Source of the DNA: a virus
Taxonomy: Duplodnaviria > Caudoviricetes
Reading direction: 5' to 3' (one strand)
IMG/VR virus record: IMGVR_UViG_3300029798_000001
DNA: 64,000 bases
Part shown: one piece after another, positions 1-64,000 of the stretch
Layout: every line of letters starts with the position of its first letter
Position numbering within the stretch: the stretch's first letter is position 1
Made by a program: the position numbers and the translations under genes
The notes under the pieces: model-generated
Seen by the model: the letters and a program-made list of their open reading frames with translations, nothing else
The model's database searches: none
Told to the model about the DNA's origin: nothing

Positions 1-3000
1 GTCACAGGAACAGCAACTGCCGCTAGTACAGTGGGTGGAGTTATTACTGGTTCAAGTTCAAGTGTAACTGGCACACAAACTGCCGCTAGTACAGTAGGCG
101 GTGTAATGACAGGCACTAGTTTAAGTACAACTGGCACCGTAACAGGTGGCAACTTAGCCACTGGTGGTACTGCAAGTGCCACTGGCACAGTAACAGGTGG
201 TAACTTAGCCACTGGTGGTACTGCAAGTGCCACAGGTACAGTAACAGGTGGTAACTTGGCCACAGGTGGTACAATTTCAGCAACTGGCAATGCAACAGTT
301 GGTAATGTTTCAGCAACAAATCACACAGGTACTAACGTATCAGTCACAGGAACAGCAACTGCCGCTAGTACAGTGGGTGGCGTAATCACTGGAACAAGTA
401 CGTCAGTAACAGGTGCTGTATCAGGTGCAAGTGCAAGTGTATCAGGTGGCGTTACAGCCGCGTCAGTAACAGGTGGAGTTATCACTGGCTCAAGTGCCAG
501 TGTCACTGGTGGTGTTACAGCCGCCAGTGTTGCAGGTGGCGTAATCACAGGAACAAGTACAAGTGTAACTGGCACACAAACTGCCGCTAGTACAGTGGGT
601 GGTGTAATCACTGGCTCAAGCTCTAGTGTCACTGGTACACAAACAGCTGCAAGTACAGTGGGTGGTGTGATCACTGGTAGCTCTGCATCAGTAACTGGCG
701 CAGTACAAGGTGCTAGTGCAAGTGTATCAGGTGGCGTCACTGCCGCGTCAGTAGCTGGTGGTGTAATTACTGGTACAAGTACCAGTGTCACAGGTGGCGT
801 CACTGCCGCGTCAGTAGCTGGTGGAGTAATTACTGGTTCAAGTGCTAGTGTAACCGGCGCAGTAAGTGGCGCAAGTGCAAGTGTATCAGGTGGAGTAATT
901 GCCGCTAGTGTAGCTGGTGGAGTTATCACAGGAACAAGTACAAGTGTCACTGGCACACAAACAGCTGCAAGTACAGTGGGTGGTGTGATCACTGGAAGTT
1001 CCGCTTCTGTAACTGGCGCAGTACAAGGTGCTAGTGCAAGTGTATCAGGTGGAGTTACTGCCGCATCGGTTGCCGGTGGTGTTATTACAGGAACAAGCGC
1101 CAGTGTTACTGGTGGCGTTACAGCCGCTTCGGTAGCAGGCGGCGTCATTACAGGATCAAGTGCTTCAGTAAGTGGCAACGTAACAGGTGGCAATATTTCA
1201 ACTGGTGGTATTATAAGTTCTACAGGAACTGCTACCGTTGGTAATTTAATTGTTTCTAACAATGCCAATATTCTTGGCAACTTAAATGTTCAAGGAAATG
1301 TAACATTTATTAATAGTAACGTAATTACGGTCAATGACCTATACATTGAACTAGCCAACAATCAAACTACCTATGCCAATATCAATGGTGCAGGTCTTAA
1401 CGTAGGACTACAAGGCTCACCGTTAACAAACTGGACCTATGGCACAGTAGCCAATGCATGGACAACCAACGTGGGTATCAGTGCTACAAGCACAGTAACT
1501 GGTGGCAACTTAGCTACGGGTGGTACAGTAAGTGCCACAGGCAATGTAACAGGTGGAAATGTCTTAACAGGTGGCATTATAAGTTCTACCGGCAACATTA
1601 CCACAGCTGGTTACTTTGTTGGTGCGTTCGCTGGTAGTATCAGTGGTAACGTAACAGCAGCCGGCGCAAATACACAGATTCAATATAACAGCAGTGGTAA
1701 TTTGGCTGGATCCTCGGCATTTACATTTACTCAAACAACAAACGCTTTGTCAGTGGGCGGCACAATCACTGCTGGCAATTTGGCCACAGGTGGCACAATA
1801 TCATCAACTGGTAACATTACCGGTGGTAATATTTCAGCAACTAACCATACAGGTACAACCGTAAGTGTAACAGGTACAGTAACCGCTGCCTCAACAGTTG
1901 GTGGAGTCATAACTGGCTCAAGTACCTCAGTAACTGGCACACAAACTGCCGCAAGTACTGTGGGCGGCGTCATTACAGGTACTAGCACAAGTGTAACTGG
2001 TGGTGTTACAGCCGCTAGTGTAGCTGGTGGAGTTATCACCGGCACTAGCGCAAGTGTAAGTGGTGGCGTAACAGCCGCTAGTGTAGCTGGTGGAGTTATC
2101 ACAGGAACAAGTACAAGTGTAACTGGCACACAAACTGCCGCTAGTACCGTGGGCGGTGTAATCACTGGTAGCAGTGCAAGTGTTACTGGTGCTGTAAGTG
2201 GCGCAAGTGCAAGTGTATCAGGTGGCGTTACAGCCGCTAGTATAGCTGGTGGAGTTATCACCGGCACAAGTTCCTCAGTAACTGGCACACAAACTGCCGC
2301 AAGTACTGTGGGCGGTGTCATCACAGGTTCTAGTACAAGTGTAACAGGCGCAGTAAGTGGCGCAAGTGCAAGTGTATCGGGTGGCGTTACAGCCGCGTCA
2401 GTAACAGGTGGTGTTATCACTGGTACTAGTACAAGTGTATCAGGTGGTGTTACAGCCGCTAGTGTTGCAGGTGGCGTAATCACTGGAACAAGTACCAGTG
2501 TAACTGGCACACAAACAGCAGCCTCAACAGTAGGTGGTGTTATCACTGGATCAAGTACAAGTGTCACTGGCGCCATAAGTGGTGCAAGTTCAAGTGTAAC
2601 TGGCGCACAAACGGCCGCTAGTACAGTGGGTGGTGTAATTACAGGTAGCTCTGCATCAGTAACCGGTGCTGTAAGTGGTGCAAGTGCAAGTGTTAGTGGC
2701 GCAGTTACTGCGGCCAGCACAGTGGGTGGTATCATTACCGGTACCAGCGTATCAGTCACAGGAACACAAACAGCAGCCTCAACAGTAGGTGGTGTAATTA
2801 CTGGATCAAGTGCTAGTGTAACTGGTGCATTAAGCGGTGCAAGTGCATCAGTATCAGGCGCAGTTACTGCCGCTAGTGTAGTTGGTGGAGTTATTACTGG
2901 AACGAGTACTTCGGTAACTGGGGCACAAACAGCAGCCTCTACAGTAGGTGGTATTATCACCGGCACATCAACATCAGTAACTGGTAATACAACTGCTGGT

Positions 3001-5060
3001 AATATACTAACAGGTGGCCTAATAAGTGCTACAGGTAATATCACTGGCAATTACATTCTTGGTAACGGTTCATTATTAACCGGTCTTAGTACTTCAAGCA
3101 TCAGCAATGGTACAAGTAATGTTAGTGTGTTTAACAACGGCAATGTAACCATTAGTGTTGCAGGCACAAGTAATGTTGGATTATTCACAACTGCTGGTGT
3201 AAACATAACTGGTGTTGTGTCTGCTACTGGTAACATCACCGGTGGGAATGTTTCAGCAACAAATTATACAGGTACTAATGTATCAGTAACTGGTATAGTA
3301 ACTGCCGCTAGTACAGTGGGCGGTGTAATTACTGGCTCAAGTGCTAGTGTAACAGGTGCAGTTACTGCCGCTAGTGTAGTTGGTGGTGTAATTACTGGCA
3401 CATCAACAAGTGTAACTGGCACACAAACAGCAGCCTCAACTGTTGGTGGTGTTATCACTGGATCAAGTGCTAGTGTCACTGGTGCAATAACTGGTGCTAG
3501 CTTGACTATTTCTGGTAACGCTAATATTGCTAGTAATACATTCTTTGTTAATTCAACTACTAACACAGCCAGCTTTGGAACTGCAACACAAACAACCAAC
3601 GCATTGGTAGCGTTTAACAGCTCAACAAGTATTTTGGTGCCAGTTGGTAACTCAACACAACGCCCTGGTACTGGTGTAACAGGTATGGTGCGCTTCAACA
3701 CTACAAATAATACGCTTGAGGTGTATAACAACAGTGCCTGGGCCAATGTTGGACAACAAACATTTACAGTTATTGCTGATGACCAGTTTGCTGGTACAGG
3801 AAGTCAAACAATATTTACACTGAGTTCTAGTCAAACAACTAATAGTTGTATTGTTAGTATTAACGGTGTAGTACAGATTCCAACTACGGCATACTCTGTA
3901 AGTGGAACAACATTAACATTTACTGAAGCTCCTGCTGTTGGTGACTTAATTGATGTTCGTGAACTTACTACAACAACATCAGTGACTAGCATTACTAATA
4001 GTTCTGGCAATGCTAGTATCTATGTAAATGACCTGTCAAGCAATGTAAGTGTCACTGGAAACATAGTTGCAAGTGGTAACATTTATGCTAATGCGTTGAT
4101 TATTATTACAACTGAAAGTATTGTAGGTAATGTAATTGGTGGTAACTTATTAACTAGCGGAACAGTCAGTGCCACTGGTAATATTACTGGCAACTATTTC
4201 TTTGGTAACGGTTCACAACTCACTGGTGTAACAGCCACAGGTATTGGTACACTTGCATCATTGAGTGTAACTGGCAACACAACCACTGGTAACTTATTAA
4301 CAGGTGGACTTGTAAGTGCCGCTGGTACTATTACTGGCACAAGCCACTTAGGTACAAGTGTATCAGTAACTGGTGCGGTAACTGCTGCCTCAGTAGTCGG
4401 TGGAGTTATTACCGGATCAAGTACAAGTGTGACTGGAACACAAACAGCAGCCTCAACTGTAGGTGGTGTGATCACTGGTACATCAACATCGGTAACTGGC
4501 AACACAACATCTGGTAACATTTTAACAGGTGGATTAATTTCTGCTACAGGAAACATTACAGGTGGTAATATTATATCAACAGGAACTAGTGGTAATATTA
4601 CTGGTGCTAATGTAATTTCTGCTACTACCTTTAGTGCCACCGGCAACACAACATCTGGTAACTTATTAACAAGTGGCCTAATTTCTGCCACAAGCACAAT
4701 CACAGGAACGAGTCATTTAGGTGCAGTTGTTTCAGTAACCGGTGCAGTGACTGCTGCATCAGTAGTAGGTGGTGTTATTACAGGCACTTCAACTTCAGTA
4801 AGCGGTGGTGTAACAGCCGCATCAGTCTCGGGCGGAGTCATTACTGGATCAAGTACAAGTGTTACTGGCACACAAACAGCCGCCAGCACAGTAGGTGGTG
4901 TTATCACTGGAAGCTCTATATCAGTATCGGGCGCAGTAACCGGCGCAAGTGTAGTCGGTGGAGTTATCACAGGCACAAGTACAAGTGTTACCGGCTCACA
5001 AACAGCCGCAAGTACAGTAGGTGGTGTCATTACCGGATCGAGCTTATCGGTAACTACAGG
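1..5060 (+). repeat. Imperfect coding tandem repeats (about 21-aa unit TAASTVGGVITGSSTSVTG(T/A)(Q/V) with optional GASASVSG spacer), in several blocks
   Basis: Dozens of copies visible in the translation; blocks at approx. 1-1170, 1850-3000, 3270-3490, 4360-4500, 4720-5060. Confidence 0.9.
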
Positions 5061-5556
5061 TACTATCACTGGCGGCAACATTGTCAACGGCAACGGCAAC
5101 GGTGTAGGAAATATTGGCAGCTCCACTACATATTTTAACACAGTATTTGCCAAAGCAACAAGCGCACAATACGCTGACTTGGCAGAAATGTACTGTGGAG
5201 ACAAATTATATTCACCCGGTACCGTGGTTGATTTTGGCGGCACAAATGAAATCACAACCACAGCCAAAAGCCATAGCACTCGGGTTGCTGGTATTATTTC
5301 TACCAATCCAAGTTATCTAATGAACAGTGCCCTTGATTGTACTACTGCACTCGAAGTTGCCTTGGTTGGTCGTGTGCCATGCTCGGTAGTCGGTACAATT
5401 CACAAAGGTGATCGACTGGTATCAAGCGATCTTCCTGGAGTTGCTCAAGCATTAAATATGAGTCAATATCAACCTGGTTGCATCATTGGTAAATCTTTAG
5501 AAGATTATAATTCAGCAGAACCCGGTGTGATAGAGGTGGCCGTAGGCCGAGTATAA
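1..5556 (+). CDS. Long repetitive tail fibre-like protein, 5'-truncated by the window edge; C-terminal intramolecular-chaperone / peptidase G2-like domain
   Basis: Frame is open from position 1. G/T/S/A/V-rich repeats; fibre-type motifs (PVGNSTQRP..GMVRFNT, NGVVQIP..Y.VSGTTLTF); C-terminus AQYADLAE..PGTVV..VALVGRVPC..KGDRLV..IIGKSLE. Confidence 0.8.
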   Translation, partial: VTGTATAASTVGGVITGSSSSVTGTQTAASTVGGVMTGTSLSTTGTVTGGNLATGGTASATGTVTGGNLATGGTASATGTVTGGNLATGGTISATGNATVGNVSATNHTGTNVSVTGTATAASTVGGVITGTSTSVTGAVSGASASVSGGVTAASVTGGVITGSSASVTGGVTAASVAGGVITGTSTSVTGTQTAASTVGGVITGSSSSVTGTQTAASTVGGVITGSSASVTGAVQGASASVSGGVTAASVAGGVITGTSTSVTGGVTAASVAGGVITGSSASVTGAVSGASASVSGGVIAASVAGGVITGTSTSVTGTQTAASTVGGVITGSSASVTGAVQGASASVSGGVTAASVAGGVITGTSASVTGGVTAASVAGGVITGSSASVSGNVTGGNISTGGIISSTGTATVGNLIVSNNANILGNLNVQGNVTFINSNVITVNDLYIELANNQTTYANINGAGLNVGLQGSPLTNWTYGTVANAWTTNVGISATSTVTGGNLATGGTVSATGNVTGGNVLTGGIISSTGNITTAGYFVGAFAGSISGNVTAAGANTQIQYNSSGNLAGSSAFTFTQTTNALSVGGTITAGNLATGGTISSTGNITGGNISATNHTGTTVSVTGTVTAASTVGGVITGSSTSVTGTQTAASTVGGVITGTSTSVTGGVTAASVAGGVITGTSASVSGGVTAASVAGGVITGTSTSVTGTQTAASTVGGVITGSSASVTGAVSGASASVSGGVTAASIAGGVITGTSSSVTGTQTAASTVGGVITGSSTSVTGAVSGASASVSGGVTAASVTGGVITGTSTSVSGGVTAASVAGGVITGTSTSVTGTQTAASTVGGVITGSSTSVTGAISGASSSVTGAQTAASTVGGVITGSSASVTGAVSGASASVSGAVTAASTVGGIITGTSVSVTGTQTAASTVGGVITGSSASVTGALSGASASVSGAVTAASVVGGVITGTSTSVTGAQTAASTVGGIITGTSTSVTGNTTAGNILTGGLISATGNITGNYILGNGSLLTGLSTSSISNGTSNVSVFNNGNVTISVAGTSNVGLFTTAGVNITGVVSATGNITGGNVSATNYTGTNVSVTGIVTAASTVGGVITGSSASVTGAVTAASVVGGVITGTSTSVTGTQTAASTVGGVITGSSASVTGAITGASLTISGNANIASNTFFVNSTTNTASFGTATQTTNALVAFNSSTSILVPVGNSTQRPGTGVTGMVRFNTTNNTLEVYNNSAWANVGQQTFTVIADDQFAGTGSQTIFTLSSSQTTNSCIVSINGVVQIPTTAYSVSGTTLTFTEAPAVGDLIDVRELTTTTSVTSITNSSGNASIYVNDLSSNVSVTGNIVASGNIYANALIIITTESIVGNVIGGNLLTSGTVSATGNITGNYFFGNGSQLTGVTATGIGTLASLSVTGNTTTGNLLTGGLVSAAGTITGTSHLGTSVSVTGAVTAASVVGGVITGSSTSVTGTQTAASTVGGVITGTSTSVTGNTTSGNILTGGLISATGNITGGNIISTGTSGNITGANVISATTFSATGNTTSGNLLTSGLISATSTITGTSHLGAVVSVTGAVTAASVVGGVITGTSTSVSGGVTAASVSGGVITGSSTSVTGTQTAASTVGGVITGSSISVSGAVTGASVVGGVITGTSTSVTGSQTAASTVGGVITGSSLSVTTGTITGGNIVNGNGNGVGNIGSSTTYFNTVFAKATSAQYADLAEMYCGDKLYSPGTVVDFGGTNEITTTAKSHSTRVAGIISTNPSYLMNSALDCTTALEVALVGRVPCSVVGTIHKGDRLVSSDLPGVAQALNMSQYQPGCIIGKSLEDYNSAEPGVIEVAVGRV

Positions 5557-5558
5557 TT

Positions 5559-6275
5559 ATGGCAGTCTTGGATCTTGTTGTTGGCTCTGGAATAACAGTT
5601 GGCTCTGGAATTAAACTTAGTAATAATGGCCTAGTAACTAATGGCCTAGTTGCTTATATAGATGCAAGTAATACTAGTAGTTATCCTGGCACTGGCACCA
5701 CAATAACGGATCTCAGTAACACCGCCGCAACTGGAACACTTAACGGAACTATTCCTTTTGTTTCTGCAGGTCAGTCCAGCTACTGGAATTTTGCTACAGC
5801 ATCAGCAGCAAACTATATTTCAAGCACACTGACTCAAAATTATTTAGATTGCACACTAGTATTTTATCCGGATTTTACATATAACTCTGGTGCCAGTCTG
5901 GCCTATTGCCTTAGCACCGGTGTTAGTACAGACTATGAAATGAGATTTGCCGGCGCAAACGGAACCGGGCCGTGGACATTACAAAATCCAGGAAATACCA
6001 ACGACTGGGCCAATACCGCAACCACATACTATATTAATGGTACTGCGTATACAGGCGCCGGAAACTTAGCCACCGGGTGGAATATATTGGGCGGCACTAG
6101 AACCAATACCACCAACGGATCATTTGCCAGCAACTGGGCTTACTATTGGGGATGTGGGTACACAGGAAGATATTATCAAGGTAGATTGGCAGCTATGTTA
6201 CTTTATAATCGTGCATTATCTGCTGCAGAGCAGAATCAAAATTTTCAGGCCCTAAGAGGCCGCTTTGGACTTTAA
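5559..6275 (+). CDS. LamG / concanavalin A-like lectin domain virion protein
   Basis: NGLVAYIDASNTSSYPGTGTTITDLS start and YYQGRLAAMLLYNRALSAAEQNQNF..RFGL end, typical of phage LamG proteins; directly follows the fibre gene. Confidence 0.75.
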   Translation: MAVLDLVVGSGITVGSGIKLSNNGLVTNGLVAYIDASNTSSYPGTGTTITDLSNTAATGTLNGTIPFVSAGQSSYWNFATASAANYISSTLTQNYLDCTLVFYPDFTYNSGASLAYCLSTGVSTDYEMRFAGANGTGPWTLQNPGNTNDWANTATTYYINGTAYTGAGNLATGWNILGGTRTNTTNGSFASNWAYYWGCGYTGRYYQGRLAAMLLYNRALSAAEQNQNFQALRGRFGL

Positions 6276-6286
6276 CAGGAATTTAA

Positions 6287-6949
6287 ATGCAAGCTAGATA
6301 CAGAGCAGATTACCCGGGCGAATTTGTTGTAATTGAGTCACGCTGGATCTCTGGTAAAAAAGAAGAAAAACGCGAATGGATCGCTAACCCCATTGAGAAT
6401 CAACACATCTCTGGGCGTGCCGCTTGTATTGGTAGCACATTTGATCAAGGAACCTTTAATTATACAATGCTGCAACGACATCGTGGCGGATTACTAGGAA
6501 GTAAAAAATTACAGACTTATGGTGTAGGTGAAATAGCCCAACAAATGCGTTTAGATTTTACAGTAGAAACCAACACAACCGAACTTACAGCAATATTAAA
6601 CAGTAGTTATCAAACAACTAATACAGTGTATACTAACCCAAGAAACTGTCTAGCTTACCCTGGTGAATTTTATTTAATACCACAGAATCCACATTTATTA
6701 GACATTGCTCAAATATTATACCTAGCGGCATTTGATGGCCACCAAGAAATATTCATGTTAGGATATAATTGTGAAACACGAATAGAAAGCCCAACTTGGA
6801 CCAATCAGTGCCGTACTGTTATGGATGCATACCCCGGCACACTATTTTATATGATTGGTGAAAGTAACAACATGCCTGATATATGGATGGACGCCAGCAA
6901 TTCTAAAAATCTTACCTACAGAGAATTTATTAGCTATTGCGATGTTTGA
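6287..6949 (+). CDS. Hypothetical protein
   Basis: 220-aa ORF with AGGA upstream; no motif recognised with confidence. Confidence 0.65.
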   Translation: MQARYRADYPGEFVVIESRWISGKKEEKREWIANPIENQHISGRAACIGSTFDQGTFNYTMLQRHRGGLLGSKKLQTYGVGEIAQQMRLDFTVETNTTELTAILNSSYQTTNTVYTNPRNCLAYPGEFYLIPQNPHLLDIAQILYLAAFDGHQEIFMLGYNCETRIESPTWTNQCRTVMDAYPGTLFYMIGESNNMPDIWMDASNSKNLTYREFISYCDV

Positions 6950-7374
6950 ACTAGTTGTTCTATTGTTGTAATTTTATCACGCACAGCATCAAAATTTACG
7001 GTACTCCATAAACCAGGATGCATGGGTTTTGGCCAAGTTCCTGAATCAAGCCAAGCATACCCAATATGCTCGTCGTTTAGAACCGGCACAAATTCGTGAG
7101 CAACACTACAAAAAAATGTGTTATACGAAAATCCAGCATCAGCTGTAGTAAACTTTTCTAGTGGCATTAGTCGCAAATACTCTGGCATGTTGCCCAATTC
7201 CTCTTGGCACTCTCTAGTCATGGTATCGACTAAGGATTCGCCTAGTTCGCTTTTGCCCCCAGGAAGACCCCAACAGTGCGGGTGCTTAGGATCGTTTCGC
7301 ATGAGGTACAGATACCGCTGAGTATCCACACTATAAAACCAAACGCCGACGGCTGTTATAGAACTAGACTCCAT
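6934..7374 (-). CDS. NUDIX hydrolase
   Basis: Nudix box GGKSELGESLVDTMTRECQEELG. Confidence 0.9.
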   Translation of the reverse strand: MESSSITAVGVWFYSVDTQRYLYLMRNDPKHPHCWGLPGGKSELGESLVDTMTRECQEELGNMPEYLRLMPLEKFTTADAGFSYNTFFCSVAHEFVPVLNDEHIGYAWLDSGTWPKPMHPGLWSTVNFDAVRDKITTIEQLVQTSQ

Positions 7375-8771
7375 GCGCCTCCGGGGTAGAGACCTTGATA
7401 ACTCTTAACCCACATATTACCAGTCCATCGATATTGTATTTCTGTTGTGATATTTGTAACATATTGCATATTATTGGGGCTAGTGGTACTGTCAAATGCA
7501 ATAGTCCACCGAGCACCATCATACTCAATAATATCGTTTGCATGTGCGACCAATGGTTGCCCATCAACGCCCGACCATGCTTCGGGATTGGTCATTCCTG
7601 GATTATCATATGATCCTGTGGCCTCGGTCAGCAAATAGCGTTGACCTGCAGCTGCTGCAGATAAGCCGGCTCCAGGCCCGCTGGCCAATGGATCAATTAC
7701 AGCATCGACTGGCAATAAGGTATTTCCTGGAATAGTGCCATCGTTAGGAGTAAACAATAAAAATCTATCATCAGTTGGGTCATAGGCCACGGTACCCATT
7801 ACATCGGTGCCGTCTGGTTGTTCTAAAGTAACATAACTAATACCTGGCCTTAATGTGCCGTACATGTTGATTACATTGTGCCATAGCAAATTAGTCGGTG
7901 GACTATCTGGTGGCACTAGATTGGTATTAGGCTCGTCTATGATATTGTCATATCGCAAGGCCTGTAGTTTATTATTAATTAATAATACCTGATATCCAAA
8001 AGGTGTAAATTTTTGTCTTGTGCCTAATAATAAATCACTATTGGTTAACGCATTATTAAGATCGCCTTGAGCATCGTACACTGATGCAATAATGCGCTCG
8101 ATCACTCCAAGTTTTTTAACTTTGGCCGGACTAGTAATCCACAATGGCAAGGTGAATGTTAGTGTAGCAATATCAATAGGATTGTCAATGCCAACAGGTA
8201 TTGTACGACTAGCCCATCTGGAATCTTTGAGATACAGCACACTTAAACTGGTCCAGTCAAGGAAACTATCAGTACTTTGTATTTCTAAACTAGGATTAAA
8301 CAAGACTAAAATTTGTTCTAACAGTTGCATTTTTTGGTTAGTATTTGAAGTCCAGATATCTAAATTTATAGTCATTTCGTACGGAACTGGCATTAATCGT
8401 TCGATAGTAAACGCATTACCCTGTGTGGTTTCGTAAGTACTAGTGGCCCCATCATATGTGCGTTGACGAATCTGTACATTGCTTATATAAGTTGGATCTT
8501 GTATTCTAGGCCGATCATATTTTAAGTCAGTGATATAAAATGTCATTAATGGAGTTGCTGGCATATCATTGGCCGAATTATTTTGTAAAATTGTCTGTGC
8601 CTGACGACTAGCATCACCATAGCGTACCGGAACACGGATTAAAGTATCCTCTGCGCTCCCAGGTCCTTGTGCGGCCTCGTTGGCACCATACTCAACATCA
8701 AAGTTTGAGAATATTCTGGCGAACTGTAATAAAAACCTCCTGATCTGAGAATCATAAAAAAATTGTGCCAT
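7356..8771 (-). CDS. Tail completion / sheath stabiliser, T4 gp15-like
   Basis: FFYD.QIRRFLLQF.RIFS, VPVRYG, PVPY.M.I.L.IW..N..QKMQLLEQILVLFNP pattern. Confidence 0.75.
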   Translation of the reverse strand: MAQFFYDSQIRRFLLQFARIFSNFDVEYGANEAAQGPGSAEDTLIRVPVRYGDASRQAQTILQNNSANDMPATPLMTFYITDLKYDRPRIQDPTYISNVQIRQRTYDGATSTYETTQGNAFTIERLMPVPYEMTINLDIWTSNTNQKMQLLEQILVLFNPSLEIQSTDSFLDWTSLSVLYLKDSRWASRTIPVGIDNPIDIATLTFTLPLWITSPAKVKKLGVIERIIASVYDAQGDLNNALTNSDLLLGTRQKFTPFGYQVLLINNKLQALRYDNIIDEPNTNLVPPDSPPTNLLWHNVINMYGTLRPGISYVTLEQPDGTDVMGTVAYDPTDDRFLLFTPNDGTIPGNTLLPVDAVIDPLASGPGAGLSAAAAGQRYLLTEATGSYDNPGMTNPEAWSGVDGQPLVAHANDIIEYDGARWTIAFDSTTSPNNMQYVTNITTEIQYRWTGNMWVKSYQGLYPGGAWSLVL

Positions 8772-10123
8772 TATCGTCCTGGAGGTCTTGGGTTAGGTGG
8801 TGTAATATTGCCACCTTGGTTACCGTTGTCGGCATCGGGTTTAAGTATCTGACTAAGACTCTGCCGACTTGGAATATTACCTTGATCAGTAGTACTCACG
8901 GTGTAAGTATTGTTTACAAAGCCAGCTCGTTGTGTGAGTGCGCCACTTGCTAGATCTAAATCGGTACGAACATTGTCGGAGATGGCCAACCATGCCTTAC
9001 CATTGTATCGGAACAACCGATTTGGAAAATAATCTAATCTTAGGCAATAATCGCCAGGCACTGGTGTTGGAGGAAACTGTACACCAGGAGTAACTGGCAG
9101 GCCGTTAGGAGCATGAGTATCACCTGTTAGATACCCTGCTACATACCCAAACCCTTTTGGTGTAATACCTTCACCTGTTTGTGTGCCATCTACAGTTGGC
9201 CAAGTTTCGTCAGCGGTTAGTCCGGCAGCGGCCGGCTCTCCAGTGGGCGTAGTCGGTAAAATATAAAACTTAACATTATCATAGCCACTGAGAGGAACAT
9301 CGTTATAGGCCTGGGTTAACAATGCGTCATTGATTGCTAAATCTTTAGGACGGGTTGATTGTATATCGCCAACAGTAGTGGGCTTTAATATCTGTGTCCA
9401 ATAGGTAGTATCTGTAATATCGGCTCCGGGTGGAACATTAGTCTTGGCGGTATAGTATACATCGCCAGAATTAACTATTGTTCCTACCGGATAAAAGTTG
9501 CCGTTGTCCCAAATATTTTCTGGTTCAAATGGTTGATTAACAATTTGACTAAACTCTTGAGCATTGACCATCGGAGTAGCTTTAACTCGCCATAGGTGTG
9601 GCAACCAAACAGAACTAAATCCTTCAGCTGCAAATGCGGCATCCTGGATTACATAATATTTAGGTAATGCTCTTGGTATCGACTGGTCTAGAGGATTATA
9701 ATCTTTTAAATTTGGTAATTCTAACACATCGCCACTCATTAACTTACGACCAAAGAAATCTATCATATCATTATAATGAAAGGTAATAAACAGGGTGTCA
9801 TTATTTAAAAATAGGCCAAATTGACTTAGATCAAAATCTATATCCTGCTGACGATAAACCCCACGCATAATAAAAACATCCGGATCATAAACACGATCTC
9901 GATTTTCTAATAATAATAAATCCTCAATAAACAACGGATTTGTACTACCGTAATTTGGAATAGTAGCGTCATTATTGCCGTTGTCAGTGCCGGCTCCTTG
10001 AGGACCGAGGTATTTGTGAGCATATATGTCGACACCCCCGACTGTATATTGTTCGGAGATTGTACGATCTAAGAACTGATAATCAGAGGTACGATTTGGG
10101 CGGTATAGACTCAGGCGTGGCAT
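8771..10123 (-). CDS. Neck / head completion protein, T4 gp14-like (start reassigned to MPRLSLY at 10123)
   Basis: LLLENRDRVYD, FDLSQFGLFL, GDVLELP motifs; CTAAATA lies 7 nt upstream of the ATG at 10123. Confidence 0.7.
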   Translation of the reverse strand: MPRLSLYRPNRTSDYQFLDRTISEQYTVGGVDIYAHKYLGPQGAGTDNGNNDATIPNYGSTNPLFIEDLLLLENRDRVYDPDVFIMRGVYRQQDIDFDLSQFGLFLNNDTLFITFHYNDMIDFFGRKLMSGDVLELPNLKDYNPLDQSIPRALPKYYVIQDAAFAAEGFSSVWLPHLWRVKATPMVNAQEFSQIVNQPFEPENIWDNGNFYPVGTIVNSGDVYYTAKTNVPPGADITDTTYWTQILKPTTVGDIQSTRPKDLAINDALLTQAYNDVPLSGYDNVKFYILPTTPTGEPAAAGLTADETWPTVDGTQTGEGITPKGFGYVAGYLTGDTHAPNGLPVTPGVQFPPTPVPGDYCLRLDYFPNRLFRYNGKAWLAISDNVRTDLDLASGALTQRAGFVNNTYTVSTTDQGNIPSRQSLSQILKPDADNGNQGGNITPPNPRPPGR

Positions 10124-10145
10124 AATATAGTATTTAGCGGTTAGA

Positions 10146-10174
10146 TTGACTAGTAATTCAAAAGCTCGTATAAT
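10146..10174 (+). promoter_or_regulatory. Sigma70-type promoter
   Basis: TTGACT-N17-TATAAT; ATG follows after 6 nt. Confidence 0.85.
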
Positions 10175-10180
10175 TACAAA

Positions 10181-10432
10181 ATGGATACTCTCTTTCAACG
10201 CTTAGATTCTGCTGAAAAACACATAGCACAGGTCAAAAACAAAGTGGCCCGTCGAGATTTGCTTAAAATGGTTAGAGCAATAGATCAAGCCATTGTGGCC
10301 GCCGATATGGAAAGTGTAGAATGTCGCAGAATGCACCGAGAATCCATACGCTACCGAGAACTTGTGAAAACAGTAGATAGTTTACTAACCAATTTAGAAC
10401 AACATATTACCTTTGCAAACCTGCTCGGTTGA
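10181..10432 (+). CDS. Hypothetical protein
   Basis: 83-aa ORF directly behind a consensus promoter. Confidence 0.7.
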   Translation: MDTLFQRLDSAEKHIAQVKNKVARRDLLKMVRAIDQAIVAADMESVECRRMHRESIRYRELVKTVDSLLTNLEQHITFANLLG

Positions 10433-10457
10433 CCTAACACAATATTTAATATATAAT
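10429..10457 (+). promoter_or_regulatory. Sigma70-type promoter
   Basis: TTGACC-N17-TATAAT; ATG at 10465. Confidence 0.85.
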
Positions 10458-10464
10458 GAAAGCT

Positions 10465-11616
10465 ATGGCAAAATCAAAAACTGAAATTGTAATTAAAAGA
10501 CTAAATCCAAAAGGTGCTGAAACCAAATATGTGGGCTTCGAACCCGAGTGGAAATTCCAACCCACAGAGGAAAATCGCAATTCTTCCTTTGCTAAAGCCT
10601 TCCAATGGTATGGCTATCACTACGGTAAAAAAGATGCCAAAGATATGCTGTGTCATTATTTAGAACACAACCATCGTCCTAAAGATGCTCGACTAATGCG
10701 TGGTATTCCAGACAGTCAAATCCGTCTAACACCAGCCTGGGTTTGCCGTATGACATTAATCGGCTTACTACTTACAGACCATGAACAGTGCATTATTGAT
10801 GATCAAATCAGCGCGATGCTTAAATCAAAACAAGAAGCTAAAAAGATAGAAGCAACTGACGGCGAAGTGGCACAACAAAAACTTACAATTCAAGACCACC
10901 TCCGCGAAAAAACCAGTGAGTGTTGCGGCGAACTAGAAGGTATGTTTGACGACTTTGTTGTAGCTGGCGCTAAGATGTCAGCAGACTTTAAGCCCATTGC
11001 CCTAATGCGTGGTATGAACATTAGTCCCAATATGGTCGGTACTGTGTCAGCAGTTTGGGAATTACGCCTTGCAGAATTTAACGAAGTGTTAGAAGGTACC
11101 GACGCTGACCTAGTCGAAGGCTACAGCCATCTTACACGACTACAACTTCGTAATTGTGTAAAATTCTGTGAAACGGTGATCAATGACTGCAACAGTTATG
11201 TACAGCTGAAAAAAGTTGAACGCAAACCTAGAGCTAAGAAAGCAGTAAGTCCAGAGCGCCAAAGCGTCAAATTTAAGTATCTTAAAGAGTTTACTGAACT
11301 TGGCCTTAAATCTGAAAATCCGGCTAAACTTGTAAATTCGTCCGAAGCGTGGCTGTATGATACTGCTAAACGCCGACTAATCCATGTCATGGCAGATAGT
11401 CATGTGGGAACATTTACAGTTAAGGGTAGTGCTATTGTAGGGTTTGATGCCCTAACAACCGTGCAAAAAACACTGCGTAAACCTCAGGAACAGTTAAAGA
11501 TGATTATGACCGCCGGAAAGCCCCAGGCTCGTCGAGAGTTCTCTAATATTAAAGCCACGGAAGTTAAGTTTAATGGCCGCGGCAACCCTAATTTGATCAT
11601 CCTGCGAGCTTGGTAA
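10465..11616 (+). CDS. Hypothetical protein (start likely MAKSK at 10465)
   Basis: Long ORF; the track's start at 10456 overlaps the -10 box, so the downstream ATG is preferred. Confidence 0.75.
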   Translation: MAKSKTEIVIKRLNPKGAETKYVGFEPEWKFQPTEENRNSSFAKAFQWYGYHYGKKDAKDMLCHYLEHNHRPKDARLMRGIPDSQIRLTPAWVCRMTLIGLLLTDHEQCIIDDQISAMLKSKQEAKKIEATDGEVAQQKLTIQDHLREKTSECCGELEGMFDDFVVAGAKMSADFKPIALMRGMNISPNMVGTVSAVWELRLAEFNEVLEGTDADLVEGYSHLTRLQLRNCVKFCETVINDCNSYVQLKKVERKPRAKKAVSPERQSVKFKYLKEFTELGLKSENPAKLVNSSEAWLYDTAKRRLIHVMADSHVGTFTVKGSAIVGFDALTTVQKTLRKPQEQLKMIMTAGKPQARREFSNIKATEVKFNGRGNPNLIILRAW

Positions 11617-11620
11617 ACTG

Positions 11621-11646
11621 CTAAATAATAGGAACCGGAGTTCCTA
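11621..11646 (+). promoter_or_regulatory. Late promoter (CTAAATA) plus RBS-sequestering hairpin
   Basis: CTAAATA at 11621-11627; stem TAGGAAC/GTTCCTA (11629-11646) covering GGAG directly before the ATG at 11647. Confidence 0.7.
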
Positions 11647-12417
11647 ATGGGTATCGAATCAGAAAACAGCTTAGACACACTAAAACAAGATTTATTTAAA
11701 TATGTAAGCCTTCAACTTGGCGCCCAGATCATTGATATTGAACTAGATGCCGAGCACTTTGAAGCAGCCTACAGAAATACAATTGGTACCTATCGTCAAC
11801 GGGCAGAAAACGCCTATGAAGAAAGTTACACTTTTATGGAACTGGTTACCAATGTTAACATCTATACATTGCCCCAGGAAGTACAATCAGTCCGCCAAAT
11901 TTTCCGTAGAACATTCGGAGATTCAACCGGCCCGTTCGCAAGTAATTTTGACCCATTTAGTCAGGCCAGTTTAAATGTTTATCTAATGAATTTTAATGTG
12001 GCAGGTGGCCTTGCCACATACGATTTCTATAGTCAATATGTAGAATTAGCCGGTCGTATGTTTGGTGCCTATATGGTTTATACATTTAACCCAACCACCA
12101 AAAAACTACAACTAATGCGTGATCCAAAAGGTACAGGCGAAAGCGTGTTACTTTGGACCTACAATTACAAACCAGAATTCAATTTACTAAGCGATCCGCA
12201 GATTACACAATGGATCCGTAATTATATGGTCGGCAACTGTAAACTTATAATCGGCGAAGCTCGTGAAAAATTTGCTAGTATCGCCGGCCCAAATAGCGGC
12301 ACAACCCTGAACGGTACAGCAATGAAGGCCGAAGGCCTGGCCATTATGCAACAGGGTATCGAAGACCTCAAAAACTATGTTGATAATTCACAACCTTTAA
12401 CTTGGGTTATTGGATAA
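11647..12417 (+). CDS. Neck protein, T4 gp13-like
   Basis: LKQDLFKYV.LQLGAQIIDIELD, CKLIIGEAREKF..I.GP..G.TLNG. Confidence 0.8.
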   Translation: MGIESENSLDTLKQDLFKYVSLQLGAQIIDIELDAEHFEAAYRNTIGTYRQRAENAYEESYTFMELVTNVNIYTLPQEVQSVRQIFRRTFGDSTGPFASNFDPFSQASLNVYLMNFNVAGGLATYDFYSQYVELAGRMFGAYMVYTFNPTTKKLQLMRDPKGTGESVLLWTYNYKPEFNLLSDPQITQWIRNYMVGNCKLIIGEAREKFASIAGPNSGTTLNGTAMKAEGLAIMQQGIEDLKNYVDNSQPLTWVIG

Positions 12418-12466
12418 TTGGGTAAGAATAAATAACATAAATGATAGGGTAGTGATAAATAGTAGT

Positions 12467-13270
12467 ATGAAAGATATACTACTTAATATTATACAAACAG
12501 ATAGTACCGCCAACAAATCAGCAACACGGTACCTATACAAAACACATCCGGACCTGTGGAAACAACTAGTAGAAGAAACAGCATTTCTTCCAGATACCGC
12601 ATTGGCTAAACAACGAGTATGGCATATATTAAATGATGTTTATAAAATACCACTTTGTCCTGTAGAAAATATTCCTCTCAAGTGGTGGGAAAATCGATAT
12701 CTTATTACTTCAAGTAGAACAGCAAAACAAAAATACAAATGGAGTAATGGCGATTACGCAAATGCTCATACACCGGAATCAAATAAGCAACGACAAGACG
12801 GTAATAATAAAGCAGTGCAGCGTGGTAGAAAATACAGAGATAATACCACATACACAGACGCAGATAGAGAAAAATCCAAACAAACTTGTTTAGAAAAATA
12901 TGGTGTAGAGAACGGTAGTCAGACCAAAGAAGCAAGAGATAAGGTAAGTGATGCTCGAATACGCAACGGTGCAACACCTAAGCATTTACGGTCTCTCCGC
13001 CGGTTGTATTATGACGCAGTATGGCGATTTACCGAAAAAAGTTGGCGAAATCATTTTGATAAAATAAATCCAGCTCGTTTACGCCGATCCGACAATGCGT
13101 TAGATCATATCTACTCAATACAGCAAGGATTCCGCGATTCGATCCCGCCCTACATAATCGGACATTGGACCAATTTAAGAGTAATCGGGTTGGTTGATAA
13201 CAGCATCAAAGGTATGCGATGCGACAAAACCAAAGAAGAGCTTTTTGAAGACTTTGAGCTTGTAATTTAA
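12467..13270 (+). mobile_element. Free-standing HNH-type homing endonuclease gene (start likely 12467)
   Basis: KQTCLEKYGVEN.SQ module; C-terminal LDHIYSIQQGF..IIGHWTNLRVI..N..KG; ATAAATA 5 nt before the ATG. Confidence 0.7.
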
Positions 13271-13288
13271 TTAAATTCCTGCTATAAT
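13260..13288 (+). promoter_or_regulatory. Sigma70-type promoter
   Basis: TTGTAA-N17-TATAAT; ATG 6 nt later. Confidence 0.7.
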
Positions 13289-13294
13289 CATAGA

Positions 13295-13816
13295 ATGGAC
13301 TTAATGATCGACCTGGAAGGCCTGGGAACAGGACCTGATACTACTATTTTAACTATTGCCGCACAGGCTTTTGATCCGTTTGGCTCCGGCTATTACGATC
13401 AACAATACTATGCCCGCATTACCTTAGAAAGCCAACCCAATCGTAGCATACAACAAGATACTATCGATTGGTGGGCTACTCAGCCTGCGGCCGCCCGTGA
13501 TGAGGCATTTATGGAAGAAGGTCGCATTGATTTAGATCAAGCATTAGATAGTCTAGGCAAATTAATTTGGCATGCTAAACGAATCTGGGCACAAGGTCCA
13601 ACTTATGACATGAACATTCTGGAAGACGCCTACAAAAGTTATAATAAACCCCTTCCGTGGCAGTTCTATGCTGTTCGTGATAGTCGCACTGTGTTCAGCT
13701 TATGGCCAGAACTACCGAAGCCTCCTACTACACACCATGCTCTTGAAGACTGCCGCAGACAAATAGACATGCTACAACAAACTCTTCGACAATTAAATGT
13801 AAAGGCTCTGGCGTAA
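13295..13816 (+). CDS. DEDDh 3'-5' exonuclease / exoribonuclease (DexA / RNase AS-like)
   Basis: LMIDLEGLG, WAQGPTYD, RDSRT, HHALEDC motifs. Confidence 0.85.
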   Translation: MDLMIDLEGLGTGPDTTILTIAAQAFDPFGSGYYDQQYYARITLESQPNRSIQQDTIDWWATQPAAARDEAFMEEGRIDLDQALDSLGKLIWHAKRIWAQGPTYDMNILEDAYKSYNKPLPWQFYAVRDSRTVFSLWPELPKPPTTHHALEDCRRQIDMLQQTLRQLNVKALA

Positions 13817-14919
13817 TGTCTAATAATACTTTTATTTGTAAAGCACCTTGGACTAGCATTGCTTTTCAACCTACCGGTGTAGCACCTTGTTGTATTTTTG
13901 ATTTAGATAAGGTCGAACAGTTCACAGATCCGCAGAATTTATTTCAACAAATTAAAACAGATTTTAAAAGTGGTAAAATACCATCAGGGTGTTCTAAATG
14001 TAATGAGAATATAACCCATGGATTACCTGGATACTATACCGGGTTTGACCAGTACACAACCGACTTTAATGAAACAATTATACAAGAAATCAATCTTAAA
14101 GCAAATAATTTTTGTAATTTGGCCTGCAGGAGCTGCGGCCCACATTTTAGTTCTAAATGGGAAGAAGAATTTAAAGGAACAATTATTATAACTAATGATG
14201 AGCAAGTTATGAGCAAGATTGGTCAGCTGGATATTTCCAAGTTAAAAACTATTATATTTGCCGGCGGTGAACCAACTATGTCCCCAGACCATGTAAAGTT
14301 ACTTAACATCCTGTTACAGAGTAATCACACAACCCCAGTAATTCGTATAGCAACAAATTTACACAATTTAACATATAAAAATATTGATTTAATTTCTCTC
14401 TGGAAACATTTTCCTAATCTTTATTTAAATGTTAGTATTGACGCTATCGAAGACCGGGCAAAATATATTAGATCTGGCACTAATTGGGAAAAAATGGTTT
14501 TAAATTTAAAAAAGTTATTAAGTTCTAATATTACTTGCGACGTAAGTTTTACTATTAGTGCATTAAACATATGGTTTATTGAAGAAACGCTTGACTATCT
14601 AAGAAAAGAGTTTGACATCGAAGTACCTAACTTTAATATATTATCATCTCCTGATATTTTAAATCTTTCGGTTATCCCTTTAGAATTTAAAGAAAAATTA
14701 AATATCATGCTCAACAGATGCTTATCCAAGGGATATCAAGTAGAAAAAATTACTCAGTATCTAAATTCATACGATACATCTTTTTTATGGCAAAGTTTTT
14801 TAATTTATAATCTCTTGTTAGATACATCTCGACAAGAACAATTTTGTCAAACCTTGCCAATTTTTGACTCTTTAATTTCAAGATGGGTCAAACAACCAGA
14901 TGTAAAGGAATTAAGATGA
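13816..14919 (+). CDS. Radical SAM enzyme with N-terminal Cys-rich (SPASM/twitch-like) region
   Basis: CNLACRSC, GGEP, VSIDA; N-terminal CKAPW..CC..CSKC. Confidence 0.85.
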   Translation: MSNNTFICKAPWTSIAFQPTGVAPCCIFDLDKVEQFTDPQNLFQQIKTDFKSGKIPSGCSKCNENITHGLPGYYTGFDQYTTDFNETIIQEINLKANNFCNLACRSCGPHFSSKWEEEFKGTIIITNDEQVMSKIGQLDISKLKTIIFAGGEPTMSPDHVKLLNILLQSNHTTPVIRIATNLHNLTYKNIDLISLWKHFPNLYLNVSIDAIEDRAKYIRSGTNWEKMVLNLKKLLSSNITCDVSFTISALNIWFIEETLDYLRKEFDIEVPNFNILSSPDILNLSVIPLEFKEKLNIMLNRCLSKGYQVEKITQYLNSYDTSFLWQSFLIYNLLLDTSRQEQFCQTLPIFDSLISRWVKQPDVKELR

Positions 14920-15563
14920 TCATCGGTATCTCAGGGTTCCAAGGGTCAGGCAAAGATACCATCGCAGATTATCTGCAGAACATCTACGGATTTAAACGGG
15001 ACAGTTTTGCTGCCACATTAAAAGATGCTGTAGCCGCAGTATTTGGCTGGGATCGTGAACTACTTGAAGGCCGTACCACAGAATCTAGAACCTGGAGAGA
15101 AACTGTAGATCCGTGGTGGGCCAAACGGCTCAACATGCCCGATCTAACTCCTCGCTTGGTGTTACAAAAATGGGGCACCGAAGTAGCCCGCAAATCCTGG
15201 CACGATGATACGTGGATCGCCAGTCTTGAAAATAAACTAGTAAAAGCACACAACGATATTGTTATTACAGATGTTCGTTTTCCTAACGAAATACTGGCAG
15301 TACGCAACGCCGGCGGTATTGTTATTCGTGTTACCCGCGGACCCGAACCATCCTGGTATGGCGTTGCGTTGGCCGCAAATAATCACTTACAACCAAATGC
15401 CTCTGCAGAAATACTAACAGAGCTAGGCATACACCCTTCGGAATGGGCATGGGTTGGCACCGAGTTTGATGCTACAATTGATAACAATTCTCCTGGACTA
15501 GACAATCTCTATCGCCAGGTTAAAGATCTGGTTCTAAGTCTCCAGCCTTCCACGCCAGGTTAG
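14916..15563 (+). CDS. Deoxynucleoside monophosphate kinase, T4 gp1-like (start 14916)
   Basis: MIIGISGFQGSGKDT P-loop, FAATLKD, PRLVLQKWGTE, ITDVRFPNE; AAGGA upstream; ATGA overlap. Confidence 0.9.
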   Translation: MIIGISGFQGSGKDTIADYLQNIYGFKRDSFAATLKDAVAAVFGWDRELLEGRTTESRTWRETVDPWWAKRLNMPDLTPRLVLQKWGTEVARKSWHDDTWIASLENKLVKAHNDIVITDVRFPNEILAVRNAGGIVIRVTRGPEPSWYGVALAANNHLQPNASAEILTELGIHPSEWAWVGTEFDATIDNNSPGLDNLYRQVKDLVLSLQPSTPG

Positions 15564-15867
15564 ATTTAGCGACCTCTACTACACAATTTTGACAAACAGT
15601 TTTTAAATTTCTAACAGCACTATTATTCATGTTGCCGTCTACATGATATACTAGTAACTGTGCGGCATACTTTGCCCTAAACCCACATCGATCACATGTG
15701 GGTTTTTTCTTATATCCAGATTTGACCCATCGAGCTTCTGGAGGTTTTTGTCTCCGCCCTCTCTTAATACAATGGTCGCAACGACTGCGATAGTGGGCTA
15801 CACCATCTCGATGGTAGTTTACAGCACAAAATCGTTGACTACAGGCTAAACAAGTGGGTCTTTCCAT
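15520..15867 (-). CDS. Zn-finger HNH nuclease-like protein (start likely MERPTC at 15867)
   Basis: CxxC pairs; HVDGNMNN..NL.TVCQNC; ATAAGTA 5 nt upstream. Confidence 0.65.
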   Translation of the reverse strand: MERPTCLACSQRFCAVNYHRDGVAHYRSRCDHCIKRGRRQKPPEARWVKSGYKKKPTCDRCGFRAKYAAQLLVYHVDGNMNNSAVRNLKTVCQNCVVEVAKSNLAWKAGDLEPDL

Positions 15868-15929
15868 ACGAATACTTATGAAAACCTTTGCCAAAGGGAC
15901 GCAATACGGCAGTCTTTTTGTCTCATCCG

Positions 15930-15936
15930 ATAAATA
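15930..15936 (+). promoter_or_regulatory. T4-like late promoter
   Basis: ATAAATA upstream of the sheath RBS (AAGGA). Confidence 0.6.
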
Positions 15937-15962
15937 TCTATATTAATAAAAAGGATTTTGTT

Positions 15963-18900
15963 ATGACCTTACTATCACCTGGTGTACAAGTTAGTGTAAT
16001 TGATCAAAGTAATTACACCCCAGCCGCTTCCGGCTCAATACCATATTTTTTAATTGCTACAGCACAGAATAAAATTTCTGGAGCAGGTACCGGAGTTGCT
16101 CCAGGTACACTGGCTGTTAATGCTAATCAACTATATTTGATGTCAAGTCAACGAGATTTGTTATCGACATATGGCGTTCCGTTCTTTTACAATACTACAG
16201 CCGGAACCCCTATTAACGGTTACGAGCTCAACGAATACGGCTTATTGGCTGCTTACTCGGCATTGGGTGTAACAAATACAGCCTATGTACAACGGGTAGA
16301 TATTGATCTAGCAGCGTTGACCGCTACATTAAATCGTCCAGTTGGCGCTCCTGCTAACGGCACTTATTGGTTTGACACTACAGATTCCAAATTTGGGCTT
16401 AACCAATGGAATCAAACAACATCGGCATTTATTGATCAGACTCCGTCGGTTATCACAGATACTGTTTATTTAGAAACAGCTACCACAGTTCCGTTGCAAA
16501 GTTATGGTAGTATTGGAAATTATGCGGTAGTTGCAACATCATTAACTAACCCAATTTATTACAAGCGTAGTGGACCTACCACTGCCCAAGCACCGGGTTG
16601 GTTGCAAGATAGCTACAGCGCCGATGATTTATATAATACCTGGGTATTAGTTGGTAGTAACGAATGGAAAACATCTTGGGCCACAATCCAAGGAACTACA
16701 GCACCTTCTAGTTTGCCTGTTGGGAATACGATTGTAATTAATAACACTACAATTACTATTGCTAGCGGTCCAAATAATACAGTACAGTATCTAGCTGGCC
16801 AAATCAACAGCGCACTTAATAACGATGGTGTATATGCAGCCAATATTGGCGGAAGTTTAAATTTATATGCTGATGGTAATGCACTGGGCGCTGATCTTAC
16901 AGTAACCGGAGCTTCGGTTGCTAATTCTGTTGCTACATTGACTTTTGCTACAACCACAGTAGCACCATTTACCGTTGGTTCTTCAATTACAGTTGCTGGC
17001 GTTGTTGATAGCGGCACTGGTTCTGAATATGATGGAATTTATACAGTAACCGCTTGTGGTAATTCTAGTGTATCATATGCTAGTACAGCTACTGGTGGAT
17101 ATACCAGTGGCGGAACAATTACTCAACCCGGTAATATTTTTATTCAAAATGGAACTGGAACAATATTAACCACATTAGGAATTACTGCTGGCTCCTATGC
17201 TTCCCCTGCGTATTTTGCTGGAGCAAATTACCAAGCACCAAGATGGCGTGCCAGTGATATTATTCCTGAGCCCACTGGCTCGGTATTCCAACAAACAAAC
17301 AGCGTTAATCAAGGTACAACTATAATTGTAAAACGATTTAACAGTACCCTTGGAACATATGTATTGCAAGCATGTCCTGTATATTCAAATAATGCTACGG
17401 CTACTTATGGATTAGATCCAGTGAACGGTGGTCAGAGTATTCCGTCTGGCACCACCTATGCTCAGATCGACCCATACAGTAATTCAACAGCTGGTTTTCA
17501 AATACTTGAAAGATTAGCCCCAGGCGCCACAGTAATTACTGGAACAGCAACTAATCCAACTTTTGCAACAACTATCGCTGTAACTGGTGCAAGTGGCACA
17601 GGCACTGTTGCAACTTTAACTTTTGCAGAACAAGCAACGGTATTATTTGCAACAGGCTCAACAATTACCGTGGCTGGACTTACTAGCACGGGCTCGGTAT
17701 ATAACGGAACTCACACAGTAACAGCATGTACTACAACCAGTGTATCATGGTCAGGCGCAGAAAATGGTACTTATGTTGCAGGTGGCACAATTGCATCCTC
17801 AGCAACATTTGCATCATTTACAATTTCAGCCACAGAGCCAGAAACAGGCACATATACTATTCCGGTAACGGCTACAATAGTAGGATCCACTACAGCAGAT
17901 TTTGTGGCTGCGGTTAGTGCCGCCAGTGTACCGAATGTTAGTGCCACTGTTAATAGCTCTGGTGCAGTTGTATTAACACACGCCACCGGTGGTGATATTG
18001 TTCTAGTTGATGGATTACAGACACCAATTAATGTAGTTGGATTTGATGTATATACAAGCCCATCTACTGCGTATAGTGTTGGTGTAACATATGTAAATTT
18101 AGTTAATCCTACTGATGGATATATCCTTAGTAACTGGGTTACTGCTCCGACATTTAACTATATTTCCTATGCTAATCCTCCTGAAATTGATCCTGCATCT
18201 GGAACATATTGGTATTATAGCGATGCTACAACTGCTGATATTATGATCCAAAATAATGGAGCATGGATGGGTTATCAAATGGTAACCAATGATGTTCGTG
18301 GCTACAACCTAAGTCAAACAAATGCTGCTGGGCCAATCTTTAGTGCAACCGCGCCAACAACACAAACTAATGCAGCACAAAGTCCATTGGTATATGGAGA
18401 TTTATGGATTGATACAAGTGATTTGGAATTGTATCCTATGATTAATCGTTGGGAAAATCTTAACGGCCAAGATCAATGGGTGACTATTAATAATACAGAT
18501 CAAAGCACAATCAACGGTGTACTGTTTGCTGATGCTCGTTGGGCACCAAACGGCACAACTAATCCAGTAACAGATCCAATTCCTGCAATTACTAGTTTAT
18601 TGGTTAGCGATTATTTAGATCTCGACGCCCCAAATCCTTTGCTATATCCAGAAGGTATGCTGTTGTGGAATAGTCGTCGTTCAGGATTTAATGTTAAGGC
18701 ATTTGAATATAATTATTTTAATGCAACTAGCTATCCATACCCAGATGTATTGCCAGATCAAACAAGTACTTGGGTAACTGCCAGTGGTCTTCGTATCGAC
18801 GGTAGTCCAAATATGGGTCGTCAAGCTCAACGGGCAATTATTGTCAAGGCATTAAGAACCGGTATTGATACAAATACACAGATTCTTGAAAATACGACAC

Positions 18901-19763
18901 AGTTTAATTTGTTGGCATGCCCACAATATCCAGAGCTTGCTCCTGATATGGTAATAGTAAATAATAATCGCGGCGACACAGGATTTATTGTAGTTGATAC
19001 ACCGTTGCGTTTATCGCCTGCTAATGTAGTTACATGGGCAACAAATAACAATGGATTGGGTATTGTCACTGGTGATGGTAACTTAGCTGTAGGTCAAGCA
19101 TATGCGGCTGCATTCTACCCAAGTTGTCAGACAACAGACTTGAGCGGTAATTTGGTAGTTACAGCACCAAGCCATATGATGATTCGTACAATTATTCGTA
19201 GTGATGCGGTTAGCTATCCATGGTTTGCACCAGCCGGCCTACGCCGTGGTGTAGTAGACAATGCTATACAAATTGGCTATATTAATGAAGCGACTGGCGA
19301 GTTTATAACAACTAGTGTAAATCAAGGTATTCGTGATGTGCTGTATCAAAATGATGTAAATCCAATTACATTCATTCCTGGATCAGGCATTACTAACTTT
19401 GGTAACCATACACTACAAGGTAACGCTACTGCATTAGATCGTATCAATGTGGCACGATTAGTAGCATACCTGCGTGGACAATTAGAAGTAATTGGTAATC
19501 AATATTTGTTTGAACCAAACGATACAATTACTCGTAAGGCAATCTCAGCTCAGATTACCTCGTTGATGAACGCACTGGTTAGCCAGCGCGGTATTTACGA
19601 TTACTTGGTAGTTTGTGATTTGTCAAACAATACTCCTGCAACAATTGATGCAAATGAGTTGTTTGTTGATATTGCAATTGAACCAGTGAAAGCTGTCGAG
19701 TTTATCTACATACCAATGCGTATTCAGAATACAGGCACTATTGCAGCACAAGGATCGGCATAA
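15963..19763 (+). CDS. Contractile tail sheath protein, gp18-like (start MTLLSPG at 15963)
   Basis: LLSPGVQVSVID start; PWFAPAG.RRG, LYQNDVNPI, RINVARL, FEPND, IEPVKAVEFIYIP. Confidence 0.95.
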   Translation: MTLLSPGVQVSVIDQSNYTPAASGSIPYFLIATAQNKISGAGTGVAPGTLAVNANQLYLMSSQRDLLSTYGVPFFYNTTAGTPINGYELNEYGLLAAYSALGVTNTAYVQRVDIDLAALTATLNRPVGAPANGTYWFDTTDSKFGLNQWNQTTSAFIDQTPSVITDTVYLETATTVPLQSYGSIGNYAVVATSLTNPIYYKRSGPTTAQAPGWLQDSYSADDLYNTWVLVGSNEWKTSWATIQGTTAPSSLPVGNTIVINNTTITIASGPNNTVQYLAGQINSALNNDGVYAANIGGSLNLYADGNALGADLTVTGASVANSVATLTFATTTVAPFTVGSSITVAGVVDSGTGSEYDGIYTVTACGNSSVSYASTATGGYTSGGTITQPGNIFIQNGTGTILTTLGITAGSYASPAYFAGANYQAPRWRASDIIPEPTGSVFQQTNSVNQGTTIIVKRFNSTLGTYVLQACPVYSNNATATYGLDPVNGGQSIPSGTTYAQIDPYSNSTAGFQILERLAPGATVITGTATNPTFATTIAVTGASGTGTVATLTFAEQATVLFATGSTITVAGLTSTGSVYNGTHTVTACTTTSVSWSGAENGTYVAGGTIASSATFASFTISATEPETGTYTIPVTATIVGSTTADFVAAVSAASVPNVSATVNSSGAVVLTHATGGDIVLVDGLQTPINVVGFDVYTSPSTAYSVGVTYVNLVNPTDGYILSNWVTAPTFNYISYANPPEIDPASGTYWYYSDATTADIMIQNNGAWMGYQMVTNDVRGYNLSQTNAAGPIFSATAPTTQTNAAQSPLVYGDLWIDTSDLELYPMINRWENLNGQDQWVTINNTDQSTINGVLFADARWAPNGTTNPVTDPIPAITSLLVSDYLDLDAPNPLLYPEGMLLWNSRRSGFNVKAFEYNYFNATSYPYPDVLPDQTSTWVTASGLRIDGSPNMGRQAQRAIIVKALRTGIDTNTQILENTTQFNLLACPQYPELAPDMVIVNNNRGDTGFIVVDTPLRLSPANVVTWATNNNGLGIVTGDGNLAVGQAYAAAFYPSCQTTDLSGNLVVTAPSHMMIRTIIRSDAVSYPWFAPAGLRRGVVDNAIQIGYINEATGEFITTSVNQGIRDVLYQNDVNPITFIPGSGITNFGNHTLQGNATALDRINVARLVAYLRGQLEVIGNQYLFEPNDTITRKAISAQITSLMNALVSQRGIYDYLVVCDLSNNTPATIDANELFVDIAIEPVKAVEFIYIPMRIQNTGTIAAQGSA

Positions 19764-19768
19764 TTTGA

Positions 19769-19801
19769 TTCCAGGCAAAAACATCAAATTTTTGTCTGGA
19801 A
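19769..19801 (+). other. 13-bp stem-loop between the sheath and tube genes
   Basis: TTCCAGGCAAAAA / TTTTTGTCTGGAA, with one G-U pair. Confidence 0.7.
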
Positions 19802-19809
19802 CAATTACC

Positions 19810-19816
19810 ATAAATA
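19810..19816 (+). promoter_or_regulatory. T4-like late promoter
   Basis: ATAAATA followed by AGGAG and the tube gene ATG. Confidence 0.65.
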
Positions 19817-19838
19817 AAGTATATTAGGAGATTAGATA

Positions 19839-20468
19839 ATGGCAACAGCATCATTAACAAAGATGAGCGTACCGGCAGCGGATAATAGTACACCTAGCCA
19901 AGGTTTATTGATGCCGAAGCTGCAGTATCGCTTTAGAGTAACATTCACAAATTTTGGTATTAATACTGCTACAGGCCCAATTACCCAACAGGTTATGGAA
20001 TTTGCCCGGCCTAGTTTAACTTTTGAAAATATTGATCTTCCTATCTATAACAGTACTGTTAAAATTGCTGGCAAACATGCGTGGCAAGATATTACTTGTA
20101 AAATTCGTGACGATGCTTCTGGTACAGCCAGTGCATTAGTTGGCGGACAGTTACAGAAGCAATTAGACTTTAATGAACAAAGTTCATCGTCGGCTGGTAT
20201 TAATTATAAATTTACCGCTCAGTTTGATGTGCTTGATGGTGGCAATGGTACCAATGCTCCTACTATATTAGAAACATGGTATCTCTATGGTGCGTACCTA
20301 CAGGCTGTAAACTACGATGCTGCTAACTATGGTAGTAACGAAGTTATGACAATCACCATGACTATTAGATATGACAATGCAGAACAAGCAGTTAACGGAG
20401 TTGGATCAATATCTACTGCTAGTGTTCCAGGACAAGGCGCTCAAGGTCAGCCAATATCTACTGGCTAA
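19839..20468 (+). CDS. Tail tube protein, gp19-like
   Basis: PKLQYRFRV, KIAGKHAW.DI, W.LYGAY, I.MTIRYD; position after the sheath gene. Confidence 0.85.
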   Translation: MATASLTKMSVPAADNSTPSQGLLMPKLQYRFRVTFTNFGINTATGPITQQVMEFARPSLTFENIDLPIYNSTVKIAGKHAWQDITCKIRDDASGTASALVGGQLQKQLDFNEQSSSSAGINYKFTAQFDVLDGGNGTNAPTILETWYLYGAYLQAVNYDAANYGSNEVMTITMTIRYDNAEQAVNGVGSISTASVPGQGAQGQPISTG

Positions 20469-20478
20469 GATTTAGCTC

Positions 20479-21768
20479 ATGTCAGTTCAACCAAGTTACC
20501 AGGCATTTCAGCCCGGAGCAACCCCGGGAGCATCTCCAGGGCCAGGTCCACGAGATTACACACACGCTTCCAAAACATTTGTTGATGGAAACTATAATCT
20601 CCTACCTCGCTTTAAGTTTTTATTCTATGTGTATTTTAATGTCAATTTAAATATACCAGCATTAAAAAATCTATTTTCTGGCAGCTCACCATTATCAACT
20701 GTAGGTTATCTTGTTAAAACGGCACAGTTGCCTAGCTACGAGATAGATGTCCAGACATTAAATCAGTACAATCGTAAACGCCTGGTACAGACAAAAATCA
20801 ATTATCAGCCATCACAGATTGTATTCAATGATGACAACAGTGATTTGATTCGTAATATGTGGTATCAATACTATCAATATTATTATAGCGATCCTACTTA
20901 CCAATACGGTGACACTCCTGCACAGTCTGGAACACTTGGCGTTTTAAGTACACCGATACCTGTTATTGGTGGCAATTATAATGTAAGTGATTTATATGCG
21001 CCCAACAGGCCAGTGGAACACTGGGGACTTAGCGGACAAGGATATACTAATCCTACACTGTCGAGTCTTGCTAGTTCATTACTAACTGGTCCCGCTAGTG
21101 GCCAAGCTCCGTTCTTTAATGACATAACAATTTATGGTATGAGTCAAAAAACATTTGCCCAGTACACTATGATTAACCCATTGATTACTAGTTGGACACA
21201 CGACACCTATGATTACAGTCAAGGTGGTCAAGTGATGACTAATACTATGACTATTAGATACGAGACTGTAAAATATTATTCGGGTGATATTGGCGGCGCA
21301 ACCCCTAGTGCTACAGTTCCAGGATTTGCAGATCCGGCACATTACGATACTACTAGAAGTCCAATTGCACCGCCAGGTAGTACAGACCAAGTGGTGCAAA
21401 GTGGTACACTAGTATCGGTGCCAAATGGTATGGTGCAAGATTTACAAGCACTGGCTGTTGGAAAAAATACTTTACAGAATGTACTTGGTGCTGTTGGCCA
21501 AGGTCTAGTTCCTATGTTAGGAGCCGCATTGGGTGCAGGCCTTGCAGGCTCCGGAGCATTAACACAGGGATTACTAGCCGGGCTAGCACCAGCACTTGCT
21601 GGAGGAACTCCGCAGGCTGCACAACAAGTACAAAATGCCGCCGGCGGCGCTATTTTTCCAGTGCCAGAAGGATCAATAACTCAGCCAAATCCTGCTAGCC
21701 AGCCCGATTTCGCTGGAGCCACGAATAGTCAAAGTGATCCAGGCTCACCAGACTACTTAGGAGTATAA
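20479..21768 (+). CDS. Tail tube-like / baseplate-tube junction protein
   Basis: VKTAQLPSY..TLNQYNRK..KINYQP..F.DD..D.IR..W; MTIRYE end motif, resembling the tube fold. Confidence 0.55.
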   Translation: MSVQPSYQAFQPGATPGASPGPGPRDYTHASKTFVDGNYNLLPRFKFLFYVYFNVNLNIPALKNLFSGSSPLSTVGYLVKTAQLPSYEIDVQTLNQYNRKRLVQTKINYQPSQIVFNDDNSDLIRNMWYQYYQYYYSDPTYQYGDTPAQSGTLGVLSTPIPVIGGNYNVSDLYAPNRPVEHWGLSGQGYTNPTLSSLASSLLTGPASGQAPFFNDITIYGMSQKTFAQYTMINPLITSWTHDTYDYSQGGQVMTNTMTIRYETVKYYSGDIGGATPSATVPGFADPAHYDTTRSPIAPPGSTDQVVQSGTLVSVPNGMVQDLQALAVGKNTLQNVLGAVGQGLVPMLGAALGAGLAGSGALTQGLLAGLAPALAGGTPQAAQQVQNAAGGAIFPVPEGSITQPNPASQPDFAGATNSQSDPGSPDYLGV

Positions 21769-21770
21769 TC

Positions 21771-22130
21771 ATGGGCTCAGTAAATGCTATTAATAATAAA
21801 ATAGATCAAACTGTACAGATAGTTGATAAGTTTTACGGATATCAACAATCGGTAGCTGCAGATGAGTATGATGCTGTGCTTAGTTATTTTAAGTCAGTAT
21901 TTGGAACAGCTACAGCTGCCGGAAATTTTACAGTAGCAGTATTTAGAGTTGCACAACAATCAAATATTCCAGTAATGACTTTGTTACAACAATTTCAAGG
22001 AAAAAATGGACCAGAAATTACAGCCACCTTGGCCTATTTCTTAAACGGAGTTCGTAGTGCCAGCACACTACTAGGTGTAAATGTCCCAACCCAACCTAAT
22101 TATTATATTGCTCACAATATTAGGATTTAA
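21771..22130 (+). CDS. Hypothetical protein (tail region)
   Basis: 119-aa ORF in the operon. Confidence 0.7.
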   Translation: MGSVNAINNKIDQTVQIVDKFYGYQQSVAADEYDAVLSYFKSVFGTATAAGNFTVAVFRVAQQSNIPVMTLLQQFQGKNGPEITATLAYFLNGVRSASTLLGVNVPTQPNYYIAHNIRI

Positions 22131-22133
22131 TAT

Positions 22134-22574
22134 ATGGCTAACTTTGCACAAGGGCCGTACACAGTAGTAAACTCTCAAAAATATGTAGGACGCGGCGTGC
22201 CTCGATATCGTAGTTCATGGGAGTGGGCATTCATGCAATTTTGCGATAAGAACGAAAACATAATCCAGTGGGCATCAGAGCCAGTACGCATTCCTTATCG
22301 TCATCCATTAACAGGTAAAATGACTACCTATGTTCCAGATTTTATAGTAACTTATCGCGGCCCAAATAATAGTACCCGAGCTGAATTAATTGAAATTAAA
22401 CCAAAAAGTCAAAGCATTATTGAAGACAAAATGAATTCAAGAGATCGTGCGGTAGTTGCAATCAACTACGCCAAGTGGGCGGCCGCCCAGAAGTGGTGCA
22501 AGGCAAACGGACTTGTATTTAGAATAATTACCGAAGATGATATCTTTAGACAAGGTAGGTCCAAAAAGCGGTAA
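22134..22574 (+). CDS. Head completion nuclease, T4 gp4-like (TnsA-type)
   Basis: YRSSWE..FM.FCD.N.NI.QWASE, Y.PDF, EIKP, KW.AA..WC..ITE. Confidence 0.9.
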   Translation: MANFAQGPYTVVNSQKYVGRGVPRYRSSWEWAFMQFCDKNENIIQWASEPVRIPYRHPLTGKMTTYVPDFIVTYRGPNNSTRAELIEIKPKSQSIIEDKMNSRDRAVVAINYAKWAAAQKWCKANGLVFRIITEDDIFRQGRSKKR

Positions 22575-22582
22575 ATATCTGC

Positions 22583-23071
22583 ATGACCCGTAAATTAGAA
22601 TCGCTCTTCGGCTTTGACGAATTAGAGCAACCCACCTCAGAAGAACCCAAGACTGTCACAGAAACCCGTATTCAGTTGGCCGAAATTGATGCCACAATTG
22701 ATAAAATTGATGCGGCACTGCCGGGTGTGCGTGGATTAGATGCCAGTGATCAAGAAATGGATGATTTGGCAGCAAAAGCACAAGAAACTTTTGACGATCT
22801 TATGAATCTTGGTATGAATGTAGATTCAAGATATGCCAGCGAGATATTTGCAGTAGCCAGCAGTATGCTTGGACATGCCCTAACAGCAAAAACTGCCAAG
22901 TTAAACAAGAAATTAAAAATGGTTGATCTACAACTTAAAAAGTTAAAAATGGACCAAGATCAAGCCCGTAATGCTCCAGCAGAAGCCGTAGAACAAGCAC
23001 ACGGACAGATACTAAGCCGTAACGATTTGTTAGAACGCTTGATCGGCAATAGAGATCAAAAGACAAACTAA
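22583..23071 (+). CDS. Hypothetical protein, possibly terminase small subunit
   Basis: Helical; LMNLGMNVDSRYASEIF.VA..ML loosely resembles gp16; TAAATA 5 nt upstream. Confidence 0.45.
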   Translation: MTRKLESLFGFDELEQPTSEEPKTVTETRIQLAEIDATIDKIDAALPGVRGLDASDQEMDDLAAKAQETFDDLMNLGMNVDSRYASEIFAVASSMLGHALTAKTAKLNKKLKMVDLQLKKLKMDQDQARNAPAEAVEQAHGQILSRNDLLERLIGNRDQKTN

Positions 23072-23100
23072 GCATAAATATCATATAGGGAAATAAACTA

Positions 23101-23709
23101 ATGAAAAATTTTCAACACTACCTCGCAGAATCAGAAAGAACCTACAATTATCGCATTAAATTTGTAGGTGATACACATCCTACCTTTTTAAAAGAGTTAG
23201 AGGATAAATTAAAACAATTTGATATTGTTAAGATTTCTGCGCCAAAAACAACACCAGTACAAATGAAGCCAGCAGATTTTCCTGCTCACGAAAATGACCG
23301 GGTTACTCATGTTGATGTGGAGTTTCGCTATCCGGCTATTGAGCCACAGATTCAACAGTTAGTACAGTTATTGGGCATCGATCCTAACCGTGTGCGTATG
23401 TTGACCGTGCCTTACGAAGACAGCATGATTGACGAAAAAGAAAAAGTCGAAGCAGAAAATAAAAATTTATTAACAGACACAGATTTTCCTGCACCTGATG
23501 CTAAACAAAAAGCCCTATACAAAGATTATTCAGCAGAGCCCAATGACCATGCTGTGTTAAAAAATGCATATCGCAGTGACTTTACTGTAGCCGGCGGCAA
23601 GACACCTAAAGCACAAACCACAAATGATTTGCCAATGGGCGATACAAGCCCAATGACCAAGATGCACCGTAAGCCAAAGCCAGCCACTGGCGCGAACCCA
23701 AAGGGATAA
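23101..23709 (+). CDS. Hypothetical head-associated protein
   Basis: N-terminus MKNFQHYLAE resembles a T4 capsid-targeting sequence; late promoter at 23074-23080. Confidence 0.7.
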   Translation: MKNFQHYLAESERTYNYRIKFVGDTHPTFLKELEDKLKQFDIVKISAPKTTPVQMKPADFPAHENDRVTHVDVEFRYPAIEPQIQQLVQLLGIDPNRVRMLTVPYEDSMIDEKEKVEAENKNLLTDTDFPAPDAKQKALYKDYSAEPNDHAVLKNAYRSDFTVAGGKTPKAQTTNDLPMGDTSPMTKMHRKPKPATGANPKG

Positions 23710-23713
23710 TAGA

Positions 23714-25489
23714 ATGACATTTTTTTACAACCTCAACGAAAAACTAGCGGCACTAGCTGCCAAACAAGACCTGCACGAATCAAAAGTAGCCGAAAGCGAA
23801 AAGTGGATCCAGGGCGCAGTTAATCCTGCTAACAAAGGTGGCTTACACAAGGCACTCCATGTGGCTCAAGACAAAACTATTCCTAAGGCAAAGATTGCCA
23901 AGGCAACACACAGCAAGAATCCTAAACTACGTCACATGGCACAGTTTGCCAAGAACGTTGCCAATGAAGCTACAGATGAATGGAGTGAAGAAACGCCATG
24001 GACAGGTCTCCCTAAGTCCAAGACAGGTAAGCCAGTTGACCCACGCGGTGAAGTTGCACACATGAGTGATGCGGCCCAACGCCAGTCGGCTGGTATGACT
24101 CCTAAGCAAAAGAAATTTGCCAAGTTGGCTCCCCCTACAGATAAAATTACATTCGCTGACAAAATTGCCGGCGCCAAAAAAGAAGTTGACGAAATGTTAG
24201 GCGATGTTGCCGCAGAGGCAATGAAAGCTGCCATCGGCAAAGGCAAACAAACAGTTGCCGACGAAGGTAATGCATTTACAGGCAAATTAAAATCTACACC
24301 ACACGGTGGCAAATTTAAATTAGGCAACAAATCATTTAAAGACACTAGTGACATTGAAGAAAAGAAAGAGCCACGCAGTAAAGGCACAGCATTTGATCCA
24401 GAAGTTATTTCTAAGATTGAAAAAGAAAAAGACCCACATCCTCGTCATGATGTCAAGGACACTGGTTATAGTAAGCGTTATACTCGTAAGCACGAAGATG
24501 ACGAAGAAGATAGAGACGACAGTAAAGATAAACAAGCTAGCAAGTATGCTAGCCCAAAGAAAAAAGGCCGCCCACAATCTGCTGCACCAAAAGATTCAGA
24601 GCGTGTAACCAAAGGCAGTCACAAGTATGATGTTGTTGATGGCAAGCGTGTTAAAAAAGTTAAAGAAGTAGCCGAAGCTCATGAAGAGTTAGATGAGTGC
24701 GAAGCAGCTGTTGCGTTACTTAAGAAGCATGGTTACAAAGTTAGCAAGCCAGAAACAGAACTTGATGAACGTTCAAAGAGCCAAGCACAAGCCCGTATGA
24801 TGGCCGGTGCCGCACACGATCCTAAATTTGCCAAGAAAGTTGGCGTTAAGCAATCTGTTGCCAAAGAATTTAACAAAGCCGATACTGGAAAGAAAATGTC
24901 CAGCTTACCAAAAAAAGTTAAAGCTGAAGAAGAAAAAGTTGAAGAAACAACAACATCCGGATCAGTAGCTACAGTAGGTAACTCGGCTCCTAAGGCCAGC
25001 AAAGGTATGCAGTTTGGTAAAGGCGTTTACGAAAGTTTTAATAATTCAGTTGAAAAAATGATCACCGAATCTATTGATGTTACAGAAACAGTTACTGAAC
25101 ACGAACAAGAAGGCAAAACTATTACAGTAACAGCATCTGGTCCAGAAGCCGACATGTTAATGCAGTTATTGAAGATGGCTGGATTATCCGGTCAAGGTCA
25201 AGATCAAGGTTGCGGTTGTGGTACTACACCATGTAGTTGTGAAGAAGTCGACGAAGCCTATGGTGACACTGACGAAACATTGAATAATCCAGATTGGCCA
25301 ACTGACACAGAAAAGTCTGATAATGCATTCCAATATTCAGGTGGATTAAATGGTCCTAAGTCAACCGGTCAAACGACCACAGTTGGCGGTGGTATTCCTA
25401 ATATGCAGGCTCGCCGTCAAGTTAGCATGGAAGAGAATGTTAAACTTGAGCGTAGTTTGTTCAAGACCTGGAAAAATTACAAAGGTTAA
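23714..25489 (+). CDS. K/E-rich prohead core / internal-protein-like protein
   Basis: 591 aa, highly charged, many (L/I/V)-x-E sites. Confidence 0.6.
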   Translation: MTFFYNLNEKLAALAAKQDLHESKVAESEKWIQGAVNPANKGGLHKALHVAQDKTIPKAKIAKATHSKNPKLRHMAQFAKNVANEATDEWSEETPWTGLPKSKTGKPVDPRGEVAHMSDAAQRQSAGMTPKQKKFAKLAPPTDKITFADKIAGAKKEVDEMLGDVAAEAMKAAIGKGKQTVADEGNAFTGKLKSTPHGGKFKLGNKSFKDTSDIEEKKEPRSKGTAFDPEVISKIEKEKDPHPRHDVKDTGYSKRYTRKHEDDEEDRDDSKDKQASKYASPKKKGRPQSAAPKDSERVTKGSHKYDVVDGKRVKKVKEVAEAHEELDECEAAVALLKKHGYKVSKPETELDERSKSQAQARMMAGAAHDPKFAKKVGVKQSVAKEFNKADTGKKMSSLPKKVKAEEEKVEETTTSGSVATVGNSAPKASKGMQFGKGVYESFNNSVEKMITESIDVTETVTEHEQEGKTITVTASGPEADMLMQLLKMAGLSGQGQDQGCGCGTTPCSCEEVDEAYGDTDETLNNPDWPTDTEKSDNAFQYSGGLNGPKSTGQTTTVGGGIPNMQARRQVSMEENVKLERSLFKTWKNYKG

Positions 25490-25494
25490 TCAAA

Positions 25495-25788
25495 ATGAGC
25501 ACACAAGTTATCAACGCCGCTGGCAATGTATTATGGACCACGGACAAAGCAGAAATAGATTCAAACAGTGCAGATGTTACCTATCAAATTTATGCTACCG
25601 CCCTGGGCAATTCCGCAGCTGTGGGCAACTTGTATGCTAATGTAGTTGCGGTTCCTAATGGAACAGTGCGAGACATTTATGTAGGTGCTGGCAATTATCT
25701 TATTATTACAGGCACTACATTTACAGCTAGAGCATTAGGCACACAAAGTTCAGCACAATACAGCGTATTTAACACCGCAGGTACCTAA
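25495..25788 (+). CDS. Hypothetical protein
   Basis: 97-aa beta-rich ORF in the operon. Confidence 0.7.
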   Translation: MSTQVINAAGNVLWTTDKAEIDSNSADVTYQIYATALGNSAAVGNLYANVVAVPNGTVRDIYVGAGNYLIITGTTFTARALGTQSSAQYSVFNTAGT

Positions 25789-25790
25789 CT

Positions 25791-26174
25791 ATGCGGGCTC
25801 GAGAGTTTATTGCCGAAGAAAAAGAAGGCAAGCTACATCCTGAGCAAGAAGCAGTAATGCCAACGGCTCGTCGCGTTCGAGACAACGGCGGTTACGATCG
25901 CACCAACCATTTAAATCGCATGATGATGGCACTTGCCTGTCATGACGGTAAAGATAAAAAAGCTATCCCCAAAGACAAAATGGATCCCAACAGCTGGGTT
26001 GAAAAATATAACACAGCTCATCCATACACCAAAGAAGAAGATAATATGGTAGTAGGCGCAATGAAAACTCTGGGCGCAGACCATCATCATGTTGTTTCAG
26101 ACCATCGTAGTCGAGAACCAGAAGGCACACATAAAGTTAGCCCAGTCAAGGCATTCAAAGGCTACGGCAGATGA
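25791..26174 (+). CDS. Internal-protein-like paralogue 1
   Basis: MRAREFIAE ... SPVKAFKGYGR. Confidence 0.8.
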   Translation: MRAREFIAEEKEGKLHPEQEAVMPTARRVRDNGGYDRTNHLNRMMMALACHDGKDKKAIPKDKMDPNSWVEKYNTAHPYTKEEDNMVVGAMKTLGADHHHVVSDHRSREPEGTHKVSPVKAFKGYGR

Positions 26175-26527
26175 GAGCTCGCGAATTTGTCACAGAATCT
26201 AATTTTAATAAAGACCATCAGGCAGCAATTCCAGGTGCAGAAAAGTACATGGATTTAGATAACTCTAATCCATATCACATGTGGCGATATATGGTAGCAG
26301 TAGGCGCCCGTGATGGTAAAGGCAACGGACATAAATTACCACTTGAAGGCCCAACAGGGCAAAAATTAACAACCGTGGCCTACAGCAAAGAAGACGAAAA
26401 CATACTGCATGACACAGCTAAAATGCTTGGATTTAAACCTACAAGGATGAGCAACCGTGATTCTGTAGAGCCAGATGACATCCATCGCGTTAGTCCAGTA
26501 AAAGGGTTTAAAGGATATGGCCGATGA
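26171..26527 (+). CDS. Internal-protein-like paralogue 2
   Basis: MRAREFVTE ... SPVKGFKGYGR. Confidence 0.8.
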   Translation: MRAREFVTESNFNKDHQAAIPGAEKYMDLDNSNPYHMWRYMVAVGARDGKGNGHKLPLEGPTGQKLTTVAYSKEDENILHDTAKMLGFKPTRMSNRDSVEPDDIHRVSPVKGFKGYGR

Positions 26528-26877
26528 GAGCTCGAGAATTTATTGTTGAAGATGCTAACGAAACACTTACACCAGATGAACAGACTGCTATTCCAGATAT
26601 GGAAAAGTTTGACGGTTTAGATAATAGTAATCCTTACATGATGTGGCGTTTTATGGTGGCCGCTGCCGGGGAACCCGAATTTAAAATGGCAAGACAAGGT
26701 CCAACTGGACAAAAATTTGTTACAGTAGCATATACACAAGCAGATGCTGATATTATAAATGCCACTGCTAAAACATTGGGAGTGAAAGGTACACACATCA
26801 CTACTAAAAATTCTTCCGAAGCACCAGATACTAATATAACTAGTCCAGTAAACGGATTTAAGGGTTATCCAAGGTAA
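26524..26877 (+). CDS. Internal-protein-like paralogue 3
   Basis: MRAREFIVE ... SPVNGFKGYPR. Confidence 0.8.
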   Translation: MRAREFIVEDANETLTPDEQTAIPDMEKFDGLDNSNPYMMWRFMVAAAGEPEFKMARQGPTGQKFVTVAYTQADADIINATAKTLGVKGTHITTKNSSEAPDTNITSPVNGFKGYPR

Positions 26878-26963
26878 TGGCAAATCCACCCCCACCATAT
26901 AGCGACATTACCGGCATAAGCCGCACGAATTTAATAACTAAATAAAAGATCAAAGGAGCTATA

Positions 26964-27683
26964 ATGAAAAAATTACTACTATTAACAATATTTGGTTTAT
27001 TGCCAATTTTTGCTCACGCACAAATTAATAAAATGTGCCCCCAATTTACGGCGAACGGCACACCACAGTATCAGGCACAACCAGGCGATCAAGAAATTTG
27101 CCATATGAACTACGCTGTGATTCACCGTTGTTCAGTTAAGGCTCCGGTAGCAGTATTTGAGCACTTGACTGTAGCCGCAATGACTGGCCCAGCCAAGCGT
27201 AAAGACAACTTCCACCCAGACGCAAGTGTTACACCTAACTGCTCTGCTAGTCTAGCTGACTATGCTATTGTTGGTAAAACACATGATCGCGGACACATGG
27301 CGCCAGCAGGTAACAACACACAAAGTGATGCTATTATGTCGGAGAGTTTTAACTTGAGTAATATGGTTCCACAAGTGGCCAATAATAATAGAGGCGGGTG
27401 GCGTCTATTAGAAACAGCCGAACGCCAATGGGCAACGGCACCGGGCACAGATTTTTATATCATTAGTGGCGGCATTTACGATCAAGGGCACCCTGTTGTA
27501 GGAAATGGTCTTGGTATTCCTACTCGCCTATACAAAATCATTATTGAAAAAAATAGTCGTAAAGTTATGGCTTACTTAATGCCTAATGGCCCTATCAATC
27601 CAGCAACAGATTGGCCTAAGTATCAAACAAATATGACTACTATTGAACAAGCCACTGGGATGAAATTTAACTTAGGGCAATAA
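26964..27683 (+). CDS. DNA/RNA non-specific endonuclease (NucA/EndoG family) with signal peptide
   Basis: DRGHMAPAG, SF.LSNMVPQ..NNRGGW..LE; N-terminal MKKLLLLTIFGLLPIFAHA; CTAAATA and AGGAG upstream. Confidence 0.92.
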   Translation: MKKLLLLTIFGLLPIFAHAQINKMCPQFTANGTPQYQAQPGDQEICHMNYAVIHRCSVKAPVAVFEHLTVAAMTGPAKRKDNFHPDASVTPNCSASLADYAIVGKTHDRGHMAPAGNNTQSDAIMSESFNLSNMVPQVANNNRGGWRLLETAERQWATAPGTDFYIISGGIYDQGHPVVGNGLGIPTRLYKIIIEKNSRKVMAYLMPNGPINPATDWPKYQTNMTTIEQATGMKFNLGQ

Positions 27684-28451
27684 TTAAGTTTTAGATTTAC
27701 AGTTGTTAAAGTGCCAGCGTTTCGCATTACTTGCGTCGCTGGCTTTTTTACAATGCGGACAAACTAACAGTTCTCTTTTCTTCTTATGAGGCCCTGTTGG
27801 TTGTCTCATTTTAGCAAGAGATTCTTCTGTATGTTGTTTATTTTTGAAAGTTCCCGGTTTACCGTATCTTGGATTTTTTTCTCCGGCTAATTTTCCTTTT
27901 TGTTTAGCACGGATCTCATTGGCTTTTTCTAGTCCATACAATTCCTCATACGATACTCCGATCCTGTCACTACTATATGGTAATTTTTTAGGCTTTTCTT
28001 TTTTTGGTTTTGTTGACAATTTTTGTTTAAAAGATTTTTTGAATTTTGCTATTTTTTCCGCAGCCTTTTCCGCTCCATATAGTTCTTCATAAGTCTTGCC
28101 TTTGTTTAGAGAAGGCTTGCCTTTTAATCGCTCACTACTTGCCCGCCTCATCTCATCAGTCCATACCACACCGGTATTACCGCCACTTCCGGTTTCTTCA
28201 GTTAAATTGGCCCACTCGTTACTTGCGACTACATTCCATAGCCGACTATAATATTGTCCCCACTCGGCTACATCTTTATTATTTTTACACTCTTTCAATA
28301 TTTCTGTATCATAATCGTATCCGTGCTTTTCTAAATGAGAGCGCCAATAAGTTCCTGATCCTGGATAGGTATGCGGATTTTGTGCCGAGGTCTTGCCAAG
28401 ATATTTTAATCCAGTTATTCTATGAGTCTTTTTATATAGATAAATTTTCAT
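27684..28451 (-). mobile_element. Free-standing GIY-YIG homing endonuclease gene with NUMOD3-like repeats
   Basis: IYLYKK.H..TGLKYLGKT..YPGSG; NLTEETGSGG; KGKTYEELYG.EKA repeated; HTEESLAKM. Confidence 0.88.
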
Positions 28452-28467
28452 ACAAGTATTTAGTCTA

Positions 28468-28758
28468 AATCGTGGTATCTGGAAACAGTTAGAAACCTGG
28501 GAACGCTATTGGGTACTGAAAGGTGGCGACTATTACATTATTTCCGGTGGTATCTTTGATCAAGGACATCCTGTAATTGGCAACGGCCTCGGTATTCCAA
28601 CTCGTTTATACAAGATCATTATTGAAAAGAACAGCAAAAAAGTTCAAGCATATTTAATGCCTAACGCGGCATTGCCAGTCCAAGATTTACCCAAGTATCA
28701 AGTACCAATGGCGGCTGTTGAGCAAGCAACTGGCATGCGATTTAATTTAGGGCCTTAA
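28468..28758 (+). pseudogene. Orphaned 3' half of a second allele of the non-specific endonuclease (no start codon)
   Basis: Translates as NRGIWKQLETWERYW..YYIISGGIFDQGHPVIGNGLGIPTRLYKIIIEKNSKKVQAYLMPN..EQATGMRFNLGP*, matching the C-terminus of 26964..27683. Confidence 0.92.
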
Positions 28759-28781
28759 TCAAAATCGCCATAAATTAATAT

Positions 28782-30347
28782 ATGGCAAAGACTGAAGACA
28801 CTCTAGTAAAAGCACCCTATAGAGATACGCCCTTTACTGACTATCAACTTGAAGAGTTTGTAAAATGTGCCGATCCAGATCACGGACCTGAATATTTTAT
28901 GAGTAATTATTTCTATATACAGCATCCTGTTAGGGGTAAGATGCTGTATCGCCCATACGATTATCAAAAACGCTTAATTGACACTTATCATAATCATCGA
29001 TTTAGTATATCGATGATGCCGAGACAAACAGGTAAATCAACCAGTGCCGCCGGTTACTTGTTATGGTATGCTATGTTTATTCCAGATAGTACTATTCTAG
29101 TGGCTGCACACAAGCATCTAGGATCTCAAGAAATTATGGCCCGTATTCGATATGCCTATGAACTATGTCCTGACTATATCCGAGCAGGTGCTACCAGTTA
29201 TAACAAACTTAGTCTAGATTTTGAAAATGGAAGTCGCATACAATCGGCAACTACCACAGAAAATACCGGTCGCGGTATGTCTTTATCATTATTATATGCC
29301 GACGAGTTTGCATTTGTGCGTCCCGGAGTAGCCAAAGAATTTTGGACCTCTATTAGCCCAACACTAGCAACTGGTGGTAAATGTATTATTACCTCAACTC
29401 CAAACAGTGACGAAGATCAATTTGCATTACTGTGGAAAGGTGCCAACAAGCGTGAAGATGCATTTGGTAATCCAACCGCAGTGGGCATCAACGGATTTAA
29501 ACCCTTCCGCAGTTATTGGAATGAACACCCTGATCGAGATGAAAAATGGGCCGCAGATTCGCAAGCACAACTGGGCGAGGATCGCTTTAGGAGAGAAATG
29601 TGCTGTGAATTTCTTATAAATGATGAGACCTTGATTGCCCCGGCTAAATTACTTGATTTATCTGGACATGAGCCATTGTATAGAACTGGTCAAGTACGCT
29701 GGTATCAAAAGCCTCGGGTGGATAGAACTTATGTAATCTCATTAGATCCTAGTCTGGGTACCGGCGGTGATCCTGCAGCCATACAAATTTTTGAAGCAAA
29801 TACTACAGAACAAATCGGCGAATGGCGGCACAACCGTACGCCTATTCCGGAACAAATTAGAATTTTAGCTGATATTTGCCGACATATTAATGAAACGGTT
29901 CAAGCGCCCAACAACATTTATTATAGCGTTGAAAATAACACCATTGGCGAAGCTGCCTTGATTAGTATCGCAGAATACGGAGAAGAAAATATACAAGGCT
30001 ATTTTCTTAGCGAGCCAGCCAATGGCAATGGTCGTAGATATCGCAAAGGATTTAACACTACAAACAAGCACAAATTGTCCGCTTGTAACAAAATGAAATC
30101 TCTTATAGAAACGGGTAAAATGAAAATACGCAGCTCGTCTCTAGTTTCAGAGCTTAAAACCTTTGTCGCCAGCGGCGTTAGTTATGCGGCAAAACCCGGT
30201 GAAACTGACGATTTAGTCATGGCCACGGTTTTAAATATCCGTATGTTACAGCTATTACAAACCTATAACAACGAAATTGACAATCAACTTAGAGACCATG
30301 GCGATAATATAATTGCACCGATGCCGTTCATCTCTTCATTACGATAA
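28782..30347 (+). CDS. Terminase large subunit, gp17-like
   Basis: PRQTGKST Walker A, LLYADEFAFV, ITSTPN, LDPSLGTGGD, DDLVMA. Confidence 0.95.
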   Translation: MAKTEDTLVKAPYRDTPFTDYQLEEFVKCADPDHGPEYFMSNYFYIQHPVRGKMLYRPYDYQKRLIDTYHNHRFSISMMPRQTGKSTSAAGYLLWYAMFIPDSTILVAAHKHLGSQEIMARIRYAYELCPDYIRAGATSYNKLSLDFENGSRIQSATTTENTGRGMSLSLLYADEFAFVRPGVAKEFWTSISPTLATGGKCIITSTPNSDEDQFALLWKGANKREDAFGNPTAVGINGFKPFRSYWNEHPDRDEKWAADSQAQLGEDRFRREMCCEFLINDETLIAPAKLLDLSGHEPLYRTGQVRWYQKPRVDRTYVISLDPSLGTGGDPAAIQIFEANTTEQIGEWRHNRTPIPEQIRILADICRHINETVQAPNNIYYSVENNTIGEAALISIAEYGEENIQGYFLSEPANGNGRRYRKGFNTTNKHKLSACNKMKSLIETGKMKIRSSSLVSELKTFVASGVSYAAKPGETDDLVMATVLNIRMLQLLQTYNNEIDNQLRDHGDNIIAPMPFISSLR

Positions 30348-30357
30348 ATAATAAACT

Positions 30358-32577
30358 ATGGCCACAAACACACCCGCACAGCAACTCTTTGATTTATTAG
30401 TTAGTAGAGATTTTGACCCAGAATTACTGGATGTTAAAGGAATGCCTGCAACTGACCCTGCAGAAGCTGAACTTTTTAACTTTGATTTCCGTGCAGAATC
30501 TGGCAAAGATTATGGCACTGTTGTTGTCCTGCTAGGCAACGACAATAACCTCGAAGTATACTTTGGGGACAATGTAGGTCGTACCATGGAAGGCAACGAC
30601 AAGAATGAATGGTACGCTTTCCTGGAGCAACTCAAACATTTTGCCGTTAAAAACTTCATGGAGTTTAGCCCAAAAAATATCAATCGTCTGCGTTATAGTA
30701 TGCAAGGTCAAGCTGCTATCAAAGAAGGCCTGTTTGAATCTTGGACAGGGACTAAGACACAAAGCTGGAACGGTAACCAAACCGAAGCTCGCTTGATGAT
30801 TAAACATAAAAAGTCATTGGGTGAAACAGATGCCCGTTTCCGCTATGTAGAATCATTGTTTGTAGAAACAGCCGAAGGCGAACGCTACAAATTACCATTT
30901 ACAAAATTAAGTGGCGGCCGCGCCATGGTAGAGCATGTTCGTAATGGTGGCCGGCCATATGATATTCGCGGACAACACATTGTTCAAATAGTAGAAGAAC
31001 TCAACATCCTAAGTCGTTTCCGTAGAGCCAACCAAGGTCGACTATTAGAAGGCGATACTGCACAATTAGTTGAAGACACTAACGCCTACTACGCGACAGC
31101 ACAAAAAACTTTAAAGAGTTTAAGCACTAATCGTGGATATACCGCTTATTTTGAAAGTTGGAATCCAGCAGAGGTTACCGAAGAAGAAGTGGTAATTGAA
31201 GGATTAAAACATTTGTTTGTGACACAGAGCATAGACACAAGAATTGAGCAAGCATTACCCCTGCTGGCTCGCATACAACAACAAGGAAAAGCCATGAAAG
31301 AAGCTAACATATTTGAAGCATGGGCAGAACGCCTATTAGAAGGAACATGGCAGTTGCCAGACACTCCGGAAAAACAAACAGACTTAATTGAGTTAATGAG
31401 CATCGAGCAACCAGTTGGCGCCGATGCTACTAACATCACAGAACAACTGTATGGCTTGTTAGGCGATGATCATTTGTTTGATCAGTTAGAGGAATTAGCC
31501 GAGCGTGATGCCAATGCTGATGCTCGCCAAGTTATTTTTGACCGCATGCAAGAACTAAGTGATCATCCAGATGTGTTGAAAGTTATTGAGCAATTAAACA
31601 TTGATCCTACTGCTGAAATGAATCCTCCCGAAGGCACTCCTGCCGATTTGTCAGCGACACCTCCTGAGCCAAGTGCTCAAGTTCCGGGCGGTCAAGGTAA
31701 CATCAATCGATTGGCAGAAAGCCGAGGCACATTACGGGCTCTTCGCCGGGCTGCCGGTCTACTTAAAGAAAATGTATTAGTGGATGATACAGGTTCGACA
31801 TTCCAACACATTCTTGACACATACAAGCGTGATGTTAAAGACTTTGAAGAAAATGACGAAATGAGTCAAGAACTGCATGATGCATTGTATGACTACTACT
31901 TCGATGACATGCCATACGGTGTTCAAAAAGCTCGCACTGGCGACCCGTATGAATGGGTAGCCGACCGTTTTGCCGCAGACTTGGGCCATCCTGGCGCCGG
32001 ATTTAATAGCCCCGGTGTTCCAGACGAAGACTACGGTCTTGAGCGTGAAAGCGTTATGCACGGTGACTATGCTGAAGAAGCTCGCGATCCACATAGTGTA
32101 GACGGCGGAATGAAAAATCCGTTAATCCAGGACGAAGATGAGGTCGACGAAGAAATATCAGATGAAATTAAAGCAATGGGCCGCAATATCATGGCAGGTC
32201 CTGGTCCTGGCACGATCGAACTCACGGGAGCTTATGGATCTCCTGCAGCTATAGAAATGGGTAAAAATATTTTAGGTTGGCCAGGCGAAGTTAGCACAAC
32301 CCCGGTGCCTGGTGCAAAACCTGGTGCTCCTGCTATGAAAGATATGGGCTCAGTAGTTCCGGCTAATCCTACAGCATTACCTAAACCAACAGGTAGTAGT
32401 GGCGGCACCGGTGCAGATTTACCTAAAGGTATGTTAGGCGGTCCTACAACACCGGTGAATGAAAAAGAAAGTCCACTTGCCGGACAGTATGGACACAGTG
32501 GTAAAATGAAAGAGGTTGGAAAAGAAACCTCATTCCTAGATCGCCTAAAAGAACTTTCTGGAATGGTCCGCCACTAA
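30358..32577 (+). CDS. Large acidic hypothetical protein, probably head-associated
   Basis: 739 aa; ATAAATA 7 nt upstream; many x-x-E sites in the C-terminal half. Confidence 0.7.
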   Translation: MATNTPAQQLFDLLVSRDFDPELLDVKGMPATDPAEAELFNFDFRAESGKDYGTVVVLLGNDNNLEVYFGDNVGRTMEGNDKNEWYAFLEQLKHFAVKNFMEFSPKNINRLRYSMQGQAAIKEGLFESWTGTKTQSWNGNQTEARLMIKHKKSLGETDARFRYVESLFVETAEGERYKLPFTKLSGGRAMVEHVRNGGRPYDIRGQHIVQIVEELNILSRFRRANQGRLLEGDTAQLVEDTNAYYATAQKTLKSLSTNRGYTAYFESWNPAEVTEEEVVIEGLKHLFVTQSIDTRIEQALPLLARIQQQGKAMKEANIFEAWAERLLEGTWQLPDTPEKQTDLIELMSIEQPVGADATNITEQLYGLLGDDHLFDQLEELAERDANADARQVIFDRMQELSDHPDVLKVIEQLNIDPTAEMNPPEGTPADLSATPPEPSAQVPGGQGNINRLAESRGTLRALRRAAGLLKENVLVDDTGSTFQHILDTYKRDVKDFEENDEMSQELHDALYDYYFDDMPYGVQKARTGDPYEWVADRFAADLGHPGAGFNSPGVPDEDYGLERESVMHGDYAEEARDPHSVDGGMKNPLIQDEDEVDEEISDEIKAMGRNIMAGPGPGTIELTGAYGSPAAIEMGKNILGWPGEVSTTPVPGAKPGAPAMKDMGSVVPANPTALPKPTGSSGGTGADLPKGMLGGPTTPVNEKESPLAGQYGHSGKMKEVGKETSFLDRLKELSGMVRH

Positions 32578-32611
32578 TTCAACAATTAGAACAACCGCGA
32601 GATAAATATAC

Positions 32612-32640
32612 TTGACGCTGACAAATAAAGCGTGTACACT
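32612..32640 (+). promoter_or_regulatory. Sigma70-type promoter for the ssb gene (late ATAAATA just upstream at 32602-32608)
   Basis: TTGACG-N17-TACACT. Confidence 0.7.
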
Positions 32641-32700
32641 ACACAAGTGAATACGCTTTTTTCTTTTGTATCACAGGCAACTTAACCTTATTGGTAGTAA

Positions 32701-32730
32701 ACACTGACAGCAGAGTGTATAATCAGCTGT
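32701..32730 (+). promoter_or_regulatory. Predicted H-type RNA pseudoknot in the gp32 leader
   Basis: S1 ACACT/AGTGT, L1 = G, S2 ACAGCAG/CAGCTGT (one A.A mismatch), L2 ATAAT. Confidence 0.55.
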
Positions 32731-32794
32731 AAGGCAACTATTTAAATCATGTATTTAAATCAACATTTTAATCAACTTAGAAAGGCAACATAAA

Positions 32795-33778
32795 ATGGCT
32801 AGTCTCTCAGAAATTCGTGCTCGTTTAGCACAATCAGAAAACAAACAAGGTGGACAATCACAATTCAGCGGTGATAATGCAATTTACCCACATTGGTCCA
32901 TGGATGAAGGTTCTTCAGCAACATTACGATTCCTCCCAGACGGTAATACAAAAAATACATTCTTTTGGCAAGAGCGAGCTCAAATTCGACTCCCGTTCAA
33001 CGGAATCAAAGGCGAGATGGAATCTAAACAAGTCATCGTGCCTGTTCCTTGCGTAGAAATGTATGGCGAAGTTTGCCCAGTTCTTACAGAAGTTCGCACT
33101 TGGTTCAAAGACAAGAGTCTTGAAGAAATGGGTCGTAAGTATTGGAAAAAACGTTCATACATTTTCCAAGGCTTTGTTCGTGAAAACCCAATTGGTGACG
33201 ACAAGGCTCCAGCAAATCCCATCAGAAGATTTATTATCGGACCACAAATCTTTACCTTGATCAAAGGTGCATTGATGGATCCAGAATTGGAAGAATTGCC
33301 AACAGATTTACTGCGTGGCCTAGACTTCCGTATTAGCAAGACTGCCAAAGGTGGCTTTGCTGACTACTCTAGTTCTAAGTGGGCTCGCAAAGAATCAGCA
33401 CTTACAGAAGCTGAACAAGCGGCAATCGCCGAACACGGGTTGTTTGATCTTTCAACATTCTTGCCTAAGAAACCAGGCGAAGTTGAGCTCAAGGTTATTA
33501 AAGAAATGTTTGAAGCGTCAGTTGATGGTCAGAGTTACGACACAGAGCGTTGGGGTCAGTATTTCCGCCCAGCAGGTGTTAATGCTCCGGCAGGTGCGGC
33601 TACACCAGCACCAGCAGTAACCGATGTTGATGATGTTCCTGCAGCTAAACCGGCTCCGGTAGCTTCAAGTTTTGATGATGAGGAACCAGCAGTTGCGGCA
33701 GCACCTGTTACGGCTAAACCATCGTCAGATAAAGCTCAAGATATTTTAGCAATGATCAGGGCCCGTCAAAAAGCCTAA
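32795..33778 (+). CDS. Single-stranded DNA-binding protein, gp32-like
   Basis: LRFLPDG, VPCVEMYGEVCPV, RKYWKKRSY, FADYSSSKW; acidic tail. Confidence 0.92.
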   Translation: MASLSEIRARLAQSENKQGGQSQFSGDNAIYPHWSMDEGSSATLRFLPDGNTKNTFFWQERAQIRLPFNGIKGEMESKQVIVPVPCVEMYGEVCPVLTEVRTWFKDKSLEEMGRKYWKKRSYIFQGFVRENPIGDDKAPANPIRRFIIGPQIFTLIKGALMDPELEELPTDLLRGLDFRISKTAKGGFADYSSSKWARKESALTEAEQAAIAEHGLFDLSTFLPKKPGEVELKVIKEMFEASVDGQSYDTERWGQYFRPAGVNAPAGAATPAPAVTDVDDVPAAKPAPVASSFDDEEPAVAAAPVTAKPSSDKAQDILAMIRARQKA

Positions 33779-33781
33779 GTA

Positions 33782-34438
33782 ATGTTATCGCATTTAGATC
33801 GCATTATATTTCCAGACCGCTGTGAGGTAATAGAAGTTATACCGTCACAGCGGTATGTCTATCCTATTTTTAAAAATGGTAGATCAAGTTTATCTGAGGC
33901 TGCCGACAAGAATAATTGGCGGATTAGAATAAATAATCAAATTAAAAAAATTGATAGTATCGATGTAATTTTAAGAGATCCGCAAGACCGGTTAATTTCT
34001 GGAATCAATACCTTTATTCAAATGATCATTAGAGATAATCCGAGTCTCGATAAAAATACCGTGCAATGGTTCGCTCAAAATTATTTATATTTAAATCGGC
34101 ACTACTGTTCACAGTTTGTTTGGTTGGTAAATTTAGCAAGATATTTAAATATTGATGCAAAATTAAATTTCCTATCAATGGCTGATATTAATACAATTAC
34201 TATACTTAATAAACAACCGGTAGCTATATCTGCTACTAATGAGTTAGTTGCACAAATTAATCAAATACAAAATAATGAAATGTATCAACGAATCGACACA
34301 GTTATATTTAATTCTATTGGTCAATCAATGACCTTTAGAGAATTAATACAACATATTAAAAATACCGATCTAGCAGCTCACGAATATGTGATTGGGTATG
34401 CACAACAAATTTTAAAGCCAATTAATGCATTGTCCTAG
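33782..34438 (+). CDS. Sulfotransferase-fold protein
   Basis: YPIFKNGRSSL (5'-PSB-like) and ILRDPQDRLISG (3'-PB-like). Confidence 0.55.
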   Translation: MLSHLDRIIFPDRCEVIEVIPSQRYVYPIFKNGRSSLSEAADKNNWRIRINNQIKKIDSIDVILRDPQDRLISGINTFIQMIIRDNPSLDKNTVQWFAQNYLYLNRHYCSQFVWLVNLARYLNIDAKLNFLSMADINTITILNKQPVAISATNELVAQINQIQNNEMYQRIDTVIFNSIGQSMTFRELIQHIKNTDLAAHEYVIGYAQQILKPINALS

Positions 34439-35300
34439 ACTAGATCACTTTGTTCGCTTTAATCACAACGGTACAGTTAGTCGGTGTGGACACATGGTCA
34501 ATCCACCTGAGTTTGACTCATTGTTGGACATGGAATCGAGTATATGGTTGGCAAAAACCAAAGAAAAGATGTCAAACAATCACTGGCCCACGGAATGTGT
34601 CAGATGTCACCAAACCGAACCCGATAGCATAAGAGAGTATGCTATAAAATTAAATAATCAAACAGCACAGCAAGATTATCTACAAGTAGGGGGTGTATTA
34701 GATAATTTATGTAATGCCGCTTGTCAAACTTGTAATGAAAATTTAAGTAGTAGAATAGGTAGTCTAAATGGTCCTGGATTTCCAATAATTAATAATCTCG
34801 GTCAATTTTATAATTTGCCACAAGAGCGAATTGTCCACTTAGATGTCAACGGCGGCGAACCTAGTTATAGTAAAAACTATAAGAAAATTTTATCTAACTT
34901 ACCACCCAATTTAAAAACACTTAGACTGAATACAAATTGTAGCACAGTATTAACTGAGTTAGTTAATATAGCCAATCAAGGCATTGAAGTTACCGTTACA
35001 GTTAGTTGTGACGGAATAGGATCAGTTCATGATTTTGTGCGTTGGCCAATACCATGGCAAGACTTTTATAATAATTTAATGACTTATAAAACAATGCCAG
35101 TAAACTTAAATTTATGGACAACAGTTAGTATTTTAAATGTCGACGATTTACCTAATATTCAAAAGTTTGCCCAAGAGCATAATATTGATCACAGTTACGC
35201 CTATTTAAAATCGCCATTTGAGTTGAGTGTCGATAATACTGATGCTGGTGCCAGAGAAGCATACATACAAAAACAAAAACAACTTAGGGGTATATTATGA
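34425..35300 (+). CDS. Radical SAM enzyme with N-terminal Cys-rich region
   Basis: CNAACQTC, GGEP, LNTNC, VSCDG; N-terminal CPRL..RCGH..ECVRC. Confidence 0.85.
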   Translation: MHCPRLDHFVRFNHNGTVSRCGHMVNPPEFDSLLDMESSIWLAKTKEKMSNNHWPTECVRCHQTEPDSIREYAIKLNNQTAQQDYLQVGGVLDNLCNAACQTCNENLSSRIGSLNGPGFPIINNLGQFYNLPQERIVHLDVNGGEPSYSKNYKKILSNLPPNLKTLRLNTNCSTVLTELVNIANQGIEVTVTVSCDGIGSVHDFVRWPIPWQDFYNNLMTYKTMPVNLNLWTTVSILNVDDLPNIQKFAQEHNIDHSYAYLKSPFELSVDNTDAGAREAYIQKQKQLRGIL

Positions 35301-35872
35301 ATACAAATATATTTAAACCGTATCTAGAATTGAAATGCGATAATCTAGAAGTAATATCGGCTAACATTTACAAATTTTTACAAACCGAAACAGAATTAAC
35401 AACCAACGGTGCACTTGGTTGGCAATTTATTGACTGTAAAAAATTATTAAAAATGAATACAGAATTATTAAAATTTTTTATAGGGCATAAACTAGCACCA
35501 AAAGATGCAGCAGTTGTAATTTTAACAGAAACAGGACAACTTCCGTTACATATGGATGAATTACCAGTGACAGCAAAAATTAATATGCCGGTAATTAATA
35601 CTAGCGGCTGGGTAAACCAATGGTATTCGATCAGCGAGGATGATTTAATAGATTGCCCAACGGTAATTAATCGATTCGGTAACAGTGTTGAGGATTTAAC
35701 AAATTTGCCAGCAGAAGCATTTACTCTGATAGCTGAAATACATAATTTAGATAAAGTAATAGCATTTAATTCAAGGATTCCTCATGTTGTAAACAAAACT
35801 ACAGCCACTATAACTCCTCGGATTATAGCTACTTTTACATTTCATAATGAACCACTGGAGTTATTAAAATAA
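35297..35872 (+). CDS. Putative 2OG-Fe(II) oxygenase-like protein
   Basis: LPLHMD (HxD), KINMPV, FNSRIPHVV (distal His), PRII. Confidence 0.55.
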   Translation: MNTNIFKPYLELKCDNLEVISANIYKFLQTETELTTNGALGWQFIDCKKLLKMNTELLKFFIGHKLAPKDAAVVILTETGQLPLHMDELPVTAKINMPVINTSGWVNQWYSISEDDLIDCPTVINRFGNSVEDLTNLPAEAFTLIAEIHNLDKVIAFNSRIPHVVNKTTATITPRIIATFTFHNEPLELLK

Positions 35873-36408
35873 AAATTGCAATCACCGGGCATACTGCTGG
35901 TATTGGGGAAGCTCTTGCCCGGGCATATAGTATTGATGGTCACGAAATTGTTGGATTGAGCAACCGCGAAGGCAATAATATTCGTAACACACTTAAAATT
36001 TGTAACCAAATTGAACCATGCGATGTTTTTGTTAATAACGCACAAGCTGGATATGCACAAACAGAATTATTATTCGAAATGGTCACTCGCTGGCAAGGAA
36101 CAAAAAAACATATTATTGTAATTAGCACTATGATGACACAAGAACCAGTATCATCAATTTCCGAATTAGTTACGGATCATTATCGTGTGCAAAAAGTTGC
36201 CTTAGAAGAAGCAGTGCATCAAATACGACATCGCCGACTTGGAGTAACAATTACTATAGTTCGTCCTGGTAATATAGCTACTAGTCTAGATAAAACTGTA
36301 CCACCAGCCGCGGATGTTAACAATTGGGCAAGAACATTATTGGATTTAGTTGATATGGCCAATAACAATAATTTAGTAATACCAGATATATCATTAGGAG
36401 CACTATGA
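35869..36408 (+). CDS. Short-chain dehydrogenase/reductase-like protein; apparent start codon is ATA at 35869
   Basis: Frame upstream of the track start reads (I)KIAITGHTAGIGEALA; FVNNA, YRVQK; paralogous to the next gene; GGAG 8 nt upstream of the ATA. Confidence 0.7.
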   Translation: MKIAITGHTAGIGEALARAYSIDGHEIVGLSNREGNNIRNTLKICNQIEPCDVFVNNAQAGYAQTELLFEMVTRWQGTKKHIIVISTMMTQEPVSSISELVTDHYRVQKVALEEAVHQIRHRRLGVTITIVRPGNIATSLDKTVPPAADVNNWARTLLDLVDMANNNNLVIPDISLGAL

Positions 36409-36953
36409 AAATAGCAATTACAGGACATACTCGCGGACTTGGAGCAGAATTTAAAAAAACATACGAAGCCGATGGCCACACAGTATTAGGATTTAGTCGT
36501 GGTAATGGATACGATCTAAGAGATTGGAGCATGATGCAAAAAATGTTGTCGCAAATCAACGACTGCGATATGTTTATTAGCTGTGCTAAACCTGATTTTG
36601 TACAAACAACTATTTTATATGAGTTATGGAAACAGTGGAACGGACAAAATAAAGTTATTATAAATATTAGTTCTATTTTAACATATTTGCCAACTTGTAC
36701 GCCTGATTTATTTAATGACCCGATGATGGATTTATATCGCACATCAAAATTATCGTTAAACGAAGCTAGTACGCAACTGGCGTTTAAAAGCCACCTGCCT
36801 AAAATTATGTTAATAAAACCCGGGCATTTATACAATCGGCCTATAACAACAGAGCAACAATTAAAACTATCTACATGGGTTAGTACTTTTAAATCTATAG
36901 TAGAATTAGCACAACAAAACAAGTTAATCATAAAAGAACTTACACTAGCATAA
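36405..36953 (+). CDS. Short-chain dehydrogenase/reductase-like protein
   Basis: MKIAITGHTRGLG Rossmann motif, IINISS, YRTSK (YxxxK). Confidence 0.8.
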   Translation: MKIAITGHTRGLGAEFKKTYEADGHTVLGFSRGNGYDLRDWSMMQKMLSQINDCDMFISCAKPDFVQTTILYELWKQWNGQNKVIINISSILTYLPTCTPDLFNDPMMDLYRTSKLSLNEASTQLAFKSHLPKIMLIKPGHLYNRPITTEQQLKLSTWVSTFKSIVELAQQNKLIIKELTLA

Positions 36954-38113
36954 TGACACCAAAAGAATATTTAACTAAAAAAAGTTTTTGTACTTTGCCA
37001 TGGTTGGGAGTTTATATACAGCCCGATGGAGGTGTACGAAATTGTGCTATTACAAAAACAACTATAGGTAATATAAACACACAACCATTGATTGATATAT
37101 TACACAATGATGTTAATCAAAATATTAAAAAAGATATGTTAGAGGATGTATTACATGAAAGATGTAGTCACTGCCATGGATTGGAAAAAAATCAAAAATT
37201 TAGTGTAAACTCGATTAGTAATCGAGTTTGGTATTTAAAAACATTAACTATTAAAGATTTGGATTTTTTTGACAAAACTGAAAACTATCGATTAAAAATG
37301 TTAGATCTTCGTTGGAAAAATACCTGTAACTTTGCTTGTATATATTGTGGTCCTGATTTAAGTAGCTCGTGGGCAAACGAATTAAATCTGCCACAACATA
37401 TAAACGATACTGCATTACAACAATCGTTGGATTACATTTACGATAATCTTAGCACAGTGGATCACATTTATTTGGCTGGCGGAGAGCCATTGATGATTAA
37501 AGAAAATTTAGTATTATTAACTCGAATTAAAAAAATTAATCCCGAAGTAGAAATACGAATTAACACTAATTTAAGTTTAATTAATAATGAAATTTATAAT
37601 TTGCTTAAGACATTTAAAAATGTACATTGGACAGTTAGTGTTGATGGCATTGGATCAGAATTTGAATATGTTCGATACGGCGGAGTCTGGAGTCAGTTTG
37701 TTACAAATTTACAACAATTGCAACAGGATTTTGAAAAAATTAATTTTAATTCTACTTGGTGTATTTTAACAGCCCACGGTGTTTTAGATTGTATAGATTT
37801 TTTACAAAATTTAGGATTCCATGAAAATTGTTTTATTGTAAATCCGTTGGATGATCCTAAGGTATGGCATGTAGGACATTTGCCCAATTTAGCATTATCA
37901 AAACTTAGTGATAGAATTAAGAGCAAATTGACCGGGGCTAACACTAACTATTCTCTTTACAATTCGTTGACTTTAATGTTAAACTATATATCAACGCCGA
38001 TTGAAAAAAATATTAAAGCAACATTTAATGAATTAACCAAAATTGATTTAAGAAGAAAATTAGACAGCAGTAAGATTTTTACAGAATTATATAAACTTAA
38101 AGAAGGAAAATAA
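36953..38113 (+). CDS. Radical SAM enzyme with N-terminal SPASM/twitch-like region
   Basis: CNFACIYC, AGGEP, INTNL, VSVDG; N-terminal FCTLPW..PDG.VRNC..RCSHC. Confidence 0.88.
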   Translation: MTPKEYLTKKSFCTLPWLGVYIQPDGGVRNCAITKTTIGNINTQPLIDILHNDVNQNIKKDMLEDVLHERCSHCHGLEKNQKFSVNSISNRVWYLKTLTIKDLDFFDKTENYRLKMLDLRWKNTCNFACIYCGPDLSSSWANELNLPQHINDTALQQSLDYIYDNLSTVDHIYLAGGEPLMIKENLVLLTRIKKINPEVEIRINTNLSLINNEIYNLLKTFKNVHWTVSVDGIGSEFEYVRYGGVWSQFVTNLQQLQQDFEKINFNSTWCILTAHGVLDCIDFLQNLGFHENCFIVNPLDDPKVWHVGHLPNLALSKLSDRIKSKLTGANTNYSLYNSLTLMLNYISTPIEKNIKATFNELTKIDLRRKLDSSKIFTELYKLKEGK

Positions 38114-38115
38114 CC

Positions 38116-39174
38116 GTGGCAAAACCATTTGACATATCAAAGTTCCGCAAGGACATTACAAAAAGTATCGAAGGCCTAAGCATTGGATTCAATGATCCAA
38201 CCGATTGGATCTCAACAGGCAACTTTGCCTTGAATTATCTTATTAGTGGAGATTTTAATCGAGGTATTCCGTTGGGCAAGATTACAGTGTTTGCTGGTGA
38301 GTCTGGTGCAGGTAAATCCTACATCTGTTCCGGTAATATTGTTAAGAATGCACAAGAGCAAGGCATCTTTGTTATCCTAGTCGACACAGAAAATGCACTT
38401 GACGAAACATGGCTCCATGCCCTGGGAGTAGACACAAGTGCAGAAAAATTACTTAAACTAAACATGAGCATGATTGATGATGTGGCCAAGGCTATTTCAA
38501 CTTTTATGATTGACTATAAAGCATTACCCGACGGCGAACGCATGAAAGTGTTGTGGGTTATTGACTCCTTGGGTATGTTATTAACTCCAACCGATGTTAA
38601 TCAATTCGAAGCAGGTGATATGAAGGGTGATATGGGCCGTAAACCTAAAGCACTTACAAGTCTTGTTCGTAATTCCGTTAACATGTTCGGTGGCTACAAT
38701 GTAGGCATGGTATGTACCAATCACACATACGCTTCACAAGACATGTTCGATCCAGATGACAAGATTAGTGGTGGACAAGGTTTTATCTATGCTAGTAGTA
38801 TTGTGGTTGCAATGAAGAAGATGAAACTTAAAGAAGACGAAGATGGAAACAAGATTTCTGAAGTTATGGGTATCCGTGCTGGTTGTAAGGTAATGAAAAC
38901 CCGTTACGCAAAACCGTTTGAAGGTATGCAGGTTAAAATTCCTTATGAAACAGGTATGAATCCCTACAGTGGACTAACTGATCTTGCAGAGAAAAAAGGT
39001 ATTCTTAAGAAAGATGGCAATCGTTTGATGTTTGTTACCAGCGACGGTGAAATTATTAAACAATTCCGCAAGGCTTGGGAAGCAAACGACGACGGTTGTC
39101 TAGACAAAGTGATGTTAGATTTTAAAAATCAACGCGAAACGGTAAGTACTGAAGACACAGCATCGGAGGAATAA
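38116..39174 (+). CDS. uvsX: RecA-like recombinase (UvsX)
   Basis: GESGAGKS Walker A, VDTENA, IDSLG, SGGQGFIYASS, KTRYAKPF. Confidence 0.93.
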   Translation: MAKPFDISKFRKDITKSIEGLSIGFNDPTDWISTGNFALNYLISGDFNRGIPLGKITVFAGESGAGKSYICSGNIVKNAQEQGIFVILVDTENALDETWLHALGVDTSAEKLLKLNMSMIDDVAKAISTFMIDYKALPDGERMKVLWVIDSLGMLLTPTDVNQFEAGDMKGDMGRKPKALTSLVRNSVNMFGGYNVGMVCTNHTYASQDMFDPDDKISGGQGFIYASSIVVAMKKMKLKEDEDGNKISEVMGIRAGCKVMKTRYAKPFEGMQVKIPYETGMNPYSGLTDLAEKKGILKKDGNRLMFVTSDGEIIKQFRKAWEANDDGCLDKVMLDFKNQRETVSTEDTASEE

Positions 39175-39176
39175 TA

Positions 39177-39431
39177 ATGTCAGTAGAATTAGCAAACGAA
39201 ATTTGGTCGGAACTTAAACGATATGTTAACACAGTAGATCGTGCCGACGCGGCAGAGACAGTGGTTAGTGTATTAATTGATAATGATGTTAGTGCAGATG
39301 ATATTAAGTTAGCCTTTAAAAGCGACAGCGATATTAAAAAAGCACTAACAAGTTATCTTAAAGATCACGAAGACGAACACGATGATGACGATTTGCACGA
39401 CGACGATGACGAGGACGAGGAGTATTACTAG
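39177..39431 (+). CDS. Small acidic hypothetical protein
   Basis: 84 aa, D/E-rich tail. Confidence 0.7.
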   Translation: MSVELANEIWSELKRYVNTVDRADAAETVVSVLIDNDVSADDIKLAFKSDSDIKKALTSYLKDHEDEHDDDDLHDDDDEDEEYY

Positions 39432-39433
39432 GC

Positions 39434-40591
39434 ATGAGTTTTCCATCTGATGACTTTTACTGTAATCAAAAATTTAATTGGTTGTCAGTTGATCTTGAAA
39501 AAAGATTAACATATTCTTGTTGTGCTGCCGTTCCTGCTAAAATTGATGTATTGTGGCTTAACAAAAACCCTGGAAAACTTTTTAATACGCCTCAGCTAAT
39601 ACACGAGCGGCAGTTGATGCTTAATAATATTCCCGTCGCCAGTTGTAAAACTGCTTGTTGGGATCCGGAGCAACAGGGTCTAGTAAGTCGCCGTGCCCTA
39701 TGGAAAAGCAATATTAAAACACACAGTAATTTAGAGTCGCACCCGACAACATTAAACATTATTTTAGGATCTAACTGTAATTTAACTTGTTCGTATTGCG
39801 ATAAACAATATAGCACCTCGTGGTTGCAGGATATTAATAATGTCGGGCCATATCTCGATATTCCTAAATTTAAATTAACGCCAGTGGATCAGCTAATATT
39901 AAATATTAGTCAAAAAGAACATCAAGACTCACCCGGGTTTAACACATTAATTAATGAAATTGAATCATTTGATAATATAGATCAAATAATTATTACTGGC
40001 GGCGAGCCATTTTTATTTAATAATCTGCCCTCATTATTAAATAAGTTGCACACCGCCGCAAAGATTAGGGTATATACAGGTCTGGGCGTTAATACTACAC
40101 GGCTAAAAACCCAGCTTGACAAAATTAATAAAGTTGAAAATTTAACTATAGTTGTTAGTGCAGAGAATATTGGTAAATTTTATGAATTCAACAGATATGG
40201 AAATAGTTACGATAATTTTTGTAAAAATCTTAACTTGCTACGAGAGTACAAAGTTAATCTTAAGTTTAGCGCAGTAGTAAGTAATTTAACTATTTTTGGA
40301 TTAGTTGATTTTGTAGAGCAGTACGGTGACGAAAATATAATTTATCAGTTATGCAACGATCCAACATATCTAAAAGTTAATGTCCTAGATTTAACAAGTG
40401 TGGATAAGTTAATTCCTGCAATCAAATCAAGCAACATTTTAATTAAAGATGCGATTATACAAAATTTAAAAATCTCAAGCACAAAAGAACAACAGCAACA
40501 CTGTTCAATTTTTCTGAAAGAATTTGCTCGTAGGCGTAATTTAAATCTTGACATTTTCCCTCACAGTATGTTACAATGGTTAAATCTATAA
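39434..40591 (+). CDS. Radical SAM enzyme with N-terminal Cys-rich region
   Basis: CNLTCSYC, TGGEP, YTGL, VSAE; N-terminal YCNQKF..SCC..SCKTAC. Confidence 0.85.
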   Translation: MSFPSDDFYCNQKFNWLSVDLEKRLTYSCCAAVPAKIDVLWLNKNPGKLFNTPQLIHERQLMLNNIPVASCKTACWDPEQQGLVSRRALWKSNIKTHSNLESHPTTLNIILGSNCNLTCSYCDKQYSTSWLQDINNVGPYLDIPKFKLTPVDQLILNISQKEHQDSPGFNTLINEIESFDNIDQIIITGGEPFLFNNLPSLLNKLHTAAKIRVYTGLGVNTTRLKTQLDKINKVENLTIVVSAENIGKFYEFNRYGNSYDNFCKNLNLLREYKVNLKFSAVVSNLTIFGLVDFVEQYGDENIIYQLCNDPTYLKVNVLDLTSVDKLIPAIKSSNILIKDAIIQNLKISSTKEQQQHCSIFLKEFARRRNLNLDIFPHSMLQWLNL

Positions 40592-40600
40592 AGGATTAGA

Positions 40601-41056
40601 GTGATGTGGTATAGTAAAGTTGTAGCCGACCTAGGCAACATTCCTGATTTTATTTCTCATTACGAGATTGAACTCGATGAAGCTAAACGCGACTGTCGAG
40701 TCGGTGGGTTAATTGAAAAAAATATTACGGCCTTGCCTGGAATAACCGAGCATAGGTTTAATCAGCTACAAGAGATCGAAGCGGTATTAAATTATCTTAA
40801 TATTCAACTACGAAAAATTCGCCGTAAGCATTTTCAAAAGTATTTAGAAGGCTATGCTCGTGCTCTAACCAGTCGTGATGCTGAAAAGTATGTAGATGGT
40901 GAAGATGAAGTAATTGATTTTGAAACATTAATTAATGAAGTGGCGCTGTTGCGTAACCGGTTTTTAGGCATTCTCAAAGGTATGGAAAGTAAAAACTTTA
41001 TGCTCGGGCATATTGTAAGATTACGAGCCGCTGGTATGGAAGATGTCCAGGTATGA
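40601..41056 (+). CDS. uvsY: Recombination mediator, UvsY-like
   Basis: KYLEGY..LTSRDAEKYVDGE, RNRFLGILKG..KNF.L..IVRLR.AG. Confidence 0.7.
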   Translation: MMWYSKVVADLGNIPDFISHYEIELDEAKRDCRVGGLIEKNITALPGITEHRFNQLQEIEAVLNYLNIQLRKIRRKHFQKYLEGYARALTSRDAEKYVDGEDEVIDFETLINEVALLRNRFLGILKGMESKNFMLGHIVRLRAAGMEDVQV

Positions 41057-41811
41057 TATTTACTAATCTAGAACAAAGTCATAATCATAGTTTAAACACA
41101 CTGAATGCACTACAAGAGTATGACGAATTTATGGAAAGTATTGCTACTCTAGCAGATCTCGGATGCGGCGCAGGATTGGATACAGAATGGTGGGCAACCA
41201 GAACCACTCGGGCAGATAATCCTAAACCACTTAATATCCAATGTACCGGAATTGATATTATTGAACAGTCGTTTGCCCCTAACAAATATACGAATGTTTC
41301 GTATCAAAGCACTAATTTTGAAAAAACAATAGCATTATCGGGGGATAAAAAATACGATGTATTATGGTGTCACGACGCATTTCAATATTGTATAGATCCA
41401 ATTGGAACCCTGAGTAACTGGTATAATATTGCTAACGACAACGGCATGTTGGTATTGATAGTACCAGAGACTATGGACATTCATCATAAACAGTTGGCAT
41501 TTATGCAACCGTCAGGGTGTTACTATCATCATACTATGGTTAGTCTTATACATATGTTGTCTGTGTCCGGGTGGGATTGCGGTGGCGGGTTTTTTCTAAA
41601 ACAACCGACTAATCCATGGTTGCATGCCGTAGTTTATAAATCAGAACATAAACCAATGGATCCTCGCGTAACTGGTTGGCATCAATTAAGCGAAATGAAT
41701 CTATTGCCAGAAACCGCTAAACAAAGCATCCAGGCACATAATTATATACGCCAACAAGATTTAGTGTTGCCTTGGTTAGATAAGAGCTTAATTTGGCTTG
41801 GTAATTATTAA
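41053..41811 (+). CDS. Class I SAM-dependent methyltransferase
   Basis: ADLGCGAG motif I; YDVLWCHDAFQY; NGMLVLIVP. Confidence 0.8.
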   Translation: MIFTNLEQSHNHSLNTLNALQEYDEFMESIATLADLGCGAGLDTEWWATRTTRADNPKPLNIQCTGIDIIEQSFAPNKYTNVSYQSTNFEKTIALSGDKKYDVLWCHDAFQYCIDPIGTLSNWYNIANDNGMLVLIVPETMDIHHKQLAFMQPSGCYYHHTMVSLIHMLSVSGWDCGGGFFLKQPTNPWLHAVVYKSEHKPMDPRVTGWHQLSEMNLLPETAKQSIQAHNYIRQQDLVLPWLDKSLIWLGNY

Positions 41812-41854
41812 AAACTGACAGATCAGCTAAATACTGTTATAGGAGATTTCAATA

Positions 41855-42340
41855 ATGGCACAAAACCGCACTTTACAATTTATAGGCCTTGCATACGGAG
41901 ATACACCGGTCTCTGTAACTGCCGAAATTAACGGAACTACAGTATTTTCGGGTGAAATATCTACTGTAAATTCTCCATTTCCACTTTCATCTGAAATAAA
42001 TTTATCAACCAATCCAGTCTTGTTCACAGTTAACGATTCTCCCTTGTTCCCAACAAATTTTTCTGGATCTTACCCAATGACAATATCAGCCACTGGCGGA
42101 TATGGACTAGTAGTAGGTGTTGTAACCTGCAATTATATGCTTCCTTCAGGTAATGCAAATAGTTTTGCATCTTGCTATTATAATGCCATTTCAAACGTTG
42201 GTGATCCTAGATCTAATGTGATTATAAATGGTAATCCGATTAAGTCGACACCTCCGCCGAATGGTGCTTGGTACTGGGAAGCAACTTCTCCAGGAAATAT
42301 TGTGTGCGATTTGAGTGTTGATTTAGGTAATGTTGCCTAA
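41855..42340 (+). CDS. Hypothetical late (probably virion) protein
   Basis: CTAAATA at 41827-41833 and AGGAG; beta-rich sequence. Confidence 0.65.
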   Translation: MAQNRTLQFIGLAYGDTPVSVTAEINGTTVFSGEISTVNSPFPLSSEINLSTNPVLFTVNDSPLFPTNFSGSYPMTISATGGYGLVVGVVTCNYMLPSGNANSFASCYYNAISNVGDPRSNVIINGNPIKSTPPPNGAWYWEATSPGNIVCDLSVDLGNVA

Positions 42341-42361
42341 GTTAGTAGCTACTAACTTAAT

Positions 42362-42389
42362 AAAAGCCCTACCTTGCTAGGGTTTTTTT
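42362..42389 (+). terminator. Rho-independent terminator
   Basis: GCCCTA/TAGGGT stem followed by a T tract. Confidence 0.7.
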
Positions 42390-42393
42390 ATGG

Positions 42394-42422
42394 TTGACTA
42401 TTAAAGACCTTTTTGCTATAAT
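42394..42422 (+). promoter_or_regulatory. Sigma70-type promoter
   Basis: TTGACT-N17-TATAAT. Confidence 0.85.
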
Positions 42423-42452
42423 ATTAATATAATAACAAATAAGGAGTTTTAA

Positions 42453-42584
42453 ATGGACTCAAACACAATCTTAATCGTAATGGCACTAGCATACGGCTCA
42501 TTCTTGGGCTATTGTTTAGGCCGTGCTCACGGCTATAGTCAAGGTGCCGAAATGGCCCGTGCAATTTACGGTATCCGTAAATAA
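42453..42584 (+). CDS. 43-aa membrane peptide (not in the ORF track)
   Basis: AAGGAG RBS; MDSNTILIVMALAYGSFLGYCLGRAHGYSQGAEMARAIYGIRK*. Confidence 0.7.
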   Translation: MDSNTILIVMALAYGSFLGYCLGRAHGYSQGAEMARAIYGIRK

Positions 42585-42588
42585 GCGG

Positions 42589-42617
42589 TTGACCAGAAAT
42601 TGCCAATATAGTATAAT
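42589..42617 (+). promoter_or_regulatory. Sigma70-type promoter
   Basis: TTGACC-N17-TATAAT. Confidence 0.85.
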
Positions 42618-42647
42618 AGTTGTATAGTTAATAAAAAGGAGCTAACC

Positions 42648-43694
42648 TTGAGTACAGTAATTATTAAAAACGGAACATACCGTAATCAACCCGTAAACAA
42701 TATAACCTTTAATCTAGTTAAAGGTTATCAAACAGGAGCCAAGGGAGGCTATGTGACTGTAAAATCAGATGGCTTTTTTGGCCCAGACTTACCAGAAATA
42801 GTTCGTGTTAATGTCACTGGCATTGAAGATGTAGAATTTACTGCCGAATCTACACCAGTTGGCGAGTTTATAACACCAATTGCTCATCCTCGTGTTCATG
42901 TTCATACCGCGCCGGTGGAAACTGATGAAGAAGTTATTGCCCGTATTGGCGAACGCTTTGACATTCTTGACCAAATGACTAAGGCCACGATTGCAGGAGA
43001 TGTCCGTGCTATGATTGTAGTTGGCCCTCCTGGTGTGGGCAAGAGTTATGGTGTGGAAAAACAGTTAGAACATTCTGGCTTGTTTGATCAGTTGAGTGGT
43101 CGTCGTGTCAAGTATGAAGTTATCAAAGGTGCTATGACTCCGATTGGATTATACTGCACCTTGTATAAACATTCTGACAAGAACAATGTCATAGTTTTTG
43201 ATGACTGTGACTCGGTATTCCAAGACGACTTGAGCTTGAACATTCTTAAAGCCGCCCTGGACTCTGGTAAGAAGCGTCGTATCTACTGGAATAGTGATTC
43301 ATCCATGTTGCGTCGTGAAGGCGTTCCTGATATGTTTGACTTTAAAGGTTCCTGTATTTTTATTACCAATTTACAGTTCCAAAACCTTAAATCTAAGAAG
43401 TTGCAAGACCACTTAGAAGCATTACAAAGTCGTTGTCACTTTATAGACTTAACCCTTAACACCATGCGTGATCGTTTCTTGCGTATTAAGCAGATTTACC
43501 TAAAGGGCGAGTTGTTTGCAGACTACAATTTTAGCTCAGAACAAGGTGACGAGATCATTGGGTTTATGGAAACTAATCAAAGTCGACTGCGTGAAATGAG
43601 CCTGCGTATGGCACTTAAGATTGCAGATTTAACCAATGTATCCAGTGATAACTGGAAGGCACTAGCCGCTAGCACTTGTATGAAAAATTCTTAA
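42648..43694 (+). CDS. AAA-type P-loop ATPase
   Basis: GPPGVGKS, VFDDCD, IFITN; AAGGAG and TTG start. Confidence 0.85.
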   Translation: MSTVIIKNGTYRNQPVNNITFNLVKGYQTGAKGGYVTVKSDGFFGPDLPEIVRVNVTGIEDVEFTAESTPVGEFITPIAHPRVHVHTAPVETDEEVIARIGERFDILDQMTKATIAGDVRAMIVVGPPGVGKSYGVEKQLEHSGLFDQLSGRRVKYEVIKGAMTPIGLYCTLYKHSDKNNVIVFDDCDSVFQDDLSLNILKAALDSGKKRRIYWNSDSSMLRREGVPDMFDFKGSCIFITNLQFQNLKSKKLQDHLEALQSRCHFIDLTLNTMRDRFLRIKQIYLKGELFADYNFSSEQGDEIIGFMETNQSRLREMSLRMALKIADLTNVSSDNWKALAASTCMKNS

Positions 43695-43755
43695 TCGGGT
43701 AAACGACCCGGTAAGTAAACGGTAGCTCCTGGGTAGTGCAAACTACCCACTTTCG

Positions 43756-43781
43756 ACAGGCCTTTAGGGGCCTGTTTTTTT
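43756..43781 (+). terminator. Rho-independent terminator
   Basis: ACAGGCC/GGCCTGT stem plus T tract. Confidence 0.8.
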
Positions 43782-43809
43782 GACTTTAGTTTGCTAAGTA
43801 TGTTATACT
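43780..43809 (+). promoter_or_regulatory. Sigma70-type promoter
   Basis: TTGACT-N18-TATACT; ATG 6 nt later. Confidence 0.7.
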
Positions 43810-43815
43810 ATCACA

Positions 43816-45789
43816 ATGCGAACAGCCACAATTATAATCAAAGATGAAGTTAATATTAAAATAGAAGGCCTAGAGCTCGATGTTCGCCGTGCATTGGTAA
43901 ATGCGTTTAAGTATGATGTTCCGGGTGCTCGTTACTTACCTGCGGTTCGTCTTGGCCGATGGGATGGTAAAATTAGTTACTTTCAGCTCGGCGGTAGCAC
44001 CTATGTAAATTTACTACCAGAGATTATTCCTATACTTGAAAAGTTTAACTATGATATTGAGCTAGATGATCAACGGGACTATTCTACTACATTTGCGTTT
44101 GAGCAGGTAACAGAACAAACCTTTGGGCATATTATGTGGGGTAAAGGACATCCAATGGAAGGTAAACCAATGGAGTTGCGTGACTATCAAGTAGAGATCA
44201 TTAACAACTTCCTTGAGAATCCACAATGTATCCAGGAGATTGCCACTGGCGCTGGTAAATGTTTGGCTGGCGATACTAAACTGCGGTTATCAATTGATGA
44301 AAATACTGCTTTTGGAAAATTTATGCTAAATAAATTGCAACAGGAGCTGGATAATGATGTTACAAGAAATAATAAAGAATTATCCATCGGAAAGTTGGCA
44401 GAATATATTGAGGAGTTTTATGCAACAACTCTTATTGACAATATAGAAATAGATGTAGGTAATTTAGGCATAGTCGTTCCTGCTGTAGATAACACAGTTC
44501 AAGTAAATTGTTTTATCAAAAAATATAATCTTCCCATGGTTGAGTTGTCGTTTGATAATGGATATACAATCAAGGTTGCCAAAAATCACATACTACAATC
44601 CAGCGGCAGTGACATATATGCAAAAAATGTAGCAATTGGTGATAAATTAGATCATTTGGCAGGGTCTGTTGCAATTACTTCGATACGCTATATTGACAAT
44701 GAAGATTGTTATGATATATCAATCCCAGCACCACATTTATATTGTGATGCAAATGGATTAATACACCATAACACTGTGATCACAGCCGCACTGAGTAACG
44801 CCGTGACACCATATGGTCGCACTATTATTATTGTTCCTAATAAGAGTCTAGTAACACAAACAGAAAAAGACTACATCAACATGGAACAGGATGTGGGTGT
44901 GTTCTTTGGCGACCGTAAGGAATTTGGTCGACAGCATACTATCTGCACTTGGCAAAGTTTAAATGTCTTACTAAAGAATACAAAGAACTCTGTAGGCGAC
45001 ATTACCATACAAGATTTCCTAGAAGATGTTGTATGCGTTATTGTTGACGAAGTCCATATGGCCAAAGCCGACGCACTAAAGACTTTGCTCACAGGTGTAA
45101 TGAGCCGTATACCATTACGCTGGGGACTAACAGGAACTATACCCAAGGAACCATTTGAATTCCAAGCACTGAAGTGTAGTCTTGGCCCGGTTATTAATCA
45201 ACTTAGTGCTAGCGAGTTACAAGATCGAGGAGTCTTGGCACAATGCCATGTGAACGTGGTGCAGTTAGTTGATCATGCAGATTTTACCAATTATCAAAGC
45301 GAATTAAAGTTCCTATTGGAAGACCCCGATAGGCTTAAAACAATTGCACAACTAATCGCACAAGTTAACGCCACAGGTAATACACTGGTGCTAGTAGATC
45401 GTGTAGCTGCCGGGCATGCATTAGTGGACTTGTTAGGTGACCGGGCGGTGTTTGTTAGTGGTGCAACCAAAGCAAAGGCGAGGCAAGATGAATATGACGA
45501 AGTGGCAACTAGCACTGGGAAGATTATTATTGCTACCTACGGTATTGCTGCTGTTGGTATTAATTTGCCTAGGATTTTCAACCTGGTTCTCGTGGAGCCT
45601 GGAAAATCTTTTGTACGTGTTATCCAGTCCATCGGACGTGGTATTCGTAAAGCCGAAGACAAAGACCATGTACAAATATGGGATGTAACCAGCACCTGCA
45701 AGTTTGCCAAACGCCATTTAACTAAGCGCAAGCAGTTTTATAAGGATGCCGCATACCCCTTTACACAAGAGAAACTAGAATGGAAATAA
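43816..45789 (+). CDS. uvsW: SF2 helicase, UvsW-like, intein-containing
   Basis: ATGAGK/T Walker A split by an intein; VDEVH, GLTGT, QSIGRGIR. Confidence 0.9.
   Translation: MRTATIIIKDEVNIKIEGLELDVRRALVNAFKYDVPGARYLPAVRLGRWDGKISYFQLGGSTYVNLLPEIIPILEKFNYDIELDDQRDYSTTFAFEQVTEQTFGHIMWGKGHPMEGKPMELRDYQVEIINNFLENPQCIQEIATGAGKCLAGDTKLRLSIDENTAFGKFMLNKLQQELDNDVTRNNKELSIGKLAEYIEEFYATTLIDNIEIDVGNLGIVVPAVDNTVQVNCFIKKYNLPMVELSFDNGYTIKVAKNHILQSSGSDIYAKNVAIGDKLDHLAGSVAITSIRYIDNEDCYDISIPAPHLYCDANGLIHHNTVITAALSNAVTPYGRTIIIVPNKSLVTQTEKDYINMEQDVGVFFGDRKEFGRQHTICTWQSLNVLLKNTKNSVGDITIQDFLEDVVCVIVDEVHMAKADALKTLLTGVMSRIPLRWGLTGTIPKEPFEFQALKCSLGPVINQLSASELQDRGVLAQCHVNVVQLVDHADFTNYQSELKFLLEDPDRLKTIAQLIAQVNATGNTLVLVDRVAAGHALVDLLGDRAVFVSGATKAKARQDEYDEVATSTGKIIIATYGIAAVGINLPRIFNLVLVEPGKSFVRVIQSIGRGIRKAEDKDHVQIWDVTSTCKFAKRHLTKRKQFYKDAAYPFTQEKLEWK
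44260..44772 (+). mobile_element. Mini-intein (171 aa) in the helicase Walker A
   Basis: GAGK|CLAGDT ... YDISIP..HLYCDANGLIHHN|TVIT. Confidence 0.92.
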
Positions 45790-45792
45790 AGG

Positions 45793-45820
45793 TTGCAATG
45801 ACCAAAAAATATGTTATAAT
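45793..45820 (+). promoter_or_regulatory. Sigma70-type promoter
   Basis: TTGCAA-N16-TATAAT; ATG 6 nt later. Confidence 0.7.
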
Positions 45821-45826
45821 AAACTT

Positions 45827-46327
45827 ATGAAGATATTGACCTTAGACAACACCCCCTTTGATCTTGATCATTTACCAGAAGAAGTAGATGATATGCGGTT
45901 TGCTATTTTTGACAATAGCGATCCTAAGGACCCAGACTATCATTATATTCCATTAATCTTTTTAGAAAGTTTTACAGCACCTGCTTTGGTACTACGCATT
46001 GGTGAACACCGAATTAAGATGCCAGTGGACTGGCAAATCTTAATTGGAGAACCAGACTTAGGCGACTTAGAAGTATTACCATTAACCAGTATCAACGATC
46101 GCGGGTTTAAAGCATTTCAATTTAATCCGTTAAGCAGTTTTCGTCCTAGTTTCCTTGACGTAGAAATTATTGACGTGTATCAAGAAGTAACATGGTATGC
46201 TCCTAAACTTAAAAACGGACAGATGTTATGTGTACCTGTAAGCGAAGGTGAAAAACCCGACTGTGTTTATTTTGTTAAAGACATTAGTCGCAACTGCGAA
46301 GTGGTAAATTACAATCAGGCCTGGTAG
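45827..46327 (+). CDS. Hypothetical protein
   Basis: 166-aa ORF behind a promoter. Confidence 0.75.
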   Translation: MKILTLDNTPFDLDHLPEEVDDMRFAIFDNSDPKDPDYHYIPLIFLESFTAPALVLRIGEHRIKMPVDWQILIGEPDLGDLEVLPLTSINDRGFKAFQFNPLSSFRPSFLDVEIIDVYQEVTWYAPKLKNGQMLCVPVSEGEKPDCVYFVKDISRNCEVVNYNQAW

Positions 46328-46773
46328 TGGAAAAACTTAGTATAGCTAATGAGATGATGTGTTTTGATCGTAAAGATCGTAAATTTTACGATAGTCTAAC
46401 TGAGGAAGAACGCAAAAAATTTAGTAATTTTCTAATGATTCGCTATGGTTCTACGGTACAAGGTAGTCGCGATCTCCAAGAGTTTTATTTGATTAGTTGT
46501 AATGAACGATTGAATAAACATTTTTTTGTTATTAACAAACATCCTAAATTACAATGGCTATGTGCCACCGCAGTTAGTCCCGGACTAGGTACACACCGGC
46601 ATCAGTGGATTGCTCCCAAGAAAAAAGAAGCCGGGGCAAGTGGCATCCGAAAGCAAATTGCAGAACTATTTCCACACTTAAAAGATGATGAAGTAGAACT
46701 AATGGCCAAAATTAACACTAAAAAAGACATAGACGCATATCTTAAAGAGCTAGGACAAGAAGTTAAAAAATGA
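46327..46773 (+). CDS. Possible clamp-loader small subunit (gp62-like)
   Basis: KKFSNFLMIRY.S, QWL..AVSPG..RHQWI; weak resemblance only. Confidence 0.4.
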   Translation: MEKLSIANEMMCFDRKDRKFYDSLTEEERKKFSNFLMIRYGSTVQGSRDLQEFYLISCNERLNKHFFVINKHPKLQWLCATAVSPGLGTHRHQWIAPKKKEAGASGIRKQIAELFPHLKDDEVELMAKINTKKDIDAYLKELGQEVKK

Positions 46774-47444
46774 AATATACCTGTCAGTATTGTAAAAAGG
46801 ACTTTATGAAGGAGTCCAGCCTTGCGGTTCATTCATGCGAACCTCGACGCCGTCGCATGGAAAAAGACGAAGCCGGTGTACGCTTAGGCTTTCATTCGTA
46901 TATTAAATTTTATGAATTAACACAGGGATCTGCTAAGTTAAAAACATATGACGACTTTTGTGACAGTCCTTATTACAAAGCCTTTGTAAAGTTTGGTCGT
47001 TATTGTGTAGATGTTAAGGCAATTAACCCAGCCAGGTTTACTGAGTGGGTATTAAAACAAAATAAAAAAATTGATCATTGGTGTAAAGATACAGTGTACA
47101 CAGAATATTTAACAGACTACCTGCGGGTAGAAAACATCAATGATTCATTAGCTCGTGCTATGGAGTTTGGTATAGACTGGTCAGAAAAGTCTGGGAATCC
47201 TGCAGAAGATTGTTTGCGTTACGGCAACACCAATGCTATGGTCTATGCTGTAACCGCAGGCAGAATTAGTCCTTGGATTATTTACAATAGTGAATCTGGC
47301 CAAAAATTTCTAAGCGAGCTCGATCCAACACAAATTGCTATGGTGTGGCCCTACATTGACGCAGATTTTTGGATGAAAAAGTTTAAAGACTATCCAGCAG
47401 ATCAACAGTACGCCAGAGATATTTTGGAGAAAGCAGGATGGTGA
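46770..47444 (+). CDS. Hypothetical protein with N-terminal Zn finger
   Basis: YTCQYCKKDF..ESSL.VHSC. Confidence 0.65.
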   Translation: MKYTCQYCKKDFMKESSLAVHSCEPRRRRMEKDEAGVRLGFHSYIKFYELTQGSAKLKTYDDFCDSPYYKAFVKFGRYCVDVKAINPARFTEWVLKQNKKIDHWCKDTVYTEYLTDYLRVENINDSLARAMEFGIDWSEKSGNPAEDCLRYGNTNAMVYAVTAGRISPWIIYNSESGQKFLSELDPTQIAMVWPYIDADFWMKKFKDYPADQQYARDILEKAGW

Positions 47445-47887
47445 CATACCCGGGTTCTTTTGCTGGATATTTAATATGCAGCCCCGATCCAGAGATAGAC
47501 TATATAGCATCTCAGACGGTAGTAGTATCGGTGCAACAACATAATCGAGTGTTGGCCACTAAACTAATTGAAAAAATCGATGTAATCGGCCAATTCTTTG
47601 AATTAGCTTTTAATTATGTCGAGTTAACTGGAAATATTCAATTGATAATCGAGACACATTCTGTTGGCAATCAATTTAATAAAGATAATCCGATTACGAT
47701 AGACCAGTTAATACTTGATGATTTATTTACAATTCCTCATTTACTAATGTCGGGCAAGTTATTGAATAGTAATCAACAAGAGTTAGATACTGGTAATGTG
47801 TTATGGCAATCCGGACAATTAATATATACCTTTAATTTGCCAATTGTTAGTAACGTCGGTATTACGAATACTGGTATTAGTACATGA
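47438..47887 (+). CDS. Hypothetical protein
   Basis: 149-aa ORF overlapping both neighbours. Confidence 0.55.
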   Translation: MVTYPGSFAGYLICSPDPEIDYIASQTVVVSVQQHNRVLATKLIEKIDVIGQFFELAFNYVELTGNIQLIIETHSVGNQFNKDNPITIDQLILDDLFTIPHLLMSGKLLNSNQQELDTGNVLWQSGQLIYTFNLPIVSNVGITNTGIST

Positions 47888-48543
47888 GAATAAATCATAT
47901 TTTAAATATAGGGTATCCAAAATGCGGAACTACTTGGTGCTGGACCTTACTTACACAACAGACTTGGTTTACTAATCCTGGAGATAAAGAAAATAATGAT
48001 TTGATTGAACGAGTTACAGTAGCAGACTACACAAAAATATATATTGATAGTAATATCACCGCAAACTTTAGCACCGCAAATTTTACATTAGATCGATATA
48101 TTATAAAACAGCTTAGTGAACTGCCAACAACAACAGCTAGCATTATTCTTAGAAATCCATTTGATCTTTACTGGAGTCTTTATAATTTTATGCCAAATCC
48201 TCTTAATACGCCTTATAATACTTTTGTTAATAATTTGATTAAGCAATCTTGGTTTCATAGGCCTGCGCACATCATTAACCGATGGCAACAATTTTTTGAA
48301 AAAGACAGATTTTGCATATTTTTTTATGATGACCTTCAAAAAAACAGTTCTGATTTTTTTAATAACTACTGCAAACAAATGCGGCTTCCAACACCGACTA
48401 TTTTAGATACTAGCCTAGTGAATGTAACTGAATATAAAAATACTAGTAAGGAATTGCACCCCGATTTAGTGACATTAATAAATCAAGAAATTGATAATTT
48501 ACAAGTATATGTAGATTATGATGTATTAAAATGGAAACGTTGA
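47884..48543 (+). CDS. Sulfotransferase-family protein
   Basis: IGYPKCGTTW (5'-PSB) and ILRNPFDLYWSLY (3'-PB). Confidence 0.8.
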   Translation: MRINHILNIGYPKCGTTWCWTLLTQQTWFTNPGDKENNDLIERVTVADYTKIYIDSNITANFSTANFTLDRYIIKQLSELPTTTASIILRNPFDLYWSLYNFMPNPLNTPYNTFVNNLIKQSWFHRPAHIINRWQQFFEKDRFCIFFYDDLQKNSSDFFNNYCKQMRLPTPTILDTSLVNVTEYKNTSKELHPDLVTLINQEIDNLQVYVDYDVLKWKR

Positions 48544-49118
48544 TGAGCGCAGATATTGATATTGATTTAGCAGATAGAGATCAACTATTACGGTTAATTA
48601 CTGCCACCCCAGCACGGCAATTCCACCAAGCGCAAGTTAGACGCCACAACTCGGGTGTGTATGTTACTGATATTCCGTATGACCCTGTTAATGCTTGCGC
48701 CGCAATAGATTATGAAACAGCCGAGCAACACGGATATTTTAAAATAGATTTATTAAACATGAGTGTGTATCAACTAATTAAAAGTCCTGACCATTATGAA
48801 CAAATGTTAATAAAAGAGCCAACCTGGGGTCGATTATGTACCGACTCAGAGTGGACAAAACAAGTAGCACATATTGGAAATTATACAGATTTGTTGCAAT
48901 CAATGAAACCCGACAGTATTCCTAGACTTGCTGCGTTTATTAGTATTATTCGCCCTGGCAAAGTACATCTACAAAACAAGCCCTGGGCAGAAGTATTCGA
49001 GTCAGTATGGGACGGTGATGAATCTAACGGCTACACATTCAAAAAAAGTCATGCCCTTAGCTACAGCGTATTAGTTACCCTTCATATGAATTTATTGTCA
49101 GAAAATAATAGTATGTGA
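48543..49118 (+). CDS. Short DnaE (DNA polymerase III alpha)-like catalytic-core protein (start 48543)
   Basis: DIDID, RHNSGVYV, FKIDLLN, FKKSHALSY; TGATG overlap with the upstream stop. Confidence 0.75.
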   Translation: MSADIDIDLADRDQLLRLITATPARQFHQAQVRRHNSGVYVTDIPYDPVNACAAIDYETAEQHGYFKIDLLNMSVYQLIKSPDHYEQMLIKEPTWGRLCTDSEWTKQVAHIGNYTDLLQSMKPDSIPRLAAFISIIRPGKVHLQNKPWAEVFESVWDGDESNGYTFKKSHALSYSVLVTLHMNLLSENNSM

Positions 49119-49138
49119 AAGTTTTAATAAATACTTTT

Positions 49139-49804
49139 ATGGGAAGAACTAAAGGTAGTTTAAGTAAAATACCAAAAATACAATATCCACGCAAATGCGA
49201 TCACTGCGATTATGTTTCAAATAATCCGCAGATGTATTCCTATCATAAACAAACTCACCAATCCATTCCTTACGGAACATTGTGTAATCAAGGATGCGGA
49301 CAACTGGCAAAATACACTAATACCAAAGGTAATCATACCTGTGAAAAAATAGCTCAGCATTGTCCTCAATACGTTAAAGAACACTCAGCAAGAGTAGAAT
49401 CACAGTGGAAAAATGATGATGCCCGTAAAGAAAAAACTAAAGAATTGTTTATAAAACATTGCAATACTCTGGCAGTTAGAAAACGACACAAAGAAATATG
49501 GCAAGAAAAATCTCAAATATACACTCCTGAACAGGCAAAGGAATATAGACATTATGCCCGTAGAATTAGACAAAAGGCACAAAAATGGGCCCGCGAGCAG
49601 GGTTATATATTAGGTCAGCAAACCTATCATGTAGATCATAAGTTTAGTATTATAGATGCATGGAATGCTGGGCTCAGTATTGAGATTGTAAATCATCCTG
49701 CTAACCTACAGATATTAGAAGCTAAGAAGAATAGTAGTAAAGGCCCTAACAGTAGTATCACGTTAACAGAATTAATGGAGGTTGTAAATAATGGCAATAC
49801 CTAA
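49139..49804 (+). mobile_element. Free-standing HNH-type homing endonuclease gene (start likely 49139)
   Basis: Zn finger CDHC..H; CNQGCG; YHVDHKFSI.DAW..IVNHPANLQIL..N..KG; ATAAATA 5 nt upstream. Confidence 0.7.
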
Positions 49805-49958
49805 AAAAGTATTAGAATGGCGCAAAGCACATCCGCGCACTTTAGAAGAGCAAGCTCAAGCACCAAAAACCTTGGAAGAATTGAAAGATCAATGGTTGCA
49901 ATGCCGAGCGAATCTTACTAACTTACTAGAGAGTTTAAGATCTCGTGAAAATAAATGA
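49791..49958 (+). CDS. 55-aa hypothetical protein (not in the ORF track)
   Basis: GGAGG upstream; MAIPKKVLEWRKAHPRTLEEQAQAPKTLEELKDQW.. Confidence 0.5.
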   Translation: MAIPKKVLEWRKAHPRTLEEQAQAPKTLEELKDQWLQCRANLTNLLESLRSRENK

Positions 49959-50274
49959 TATTTTAACCGAGGCGCACGACGAAGACATTCATAGTTGGGT
50001 CGCAATGATCACCGGAGTTGATGTTGGGCAAATGAGCACTGACGTTGACGAAGTATTTAATAAACACAAACTTAATCCTACTACTTCTATTAAACAACTA
50101 GAGGAAATTTTAAAAACAGTTCATGCTACGTTTGATGATGATAGATATTGGCACGAAGCCGCCAAATTTGGTGAAGTGAAACAACAGCAACTAGCAGATG
50201 AATTAATAGCTTTAGAAACCAAAATAGAAGGCTATCTAAAGCAAATATCTACTCCATCCGTCGAACTAAAGTAA
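49945..50274 (+). CDS. Hypothetical protein with CTS-like N-terminus
   Basis: GTG start, MKINDILTE. Confidence 0.6.
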   Translation: MKINDILTEAHDEDIHSWVAMITGVDVGQMSTDVDEVFNKHKLNPTTSIKQLEEILKTVHATFDDDRYWHEAAKFGEVKQQQLADELIALETKIEGYLKQISTPSVELK

Positions 50275-50626
50275 TCGACTTTCGCTTGGATTTCTTGCGG
50301 GCTATTTCGCTTAAACTACACACAGGCCCGTGTAATATTTCCAGATCTTTGTTAACAAAAGTTCTAGTATATGCTTTAAACGGATCCCATTCGGTCTTAA
50401 GGAATATGTTAATAGGGACACTACGGTTGCTTTCCCACCACCAAATGTTGGCTAATTCTAAAAACTTCTTTTTAGTGTCCAAGTCCTGTATACTACCAAA
50501 GTCGTAGATTGTGGTAATTGTTTCGTCTTGATTTTGTATAATTCCCAGATATTCTGAGGCAGCGTAAACACACAGCGTTATAAACGGGTATTTTTCGGCT
50601 AATTGGGTAAAAACATCATTATTCAT
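50249..50626 (-). CDS. Hypothetical protein
   Basis: 125-aa ORF; ATAAATA upstream on the minus strand. Confidence 0.7.
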   Translation of the reverse strand: MNNDVFTQLAEKYPFITLCVYAASEYLGIIQNQDETITTIYDFGSIQDLDTKKKFLELANIWWWESNRSVPINIFLKTEWDPFKAYTRTFVNKDLEILHGPVCSLSEIARKKSKRKSITLVRRME

Positions 50627-50665
50627 ATTATGGGATATTTATGGTTCGGGTTAGGCCTTTAAAAC

Positions 50666-50673
50666 TATAAATA
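50666..50673 (+). promoter_or_regulatory. T4-type late promoter
   Basis: TATAAATA; ATG 5 nt later. Confidence 0.8.
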
Positions 50674-50678
50674 CAAAT

Positions 50679-51830
50679 ATGTATTCTACCCAAGCCTATA
50701 TATACCAACAGATCACATCAGTATTATTGATAGACACTGGCGACGGAGAAACTTTCACTTATAGGTATAATCCTGTGTACGCCAAAAAACTAACTATTAA
50801 CAAGGGAATTGACAATGTTTTATTATTTCAATTCATCAACCAAGAAGAAAAACCTGTAGATATTACAGGTAGTTCATTTATGTTCCGGGTAATTAACACC
50901 GCTGGTACTGAGATACTAATTGATCAACCGATGATAACACTAAATGCTCCGCTAGGCCGTGCAAAAGTAACTTTGCTGGGCTCGGATCTACTGGATGTAC
51001 TGGCGCAACCTGCAAATTACAGCATAACCCGTGCCAGTGGAAACCTTAACGAAGCGGTGTTTACCAATGCACAATCGGGTGCCCGTGCTCCTTTGGATAT
51101 TGTTGACAGCTCATTTCCACGCTATGTTCCGAGCGCACCGTTGACTATTCCTACTACCAAACTATCAGCACAAGGCAGTTACGATGGTGCTAGTTTTGCT
51201 GATTATGCAACCCAAAATAATTATTGGTCTGGCAATCCTAATGGTGCTAACTACTGGAATAGTTTTTTAAACACAGAATTCTTCAGTAGTTTTGTAGTAC
51301 CTAAACAATCAATAACCACAGTTCAAATGGACTTGGTTGGATACACAGGAACAATCAAAGCTCAGGCCGCAGAAAATTATGAAAGTATTCCGTATAATGT
51401 AACTGAGAGTACTACTTACTACAATGAAACCCGCACCATCTATATGAACATTGTTGGGTGGTATCCATTGGTTAGATTATGTTTTAACAACAGTATTTTT
51501 GCCACGCCGAACCAACCTGGCATCCCAGCCCAGGCCTATGCTGTTTGTGTAGAAGGGGTCGTTACTAGTATTGTAGTTATCAATGCCGGATCCGGGTATT
51601 TGGCGCCACCGCAGATTGATATTGTTGGCGATGGATCGGGTGCTACTGCAAGAGCCATCCTTAGTGATACTGGATCAGTTGAAAGTATTGAAGTTACTAA
51701 TGGTGGATCTGGATATTGGGTAGTACCCAATGCCGGGGTTGTTGCTTCGTATTATCCGGTGCCCCCAAACAATCAAGGTGCATTGGTATTAATCGGCACT
51801 GGCTTTGTTCAAAATCTATACTACCGATAA
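50679..51830 (+). CDS. Putative virion structural protein
   Basis: Late promoter; NAGSGY..PP.I.I.GDG.GATA.A and NGGSGY motifs common in baseplate/tail proteins. Confidence 0.6.
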   Translation: MYSTQAYIYQQITSVLLIDTGDGETFTYRYNPVYAKKLTINKGIDNVLLFQFINQEEKPVDITGSSFMFRVINTAGTEILIDQPMITLNAPLGRAKVTLLGSDLLDVLAQPANYSITRASGNLNEAVFTNAQSGARAPLDIVDSSFPRYVPSAPLTIPTTKLSAQGSYDGASFADYATQNNYWSGNPNGANYWNSFLNTEFFSSFVVPKQSITTVQMDLVGYTGTIKAQAAENYESIPYNVTESTTYYNETRTIYMNIVGWYPLVRLCFNNSIFATPNQPGIPAQAYAVCVEGVVTSIVVINAGSGYLAPPQIDIVGDGSGATARAILSDTGSVESIEVTNGGSGYWVVPNAGVVASYYPVPPNNQGALVLIGTGFVQNLYYR

Positions 51831-51832
51831 AC

Positions 51833-51861
51833 TTGCATCTTCCTAAACAATCTGCTATAAT
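51833..51861 (+). promoter_or_regulatory. Sigma70-type promoter
   Basis: TTGCAT-N17-TATAAT; ATG 5 nt later. Confidence 0.75.
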
Positions 51862-51866
51862 GTAGT

Positions 51867-52829
51867 ATGATTGATGTGGTTTCCTTTTTACCAGGCAAGA
51901 GAAAACAGACCAGTTCGGGCTGGGTTTCAGTAAATGCACCGTGTTGTGTACATCGTGGTGAATCCGCTGATCGTCGTATGCGTGGGGGTATAAAATCCTC
52001 CCCCGACGGTAGTTTCAGTTGGCATTGTTTCAATTGTGGTTATACTGCTAGTTTTGTTCTTGGGCGGAACCTAACATTCAAGGCTCGTAAACTATTAGAG
52101 TGGATAAATGTACCACAAGAAGAAATTGAGCGTATAAATCTTGAAAGTTTAAAACACAAATCAATTGAAGGATTAATTCAAGAGCGTCAAGTAGTAGCTG
52201 ATCGAATACAAGGTATAGAATTTGAAGAAAGAGATTTGCCAGCAGATACGCACCCACTTAATGAAGCAGGAACAAACTATCTTCAAAAGCGTTGCATACC
52301 GTTGGACTATCCGTTCTTGTTTAAGACTATGCCACGCAATGGTATTGTAATTCCGTTTACATATGATAATCAAATTGTTGGACATACTACTAGATTCTTA
52401 GATGATCGCACACCTAGATATATTCAAGACATACAACCGGGTTATGTATTTGGCACCGACCTACAAAAATTAAATTGGCAATATGTAGTAGTTATGGAAG
52501 GTGTATTTGATGCACTTAGCATTAACGGGTTGGCAGTGTTACACGCAGAGATCAATGATGCACAAGTTAAATTAATACGCAGTCTAGGAAAAGAAATTAT
52601 TGTAGTCCCAGATCAAGACGAAGCTGGTATGAAACTAGTAGACCGGGCGGTGGAACTAGGGTGGGCGGTAAGTATGCCCGAGTGGCCCGCAGAGGTCAAA
52701 GATGTAAACGATGCGGTAATTCGTTGGGGTAGACTAGCAACTTTGCTAACTATAATGCAGGCTCGAGAAACTAGTAAAATTAAAATAGAACTAAGGAAGA
52801 AACAACTTGTTAAAAGATTACGGACTTGA
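51867..52829 (+). CDS. DNA primase (Zn finger + TOPRIM)
   Basis: NAPCC..WHCFNCG, VMEGVFDALS, VPDQDEAG, KDVND. Confidence 0.85.
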   Translation: MIDVVSFLPGKRKQTSSGWVSVNAPCCVHRGESADRRMRGGIKSSPDGSFSWHCFNCGYTASFVLGRNLTFKARKLLEWINVPQEEIERINLESLKHKSIEGLIQERQVVADRIQGIEFEERDLPADTHPLNEAGTNYLQKRCIPLDYPFLFKTMPRNGIVIPFTYDNQIVGHTTRFLDDRTPRYIQDIQPGYVFGTDLQKLNWQYVVVMEGVFDALSINGLAVLHAEINDAQVKLIRSLGKEIIVVPDQDEAGMKLVDRAVELGWAVSMPEWPAEVKDVNDAVIRWGRLATLLTIMQARETSKIKIELRKKQLVKRLRT

Positions 52830-54213
52830 TGTCCAACGCTTATTCTTAGAAATGATGTTGCAGGACGCAGAAAGTTATGTTCGCGTTCAAAACATTTACA
52901 ATCCAGAAAACTTTGACCGCAGTCTTAGACCCGCTGCTGAGTTTATTGCCAAGCATAGCGATGAACATAAAACATTACCCGCACCAGAACAGATTACAGC
53001 CGCAACTGGCATTAAACTTAATCATATTCCAGATTTAAATGAAGGACACTTTGAGTGGTTCATGGACGAGTTTGAGGCATTTACAAAAAAACAAGAACTA
53101 GAGCGAGCAATTTTGAAAAGTGCAGATCTACTCGAGACTGGTAACGAATTTGGGCAGATTGAAAAACTAATCAAAGATGCTGTTCAAATTAGTTTGACCA
53201 AGGACATGGGCACAGACTATTTTGCCGATCCGCGGTTTCGTATTGACAAATATTTTAATTCAGGTGGCCAGGTAAGCACAGGATGGCCACAAATGGATAA
53301 GATCTTGTATGGCGGATTTAGTCGAGGTGAGCTTAACATTTTTGCTGGCGGATCTGGGTCGGGTAAGAGTCTTGTTATGATGAACATTGCATTGGGTTGG
53401 TTGCAAGCCGGGCTAAGTGGTGTGTATATCAGTTTAGAACTTAGTGAAGAACTATGTGCGTTAAGAACCGATGCAATGTTATCTGGTATGAGCACAAAAG
53501 AAATTCGTCGAGATATTGATCAAACTGAACTTAAAGTTAAGTTGGTATCTAAGAAAGCTGGACAATATCGTATTAAGGCATTACCGGCACAGAGTAACAT
53601 TAACGATATCCGCAGTTACATCAAAGAAGTACAAGTGCAGACAGGATTGAAAGTGGATTTTGTCATGTGTGATTACTTGGATTTGTTAATGCCAGTTAGT
53701 GCTAAAGTCAGCCCAAATGATTTATTTGTTAAAGACAAGTATGTGTCGGAAGAACTGCGTAACTTGGCCAAAGAACTTAATGTATTGTTTGTGACAGCAA
53801 GTCAGTTAAATCGTAGTGCGGTAGAAGAAATTGAGTTTGATCATAGCCATATTAGTGGTGGTATCAGTAAGATTAATACAGCGGATAATGTGTTTGGCAT
53901 CTTTACAAGTCGTGCTATGCGTGAGCGTGGAAAATATCAAATTCAATGTATGAAAAGTCGAAGTAGTACAGGTGTTGGTATGAAGATCGATTTGGACTAT
54001 AATGTTGAAACTATGCGTATTACAGATCCAGGAGAAGACGAGCAATCTAATTTTAAACGCCCAGGCGGAAATTTGTTAGATTCAATTAAGGCAAAAAGCA
54101 CAATGATTAATGGAACCGAACCGGCCGCAGAACACGAAGAATCAGGAAAAATTACTGCCGATGTGCAAAGCGCCAAACTAAAACAGCTATTAGGGCAAAT
54201 TAAAGCCAACTAA
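52807..54213 (+). CDS. Replicative helicase, DnaB / gp41-like
   Basis: GGSGSGKS, SLELSE, DYLDL, TASQLNR, KINTAD, MKSR. Confidence 0.92.
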   Translation: MLKDYGLDVQRLFLEMMLQDAESYVRVQNIYNPENFDRSLRPAAEFIAKHSDEHKTLPAPEQITAATGIKLNHIPDLNEGHFEWFMDEFEAFTKKQELERAILKSADLLETGNEFGQIEKLIKDAVQISLTKDMGTDYFADPRFRIDKYFNSGGQVSTGWPQMDKILYGGFSRGELNIFAGGSGSGKSLVMMNIALGWLQAGLSGVYISLELSEELCALRTDAMLSGMSTKEIRRDIDQTELKVKLVSKKAGQYRIKALPAQSNINDIRSYIKEVQVQTGLKVDFVMCDYLDLLMPVSAKVSPNDLFVKDKYVSEELRNLAKELNVLFVTASQLNRSAVEEIEFDHSHISGGISKINTADNVFGIFTSRAMRERGKYQIQCMKSRSSTGVGMKIDLDYNVETMRITDPGEDEQSNFKRPGGNLLDSIKAKSTMINGTEPAAEHEESGKITADVQSAKLKQLLGQIKAN

Positions 54214-54267
54214 TATTATAACATTTTAGTGCCTAATCGCACTAAATAATAAAAAGGTTCTGGCCCA

Positions 54268-54516
54268 ATGCAAAAGAAAACTCGTAGTTTATTAGAAGAA
54301 TTAGACTCAATGTATATTGAGCGCGATCAGCGCCATATTATTGAAAACCGCGCCGCCAATATTATAGCCAGTGCTATACGCTTGCTAGAGCAGATCGACG
54401 AAAATTACAGCACCGACGATGCCCAGAATTTACAGCGTAAATTACTAAACGCCATTAATCATCGCGATCCCGGTAAGTTTACACGCACGGTAAGGAAAAC
54501 TGATGCAAATTCATGA
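54268..54516 (+). CDS. Hypothetical protein
   Basis: CTAAATA at 54242-54248. Confidence 0.7.
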   Translation: MQKKTRSLLEELDSMYIERDQRHIIENRAANIIASAIRLLEQIDENYSTDDAQNLQRKLLNAINHRDPGKFTRTVRKTDANS

Positions 54517-55321
54517 AATAACTCTCAGAGAAGCAGAGTGGGAGCCGCTTGATCCTAAAAAGATTATGGCCACAGCTAGACCAACAAAATTTAACTATGG
54601 GACACCACCTATAGCACCGAGAGTTGGTACCGAACTACCAACTGATCCCGCTACATCTAAAGAAAAACAAGATGACCTAGCAACCAAACAAGCTCAATAC
54701 CAGCAACAATCGGCAGATGCGGTAAACGCTATGAAAACAAAATCAACACCACAAGTAGGCCAATCTCTCCCACAAGTAAAACAACCCACCCCGTCTAACG
54801 GAGCAGGCGCATTTGGGCAAATGGCTCAGCAGTTGCAGAAACCTGCTACTCCTTCGGGACCAACACAGTCTAGCACTCAAGGAACAATTACCCCAACTGC
54901 AACAGGAGTAGTACATACTGCTAGTGAACGAAATCCTAATCCACGCACAGAACCCATAGGTGCTCAGCAAAAGTGGGACATTGAATTTAGAAAATTACAA
55001 AACCAATATCCAGGCCGTACCCCTCAACAATATCAACAAGCAATGTTACAAAGAGTAGGAACAGCTCGTCCTAATGGCACACCTGCATCACAAGCTGCAC
55101 CCGCACCGCAGGTCGTTGCAACAGCACAGCCCGGGACTACTATAAAATCTGCTCCTCGTCCAGTGCAACCAGCACCTGCCGCAACAACACAATTCCCACC
55201 GATTACACTGGGTACTGGGTCCAAAGCACAAGTATATGTTAATAAAGGTAGAGGCTATATTGATAGCAAAACAGGCAAACCGATGCCCCCGAGTATTATT
55301 CAGGCCATGGGTATAAAATGA
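54503..55321 (+). CDS. P/Q/T-rich hypothetical protein with CTS-like N-terminus
   Basis: MQIHEITLRE; low-complexity body. Confidence 0.7.
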   Translation: MQIHEITLREAEWEPLDPKKIMATARPTKFNYGTPPIAPRVGTELPTDPATSKEKQDDLATKQAQYQQQSADAVNAMKTKSTPQVGQSLPQVKQPTPSNGAGAFGQMAQQLQKPATPSGPTQSSTQGTITPTATGVVHTASERNPNPRTEPIGAQQKWDIEFRKLQNQYPGRTPQQYQQAMLQRVGTARPNGTPASQAAPAPQVVATAQPGTTIKSAPRPVQPAPAATTQFPPITLGTGSKAQVYVNKGRGYIDSKTGKPMPPSIIQAMGIK

Positions 55322-57243
55322 AAATCTTTGAAGGCGGTAATGTATTTAAGAACAGCGACGGCCAAGCCTTAACACAGCGCATTAATCAAATTGATGTCAA
55401 ACCCACTCTCGCCTGGCTTGAAGAAATGCTTCCTGGGTTAGATTTACAGAACAACACACTTGGATCAACTGGAATTAAAGATACCAGCGGTGATTTAGAT
55501 ATTGCGGTAGATGCTAATCGAGTTAGTAAAGAACAATTAGAATATAGACTTAAATCCTGGGCAGTTGCTAACAAATTTAAACCCGAAGACTATGTTCGTA
55601 AGTCCGGCAGTGCCGTACATTTTAAAACTCCTATAGACGGCCGCCCAGATCGTGGCTATGTGCAAACAGATTTTATGTTTATGAAAGATGTTCCGTGGTC
55701 AAAGTTTGTACTAGGTGCAATGCCAGTGGACAGCAAATATAAAGGTCGCGAGCGCAATGTATTAATGAATAGTATCGCTAAAAGTTTAGGATACAAACTA
55801 AATCAAAATGCTGGTATTGCCGATCGTGCCAAAGACACATTAATTTCCAATGATCCAGATGCAGTGGCTAAACTGTTATTGAACAAAACGGCCACAAGAC
55901 AAGACTTAGCAAGTGTAGAATCGATATTACAGGCACTTAGCACCGATCCTAAGCGCGATGCAAAATTAGCCGACTTTAAACAACACATGGAACGCGAAGG
56001 CCTACCGTTTATGGAAAGCACAGATTCCGATACTTATATAGAATATAGTGATGTAAACTTCCTTGCCCGTCTCCGCGATCGCATTGTCAATCAAGGCATG
56101 CAGGTTATTGTAGAAGCCGAAGTACAAGGCGGACGAGCCAAAGGCATTGAACACTTAGAAGATTATGTATTCCGTAATGGTAGTGCCGGTATCAAGAAGG
56201 CATTAGATATTGTAAAACATACTTCCGCTGATACAGGAAAAACCACTACAGTTAAATGGGATGGTAAGCCAGCATTAGTCTTTGGCCGAGATGCCAATGG
56301 TACATTTATATTAACTGATGTATCTGGGTTTACTGCCAAAGGTTACAATGGATTGTTTACCAGCCCTAACCAAGTTACACGACATTTAGCCGCAAGAGAT
56401 GCCGATGCAGCGGCACAAGGTAAGGCTGCCACCCGGGTTCAAGATCTTTCTCCTATATATAATAAGTTATGGGATATGTTAGATGCTGCTGTTCCTCCTA
56501 ACTACCGTGGGTTTGTTCAAGGCGATCTATTATACATGAATACACCGCCGCTGGAATCTGGAAATTATGTGTTTACACCCAATGCTATAGAATATAAAAT
56601 CCCAGCTAATAGCGATATAGGACAGCGTATAGGTGCTAGTGAGGTTGGCATTGCTATGCACACAAAATATGCAGAACCAGGAGCACCAAAAGAACCACTT
56701 GGCAATGTTCAGTTTAAACGGGTACCTGGATTACTATTATTAGAACCTGTGTATGCTAAAGAAAATGTTAAACCAGAAACACAGCTGGTTAAGCAACTAC
56801 AAGGTCTTTATAGATCTCAAGGTGCAGCTATTGATCAACTATTCAATCCCAACGATCTTCGTGCATTACAAATTACTGATTTACCTAAATTATGTGTGGA
56901 TTATATTAATAGTCGAGTAGGCACCGGATTTGATAATTTGTTAGCACAATTTGGGCCGTGGTTACAACAACGAGTTACTCCTAAGAAATTTAAAAATATT
57001 GTAGAATATCTACAAAGTCCCCGTAGTAATTTAGCAGGAATGGCCGCAGCATTTACTGCTTGGGAGCTGTTACATGATATTAAAATGGATATTTTAGGAC
57101 AATTAGACCTACAACATCCAGGGCAAGAAGGCTGGGTAATGGCCACTCCTGGCGGTATGGCCAAGGCTGTTAACCGGTTAGCTGGCGGATTTACTGCAGC
57201 AAATCGTCAAATAAACAACCCAGAACCGGTAGCTAACTCCTAA
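55318..57243 (+). CDS. Fusion: Pol-beta-type nucleotidyltransferase + ATP-dependent ligase-like (KxDG) domain
   Basis: LGSTG..SGDLDIAVD; TVKWDG, VQGDLLY, QEGWV, MAKAV. Confidence 0.65.
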   Translation: MKIFEGGNVFKNSDGQALTQRINQIDVKPTLAWLEEMLPGLDLQNNTLGSTGIKDTSGDLDIAVDANRVSKEQLEYRLKSWAVANKFKPEDYVRKSGSAVHFKTPIDGRPDRGYVQTDFMFMKDVPWSKFVLGAMPVDSKYKGRERNVLMNSIAKSLGYKLNQNAGIADRAKDTLISNDPDAVAKLLLNKTATRQDLASVESILQALSTDPKRDAKLADFKQHMEREGLPFMESTDSDTYIEYSDVNFLARLRDRIVNQGMQVIVEAEVQGGRAKGIEHLEDYVFRNGSAGIKKALDIVKHTSADTGKTTTVKWDGKPALVFGRDANGTFILTDVSGFTAKGYNGLFTSPNQVTRHLAARDADAAAQGKAATRVQDLSPIYNKLWDMLDAAVPPNYRGFVQGDLLYMNTPPLESGNYVFTPNAIEYKIPANSDIGQRIGASEVGIAMHTKYAEPGAPKEPLGNVQFKRVPGLLLLEPVYAKENVKPETQLVKQLQGLYRSQGAAIDQLFNPNDLRALQITDLPKLCVDYINSRVGTGFDNLLAQFGPWLQQRVTPKKFKNIVEYLQSPRSNLAGMAAAFTAWELLHDIKMDILGQLDLQHPGQEGWVMATPGGMAKAVNRLAGGFTAANRQINNPEPVANS

Positions 57244-57257
57244 TTTTTACCAAACGG

Positions 57258-57265
57258 TATAAATA
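57258..57265 (+). promoter_or_regulatory. T4-type late promoter
   Basis: TATAAATA, then AAGGAG before the next gene. Confidence 0.8.
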
Positions 57266-57305
57266 AAAGCAGGACCTCTGTGTCCATATATTAAGGAGAT
57301 TTAAA

Positions 57306-57725
57306 ATGGCTTATATTACCGTAGTTTCTGGTGGCGCACAACCAGTATTCGCAACTGATGTATTAAATGGTTCAGTTGCTCAGTCCGCAAACATCGCAGC
57401 TCAAGGTCCTGTAAATTTTCAAGGTCCAAAACTTGACTTTTTCTCAATCGTATCTAACAACTCTATGGTTACTTCTGGTGCTGCAAATGCTGCTGGTTTT
57501 ATTAGTAATACTTTAACAGGTATTCAACAAACCACAACAGTTGCAATGTATCAAGTTGATCCATTGACACCAACAATTTTGCAATTGGCATTGTACCCAA
57601 CAGGTGCTGCTAATACAGCAACATTATTGGCTTCAGCTCAAGGTGCTAACGCATCTGGCGGCTTGAACTATGGTTGGACAGCTGCTTATGGCAACGCAAC
57701 TTTTGTTTCGTCACCATTGGTTTAA
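57306..57725 (+). CDS. Small putative virion structural protein
   Basis: Own late promoter, strong RBS and terminator; A/G/T-rich sequence. Confidence 0.65.
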   Translation: MAYITVVSGGAQPVFATDVLNGSVAQSANIAAQGPVNFQGPKLDFFSIVSNNSMVTSGAANAAGFISNTLTGIQQTTTVAMYQVDPLTPTILQLALYPTGAANTATLLASAQGANASGGLNYGWTAAYGNATFVSSPLV

Positions 57726-57748
57726 TTAATTTAATTAATTAGTAATGC

Positions 57749-57781
57749 AAAAACCCTAGAATTAAAACTCTAGGGTTTTTT
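57749..57781. terminator. Bidirectional-type rho-independent terminator
   Basis: AAAAACCCTAGA / TCTAGGGTTTTT. Confidence 0.85.
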
Positions 57782-57799
57782 GTTGGCTAAGTATTTTAT

Positions 57800-58048
57800 A
57801 TGATGGTTAGCAAAATTACAGAATTAACAGTGTTTGAAAGTCCCGACGGTGGTCGTACAGTGTATGCTCGCCGCCCCGGAAGCACAGTAAGAGAATTACA
57901 TAGACAGGATCCAGAACTTCAACGAGAACTCGAAGAGCTTGAACAACAAAAACGCTGGGTTGATATATTTTCTGCTCGCAGAGACAATCCAGAATTAAAT
58001 AATCTATGTGAAAAAATAGAAATATTTTACGAGCTGAGTAAAAAATGA
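57800..58048 (+). CDS. Hypothetical protein
   Basis: FESPDGGRTVYAR; CTAAGTA 6 nt upstream. Confidence 0.7.
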   Translation: MMVSKITELTVFESPDGGRTVYARRPGSTVRELHRQDPELQRELEELEQQKRWVDIFSARRDNPELNNLCEKIEIFYELSKK

Positions 58049-58467
58049 GATTTGTCTGCCAAACTCAATTTGATATTACTGCAACTAGGGTAACTGGACA
58101 TTTTAAATCAACAAAAATTCCATTTTATGATCGCGCAGGGCAAGAAATTACCGATATACAATCTTGGAATCGCGCCAGGAATCAACAAAGAAATTGGGAA
58201 ACACTGACACAATTAATATCTATGCGAGCTCAGATTTTTGATTTGTTAGAACCAACGGAGTACCACGGATCTTGGAGTTTTGAATTTGAAGTCGAAACAC
58301 CCGATGTGTTTGGTACTAAAGAAGATCCGGTAGCAGTTTTAAGAGAAGATGCCGACGGCATTCCTATGATTACTAATTTAAATAATACACTAGAATTAGG
58401 ATCAGTTTTAATTAGTCATGGTACTAATAAGAACATCTGGTTTATGCCTATCTCCATAAATAGTTAA
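58045..58467 (+). CDS. Hypothetical protein
   Basis: 140-aa ORF, ATGA overlap. Confidence 0.7.
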   Translation: MRFVCQTQFDITATRVTGHFKSTKIPFYDRAGQEITDIQSWNRARNQQRNWETLTQLISMRAQIFDLLEPTEYHGSWSFEFEVETPDVFGTKEDPVAVLREDADGIPMITNLNNTLELGSVLISHGTNKNIWFMPISINS

Positions 58468-58504
58468 TAGGAATTAGTAATTCCACTAAACTAGAGAAAA
58501 TAAC

Positions 58505-58768
58505 ATGGTCGAACCAACGGAAATAGAAAAGCATAGCCTCGAAGCGCATGTAGAATTATGTGCCGAGAGATACAATGGTCTTATTGCACAATTAACCAAT
58601 TTAGATACCAAGATTAATAGTGTGTCTGCTATGGTTAAAGAAGTTAAAGATTGTGTAAGTAAATTAACCGAAAAAAATACTGATAGGTTAATTAATTGGG
58701 GAGTGGGAATCATTGGATTCTTAGGAGCATCAGTACTTTATCTAACAGCACACTACGTCTTTAAATGA
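58505..58768 (+). CDS. Coiled-coil protein with C-terminal transmembrane helix
   Basis: LEAHVELCAERY..; hydrophobic WGVGIIGFLGASVLYLTA. Confidence 0.6.
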   Translation: MVEPTEIEKHSLEAHVELCAERYNGLIAQLTNLDTKINSVSAMVKEVKDCVSKLTEKNTDRLINWGVGIIGFLGASVLYLTAHYVFK

Positions 58769-59271
58769 AATCAGACCAAGAATTCGACCGTATGTTTCGC
58801 CAGGAATTTAAGGATATAACTCCTAATTTACTCTGGCAAAATGATGCAGGCGAATACGAAGTATTTGGAAAATATCGCATTATTCCTCAACGCCCCGGAT
58901 ATCAAGTATTTTGTTCAGCTACAGAAGTTGGGAATTTTCATAGTACCAAATCAGCACTAAGTTGGTGTATAGCTGATAAGTTTAACGCATATAATACAGC
59001 TCGTGATATACTAGTATTAGACAATAAATTAGGTGCAATTACCTCCGATATTGTTGTTAGAACAGCGATCGCCGAGCGTAGTACAAAATGGGAATTTAGA
59101 GACAGTATCGGAACCAAGTTAGAAACTAAAATTATCCGTAAAAAACAAGTGGAAAACGAATTGACCAAATGTGTAAACTGGGCTAAATATATTCAATACA
59201 AAGGATTCAATAATGAAACTGCTAGAACTAGCCGCAATACACCCAACAAAGCAGGCCGCCAAGGTCTTTGA
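58765..59271 (+). CDS. Hypothetical protein
   Basis: 168-aa ORF in the operon. Confidence 0.7.
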   Translation: MKSDQEFDRMFRQEFKDITPNLLWQNDAGEYEVFGKYRIIPQRPGYQVFCSATEVGNFHSTKSALSWCIADKFNAYNTARDILVLDNKLGAITSDIVVRTAIAERSTKWEFRDSIGTKLETKIIRKKQVENELTKCVNWAKYIQYKGFNNETARTSRNTPNKAGRQGL

Positions 59272-60127
59272 AAGTTATTTTGGTGGTCGTGTCAAACTTG
59301 ACACTATTACTTCTAAACAAGCTCGCGGCCTATTAAATCGTGTACGCACATTAGTCAAAGAACATCGTCGCACTCCAGAATTTCACCACAGCGAACAAAA
59401 CGCCTCGTATCTTAAATTGATCATGATGGAACAAGTTTTAGCCGCCAAGATCAGAGAAGATGCAACTGTAGCAATTGGGCAACCTGCCGGCGCCACAGCT
59501 AACCAGACAACTTCTACTACACCAGTAGATCCAGTAAAGCAAAAACAAGAAATGCAACAAAAAATTAATTCTACTCAAGATCCGGCACTCAAAGCAGCAT
59601 TAACTAAGAGTGCAGCCGGGCAGTCGCTTAGTCCCGCAGAACAACTATTGGTAACCGGCGCTGCTGTAGCTACCCAAAATGAAAGTCGTAGAAGCCGCCA
59701 ACGCAGATTGCGTGAAGCAAGCGAAGTTCAACAAGCTCAAGTAGTATTAGCCAGTCAAGACATGGTTGATCAAGTTCAAAAAATGAGCGAGCAAGTTAGT
59801 GCTATGCAGTTTAAAGATTTGCCAGCCTTGGTAGATCAAATTAAAAACGAAGTCGGCGGTGAACAAGCTACTCAGTTCAATGGCGATGCAAGTGCTGCAT
59901 TAAGTGGTCTCCTACAAAACTTACAAGGCGCTAAACAGCAATTAGAAGCCGCACTTGGTGTAGTTACTGGACAAGCACCACAAGTTCCAGGCGAAGACAT
60001 GGGCGGAGAATTACCACCAGCCGAAGAAATGCCAGCTGAATTACCAGCACCAGAAGGTGATATCGATGCTGAAATGGATGCTAACCTTGGCGTACCGAAA
60101 GCCTCGTTAGGTCGTGGCCGCAGATAA
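59213..60127 (+). CDS. Hypothetical head-associated protein
   Basis: MKLLEL start; LRE|AS-type sites; acidic tail. Confidence 0.7.
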   Translation: MKLLELAAIHPTKQAAKVFESYFGGRVKLDTITSKQARGLLNRVRTLVKEHRRTPEFHHSEQNASYLKLIMMEQVLAAKIREDATVAIGQPAGATANQTTSTTPVDPVKQKQEMQQKINSTQDPALKAALTKSAAGQSLSPAEQLLVTGAAVATQNESRRSRQRRLREASEVQQAQVVLASQDMVDQVQKMSEQVSAMQFKDLPALVDQIKNEVGGEQATQFNGDASAALSGLLQNLQGAKQQLEAALGVVTGQAPQVPGEDMGGELPPAEEMPAELPAPEGDIDAEMDANLGVPKASLGRGRR

Positions 60128-60462
60128 TGCGACTTTTTGAATTTGCAGATTCGAACTCACAGAAATTAATGGCTCTTAGCCAGTTTCTGTCTGGTCGTAG
60201 TGATGATGAATCCGCTAAAAAACAAATTAGTCAACAGGCATTTATTGATTTAGCAAAGAGTCTAGAAGTCAATGTTACCTTAGAGAACCTGGGCGAATTA
60301 ATTGGCCAACCTCCATTGAGCAATGTGTTAGACCCCCTAGACCCACAGTCCGGTGTAGTTAGTTTTAAAGGTGACACAGAAGCCACAACCGGCATGTCAG
60401 TTGACCAAGCCCGTGCTGTGGTAGACTCAAATGCCAAGGCAGCCTTAAAGCGGCGTAGTTAA
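60127..60462 (+). CDS. Hypothetical protein
   Basis: MRLFEF start. Confidence 0.7.
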   Translation: MRLFEFADSNSQKLMALSQFLSGRSDDESAKKQISQQAFIDLAKSLEVNVTLENLGELIGQPPLSNVLDPLDPQSGVVSFKGDTEATTGMSVDQARAVVDSNAKAALKRRS

Positions 60463-60496
60463 AATCCCCAAAACAATTTAGTAGTAAATACAATCT

Positions 60497-61375
60497 ATGG
60501 ACGACCGCATCACAATCAACAAACTTGAATTTTATATTACTAATGTATGTAATTTAACCTGCTCTAACTGTAACAGATATAATAACTATAAATTTGCTGG
60601 TTGGCAAAATTATGATGATTATGCTGAAATTATTCAACGGTGGTCTAAAAAAATCAATGTAGTTAAAGCAATGATCCTAGGCGGCGAGCCGCTGCTTAAT
60701 CCCAGTATTAACAAATGGATCGAGGGTATTCGCACCACATGGCCCGATGGATACTCGCCAGAAATTATTACCAATGGTACTCGTCTTGATTTAGTTGACG
60801 GACTATACGATACTTGCCGTAAACATGGTTCCTGGGTAGCAGTAAGCGTACATCGAGACGCTGATATTGCACCTCTTACTGCTCGAATTAGAAATTTTTT
60901 AACACCACCAATACAAGAAGGTCCAGCCCTGCTGTCAAACACAAATTCAGATTATCAATTCATCGATTCCAACTTTGTTCAGGTTCATATATGGAAAAAT
61001 TTTGATTTTCTACAAAATAATATCATTGAGCGACCAGATGGTACTCGCACACTATGGAAAAGTGATCCGGCGGTAGCACATGCTATTTGCCCCCAAGTTC
61101 TGCATAAAAATTATCATTTTATCAATGGTAAAATTTATAAATGCGGACCGGCACCATTGATGGCCGAATTCGATCAACAATATCCGTTCGATATTTCAGA
61201 CGAAGATCGAGACATAATCCATACAGATCCCGGATTGAGTATTGACGAGTTTGATGAGCATGGCGAAGAATTTTTCAAAAACATCGATAATCCAATTGCG
61301 CATTGTAAATTTTGCCCAGACACATTTGGATGGCATCCAATTGAATTTAGCAATATTAAGCCAAATAAAATTTGA
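60497..61375 (+). CDS. Radical SAM enzyme
   Basis: CNLTCSNC, LGGEP, ITNG; C-terminal CPQ..YKCG..CKFC. Confidence 0.88.
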   Translation: MDDRITINKLEFYITNVCNLTCSNCNRYNNYKFAGWQNYDDYAEIIQRWSKKINVVKAMILGGEPLLNPSINKWIEGIRTTWPDGYSPEIITNGTRLDLVDGLYDTCRKHGSWVAVSVHRDADIAPLTARIRNFLTPPIQEGPALLSNTNSDYQFIDSNFVQVHIWKNFDFLQNNIIERPDGTRTLWKSDPAVAHAICPQVLHKNYHFINGKIYKCGPAPLMAEFDQQYPFDISDEDRDIIHTDPGLSIDEFDEHGEEFFKNIDNPIAHCKFCPDTFGWHPIEFSNIKPNKI

Positions 61376-61400
61376 CTTTTAGTGTTAAATACACTATACT
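61372..61400 (+). promoter_or_regulatory. Sigma70-type promoter
   Basis: TTGACT-N17-TATACT. Confidence 0.8.
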
Positions 61401-61425
61401 AATACTGTAGTAAAGGAACTATACT

Positions 61426-61752
61426 ATGAAAAAAATTCTATTTGTTTTTCTATTAAGCATTGCTTCTTTGGCTCATGCTGATCGTTGGCGCCACGGTAGT
61501 GGACAATACTACTACCATCCCAGCTACGGTTGGGTAGCCCCTGCAATTATCGGAGGAGCAATTGGGTACAGCATGGCACGCCCGTATTATTATCCCCCAG
61601 CACCATATTACTATATACCTCAACCGATTGTAATTCAACAACAGCCAACTTATATGCAACAACCTTATCCGGCTGTTACAGGATATTATCAGGAAACTAT
61701 TACAGATGCTAACTGCAATTGTTTAAGAACAGTATTGGTTCCTAACCAATGA
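61426..61752 (+). CDS. Signal-peptide-bearing Pro/Tyr-rich protein
   Basis: MKKILFVFLLSIASLAHA; WVAPAIIGGAIGY; PPAPYYY. Confidence 0.75.
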   Translation: MKKILFVFLLSIASLAHADRWRHGSGQYYYHPSYGWVAPAIIGGAIGYSMARPYYYPPAPYYYIPQPIVIQQQPTYMQQPYPAVTGYYQETITDANCNCLRTVLVPNQ

Positions 61753-61904
61753 AACATATCTGTTTTATCCTTATGATGTTAATTGCTGTAACTGGTACAG
61801 CGGCCGGTCTGCAAGAGCTGGTTAATAGTTTGAAAAAACCTCCTGTGACTGCGCCCCCTGCACCACAGGCACCACACCCACCTAAACCACCGGTAAAGAA
61901 ATAA
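61749..61904 (+). CDS. 51-aa signal-peptide, Pro-rich protein (not in the ORF track)
   Basis: ATGA overlap; MKHICFILMMLIAVTGTAAGLQELVNSLKKPPVTAPPAPQAPHPPKPPVKK*. Confidence 0.6.
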   Translation: MKHICFILMMLIAVTGTAAGLQELVNSLKKPPVTAPPAPQAPHPPKPPVKK

Positions 61905-61905
61905 T

Positions 61906-63300
61906 ATGGCATATTCAGATGCGGTGCTGAAACATTATGAAAATCCGTCTAATGTAGGCAGAATGGACCCGGCTGACGCTGATGTAGGCACAGGACTTGT
62001 GGGAGCTCCGGCATGCGGAGATGTTTTGCGGTTACAAATCAAAGTTGAAGATGGAATTATCACAGATGCAAAATTTAAGACATACGGCTGTTTGACCAGT
62101 AATGCTCCTGTTAATACTCCGACCTGTATTAAAAAAATAAAAGATTTAAAAATTGGTGATACGGTGCTGGCATGGAATGGTGAACTTATTGTCAATCAAA
62201 AAATTCGTGATATAATTAAACATTCAGTTGATATAAAAGATTTGTTGATAATTACTTTTCAGAGAGAAACAAGTAGAAACAATATTAACCCAGGTACTTT
62301 TTCTATTATTTGTACCAAAGAACATATATTCTGGAACGCTGATAATAAACCAATAGAAGCACAGCAATTACAGGCAGGCCAAGAATTGTACGAGATAACT
62401 GAGAATGAATTACGGATCCTTACCAATAATCGTCACCGAACAGAACTTAAACAAAAAAATAGTATAAGAATGAAAAAGTGGAATAAAGAATTTGATCACT
62501 CTTTATTACCTCAAAATCAACCTGGGTATGTGTGTAAAGATTTAAAAACTAAAAAGCAACGAGCAAGTACCGCTTCGATTAAAAACTGGCAAGATCCTGA
62601 TTATATTAAAAAATGGCAACAAGGAATGTCGCAACGAGACTGGTCTAAACCCACCAGCATTGAAAAAAAATATATTGATTTATTTGAAAAAAATAATGTA
62701 GCGGCAAGATGGAGTGCTGGCAAAATATGGATCCAGACAGACGTAGGACCAGCAAGTCCAGATTTTATTGTTCCTGGTAAGAAAAAATGTATAGAAGTTT
62801 ATACAAAGAAAATGCCAAAATTTATGCAAGATAGATCTGAAGAATCTAATTATGTACAAACTCGTAAAGAACAACTTGCAACAGCAGGATATGATTCATT
62901 ATTTTTGGCAATAGAAGATATTGCACACTCATTGCCAGAAGTACAAAATTTTATACATAATGGCATGAAAATTGTTGATATCTCGCCGATCTCTCATCTT
63001 AACCAGTTGCGTGGATGTGAGCGTGATGGTAATTTGGTTGTGGTATACGATTTAAAATTAGATGAAGGTGCTCATGTATATTTTACAAACAGAGTCGGCT
63101 CGCATAATTGTGGGTCGGCGATCGCAAGTAGTTCGCTCGTCACGGAGTGGGTCAAGGGTAAAACGCTGGAGCAAGCTGGCGCAATTAAGAATGCTGAAAT
63201 TGCAGAGGAACTCGCGCTCCCGCCGGTTAAGATTCATTGTAGTATCCTTGCGGAAGACGCTATTAAGGCCGCGATAGCGGACTACCAAAGTAAACACTAA
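61906..63300 (+). CDS. iscU: Fe-S cluster scaffold IscU, intein-containing (124-aa extein)
   Basis: HYENP.NVG, GAPACGD, KFKTYG|..|CGSAIASSSLVTEW, PVKIHCSILAEDA. Confidence 0.95.
   Translation: MAYSDAVLKHYENPSNVGRMDPADADVGTGLVGAPACGDVLRLQIKVEDGIITDAKFKTYGCLTSNAPVNTPTCIKKIKDLKIGDTVLAWNGELIVNQKIRDIIKHSVDIKDLLIITFQRETSRNNINPGTFSIICTKEHIFWNADNKPIEAQQLQAGQELYEITENELRILTNNRHRTELKQKNSIRMKKWNKEFDHSLLPQNQPGYVCKDLKTKKQRASTASIKNWQDPDYIKKWQQGMSQRDWSKPTSIEKKYIDLFEKNNVAARWSAGKIWIQTDVGPASPDFIVPGKKKCIEVYTKKMPKFMQDRSEESNYVQTRKEQLATAGYDSLFLAIEDIAHSLPEVQNFIHNGMKIVDISPISHLNQLRGCERDGNLVVVYDLKLDEGAHVYFTNRVGSHNCGSAIASSSLVTEWVKGKTLEQAGAIKNAEIAEELALPPVKIHCSILAEDAIKAAIADYQSKH
62089..63108 (+). mobile_element. 340-aa intein with a Vsr/DUF559-like endonuclease domain
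   Basis: CLTSNAPV start, CTKEHIF block B, VVYDL..HVYF..GSHN end, +1 Cys; internal PTSIE..PDFIVP..CIEV. Confidence 0.9.
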
Positions 63301-63312
63301 AGAGAGTAAAGT

Positions 63313-63507
63313 ATGCCACAAACTAATTTTGATGTAAAAGTGCAACCGTGGTGCCCTATAGAGAATACGCCATACGAAGGCTATTGTATTGGAGAATTTC
63401 CTACCGTAGAAAAACGACCAATTGGCCCGTGCGACCATTTTGAAACTTGTTTAAAGTTTAAAAATACAATGACTAGTTACGAGCAAGAAAATACAACCCA
63501 TCACTAA
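63313..63507 (+). CDS. Hypothetical protein
   Basis: 64-aa Cys-containing ORF between iscU and iscA. Confidence 0.5.
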   Translation: MPQTNFDVKVQPWCPIENTPYEGYCIGEFPTVEKRPIGPCDHFETCLKFKNTMTSYEQENTTHH

Positions 63508-63827
63508 TGATTACCGTAACTGATACAGCCGCTAAGAAAATTAAATCTAATTTAGATAAACGCGGGTCCGGTATAGGCATTCGCATTGGTGTAAGAACCA
63601 CCGGGTGTTCGGGACTTGCTTATGTGTTAGAATATGTAGACAGGGTTAATGGTGATGACACAGTATTTGACAGCAACGATGTGCAAGTAATTGTTGATGG
63701 TAAAAGTTTACCCATATTAGGTAATCTTGAGGTAGCCTATGTCCGTCAAGGACTCAACGAAGGCTTTGAGTTTAACAATCCCCAGGCCAAGGATCATTGT
63801 GGTTGCGGGGAAAGTTTTAGAATATAA
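63507..63827 (+). CDS. iscA: Fe-S cluster carrier IscA (HesB family)
   Basis: GCSGLAY, F.FNNP, CGCGESF. Confidence 0.95.
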   Translation: MITVTDTAAKKIKSNLDKRGSGIGIRIGVRTTGCSGLAYVLEYVDRVNGDDTVFDSNDVQVIVDGKSLPILGNLEVAYVRQGLNEGFEFNNPQAKDHCGCGESFRI

Positions 63828-63833
63828 TAGAGG

Positions 63834-63862
63834 TTGCTCAACCACTGTAACTCTGTTATAAT
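63834..63862 (+). promoter_or_regulatory. Sigma70-type promoter
   Basis: TTGCTC-N17-TATAAT; ATG 6 nt later. Confidence 0.7.
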
Positions 63863-63868
63863 TACTTG

Positions 63869-64000
63869 ATGTATAATCCAAAATTTAACTACCACGAACT
63901 ATCACGCACGACTGAAGAAGGCCGTCGCCTATATTCTACACCAGACGGCAACAGAGTTCCTAGTGTAACAACTATCCTGGACAAAACCAAACCAGCAGAA
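63869..64000 (+). CDS. Probable PD-(D/E)xK exonuclease, 3'-truncated by the window edge
   Basis: MYNPKFNYHELSRTTEEGRRLYSTPDGNRVPSVTTILDKTKPAE; the R.Y.TPDG..PSVTTIL start is typical of T4-like phage exonucleases. Confidence 0.6.
   Translation, partial: MYNPKFNYHELSRTTEEGRRLYSTPDGNRVPSVTTILDKTKPAE

Follow-up and report, generated by a model that had tools for sequence, protein, structure and literature searches.

Radical SAM genes of an uncultured freshwater jumbo phage are separately gained inserts at hot spots between core genes

Do the five radical SAM (rSAM) genes that a lake phage carries together with iscU and iscA form one dispersed modification pathway with its own Fe-S supply, as an earlier note on this DNA had proposed? 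The window, i.e., the whole 64,000-nucleotide stretch of DNA that was analyzed, originates from an uncultured freshwater jumbo myophage of the Rak2/Atu_ph07-like group, which is abundant in lakes. The UvsX of this phage is common to more than 600 IMG/VR contigs, and DNA near-identical to its rSAM cassette appeared in three studies dated 2016–2020. The interpretation in the earlier note was partly supported as a whole: the genes it had listed were confirmed, and the rSAM genes are several separately gained inserts that come and go independently, not one 50-kb pathway.

Each of the five rSAM genes (Table 1) carries one CxxxCxxC motif, starting at residues 100, 96, 125, 115, and 18 in rSAM1 to rSAM5, respectively, as well as a GGEP motif, and all five are predicted from their sequences to be genuine, intact enzymes. 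PF04055 was significant for four of the five (41 to 54 bits; threshold 29.5 bits); rSAM2 gave no PF04055 match and was recognized at 118 bits by NF033640 (N_Twi_rSAM), a family with a whole-protein cut-off of 170 bits. That cut-off was exceeded by rSAM1 and rSAM3, whereas rSAM4 fell just under and rSAM2 under it, though NF033640 was the best family for both; rSAM5, with 21 bits, is a non-member. Ahead of the CxxxCxxC motif, a set of four cysteines occurred in each of rSAM1 (C8/C25/C59/C62), rSAM2 (C3/C21/C58/C61), rSAM3 (C13/C31/C71/C74), and rSAM4 (C10/C29/C71/C75), the cluster motif itself reading C100xxxC104xxC107 in rSAM1 and C96xxxC100xxC103 in rSAM2. Similarly, an alignment of 27 diverse NF033640 members found C13/C31/C71(/C74), CxxxCxxC, and GGEP to be invariant. 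In rSAM3, a PF13186 SPASM match at residues 13–75 preceded PF04055 at residues 123–258. Its AF2 model had a pLDDT of 91.7, and the AF2 model neighbors among solved and Swiss-Prot structures were CteB, SkfB, anSME, and MoaA, with mainly the catalytic core matched at TM <0.45. With 20–25% mutual identity, rSAM1 to rSAM4 are paralogs that, judged by their sequences, diverged anciently.

The fifth gene belongs to a different, unnamed family: rSAM5 has its cluster motif at the N terminus and a CxxC at the C-terminal end, and none of its 1451 metagenomic homologs was named. Its best NCBIfam match was viperin, at 37.7 bits versus a cut-off of 180; upstream of iscU, the gene is retained in one relative (L104) and missing in another (G003). 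Housekeeping identities, which the earlier note had named as part of the outcome that would overturn its reading, were rejected for the rSAMs, as the best scores lay far under the cut-offs for NrdG2 (31.9 versus 131), QueE (30.9 versus 260), and MoaA (40.0 versus 284). A viperin identity was rejected as well (best score 38.1, cut-off 180), the PADLOC pVip matches covering the core only, at 21–42 bits.

Table 1. Radical SAM, tailoring, and Fe-S genes in the window
Feature	Coordinates	Strand	Evidence
rSAM1, N-terminal-twitch radical SAM, 367 aa	13816..14919	+	NF033640 238.4 bits, PF04055 53.9 bits, GC 0.311
ST218, divergent sulfotransferase-like, first cassette gene	33782..34438	+	divergent motifs, structure neighbors
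rSAM2, short N-terminal-twitch radical SAM, 291 aa	34425..35300	+	NF033640 118.1 bits, below cut-off
o191, optional 2OG-Fe(II)-oxygenase-like	35297..35872	+	conserved H85-x-D87...H163...R175
SDRa, short SDR/epimerase-like	35869..36408	+	TGHTAGIG, NNA, YRVQK motifs
SDRb, short SDR/epimerase-like paralog, 182 aa	36405..36953	+	TGHTRGLG, YRTSK motifs
rSAM3, N-terminal-twitch radical SAM, 386 aa	36953..38113	+	NF033640 255.7 bits, GC 0.290
rSAM4, N-terminal-twitch radical SAM, 385 aa	39434..40591	+	NF033640 168.4 bits, PF04055 41.5 bits
Class I SAM methyltransferase, after uvsY	41053..41811	+	PF08242, PF13847, PF08241 matches
ST219, PAPS-type sulfotransferase	47884..48543	+	PF00685 36.6 bits (cut-off 22), YPKCGTTW, RNPFD, GC 0.306
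rSAM5, radical SAM, different unnamed family	60497..61375	+	PF04055 41.4 bits
IscU scaffold with intein	61906..63300	+	TIGR01999 198 bits (cut-off 192.4) in two stretches, Hint matches
Intein of IscU, 340 aa	62089-63108	+	inserted at cluster-ligand cysteine
IscA-type A-type Fe-S carrier	63507..63827	+	PF01521 74.7 bits (cut-off 26.3), C34, C98, C100

The sulfotransferase-fold, SDR-like, 2OG-like, and methyltransferase genes of the earlier list were likewise found, and the tailoring genes do abut core genes, namely those for the 3′–5′ exonuclease, dNMP kinase, gp32, UvsX, and UvsY. The 11 tailoring genes are also AT-richer than their neighbors, as had been claimed, with a mean GC of 0.333 against 0.406 in the other 60 genes (Mann-Whitney p = 1e-6). 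As for the two sulfotransferase-fold genes, ST219 has the 5′-PSB loop (PKxGTT) and the 3′-PB motif (RxPxD..S) and gave an HMM match, whereas ST218 is a putative member, with divergent motifs and a weak fold match, HMM profile searches having given no match. Its KNGxSS and RDPxxRxxS align with the PAPS loops (PKxGTTW, RNPxD) of ST219, and its Atlas leads were Sulfotransfer_2 and NKWYS. When its AF2 model (pLDDT 84) was used in a structure search (VIA, all-against-all), the top 16 solved neighbors were all sulfotransferases, headed by carbohydrate sulfotransferases, at a Z of only 4.5 and a Foldseek E >0.07.

Between gp32 and uvsX, the genes form a cassette in the order ST218, rSAM2, the optional 2OG-like o191, one or two short SDRs, and rSAM3, which as the last gene abuts uvsX. 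This cassette was seen in 14 of 63 UvsX-anchored relatives (12 whole, 2 partial), rSAM2 accompanying ST218, and it is the only group of inserts that moves as one unit. The o191 gene occurred in 2 of those 14 cassettes and in one further relative from the rSAM3 search (L003); its H85-x-D87, H163, and R175 are invariant across 3 homologs, and searches gave no significant family match and a weak Atlas lead (0.89). SDRa and SDRb are tandem paralogs of ~180 aa each, both with TGxxxGxG and YxxxK, SDRb sharing about 28–35% identity with SDRa-type copies. Their Pfam scores were under the cut-off, and their Atlas clusters carry PF01370 and PF00106 for proteins of only ~180 aa. The SDRa start codon is ATA rather than ATG, the window reading ATAA where homologs have an ATGA overlap and an MKIAITGH start, and the first canonical start is a TTG at 35956. 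Given that no strong terminator was found between 32795 and 42340, the cassette apparently shares a transcript with gp32, uvsX, and uvsY. Such co-transcription fits DNA or nucleotide work equally well.

Gain and loss of the rSAM genes were then followed in hundreds of related lake-phage contigs, where they lie at insertion hot spots between core genes. The exonuclease–dNMP kinase junction, which holds rSAM1 in the window, was empty in 56 of 76 relatives and carried an rSAM gene in just one of the 76. By comparison, 30 of 73 relatives had an rSAM between uvsX and uvsY, with 22–50% identity to rSAM4, which itself lies between uvsX/o84 and uvsY; the 84-aa ORF before rSAM4 is retained with or without the rSAM. 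The gp32–uvsX and uvsX–uvsY sites varied independently (Fisher p = 0.76; fragment survey), and rSAM presence or absence differed even among phages with 83–98% identical UvsX. Cultured relatives have gp32, uvsX, and uvsY next to one another. Genes for a hexapeptide acyltransferase and a formyltransferase are among the other inserts that these hot spots can hold. The methyltransferase stays in relatives with and without rSAM inserts; it is a backbone gene that is not linked to them. Thus, of the uncharacterized phage modification pathway proposed earlier, the uncharacterized families stand (NF033640 and the second, unnamed one), whereas the single dispersed pathway is unsupported, as its sites are gained and lost separately.

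The Fe-S genes had been read as support tied to these inserts, a claim that failed: IscU and IscA occupy a syntenic place in relatives, are conserved backbone genes of the lineage, and are intact in a 152-kb relative fragment (G006) with 0 rSAM genes. IscA matched TIGR00049 at 110.7 bits (cut-off 58.8) and TIGR02011 at 149.0, just under 150.6. The window IscU is interrupted by the intein, its junctions reading TYG/C...HN/CGSAIASS. The exteins retain the ligand cysteines C37, C402 (at intein position +1), and C445, and on this reading of the sequence the protein would need splicing to become functional; the IscU proteins of relatives are intein-free and 124–137 aa long. IscS was not found in five large relatives. 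The predicted co-occurrence of rSAM count with isc genes held in part. The isc-bearing lineage is rSAM-rich, with 12–16 PF04055 genes per complete relative versus 0–5 in seven cultured isc-free phages, but the link is not strict because G006 keeps IscU and IscA without any rSAM.

What the inserts do was approached through their gene neighborhoods, which in phages and Bdellovibrionota give a modest hint of sugar or glycan tailoring. In the window, the lean toward carbohydrate comes from the sulfotransferase motifs and fold and the SDR/epimerase features. Elsewhere, the KVP40 homolog adjoins an annotated GT1 gene, GT genes lie inside the rSAM array of another phage, and the rSAM array of a bacterial MAG begins with an NTP_transferase. 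Furthermore, phage islands contain carbamoyltransferases (x3), a UDP-glucose dehydrogenase, an epimerase, and a GT1, and Bdellovibrionota arrays lie near DegT (x4), NeuB (x2), and GT2 (x2). The acyltransferase and formyltransferase inserts at the hot spots lean the same way. Against a sugar role, most neighbors of family members had no Pfam match, sugar-related families made up ~5–10% of the neighbors scanned, and solved twitch/SPASM relatives mostly modify peptides or proteins. No NTP_transferase or GT2 gene was found in two complete relatives and three large fragments; therefore, the phage would be unable to build a glycan alone. We consider it about an even chance that the AT-rich modules at the hot spots are accessory, that the cassette tailors a carbohydrate-like substrate, and that IscU and IscA serve as backbone auxiliaries. 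By this mechanism, the cassette would act during infection on a host nucleotide-sugar, an envelope glycan, or another glycan. The SDR step would oxidize or epimerize the substrate, the two cassette rSAMs would perform radical C-H chemistry, e.g., epimerization, dehydrogenation, or deoxygenation, and the sulfotransferase step would add sulfate from PAPS. IscU and IscA would raise the Fe-S assembly capacity for the whole phage Fe-S load, with sulfur supplied by the host IscS. A bolder proposal, which we hold only tentatively, is that the N-terminal-twitch rSAMs, multiplied in these lake jumbo phages and set in arrays with sulfotransferase-, SDR-, and carbamoyltransferase-type enzymes, make a new product during infection, namely a radical-tailored and perhaps sulfated compound of carbohydrate or nucleoside-like nature.

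The inserts lie within the gp32–uvsX–uvsY unit, where 32795–42340 is devoid of a strong internal terminator, and next to the genes for the exonuclease and dNMP kinase. Nucleotides or phage DNA bases could instead be the target of the SDRs, the sulfotransferases, and at least some of the rSAMs, which would be co-expressed with replication and recombination genes. Synthesis of 7-deazaguanine (QueE) and thymidine hypermodification are both known to involve radical SAM enzymes, and QueC-like and deaminase genes lie near some Bdellovibrionota arrays. However, nothing separates the flanking core genes in most relatives, and the position of the inserts therefore reflects hot spots rather than function. 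None of the rSAMs belongs to QueE or NrdG, the cassette has no glycosyltransferase or base-exchange enzyme, and presence or absence among phages with 83–98% identical UvsX would be unusual for genome-wide DNA chemistry, so that we judge hypermodification unlikely. Modification of proteins, in which the N-twitch rSAMs would cross-link, epimerize, or oxidize residues of phage or host proteins as solved SPASM/twitch enzymes do, is similarly improbable. The closest solved structures and profiles are indeed SkfB, CteB, anSME, SuiB, and PapB, Asp/Arg beta-hydroxylase-type genes recur near family members, and TPR repeats occur in one bacterial fusion protein. Nevertheless, those matches cover the generic core only (TM <0.45) and lie far below family cut-offs, and the 84-aa ORF does not depend on its rSAM. 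In addition, 10 tightly packed phage arrays contained a single short ORF (73 aa, in L199) and none that was conserved or Cys/Gly-rich, and the co-travelling sulfotransferase-like, SDR/epimerase-like, carbamoyltransferase, and UDP-glucose dehydrogenase genes are typical of small-molecule or sugar tailoring. A RiPP maturase system was rejected, no co-travelling adjacent precursor gene having been found in the window cassette or the 10 arrays.

The reading from which the analysis started, a single integrated pathway dispersed over 50 kb, acting on one substrate and dependent on the phage isc genes, would account for all its parts occurring in one genome at a shared low GC and for the isc genes of rSAM-rich relatives. 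Its chance is slim, given the independent gain and loss at the sites, the rarity of rSAM1 at its junction, and the presence of the methyltransferase and isc genes as backbone where rSAMs are missing. The slimmest chance falls to counter-defense or viperin-like chemistry, by which the rSAMs would synthesize or degrade modified nucleotides and so interfere with host immunity or transcription. All five gave weak pVip and viperin profile matches, and the fast hot-spot turnover is typical of arms-race genes; yet the matches reach no further than the first half of the viperin profile, and unlike viperins the rSAMs have an auxiliary cluster at the N terminus and a helical domain at the C terminus.

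These lake phages encode as many as 16 oxygen-sensitive radical SAM enzymes and have Fe-S scaffold genes of their own. NF033640, the dominant family among the enzymes, has thousands of metagenomic members and a reaction that is uncharacterized; establishing that reaction once would annotate a great many genes in viruses and Bdellovibrionota. Because modules come and go at defined hot spots within the phage population, natural plus/minus pairs exist for product discovery, and the tentative new product, if real, would represent virus-encoded biosynthetic chemistry without a characterized counterpart.

Among known systems, rSAM1 to rSAM4 match NF033640/PHROG 14086 end to end and share its four-Cys N-terminal domain, CxxxCxxC, and GGEP; membership gives no function because the family has no characterized member. 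Large relatives carried 7–11 NF033640 genes above the cut-off each (3 in a 149-kb fragment, G008), against none in 14 control genomes. In phages and Bdellovibrionota, the family typically occurs as multi-paralog arrays, with tandem arrays of 5–9 rSAM genes in relatives, whereas the window copies are single or in one small cassette. The solved twitch/SPASM enzymes (BtrN, MoaA, SkfB, anSME, and CteB) likewise have a partial TIM barrel, one radical SAM cluster, and a Cys-rich auxiliary-cluster domain. That domain is C-terminal in them but N-terminal in the NF033640 genes here, and similarity amounts to TM 0.35–0.45 and 15–18% identity, with no family cut-off reached. Compared with the bacterial ISC system (IscS-IscU-IscA-HscBA-Fdx), the phage IscU and IscA are near the gammaproteobacterial type (TIGR01999, TIGR02011) and keep all ligand cysteines, but the phage encodes scaffold and carrier only. 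Sets of rSAM and Fe-S genes have already been published for marine phages: T4-like environmental viral genomes carry Fe-S scaffold or carrier genes and up to 12 radical SAM genes (Nishimura et al. 2017, PMC5332604), and pelagimyophages have radical-SAM cassettes in hypervariable regions (Zaragoza-Solas et al. 2020, PMC7029224). The finding itself thus repeats a published pattern, in which a phage IscU and/or A-type carrier accompanies many rSAMs and the rSAM cassettes are the variable part between near-identical phages. In contrast to those marine T4-like phages of ~180 kb, the window phage, whose IscU carries an intein, belongs to a freshwater Rak2/Atu_ph07-like jumbo lineage, and its rSAM family, its insertion sites, and the independent variation of its modules are defined here.

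All five radical SAM genes claimed by the earlier note (rSAM1 to rSAM5) were recovered, each as an ORF in which CxxxCxxC occurs once and a GGEP motif is present, and PF04055 was significant for four of the five. NCBIfam assigned rSAM1 to rSAM4 to NF033640, a family titled "twitch domain-containing radical SAM protein" with a cut-off of 170 bits; their scores are listed in the table. Four cysteines precede the catalytic motif in each of rSAM1 to rSAM4, and in rSAM3 a Pfam SPASM domain occupies residues 13-75, N-terminal to the radical SAM domain. The separate family of rSAM5 has 1451 metagenomic relatives. None of the five genes approached the NrdG, QueE, MoaA or viperin cut-offs, and therefore the alternative raised by the earlier note, that all five are housekeeping enzymes, fails; PADLOC matched them to the generic pVip core alone.

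Features of the window, with NF033640 scores where obtained
Feature	Position	Description
rSAM1	13816-14919	238 bits, above cut-off
GIY-YIG-type gene	27684-28451	antisense
Cassette	33782-38113	gp32/uvsX unit, ST218 to rSAM3
ST218	33782-34438	sulfotransferase-like, divergent loops
rSAM2	34425-35300	118 bits, under cut-off
2OG-like gene	35297-35872	conserved HxD...H...R pattern
SDRa	35869-36408	putative mini-SDR
SDRb	36405-36953	putative mini-SDR
rSAM3	36953-38113	256 bits, above cut-off
uvsX	38116-39174	recombinase
o84	39177-39431	84-aa protein
rSAM4	39434-40591	168 bits, under cut-off
Methyltransferase	41053-41811	class I
uvsW	43816-45789	interrupted by mini-intein
uvsW mini-intein	44260-44772	171 aa
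ST219	47884-48543	sulfotransferase, Pfam-significant
rSAM5	60497-61375	cluster motif N-terminal, CxxC C-terminal; unnamed family
Secreted-looking protein	61426-61752	between rSAM5 and iscU
iscU	61906-63300	interrupted by intein
iscU intein	62089-63108	340 aa

The AF2 model of rSAM3 was confident (pLDDT 91.7) and aligned with the solved or Swiss-Prot neighbours CteB, SkfB, anSME, MoaA and NirJ at TM 0.35-0.45, mostly over the core at residues 113-325 only. A sequence search of solved structures returned weak SkfB and MoaA matches and nothing stronger. No characterised protein with the rSAM3 architecture was found, and a literature phrase search retrieved no paper on "N-terminal SPASM" or "phage/viral radical SAM".

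Proteins of the NF033640 type form a very large set, with 4254 clusters at 50% identity scoring E < 1e-10. In the long members, copies of the module are fused in tandem, and one such protein also has TPR repeats. Large relatives carry 12-16 PF04055 genes, 7-11 of these above the NF033640 cut-off; three such genes were found in a 149-kb fragment (G008) and none in 14 model genomes. Many belong to tandem arrays of 5-9 genes. In the arrays of five relatives (G001, G003, G004, G005 and G009; loci L194-L200), start and stop codons of the N-terminal-twitch genes overlap, and carbamoyltransferases, GDSL esterases and many ORFs without a family are interleaved. APS-kinase-like P-loop ORFs of 277-293 aa lie just past the arrays in G003 and G009, with a third in G008. 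Bacterial genome contigs were scanned with a narrower family alignment, the broader one being too diverse; the relatives found were almost all from Bdellovibrionota and also lay in arrays: at 28 loci, the ORFs within 4.5 kb comprised 106 with CxxxCxxC and 140 others. The homologs (L286-L317) occurred as multi-gene arrays in Bdellovibrio, Halobacteriovorax and Bacteriovoracaceae, an odd host range for a family shared with large phages.

The content of each junction was then scored in related contigs fetched around three anchor genes. At the exonuclease/dNMP kinase junction, where the window has rSAM1, 56 of 76 relatives show direct overlap of the two genes, other inserts occur in 18, and a GIY-YIG-like gene and an rSAM1 homolog in one each. 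That GIY-YIG-like gene (L223) is a homolog, at 38% identity, of the antisense gene of the window, and its presence at the rSAM1 site indicated that such hot spots accept homing endonucleases and enzyme genes alike. At the gp32/uvsX junction, the genes were adjacent in 18 of 63 relatives; 30 had unrelated inserts, the cassette was present in 14 (complete in 12, partial in 2), and an rSAM5-like gene in one. The site between uvsX-o84 and uvsY held a radical SAM gene with 22-50% identity to rSAM4 in 30/73 relatives and was empty in 40/73. Other inserts at the hot spots included a hexapeptide acyltransferase, a formyltransferase, an AMP-binding enzyme, an Asp/Arg hydroxylase, a desaturase, another radical SAM protein and HNH endonucleases. 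Cultured relatives have gp32, uvsX and uvsY side by side, and the methyltransferase 3' of uvsY is retained whatever the radical SAM content. The o84 protein, whose extremely acidic tail has a D/E run ending in YY, is likewise kept in nearly all relatives, with or without the insert, and may act as an accessory factor in recombination.

Occupancy of the gp32/uvsX and uvsX/uvsY sites was independent (odds ratio 0.75, Fisher p = 0.76). Given also the single rSAM1 homolog among 76 relatives, the proposal of one dispersed pathway was not borne out, and the cassette is the sole set that behaves as a functional unit. The proposed coupling to core genes holds insofar as the genes abut core genes, but not as functional coupling, because the junctions are mostly empty or variably filled in relatives. 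The variable contents and the independence of the sites therefore indicated that this coupling arises from hot spots at which genes insert, within the plastic periphery of a T4-like genome.

The accompanying genes were largely as first described. ST219 is a Pfam-significant sulfotransferase, whereas ST218 is less clear: both PAPS-binding loops are recognisable in divergent form and the top 16 rows of an all-against-all structure search were all sulfotransferases, but at a Z of only 4.5, and Foldseek against the PDB gave no match at E <= 0.001. The two putative SDRs are tandem paralogs with TGxxxGxG and YxxxK, the methyltransferase was confirmed, and the 2OG-oxygenase-like gene has a conserved HxD...H...R pattern. 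The AT-richness judged by eye was real: GC was 0.333 in the 11 tailoring genes and 0.406 in the remaining 60 (p = 1e-6). At 35869-35872, the usual ATGA stop/start overlap of the 2OG-like gene and SDRa reads ATAA, which retains the stop of the former and removes the ATG of the latter; SDRa is either a start-loss pseudogene, redundant through the second SDR copy, or initiates at a non-standard codon.

Both isc genes are present in the window, iscU being split by an intein. Relatives carry them at the syntenic position, which lies downstream of the helicase module, and among 14 related IMG/VR records IscU was found in 8 and IscA in 9, both complete genomes included. Co-occurrence with radical SAM genes, in line with the idea of the earlier note, held at the lineage level: both complete genomes with isc are rich in such genes, with 16 and 12, whereas all seven cultured genomes searched (Atu_ph07, Phosso, Vibrio 2.275.O, XaC1, CBB, RsoM2USA and KVP40) lack isc genes and have 0-5. 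An IscA protein search of all cultured phages found no jumbo relative. Within the lineage, however, the association is loose, since G006 (152 kb), whose UvsX is 87% identical, encodes intact IscU and IscA and no radical SAM gene, and G004 (228 kb) has 16 and no isc gene. A suspected decay of IscU in G006 was dismissed, the apparent internal TGA being its stop codon. A search of five large relatives for IscS found none. The preferred reading of the isc genes is an auxiliary function that belongs to the backbone and serves all Fe-S proteins of the phage.

The iscU intein sits exactly at the cluster-ligand cysteine (TYG/C...HN/CGSAIASS), has a GC of 0.33 against 0.49 for the exteins, and is missing from all relatives examined. 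Similarly, the uvsW mini-intein interrupts the Walker A loop (GAGK/CLAGD...IHHN/T) and is missing from the same gene in L031. The small secreted-looking protein upstream of iscU has a signal peptide and, after it, a stretch rich in Tyr and Pro, and a homolog of 51% identity in L104.

The probable role was judged from the gene neighbourhoods of family members. The cassette itself has a sulfotransferase-like gene and SDR/epimerase-like ones; a gene annotated as GT1 lies two genes upstream of the KVP40 homolog; three glycosyltransferases lie inside another phage's array; and a bacterial array of ten has a sugar-phosphate nucleotidyltransferase at its head and also a GDSL esterase. Phage arrays contain three carbamoyltransferases, three GDSL esterases, a UDP-glucose dehydrogenase, an epimerase and a GT1, and Bdellovibrionota arrays are surrounded by DegT aminotransferases (4), NeuB (2) and GT2 (2). 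Enzymes of carbohydrate tailoring recur in these neighbourhoods, a consistent lean but a modest one, as the majority of the neighbouring genes lack a Pfam hit. NTP_transferase, GT2 and MetK were all missing from the five large relatives searched (two complete genomes and three fragments), and any sugar substrate must therefore be supplied by the host. The cassette may, less probably, have a nucleotide or DNA role: no strong terminator was found between gp32 and 42340, which makes transcription of the cassette together with the recombination genes probable. A RiPP-type system is disfavoured, since no precursor-like ORF travels with the radical SAM genes.

The window phage is an abundant uncultured lake jumbo myophage. 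It also encodes a tail sheath, gp32, UvsW, a primase and a DnaB-type helicase, and in protein comparison its UvsX is 61-65% identical to recombinases of cultured phages, including Agrobacterium phage Atu_ph07, Sinorhizobium phage Phosso and Vibrio phage 2.275.O as well as XaC1, CBB and GAP32; no cultured phage has DNA in common with the window at megablast level. Close UvsX sequences occur on more than 600 IMG/VR contigs, and near-identical cassette copies come from freshwater and lake metagenomes of three studies dated 2016-2020, some samples of which may be the source of the window DNA.

New here are the junction-by-junction population survey, the inter-site independence test, the isc/radical SAM table and the neighbourhood tallies, and the function of NF033640 is a worthwhile biochemical question. 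The phenomenon itself has already been published, at a descriptive level (PMC5332604; PMC7029224). Radical SAM cassettes occur in pelagimyophage hypervariable regions (PMC7029224), and marine T4-like genomes have been reported with A-type carrier or IscU genes together with up to 12 radical SAM genes (Nishimura et al. 2017, PMC5332604), which the lineage-level combination of isc and many radical SAM genes described here matches.

Follow-up and report, generated by a model that had tools for sequence, protein, structure and literature searches.

How does a phage come to carry the end of one gene twice, with an endonuclease gene between the two ends? The question is raised by a 64,000-nt stretch of DNA (the window) from a freshwater jumbo phage, in which a GIY-YIG gene lies between a working nuclease gene and the displaced original 3' end of that gene. 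An earlier note on this DNA had proposed a homing endonuclease gene (HEG) that supplies a replacement 3' half of its target. The features of the locus are collected in Table 1.

The duplicated gene end and the endonuclease gene

The whole nuclease gene matches Pfam PF01223 (E=6.7e-39). It carries the DRGH motif and the metal-site Asn and Glu by which members of that family are recognised, and it aligns with the EXOG, EndoG, NucA and Serratia nuclease structures via RGHMAPAGNN and LSNxVPQ..NN.G.W..E. The Asn of the NRG triplet is presumably equivalent to N119 of the Serratia nuclease. As the earlier note had claimed, the C-terminal ~97 codons of this gene are present twice. The second copy (28468-28758), here called the orphan, reads NRGIWKQLETWERYW...MRFNLGP* and matches PF01223 (Endonuclease_NS) over profile positions 116-217 (E=2.2e-14). 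It is start-less, again as claimed; no in-frame start follows the stop at 28441-28443, and the first in-frame ATG is at 28657.

Between the orphan and the copy attached to the intact gene, identity is 70% in protein (BLASTP E=1e-50) and 67.6% in DNA (202/299 columns), and homology ends at both sides, with 18/48 matches upstream of NRG and 11/40 after the stops. The copies are most diverged right at the NRG junction, in line with the earlier note, the first ~75 nt after NRG being 50-63% identical. The accompanying claim that they are near-identical further on holds for the protein over ~40 residues and fails for the DNA, where identity peaks at 80-87% around 27507-27550 and then drops again to 57-67%. 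Likewise, an antisense GIY-YIG gene does occupy the gap between the copies, and does not fill it exactly: 16 nt (28452-28467) are left between its CDS and the orphan. At its other end the HEG adjoins the nuclease stop codon with a spacer of 0 nt, and the two stop codons are convergent. The net change at the locus is a precise 1081-nt insertion at a single point.

Table 1. Features of the nuclease-HEG-terL locus (positions are those of the window).
Feature	Position	Strand	Remarks
Nuclease gene, Endonuclease_NS	26964-27683	+	239 aa (ORF calling)
Native 5' part of Endonuclease_NS gene	26964..27386	+	signal-peptide-like N-terminus, HDRGHMAP motif, SNMVPQVANN
Left recombination junction	27384..27394	+	type-B to type-A switch at Asn-Arg-Gly codons
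Foreign 'type A' 3' half of nuclease gene	27387..27683	+	NRGGWRLLETAER...MKFNLGQ*
GIY-YIG (Seg-like) HEG, free-standing	27684..28451	-	255 aa; catalytic N-terminus, NUMOD3 repeats, zinc finger
Promoter-like CTAAATA	28455..28461	-	12 nt upstream of HEG start codon
Right junction	28452..28478	+	HEG 5' flank of 16 nt (ACAAGTATTTAGTCTA), then first bases of orphan (AATCGTGGTAT)
Displaced native 3' half (orphan), type B (NRGIWKQLE...)	28468..28758	+	open frame, no start codon
Terminase large subunit gene (terL)	28782..30347	+	Pfam Terminase_6N + Terminase_6C

By comparison with related loci, terL is evidently the gene that ancestrally followed the nuclease gene, and it begins ~25-70 nt after the nuclease stop in L006, L017, L027, L032, L056-58 and L071. 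A megablast search with 26400-29400 as query found nothing among 50,697 phage records. The closest isolates are distant jumbo phages only, and between the terL and its PA5oct counterpart identity is 52%. Scans of the region for sigma-70 promoters and terminators did not exceed shuffled background, and the T4 late-promoter consensus TATAAATA is not enriched (4 sites vs ~8 expected). The shorter TAAATA is enriched, being found 40 nt or less upstream of 11 of the 59 plus-strand gene starts vs 2% of random 40-nt windows (p=2e-8), and CTAAATA is a plausible, putative late promoter of the HEG.

The HEG product matches PHROG 314 'homing endonuclease' (E=2e-13) and NUMOD3 (E=1.7e-4). NUMOD3 is found in 10 of the 15 family members, four of the 15 match Pfam GIY-YIG and two match SegE_GIY-YIG. 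A phmmer search of the PDB with the single HEG sequence gave no match; only the family profile (alignment A3) reached I-TevI, through its catalytic domain (1LN0/1MK0, E=3.7e-4). In the AlphaFold model residues 1-90 have a pLDDT of ~90 and a beta-beta-alpha-beta-alpha order, and the top Foldseek matches of the model are 1MK0 and 1LN0 (prob 1.0, target TM 0.66). HEG residues Y6, Y18 and N82 align in A3 with I-TevI Y6, Y17 and N90. The column of I-TevI E75 is Gly in the subfamily of the window, with E61 two positions earlier, and the Arg is within an unalignable region of A3. Within the C-terminal zinc finger, CPHC...KRWHFNNCK, residues C231, P232, C234, R245, H247 and C251 are invariant in the family. 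The HEG has a dN/dS of 0.06-0.14 against L003, L080 and L026, and on this comparison shows purifying selection.

Ancestry of the two 3' halves and their junctions

The comparison set comprises more than 150 related loci. Relatives with an uninterrupted allele, to which the earlier note had looked as a check, are present among them: HEG-less loci consist of the nuclease gene and then terL, with an orphan-type end (NRGIWKQLE, type B). The 3' half of these relatives has up to 90.6% amino acid identity to the orphan vs 78% to the attached end. Conservation of NRGIWKQLE and of the DNA encoding it extends even to alleles with an overall identity of only ~50%. NRG[G/A]WRLLE is carried by a minority clade, and the attached end of the window, with NRGGWRLLE, is of this type (type A). 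Bases that distinguish A from B are concentrated at 27396-27418 and 27591-27613.

Among loci beside terL, type A coincides fully with the presence of a HEG: 17 distinct type-B alleles are all without a HEG, and all six distinct type-A alleles (6/6) have a HEG sharing one C-terminal DNA-binding module, which is found in three arrangements. The presence of the HEG among syntenic relatives is sporadic (17 distinct terL-context loci without, 6 with), and HEG-less alleles and the window phage were found together in lake samples. The HEG has a variable far side (terL; a radical-SAM-like gene; a small ORF with a glycosyltransferase); its near side is always a nuclease 3' end. Type-A alleles without an adjacent HEG occur in other genomic contexts (L007, L012, L025 and L068).

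Separate trees for the 5' and 3' halves, as had been suggested, give discordant histories. In the 3'-half tree type A forms one clade (99/97 support) with the attached end inside it, sister to L011, L004 and L013 (97/95), and the orphan outside it, grouping with the HEG-less alleles L006, L015 and L017. The type-A alleles are dispersed over the 5'-half tree (6 changes), where the window falls together with L017 and L006, both HEG-less; for the 5' half alone, an AU test of the window grouped with L011, L013 and L004 was not significant (p=0.09). The native 5' part is nearest to HEG-less type-B alleles, with an overall nucleotide identity of 91% for L017, rising to 97-100% in alignment columns 150-300. 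Nucleotide identity of the attached 3' half to L011 is 88-94% over 27448-27690, and the orphan is 90.6% identical in amino acids to L006 and L015. Discordant trees and a switch at 27384-27394 agree with the earlier description of the intact gene as chimeric, the 5' part being native and the last 98 codons HEG-linked and from another phage lineage. The proposed displacement of the original end is also upheld, the orphan being of type B with an unbroken alignment to L006 and L017 into terL. Together these comparisons support a foreign attached end and a native orphan that has kept its ancestral place immediately before terL.

Sliding identity and informative sites put the 5'/3' switch within 27384-27394, with L017:L011 site counts of 71:16 to the left of the junction and 11:74 to its right (Fisher p=9e-21). 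The window is L017-type sequence through ...AATAATAATAGAGG and thereafter type A, CGGGTGGCGT; in runs X4 and X6 the contigs fork at position 27394, one branch being the HEG-less allele, AATTTGGAAACAAGTA. The two junctions share one site of ~11 nt in the gene, which reads AAT-AGA-GG on the left (27387-27394) and AAT-CGT-GG on the right (28468-28475). The 27 nt of the right junction are common to L003 and L144, which diverge thereafter and retain, beside the same HEG, only AATCGAGGTATTTAGA of the orphan start (13/16 matches to target-type sequence). An interpretation of AATCGAGGTATTTAGA in L003 as the usual 5' flank of the HEG was rejected; L001, L026 and L080 share a different, conserved flank.

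A sharp breakpoint is also found at the convergent stop codons (27684-27698), between the attached 3' half and the HEG. The nearest relative of the former is L011 (dS 0.43) and that of the latter L003 (dS 0.69), and a single donor with both an L011-like 3' half and a window-type HEG is absent from the sampled loci. Because the 3' half is nearest to the L011 group and the HEG to the L003 group, the cassette would be either a mosaic or derived from an unsampled donor. In run X10 a chimeric nuclease allele of 98% identity precedes a HEG in another arrangement, and for this reason the left junction may be older than the event that made the orphan. At the X10 joint, position 27687 is joined to the opposite strand at 27815.

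Probable homing at the Asn-Arg-Gly codons and other explanations

The structure is probably that of a homing element which sits, in effect, inside the nuclease gene at the Asn-Arg-Gly codons and leaves that gene whole because it supplies its own 3' half. In a mixed infection the GIY-YIG enzyme would bind and cut the common allele around the joint of ...CCACAAGTGGCCAAYAAY and AAYCGTGGTATYTGGAAACAG... (SNMVPQVANN and NRGIWKQLE). The left break end would be repaired from the nuclease gene of the donor, and the right break end would pair with nuclease-derived sequence beyond the donor's HEG, either a full orphan or an L003-like ~16-nt remnant. The variant 3' half (NRGGWRLLE) and the HEG would be copied into the recipient, whose own 3' half would be moved downstream and kept as a start-less orphan before terL. 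Afterwards no copy would have the whole target: the working gene would consist of the native left and the altered right half, and the orphan would be the native right half with HEG flank on its left. From the sequences we infer cleavage at the NRG codons and its position, resistance of type A and the repair route; cleavage and resistance are suggested because type A is associated with the HEG and both junctions lie at the same codons. The case for type-A resistance consists of that association and the diagnostic changes at 27396-27418. The present mosaic may reflect one event or several. The nearest sampled relatives of the 3' half and the HEG differ, and the two may or may not have been transferred as a unit in one step.

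The orphan may have a role of its own, which we regard as doubtful: it could be retained as an obligate homology arm and/or operator, or for a small product from the ATG at 28657. Its frame is open with 0 departures from residues at least 90% conserved in type B, and its dN/dS is 0.07-0.10. Recency explains the lack of decay as well, however, and with the nearest sampled relative at a dS of ~0.9 a short pseudogene phase would be invisible. The half-target within the orphan starts at a distance of 17 nt from the ATG of the HEG and of 6 nt from CTAAATA, and L003 and L144 have kept exactly the first stretch and lost the rest. Most HEG-bearing relatives nevertheless manage without an orphan (L001, L003, L011, L013, L026 and L080 have a HEG and no orphan), and therefore the duplication is a non-obligatory product of this HEG family. 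The full orphan occurs in one sampled lineage only (the window, L140 and runs X1-X9); no second orphan-bearing lineage was found in 78 nuclease loci and 61+76 HEG loci, L140 being of the same lineage. As a working part of the element, again a doubtful proposition, the orphan would combine a downstream homology arm with a candidate HEG-binding operator near CTAAATA. The operator is modelled on I-TevI, which reportedly binds a cleavage-incompetent copy of its own site over its own promoter. If true, the homology arm would be required for entry of the HEG into genomes without synteny beyond the nuclease gene, and the first ~30 nt of the orphan would be an intact right target half, bound uncut and repressing the HEG in the manner of I-TevI. 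This would account for the part of the orphan kept in L003 and L144, and each homing event would let the element remake its regulatory site out of host-gene sequence.

Recombination independent of the HEG is an unlikely source of the structure. Co-infecting phages would have recombined by homology in the 5' half and illegitimately, at microhomology, beyond the HEG, which would be a passenger with its target elsewhere or gone. Such recombination would fit a phage group whose nuclease genes are mosaic throughout, an attached 3' half and a HEG with different nearest relatives, the occurrence of type A without a HEG in other contexts, and an orphan confined to one lineage. Against it, the two junctions coincide within ~11 nt of a 720-nt gene, exactly at the type-A diagnostic changes, type A and the HEG go together without exception beside terL, and the near side of the HEG is a nuclease 3' end whatever its far side.

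In-situ tandem duplication of the 3' half, followed by HEG insertion and divergence of the copies, would leave two same-orientation copies ~1.1 kb apart as seen here, and is very improbable: a sister relationship of the two copies is rejected in the AU test (p=7e-5), and in nucleotides each is closer to alleles of other phages (attached end 89% to L011, orphan 83% to L015) than they are mutually (67.6%). A chimeric assembly of two co-occurring strains, which the earlier note had named as grounds for refutation, could be imagined from a metagenomic source with many co-occurring variants, and from breaks in Logan contigs at two conserved stretches, 27365-27389 and 28566-28606; it is scarcely credible, as single Logan contigs cross both HEG boundaries with 0 differences (X4, 27365-28635; X6, 27537-28566; and X7), those three come from three different studies, and the JGI contig L140 (3900 nt) is 99.74% identical to 26318-30217 of the window, orphan included. 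Independent contigs bridge both junctions, and the locus structure is not an assembly artefact. Runs X10-X20, having few k-mers in common with the window, were left out as habitat evidence.

Relation to known homing systems

Homing that swaps the 3' end of its target for a resistant version is known from the WHO elements at the aldolase gene FBA1 in Torulaspora and Lachancea (Coughlan et al. 2020, eLife, PMC7282813). There the old 3' end is moved downstream and the fragment then forms the downstream homology arm, 5' and 3' trees disagree, diversity jumps after the cleavage position, and cleavage has been demonstrated for WHO (PMC7282813). In both systems the endonuclease gene immediately follows its target, recipient 5' and donor 3' parts make up a chimeric full-length gene, and the displaced native end is directly behind the endonuclease gene, the orphan being contiguous with the ancestral nuclease-terL spacer. 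WHO elements differ in being intein-like, HO-related, clustered and found in meiotic diploids, whereas the phage has a single, Seg-like GIY-YIG element, antisense to a target that is a secreted non-specific nuclease gene, with cleavage presumed from sequence.

A similar order is seen in fungal mitochondria, in the hybrids formed by mobile endonuclease ORFs (mORFs) of Allomyces macrogynus atp6 and of Glomus atp6, atp9, cox2 and nad3 (Beaudet et al. 2013, PMC3630166), namely a foreign C-terminal part, an endonuclease ORF (GIY-YIG in Glomus atp9) and the native C-terminus downstream (PMC3630166). As at the present locus, it is the native copy that groups with close relatives; the inserted one falls elsewhere. 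The mORFs are usually on the same strand and often in frame, whereas the HEG of this jumbo phage is encoded opposite to the nuclease gene, the stop codons of the two being convergent.

Free-standing HEGs of the T4 type lie between phage genes, are patchily distributed, cleave a conserved neighbouring gene in HEG-less phages and co-convert flanking markers; intronless homing is reportedly carried out by the T4 Seg/Mob enzymes SegE, SegF and SegG. The HEG described here is also a free-standing GIY-YIG gene between phage genes and patchy among relatives, and the sense-strand and L001-type HEGs beside type-A alleles (L011, L013 and L001) resemble the classical form. In that form an intergenic HEG has homology to either side and no gene end is duplicated, in contrast to the 291-nt displaced end of the window. 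With I-TevI of the T4 td intron (1MK0, 1LN0) the HEG shares the GIY-YIG fold, a linker and separate DNA-binding modules. I-TevI is intron-encoded, sequence identity is ~17%, and the HEG has NUMOD3 and a CxxC...C/H zinc finger, not a helix-turn-helix. A limited literature search found no published phage case of a HEG-linked duplicated gene end.

If homing at the NRG codons is the correct reading, gene-end replacement as known from yeast WHO elements and fungal mitochondrial mORFs would extend to phages with Seg-type GIY-YIG enzymes. Replacement of the end would give a HEG access to a conserved active-site region without an intron or intein, and could allow it to invade genomes without far-side synteny. 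The system is unusually testable, with HEG-plus and HEG-less alleles, several arrangements and domain-swapped HEGs in the same lakes, and with a putative target delimited to ~30 nt. Orphans of this kind escape gene callers, and chimeric genes such as this one will mislead phage phylogenies based on single genes.

Anatomy of the locus

The source of the window is a freshwater jumbo-type phage; its large terminase shares just 52% identity with the Pseudomonas phage PA5oct enzyme, and megablast found no close isolate among phage records. The nuclease is a DNA/RNA non-specific endonuclease homologous to the EXOG, EndoG, NucA and Serratia nuclease structures. Arrays of two to three small paralogues are also kept upstream of its gene in relatives. 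The terminase gene terL, uninterrupted in the window, is in two to three pieces in several relatives, with inserts of about 1 kb that are introns, inteins or homing endonuclease genes (HEGs) (L013:8525-11061; L018:6803-10691; L029:8630-11288; L032:6752-9546).

Features of the nuclease locus in the window
Feature	Position	Strand	Remarks
Three tandem small paralogues (MRAREF...FKGY.R)	25791-26877		5' of nuclease gene
Nuclease, 239 aa	26964-27683	+	Signal-peptide-like start; Pfam PF01223, E=6.7e-39
HEG, 255 aa	27684-28451	-	Stop codon abuts nuclease stop
Orphan frame, NRGIWKQLETWERYW...MRFNLGP*	28468-28758		Begins 16 nt past HEG
terL	28782-30347		Starts 23 nt after orphan end

The nuclease 3' end is present twice, and the second, start-less copy (the orphan) is as the earlier note described it. 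The orphan aligns with positions 116-217 of the Endonuclease_NS profile, in its C-terminal part (E=2.2e-14), shares 70% protein identity (E=1e-50) and 67.6% DNA identity with the final 98 codons of the intact nuclease gene, and has its first in-frame start codon only at 28657; homology between the copies stops sharply at both ends. Contrary to the statement of an exact fit, the HEG leaves 16 nt of the gap free before the orphan, and the near-identity claimed further on holds for about 40 residues of protein and not beyond them. The orphan has no frameshift or stop, shows 0 departures from residues at least 90% conserved in the common alleles (type B, below) and has a dN/dS of 0.07-0.10. Its intact state may reflect recency, or function as a homology arm or operator beside the predicted HEG promoter. 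Among the loci compared, the full orphan is kept in one lineage only.

The HEG matches PHROG 314 'homing endonuclease' and NUMOD3. A 15-member family profile finds the I-TevI catalytic domain (E=4e-4), and several members match Pfam GIY-YIG or SegE_GIY-YIG. The AlphaFold model is confident over residues 1-90, whose best structural matches are the I-TevI catalytic domain entries 1MK0 and 1LN0; the catalytic Glu has an ambiguous position in the alignment. The C-terminus carries an invariant zinc-finger-like CPHC...KRWHFNNCK. Against three diverged homologues dN/dS is 0.06-0.14, indicating selection on the protein. The HEG's ATG is preceded, 12 nt away, by a promoter-like CTAAATA, and TAAATA is strongly enriched upstream of window genes (11/59 starts vs 2% of random windows, p=2e-8). 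Mostly as CTAAATA or ATAAATA, it stands 11-40 nt upstream of 11 plus-strand gene starts (e.g. 11647, 19839, 23101, 26964, 41855, 50679); this motif, shorter than the T4 consensus, is a candidate late-promoter element.

Nuclease alleles and the two junctions

An assembly artefact is ruled out by JGI metagenome contig L140, 99.74% identical over 3900 nt with the whole arrangement included, and by Logan contigs of runs from three different studies that cross both HEG boundaries with 0 differences (X4, 27365-28635; X6, 27537-28566; X7). Other contigs in those same runs depart from the window at 27394, going on as AATTTGGAAACAAGTA, and one Logan contig connects 27382 to 28471; in both cases the sequence is that of a related phage from that water, with the nuclease gene unbroken and no HEG.

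In IMG/VR and JGI metagenomes, scans retrieved 78 nuclease loci and 137 loci of HEG relatives. An uninterrupted nuclease gene in the same context (small paralogues upstream, terL downstream) was seen at 17 or more distinct loci, none of them with the HEG; in several, just 25-70 nt separate nuclease and terL. In line with the proposed replacement of the 3' half, relatives with uninterrupted alleles carry the orphan-type half, up to 90.6% identical in amino acids to the orphan vs about 78% to the 3' half of the intact gene (27387-27683; the attached end). Nearly all alleles, even those about 50% identical overall, read SNMVPQVANN/NRGIWKQLE across the junction (slash), and the junction DNA of these NRGIWKQLE alleles (type B) matches the first bases of the orphan. 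A minority (type A), including the attached end, reads NRG[G/A]WRLLE; the bases diagnostic of the two types cluster at 27396-27418, right after the junction, with a second patch at 27591-27613.

Separate trees for the two halves, called for in the earlier note, disagree. In the 3'-half tree, type A forms a single clade (99/97) with the attached end nested beside L011, L004 and L013 (97/95), the orphan is placed among HEG-less alleles, and a tree that joins the two window copies is rejected by the AU test (p=7e-5). In the 5'-half tree, type A is dispersed (6 changes), with the window placed alongside L017 and L006, both HEG-less. Within the 5' half a 150-nt stretch is 97-100% identical to L017, a value that drops to 65% past the junction, while identity to L011 rises from about 75% to 93-98%. 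Informative sites divide 71:16 ahead of the junction and 11:74 past it (p=9e-21), and the switch point lies inside 27384-27394.

At the right junction, the 27 nt next past the HEG start codon are common to the window, L003 and L144, with divergence thereafter. The last 16 of these (AATCGAGGTATTTAGA) match target-type NRGIW codons at 13/16 positions, and other HEG lineages (L001, L026, L080) have a different conserved 5' flank in common; L003 therefore most likely descended from an orphan-bearing ancestor, keeping just the orphan's first bases.

HEG linkage and a mosaic cassette

Beside terL, each type-A allele adjoins a HEG with the same C-terminal DNA-binding module, in three arrangements. 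The first, antisense and Seg-like, includes the window and L140. The second, on the sense strand and encoding 207 aa with a classical GIY-YIG domain, includes L011, L013 and L149-L154. The third, antisense in another genomic context, includes L003, L143 and L144 (about 91-92% identity) as well as L001 and L002 (different catalytic domain, C-terminus 89% identical). On its far side the HEG may have terL, a radical-SAM-like gene, or a small ORF with a glycosyltransferase, but on its near side there is constantly the nuclease 3' end, so the nuclease gene is the likely HEG target. Type-A alleles without a neighbouring HEG are present in other genomic contexts.

The window cassette is itself a mosaic: over 27448-27690 its 3' half has 88-94% identity to L011, and the HEG, from 27698 on, has 92-98% identity to L003, L143 and L001. 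Such a pattern calls for an unsampled donor or for repeated exchange. In X10, a run of a fourth study, a chimeric nuclease allele at 98% identity (window 27273-27815) is then joined directly to the opposite strand at 27815, which implies another HEG arrangement or an inversion.

Several further observations concern the mobile unit and its surroundings. The NUMOD3 and zinc-finger module is 92-98% identical in nucleotides among the window (27684-27900), L003, L143 and L001; at L001:6237-6851 and L011:6731-7354 the shared module is fused to a different, classical GIY-YIG catalytic domain, the L011 gene being on the other strand, a case of domain shuffling among HEGs. In L080:1-2800 (same as L141, L142) the same genomic position holds a 74%-identical HEG, with terL on one side and on the other an Endonuclease_NS gene of only about 33% identity that reads NRSTWKLLE; there the nuclease gene was apparently exchanged as a whole. 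A small conserved ORF (..NPxxYPVYPEDDxxDR..NPY..) 5' of the HEG in three diverged lineages (L003:4840-4930; L001:6935-7108; L080, reverse complement, 3290-3375) may be part of the mobile unit. In many relatives a 377-aa radical-SAM/SPASM-like gene separates nuclease from terL (L015:5972-7220; also L022, L011, L013). In L015 it is flanked by a direct repeat of about 45 nt that includes the final ~15 nt of the nuclease sequence, the spacer and the ATG; this is another, smaller duplication of the gene's end at that hot spot.

A proposed break-and-repair route

Both junctions of the 1081-nt insert fall at the same point of the nuclease gene, and the simplest reading is a break-and-repair route. 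A type-B allele would receive a double-strand break at, or close to, its NRG codons; the donor's nuclease gene would serve to repair the left end, and the right end would pair with nuclease-derived sequence past the donor's HEG. A putatively resistant end would thus be copied in together with the HEG, displacing the resident end. Afterwards, neither copy would hold both halves of the presumed site, so that an intact NRGIWKQLE can persist in the HEG's own genome.

For the WHO elements at yeast FBA1 this mechanism has been proposed and in part demonstrated (PMC7282813), and the same structure has been described for mitochondrial mORF hybrids of Allomyces and Glomus (PMC3630166). In the window, cleavage and the resistance of the new end are inferred from the alleles and junctions. 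No phage case with this architecture came up in a limited search of the published literature. The kind of element is already known, and the window case offers an unusually complete natural allele series and a sharply defined putative target.

Follow-up and report, generated by a model that had tools for sequence, protein, structure and literature searches.

The sequence analysed here is a 64,000-nucleotide stretch of DNA (the window) from a large uncultured T4-like phage. Within it, three overlapping genes (54268–57243) form a unit whose last member, P0001, codes for one fused, late-type protein. The unit and the elements that flank it are:

54242–54248, + strand: late-promoter-like CTAAATA (extended AATAAATAATAAAAAGG in relatives), 20 nt 5′ of the first ATG of the unit
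54268–54516, + strand: 82-aa gene, first of the unit, matching phrog_11854, ‘virion structural protein’ (E = 1.2e-16)
54503–55321, + strand: gene for a 272-aa Pro/Gln/Ala-rich protein that starts MQIHE, overlapping the genes on both sides
55318–57243, + strand: P0001, 641 aa, comprising a mini-PolX, a linker, and a DUF6267 ligase-like domain
57258–57265, + strand: exact TATAAATA after the P0001 stop codon and before the next gene (57306)

The organization of the unit is kept in relatives, which carry the 82-aa gene in the same position and show conserved synteny for the 272-aa gene (271 aa in L096). The 272-aa protein has no family match, and neither it, the 82-aa protein, nor any other neighbor in the window is fused to a P0001 domain in any representative.

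The CTAAATA element is retained, as CTAAATA or ATAAATA, at 56 of 60 related loci whose flanks have diverged, and the same motif class lies 20–24 nt 5′ of the ATG of genes at 11647, 19839, 23101, 26964, 41855, and 59213. We infer from this positional pattern that the element acts as a T4-type late promoter, and the predicted late expression of P0001 is thereby supported, in agreement with the late operon proposed in a preliminary description of this DNA. Assignment of P0001 to the early or middle replication unit of the helicase was rejected on the basis of the conserved late-type element. The exact TATAAATA downstream signals that a further late-type unit starts there, and P0001 therefore ends its own; this exact form is rarer in the window than chance would give (4 observed, 8 expected), and position specificity is confined to the relaxed [ACT]TAAATA class.

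The preliminary description placed the 641-aa reading frame correctly, and its view of the product as a fusion of a Pol-beta-superfamily domain with a ligase-type domain holds, with all catalytic motifs conserved. The protein has more than 4000 close relatives in metagenomes, which clustering at 50% identity reduces to 1426 representatives. It matches phrog_455, whose function is unannotated in PHROGs, and has no match in NCBIfam. A megablast search of 12 kb of the window against phages matched nothing, and P0001 together with profiles of both domains returned only chance matches among the sequences of solved structures. Conservation is given below as counts from alignments of 76 diverse relatives per domain (25–73% identity). 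The motifs described earlier all lie at the positions given for them, and their conservation across these relatives shows that they are not chance occurrences.

Between the two domains lies a flexible linker:

55996–56145, + strand: linker, aa 227–276, of low pLDDT at the end of the N-domain model and the start of the C-domain model

The two halves are found fused in either order, encoded by neighboring genes, or each without the other. Among the best 150 representatives, 57 have the N-then-C order of P0001 and six the reverse; in L096 the halves are split into adjacent genes, and in L094 and PA5oct two genes lie between them. In Atu_ph07, a PolX-like gene sits immediately 3′ of a different ligase-like gene with KLDG, EGVV, and KTK motifs. 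Two downstream genes of Atu_ph07 were considered as C-domain relatives and rejected, as was a 507-aa upstream gene of cyanophage S-CAM4 as an N-domain relative. Some relatives are also fused to an HxGH (NMNAT-like) transferase or to NT5C/HAD, and a single representative to Tad3, a Thoeris inhibitor domain. P0001 carries none of these domains, and the window contains no HxGH partner gene.

Structure searches with each half separately, as the preliminary description had suggested, led to family-X polymerases for the N half and to ligases for the C half. The features of the N half are:

55318–55995, + strand: N domain, aa 1–226, family-X-polymerase-like palm and thumb, from the model and its structural matches
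55459–55509, + strand: hG[ST]-x8-D-x-D (G49, S50, D59, D61) with two metal-binding carboxylates, as GS...GDLD, aa 48–64
55663–55680, + strand: QTDFMF with the third catalytic Asp, D118
55735–55818, + strand: thumb segment KYKGRERN...GYKLNQNAGI, aligned to the PolX thumb in structural matches

The predicted model of this domain (pLDDT 93) gives a Foldseek result in which the best 46 matches are all PolX (E = 7e-5). In VIA-align the leading matches are Pol beta (Z = 10.3), TdT (9.7), Tth PolX (9.6), Pol lambda (9.4), and ASFV Pol X (8.9), with PolX alignments that cover both palm and thumb (157–173 residues, Z 8.9–10.3). Residues 139–335 of Pol beta align to residues 11–201 of the model over 164 residues, and the match to ASFV Pol X aligns 157 of 176 residues. 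The catalytic triad D59/D61/D118 is retained: conservation is 75/76 for G49 and D59, 76/76 for D61, and 75/76 for both Q116 and D118, so the Pol-beta superfamily signature reported earlier is present and conserved. In the thumb segment, residue 141 is Y or F in 76/76 (Y141 in P0001) and G166 is invariant (76/76); we infer residue-level equivalence of this segment to Pol beta.

The coverage of the thumb separates family X from the other nucleotidyltransferases with which the domain had been compared. TUTases and CD-NTases align over a palm of about 88 residues only (Z ≤ 7.4); CdnG, CdnE, and CdnC (Z 5.4–6.0) and CCA enzymes (Z 4.6–5.0), mostly matched over the palm only, rank below nine PolX rows. 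The comparison to CCA-adding enzymes and CD-NTases made in the preliminary description is thus not borne out. The 8-kDa dRP-lyase and the helix-hairpin-helix fingers are absent from the 641 aa, as the N domain begins at the palm with residue 1. Because ASFV Pol X also lacks lyase and fingers, their absence excludes the full-length PolX type and not the minimal one. Among sequence profiles, PF14792 (PolX palm) has no match in P0001 and weakly matches 3 of the 76 relatives (best E = 0.0018), and in related genomes it gave no match, with controls likewise below the cutoff. The RlaP profile (PF10127) matches neither P0001 at E up to 1 nor the N-domain genes of relatives. From the model, the N half is predicted to be a DNA polymerase of the minimal family-X type, with palm and thumb, and polymerase activity is likewise predicted.

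These comparisons bear on a reading in which both domains act on small molecules and interfere with nucleotide second messengers or NAD metabolism. Relatives fused to HxGH, NT5C/HAD, or, in one case, Tad3 would suit it, and ligases can make dinucleoside polyphosphates. However, CD-NTases and OAS match the N half over the palm (Z ≤ 6.0), the PolX thumb is an element that binds the nascent base pair, the Tad3 fusion is confined to one representative, and P0001 has no extra domains. We regard this reading as very improbable, and nothing points to the interference with nucleotide signalling that had been suggested before.

The features of the C half are:

56146–57240, + strand: C domain, aa 277–641, DUF6267 (PF19782, E = 1.8e-29), predicted covalent nucleotidyltransferase (ligase) fold
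56146–56166, + strand: IEHLEDY, H279-x-E281-D282, in a helix ahead of motif I
56254–56265, + strand: motif I, KWDG, aa 313–316, with K313 as the predicted nucleotidyl acceptor
56518–56535, + strand: motif III, QGDLLY, aa 401–406 (D403)
56572–56595, + strand: putative motif IIIa, FTPNAIEY
56779–57114, + strand: insert made up only of helices, about 110 aa long, that separates motif IIIa from motif IV (helices at model residues 227–338)
57127–57138, + strand: motif IV, EGWV, aa 604–607, in which E-G is the ligase form
57160–57177, + strand: motif V, AKAVNR, aa 615–620 (K616, R620)

P0001 scores 103.7 bits against PF19782 (gathering cutoff 27), and all 76 aligned relatives match this family. With the predicted model of the domain (pLDDT 92), the top 27 rows of VIA-align are all RNA or DNA ligases (Z 5.4–7.9 over 144–210 residues), which speaks against the possibility, raised earlier, of a fold unrelated to ligases. 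Outside DUF6267, nearly all neighbors found by Foldseek in the PDB, Swiss-Prot, and BFVD are ligases as well. The individual Z values are middling (≤ 7.9), and support for the fold comes from the consistency of the matches. The closest are RNA ligases, namely NgrRnl (Rnl5-type; Z = 7.9), REL1 (7.3), Trl1 (7.0), T4 Rnl2 (6.9), and Rnl1 (6.6), with DNA ligases tied within about 1.5 Z; neighbors in AFDB and BFVD bear the name RNA ligase.

Motifs I, III, IV, and V are present in the order described earlier, with K313, E604, and K616 near-invariant. The K, D315, and G316 of motif I and the E604 and G605 of motif IV are found in 76/76. In motif III, which sits on a strand (137–145) of the model, G402 is kept in 70/76 and position 403 is D or E in 73/76. 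Ahead of motif I, H279 is found in 75/76 and E281 and D282 in 76/76; in the IIIa-like segment the counts are 72/76 for F419 and 75/76 for both P421 and Y426. In the model, motifs IV and V make up a hairpin. Motif V (K616 74/76, R620 73/76) is missing the second Lys of the usual K-x-K, where V618 and R620 stand instead. The OB domain and motif VI are absent, as only about 25 residues follow motif V and the model contains no OB barrel. In the model, the helical insert of about 110 aa, which holds an invariant lysine (K589, 57082–57084, 76/76), appears to replace the OB domain.

A Pfam scan (E ≤ 10) of all 76 aligned sequences matched no ligase family (PF01068, PF09414), hhalign of DUF6267 against a canonical phage ligase found no similarity (probability 0.6%), and a PDB sequence search with the C domain gave no match. 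DUF6267 is mentioned in no paper found by our literature search. On the strength of the model, we predict that the C half folds as a covalent nucleotidyltransferase of the ligase type, with ligation as its predicted activity.

We propose, with confidence evenly balanced, that P0001 is a late-expressed, bifunctional ‘fill-and-seal’ enzyme, both activities being predicted. The N half, a palm and thumb like ASFV Pol X, would add nucleotides at a 3′-OH in a gap. The C half, a divergent polynucleotide ligase of the ATP type or possibly the NAD type, would nucleotidylate itself on K313 and then seal the nick left after gap filling. As the substrate we lean slightly toward DNA over RNA. The gene comes after a primase and a gp41-type helicase in the window, in six cyanophages, and in Atu_ph07, and all three relatives tested carry UvdE.

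An RNA repair function, in which the N half would restore damaged RNA 3′ ends as RlaP does and the C half would reseal nuclease-cut tRNA or RNA, is a live rival, and one that we consider unlikely rather than remote. The top structural neighbors of the C half, including the names in AFDB and BFVD, are RNA ligases, which the C half also resembles in having no OB domain. A Pol-beta nucleotidyltransferase combined with an RNA ligase is an established theme: RlaP (PF10127) belongs to this superfamily, is genetically coupled to a ligase, and is associated with restoring and resealing polynucleotides (PMC12776372, PMC7824862). The HAD/NT5C phosphatase fusions recall the phosphatase of T4 Pnkp. In addition, a canonical DNA ligase is already present in the lineage: relatives at 60–80% identity carry a complete PF01068 enzyme with all six motifs about 18 kb away, which leaves no obvious need for a second. 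For the same reason we rejected DUF6267 as the sole ligase of the source phage; a tblastn search of the window with the canonical ligase of these relatives found nothing. However, the N half matches the PolX thumb, while for TUTases, CCA enzymes, and poly(A) polymerases the alignment covers the palm only. RlaP acts on RNA 3′ ends and has no PolX thumb, and its profile misses the N domain of P0001 and the N-domain genes of relatives, including that of Atu_ph07, a phage that encodes its true RlaP at another locus. The fusions examined included none with a polynucleotide kinase or 2H/cyclic phosphodiesterase domain, the window has no tRNA genes, and the surroundings are DNA replication genes. We therefore find DNA fill-and-seal repair the better fit, ahead of tRNA repair and of interference with signalling. 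Of the preliminary description, the two-enzyme fusion in a late unit stands, the likeness to CCA enzymes and CD-NTases and the signalling role do not, and the repair of cleaved tRNA or RNA is not favored.

A DNA substrate would also bear on the cyanophages. PF01068 and PF01653 ligases are missing from 6/6 of the cyanomyoviruses with DUF6267, in agreement with the report that a cyanomyovirus subgroup lacks any known ligase (PMC7824862). DUF6267 is thus a concrete candidate for the ligase said to be missing there (PMC7824862). A bolder version, which we think rather doubtful, is that DUF6267 is this missing DNA ligase and a new OB-less clade of the superfamily, and that with the mini-PolX (and, in many phages, an NMNAT-like HxGH transferase) it makes up a repair kit that is packaged in the head, cut apart by the prohead protease, and injected to repair the entering genome. 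NMN recycled to NAD+ by the HxGH partner might then supply the ligase.

Packaging is suggested by two cleavage-type sites:

55318–55350, + strand: MKIFE/GGNVFK, (L/I)-x-E directly ahead of GGNVFK, a conserved strand in the PolX core
56107–56115, + strand: I264-V265-E266, (L/I/V)-x-E in a disordered stretch before the C domain, a putative cleavage site

T4 Alt and IPI–III are late proteins with a short N-terminal leader that ends in (L/I)-x-E, the gp21 cleavage consensus. They have no sequence relation to P0001, and in the P0001 family the site also occurs inside proteins, where one domain meets the next, and that of the N half lies within the folded core. As noted before, P0001 starts with MKIFE/GG and has x-x-E in its linker, and a conserved (L/I)-x-E precedes each half: E5, G6, and G7 are found in 70/76, 72/76, and 74/76, and the second site has L/I/V/M at P3 in 67/76 and E at P1 in 69/76. 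The MKIFE-type motif is kept where the N domain is internal, so we rejected it as a mere N-terminal tag and regard it as a domain-boundary motif. Since (L/I)xEGGN belongs to the folded core, its conservation does not require cleavage. Stand-alone C-domain proteins carry the (L/I/V)-x-E site 9–46 residues from the N-terminus in a disordered leader.

In the cultured phage PA5oct, the N-domain homolog EST35_0231 is annotated as a virion protein by ESI-MS/MS (PMC7318152). This PolX-like protein, which has no leader, is encoded among eight MS-confirmed virion genes, and its presence in virions makes head packaging of P0001 plausible by analogy. Loading into the prohead, cleavage by a T4-type head protease C-terminal to E5 and E266, and delivery with the genome may or may not occur, with our judgment close to the midpoint; the delivered enzyme would mend nicks and gaps at entry. 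An unpackaged enzyme would instead make these repairs on late replicative DNA, ahead of packaging. The alternative that this chemistry is intracellular only, serving late replicative DNA or UvdE-initiated excision repair in a protein that is never packaged, we judge unlikely, slightly more so than RNA repair. It is consistent with the late-type promoter, with UvdE in all three relatives tested, with a PA5oct ligase-like gene (EST35_0228) that has no MS flag in its annotation, and with an EGGN motif that the fold alone explains. Against it are the site conserved in the disordered leader of stand-alone C-domain proteins, the PolX-like protein in PA5oct virions, and genes neighboring P0001 that match PHROGs named virion structural protein. 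BLAST found no similarity between the 82-aa protein and the positionally matching 81-aa virion protein of PA5oct, and a search for Peptidase_S77, the T4-type prohead protease, came up empty in six relatives too fragmentary (14–32% complete) for its absence to be informative. Packaging would mean that phages, like ASFV, bring their own genome-repair enzymes into the cell, with consequences both for how well virions damaged by UV survive in surface waters and for how well phages resist defenses that nick DNA or use glycosylases.

P0001 has its closest precedents in a giant-virus PolX fusion and in Pol X and its partner ligase of ASFV, whose virions carry this set of repair enzymes. ASFV Pol X (174 aa) is, like P0001, a minimal palm-plus-thumb PolX partnered with a viral ligase, and AsfvLIG is among the structural matches of the C half (Z = 6.0); however, ASFV is a eukaryotic virus with separate genes and a canonical, OB-containing ATP ligase, whereas P0001 is a phage fusion. 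PgVPolX of Phaeocystis globosa virus 16T, also the product of a large DNA virus, is a PolX fused to a ligase that works in base excision repair, filling a one-nucleotide gap and then sealing it (PMC5537341). It keeps the 8-kDa lyase and the fingers, while the P0001 polymerase is palm and thumb only. Its ligase is of a recognizable NAD+-dependent type, unlike DUF6267, which has no profile similarity to ligase families, has a helical insert and no OB domain, and belongs to a tailed phage. In the papers covered by our search, viral family-X polymerases are listed for ASFV and giant viruses only (PMC8775771, PMC5537341), and the P0001 family would place enzymes of this type in tailed phages. Aquatic T4-like and jumbo phages abound in both domains, one a Pfam DUF and the other unannotated, and our reading, if correct, gives each of them a function. 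The compact fusion of an OB-less ligase with a mini polymerase could also serve as an enzyme tool. A more distant likeness is bacterial LigD, a multi-domain enzyme (polymerase, phosphoesterase, and ligase) for end healing, fill-in, and sealing. LigD has a primase-type (AEP) polymerase rather than a PolX, together with an OB-containing ligase, and its partner is Ku; the ligase domain of M. tuberculosis LigD nevertheless matches the C half (Z = 5.6), and the HAD phosphatase fusions among P0001 relatives recall its three-activity logic.

The open reading frame at 55318–57243 (+) encodes 641 aa, and every motif named in the preliminary description was located at its position in the translation. 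The only family matches of the protein are Pfam DUF6267 on its C half (aa 277–641; E 1.8e-29) and phrog_455, a PHROG without assigned function, and a literature search found no mention of DUF6267.

The N half (aa 1–226) was modeled with a pLDDT of 93 from an alignment of 76 diverse relatives. A Foldseek search of the PDB returns 46 matches at E ≤ 0.001, all family-X polymerases (best E 7e-5), and VIA-align against 48,161 chains gives Z scores of 10.3 for Pol beta (164 aa), 9.7 for TdT, 9.6 for Leishmania Pol beta and Thermus PolX, 9.4 for Pol lambda, 8.9 for ASFV Pol X (157 of its 176 residues), and 7.7 for Pol mu. TUTases, CD-NTases, OAS, and CCA enzymes reach Z ≤ 7.4 and align over only ~88 palm residues. 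That the PolX matches extend beyond the palm, whereas those to other nucleotidyltransferases are confined to it, indicates that the N half is, as modeled, a PolX-type palm plus thumb, the build of the minimal enzyme ASFV Pol X; it has neither the 8-kDa nor the fingers part. The analogy to CCA-adding enzymes and CD-NTases drawn earlier is thus not supported by the fold matches. The proposed interference with nucleotide signaling does not stand either. D59, D61, and D118 are kept in 75–76 of the 76 sequences and R21 in 70; in the model, R21 would fall at about Pol beta R149 if the start of the alignment (model residue 11, Pol beta residue 139) is ungapped. Sequence profiles barely see the PolX relation, as PF14792 matches 3 of the 76 members (best E 0.0018), and the RlaP profile matches neither the N half of the target nor the N genes of its relatives.

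The C half (pLDDT 92) returns weak Foldseek matches in the PDB that are ligases almost throughout, and its best 27 VIA-align rows are ligases without exception. The scores are 7.9 for Naegleria Rnl5, 7.3 for REL1, 7.0 for Trl1, 6.9 for T4 Rnl2, and 6.6 for T4 Rnl1, with many DNA ligases at 5.4–6.7, the Pnkp ligase at 5.4, and capping enzymes at 5.1. In AFDB and BFVD, neighbors named ‘RNA ligase’ appear outside the DUF6267 family, and those inside it include many DUF6267-plus-cytidylyltransferase fusions, that of S-PM2 among them. K313, D315, G316, K589, E604, and G605 are invariant in the 76 sequences, with D403 and K616 nearly so. Motif I lies between two strands of the model, and motifs IV and V pair up as a hairpin. 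Motifs IIIa and IV are separated by an insert of ~110 residues that is helical throughout, and nothing resembling an OB domain follows motif V. The E-G form of motif IV is typical of ligases, not capping enzymes. The earlier proposal of a two-domain nucleotidyltransferase–ligase fusion stands. No sequence method tried links DUF6267 to known ligases, and the most fitting description of it is a new clade of the ligase superfamily, recognizable by structure.

With moderate confidence, we favor DNA as the predicted substrate of the fused enzyme and fill-and-seal repair as its role. The polymerase half is of a DNA-repair type, with a thumb, and the DUF6267/PolX-like gene lies downstream of primase and helicase genes in six cyanomyoviruses, in Agrobacterium phage Atu_ph07, and in the window, where the features are:

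51867–52829, Toprim primase
52807–54213, gp41/DnaB-type helicase
55318–57243 (+), PolX-like/DUF6267 fusion

The order in all six cyanomyoviruses is gp41, MazG, at least one hypothetical gene, DUF6267, and cytidylyltransferase. A UvdE-type UV-damage endonuclease is present in all three larger related contigs (G001:62179–62874, G002:79192–79902, G003:15430–16134), and its nicks could be a substrate for a fill-and-seal enzyme to finish. Both canonical ligase families are absent from the six complete cyanomyovirus genomes with DUF6267, in agreement with the published remark that this cyanomyovirus subgroup is without any known DNA ligase (PMC7824862). Enzymes of the PolX-plus-ligase kind are already known from giant viruses, one such fusion having proven base excision repair activity (PMC5537341); new here are the phage setting and the clade of ligase, together with the possible packaging and the connection to the ‘missing’ ligase of cyanophages.

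The main rival is RNA repair, as the preliminary description had proposed. The fold list of the C half is headed by RNA ligases, the OB domain is lacking, and repair pairs of a nucleotidyltransferase and an RNA ligase are established (RlaP). Moreover, relatives of the phage at 60–80% identity already carry a complete DNA ligase with six motifs: a canonical ATP-dependent enzyme of 459–473 aa (motifs KLDGVR, DGE, EGIMIK, WMKWK, RFPRF) is intact in the three larger contigs, at a place ~18 kb downstream of 57243 that would fall just outside the window. The phage lineage probably has two ligase-type enzymes.

The target has more than 4000 near-full-length metagenomic relatives and 1426 cluster representatives at 50% identity. 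Atlas clusters are 83–100% viral, and 185,579 prokaryote species genomes contained only 10 loci, each on a MAG contig. When both halves were mapped on the best 150 of the representatives, 57 had the order N-then-C, six had C-then-N, and the remainder had a single half, some being fragments. The genes are split in L096, which has the synteny of the window with the fusion undone (helicase, 80 aa, 271 aa, N gene of 251 aa, C gene of 468 aa), and in L094, where two genes part the halves. Some phages have a single half, the C half in cyanophage S-CAM4 and the N half in Atu_ph07; in the latter, the ligase-like AUZ94878 (L002:2034–3008; 324 aa; motifs KLDG, EGVV, KTK; weak full-length PF09414 match; BFVD name RNA ligase) lies just upstream of the PolX-like gene (L002:2998–3831), overlaps its start, and has apparently taken the place of DUF6267 by non-orthologous replacement. 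Fusions in two orders, split genes, and this neighbor together show that the two activities have been linked in several independent ways.

Extra domains are common among the best 150 representatives and include HAD/NT5C as well as single cases of Amidoligase_2 and Tad3. A recurrent one is an HxGH ‘cytidylyltransferase-like’ domain, either N-terminal to the N half or C-terminal to the C half (relatives P0138, P0143, P0150, P0161, P0164, P0165, and P0246; motif G-R/S-F-x-P-x-H-x-G-H). It is homologous to the gene next after DUF6267 in all six cyanomyoviruses (L001:5176–5739; same position in L107–L111), and the window lacks this partner. We take the motif class to be NMNAT-like; that the partner could turn NMN back into NAD+ for use by the ligase is pure speculation. 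In giant relatives (P0245, 1002 aa; P0220, 1157 aa; P0155, 1308 aa; P0139, 1144 aa), the PolX-like domain is combined with a Tad3 Thoeris inhibitor plus DUF5661, with NT5C/HAD phosphatases, or with Amidoligase_2; these relatives look like polyvalent phage proteins.

CTAAATA stands 20 nt before the ATG of the unit 54268–57243, which consists of three overlapping genes and ends with the target. Seven genes in all have an [ACT]TAAATA motif ending 20–24 nt ahead of their ATG, namely the first of this unit and six others, three of which (19839, 23101, 26964) lie in the tail-tube-to-terminase region:

11621, 19810, 23074, 26938, 41827, 54242, 59183, motif starts in the window

Thirteen of the 32 plus-strand occurrences fall 5–45 nt ahead of a gene start, where position would predict 1.3. 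Of 60 related loci, 56 retain the element AATAAATAATAAAAAGG although the sequence upstream of it varies freely, and the DUF6267 unit of all six cyanophages starts with CTAAATA or ATAAATA, 25–31 nt upstream. The element has the form of a T4-type late promoter, with the consensus taken from the T4 literature; the exact T4 consensus, TATAAATA, occurs in the window less often than expected by chance. [ACT]TAAATA is a likely late-promoter class for this phage, and we infer a promoter function for the element at the target unit. The late timing suggested earlier stands as a probable reading, and assignment of the target to a replication unit was rejected, as the conserved late-type element heads its own unit.

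An (L/I)-x-E site, the T4 prohead-protease consensus, precedes both halves. That of the N half continues into a conserved GGNVFK strand, is kept even where the domain is internal, and may be structural. That of the C half falls where the model is disordered (pLDDT below 50). It is conserved in 69 of 76 sequences and stands 9–46 residues from the start of stand-alone C-half proteins, as would be expected of a leader or cleavage site. The cultured jumbo phage PA5oct has a T4-type prohead protease, and 93 virion-linked gene products are reported for it (PMC7318152). Its N-half homolog EST35_0231 (hhalign 99.1%, E 1.4e-18) is annotated ‘structural protein, ESI-MS/MS’ and lies among eight genes with such an annotation. 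Given the cleavage-type sites and this virion homolog, packaging of the protein is plausible but putative, its chances evenly balanced. The virion delivery envisaged earlier stands as possible. Two genes upstream of EST35_0231 lies a ligase-like gene, EST35_0228 (hhalign 91.5%, E 8.5e-7; Foldseek E 4e-6), which does not carry the ESI-MS/MS flag.

Two low-complexity proteins begin M-x-[IL]-x-E, as the target does, and may be head-core or internal proteins:

54503–55321, 272 aa, Pro/Gln/Ala/Thr-rich
59213–60127, 304 aa, Ala/Gln/Glu-rich, phrog_14154 ‘virion structural protein’

The window comes from a large T4-like myovirus with tail sheath, tail tube, large terminase, gp32-type SSB, UvsX, and UvsW-like helicase genes, and no tRNA genes were found within its 64 kb. 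A very large ORF of 1841 aa (31–5556), which is open where the window begins, has its sole match, phrog_22593, at the C-terminus. Several radical-SAM genes are present:

13816–14919, radical-SAM protein
36953–38113, radical-SAM protein
39434–40591, radical-SAM protein
60497–61375, radical-SAM protein

An IscU-like gene (61906–63300) accompanies these four, which together may serve DNA or metabolite modification chemistry. Upstream of genes 10456 and 42648, GGTTGACC is followed by a TATAAT-like box (about 10420–10455 and 42610–42647), likely a sigma-70-type early promoter class, and a −10 box lies only 5–7 nt ahead of the ATG at uvsW (43816), 45827, and the primase (51867).
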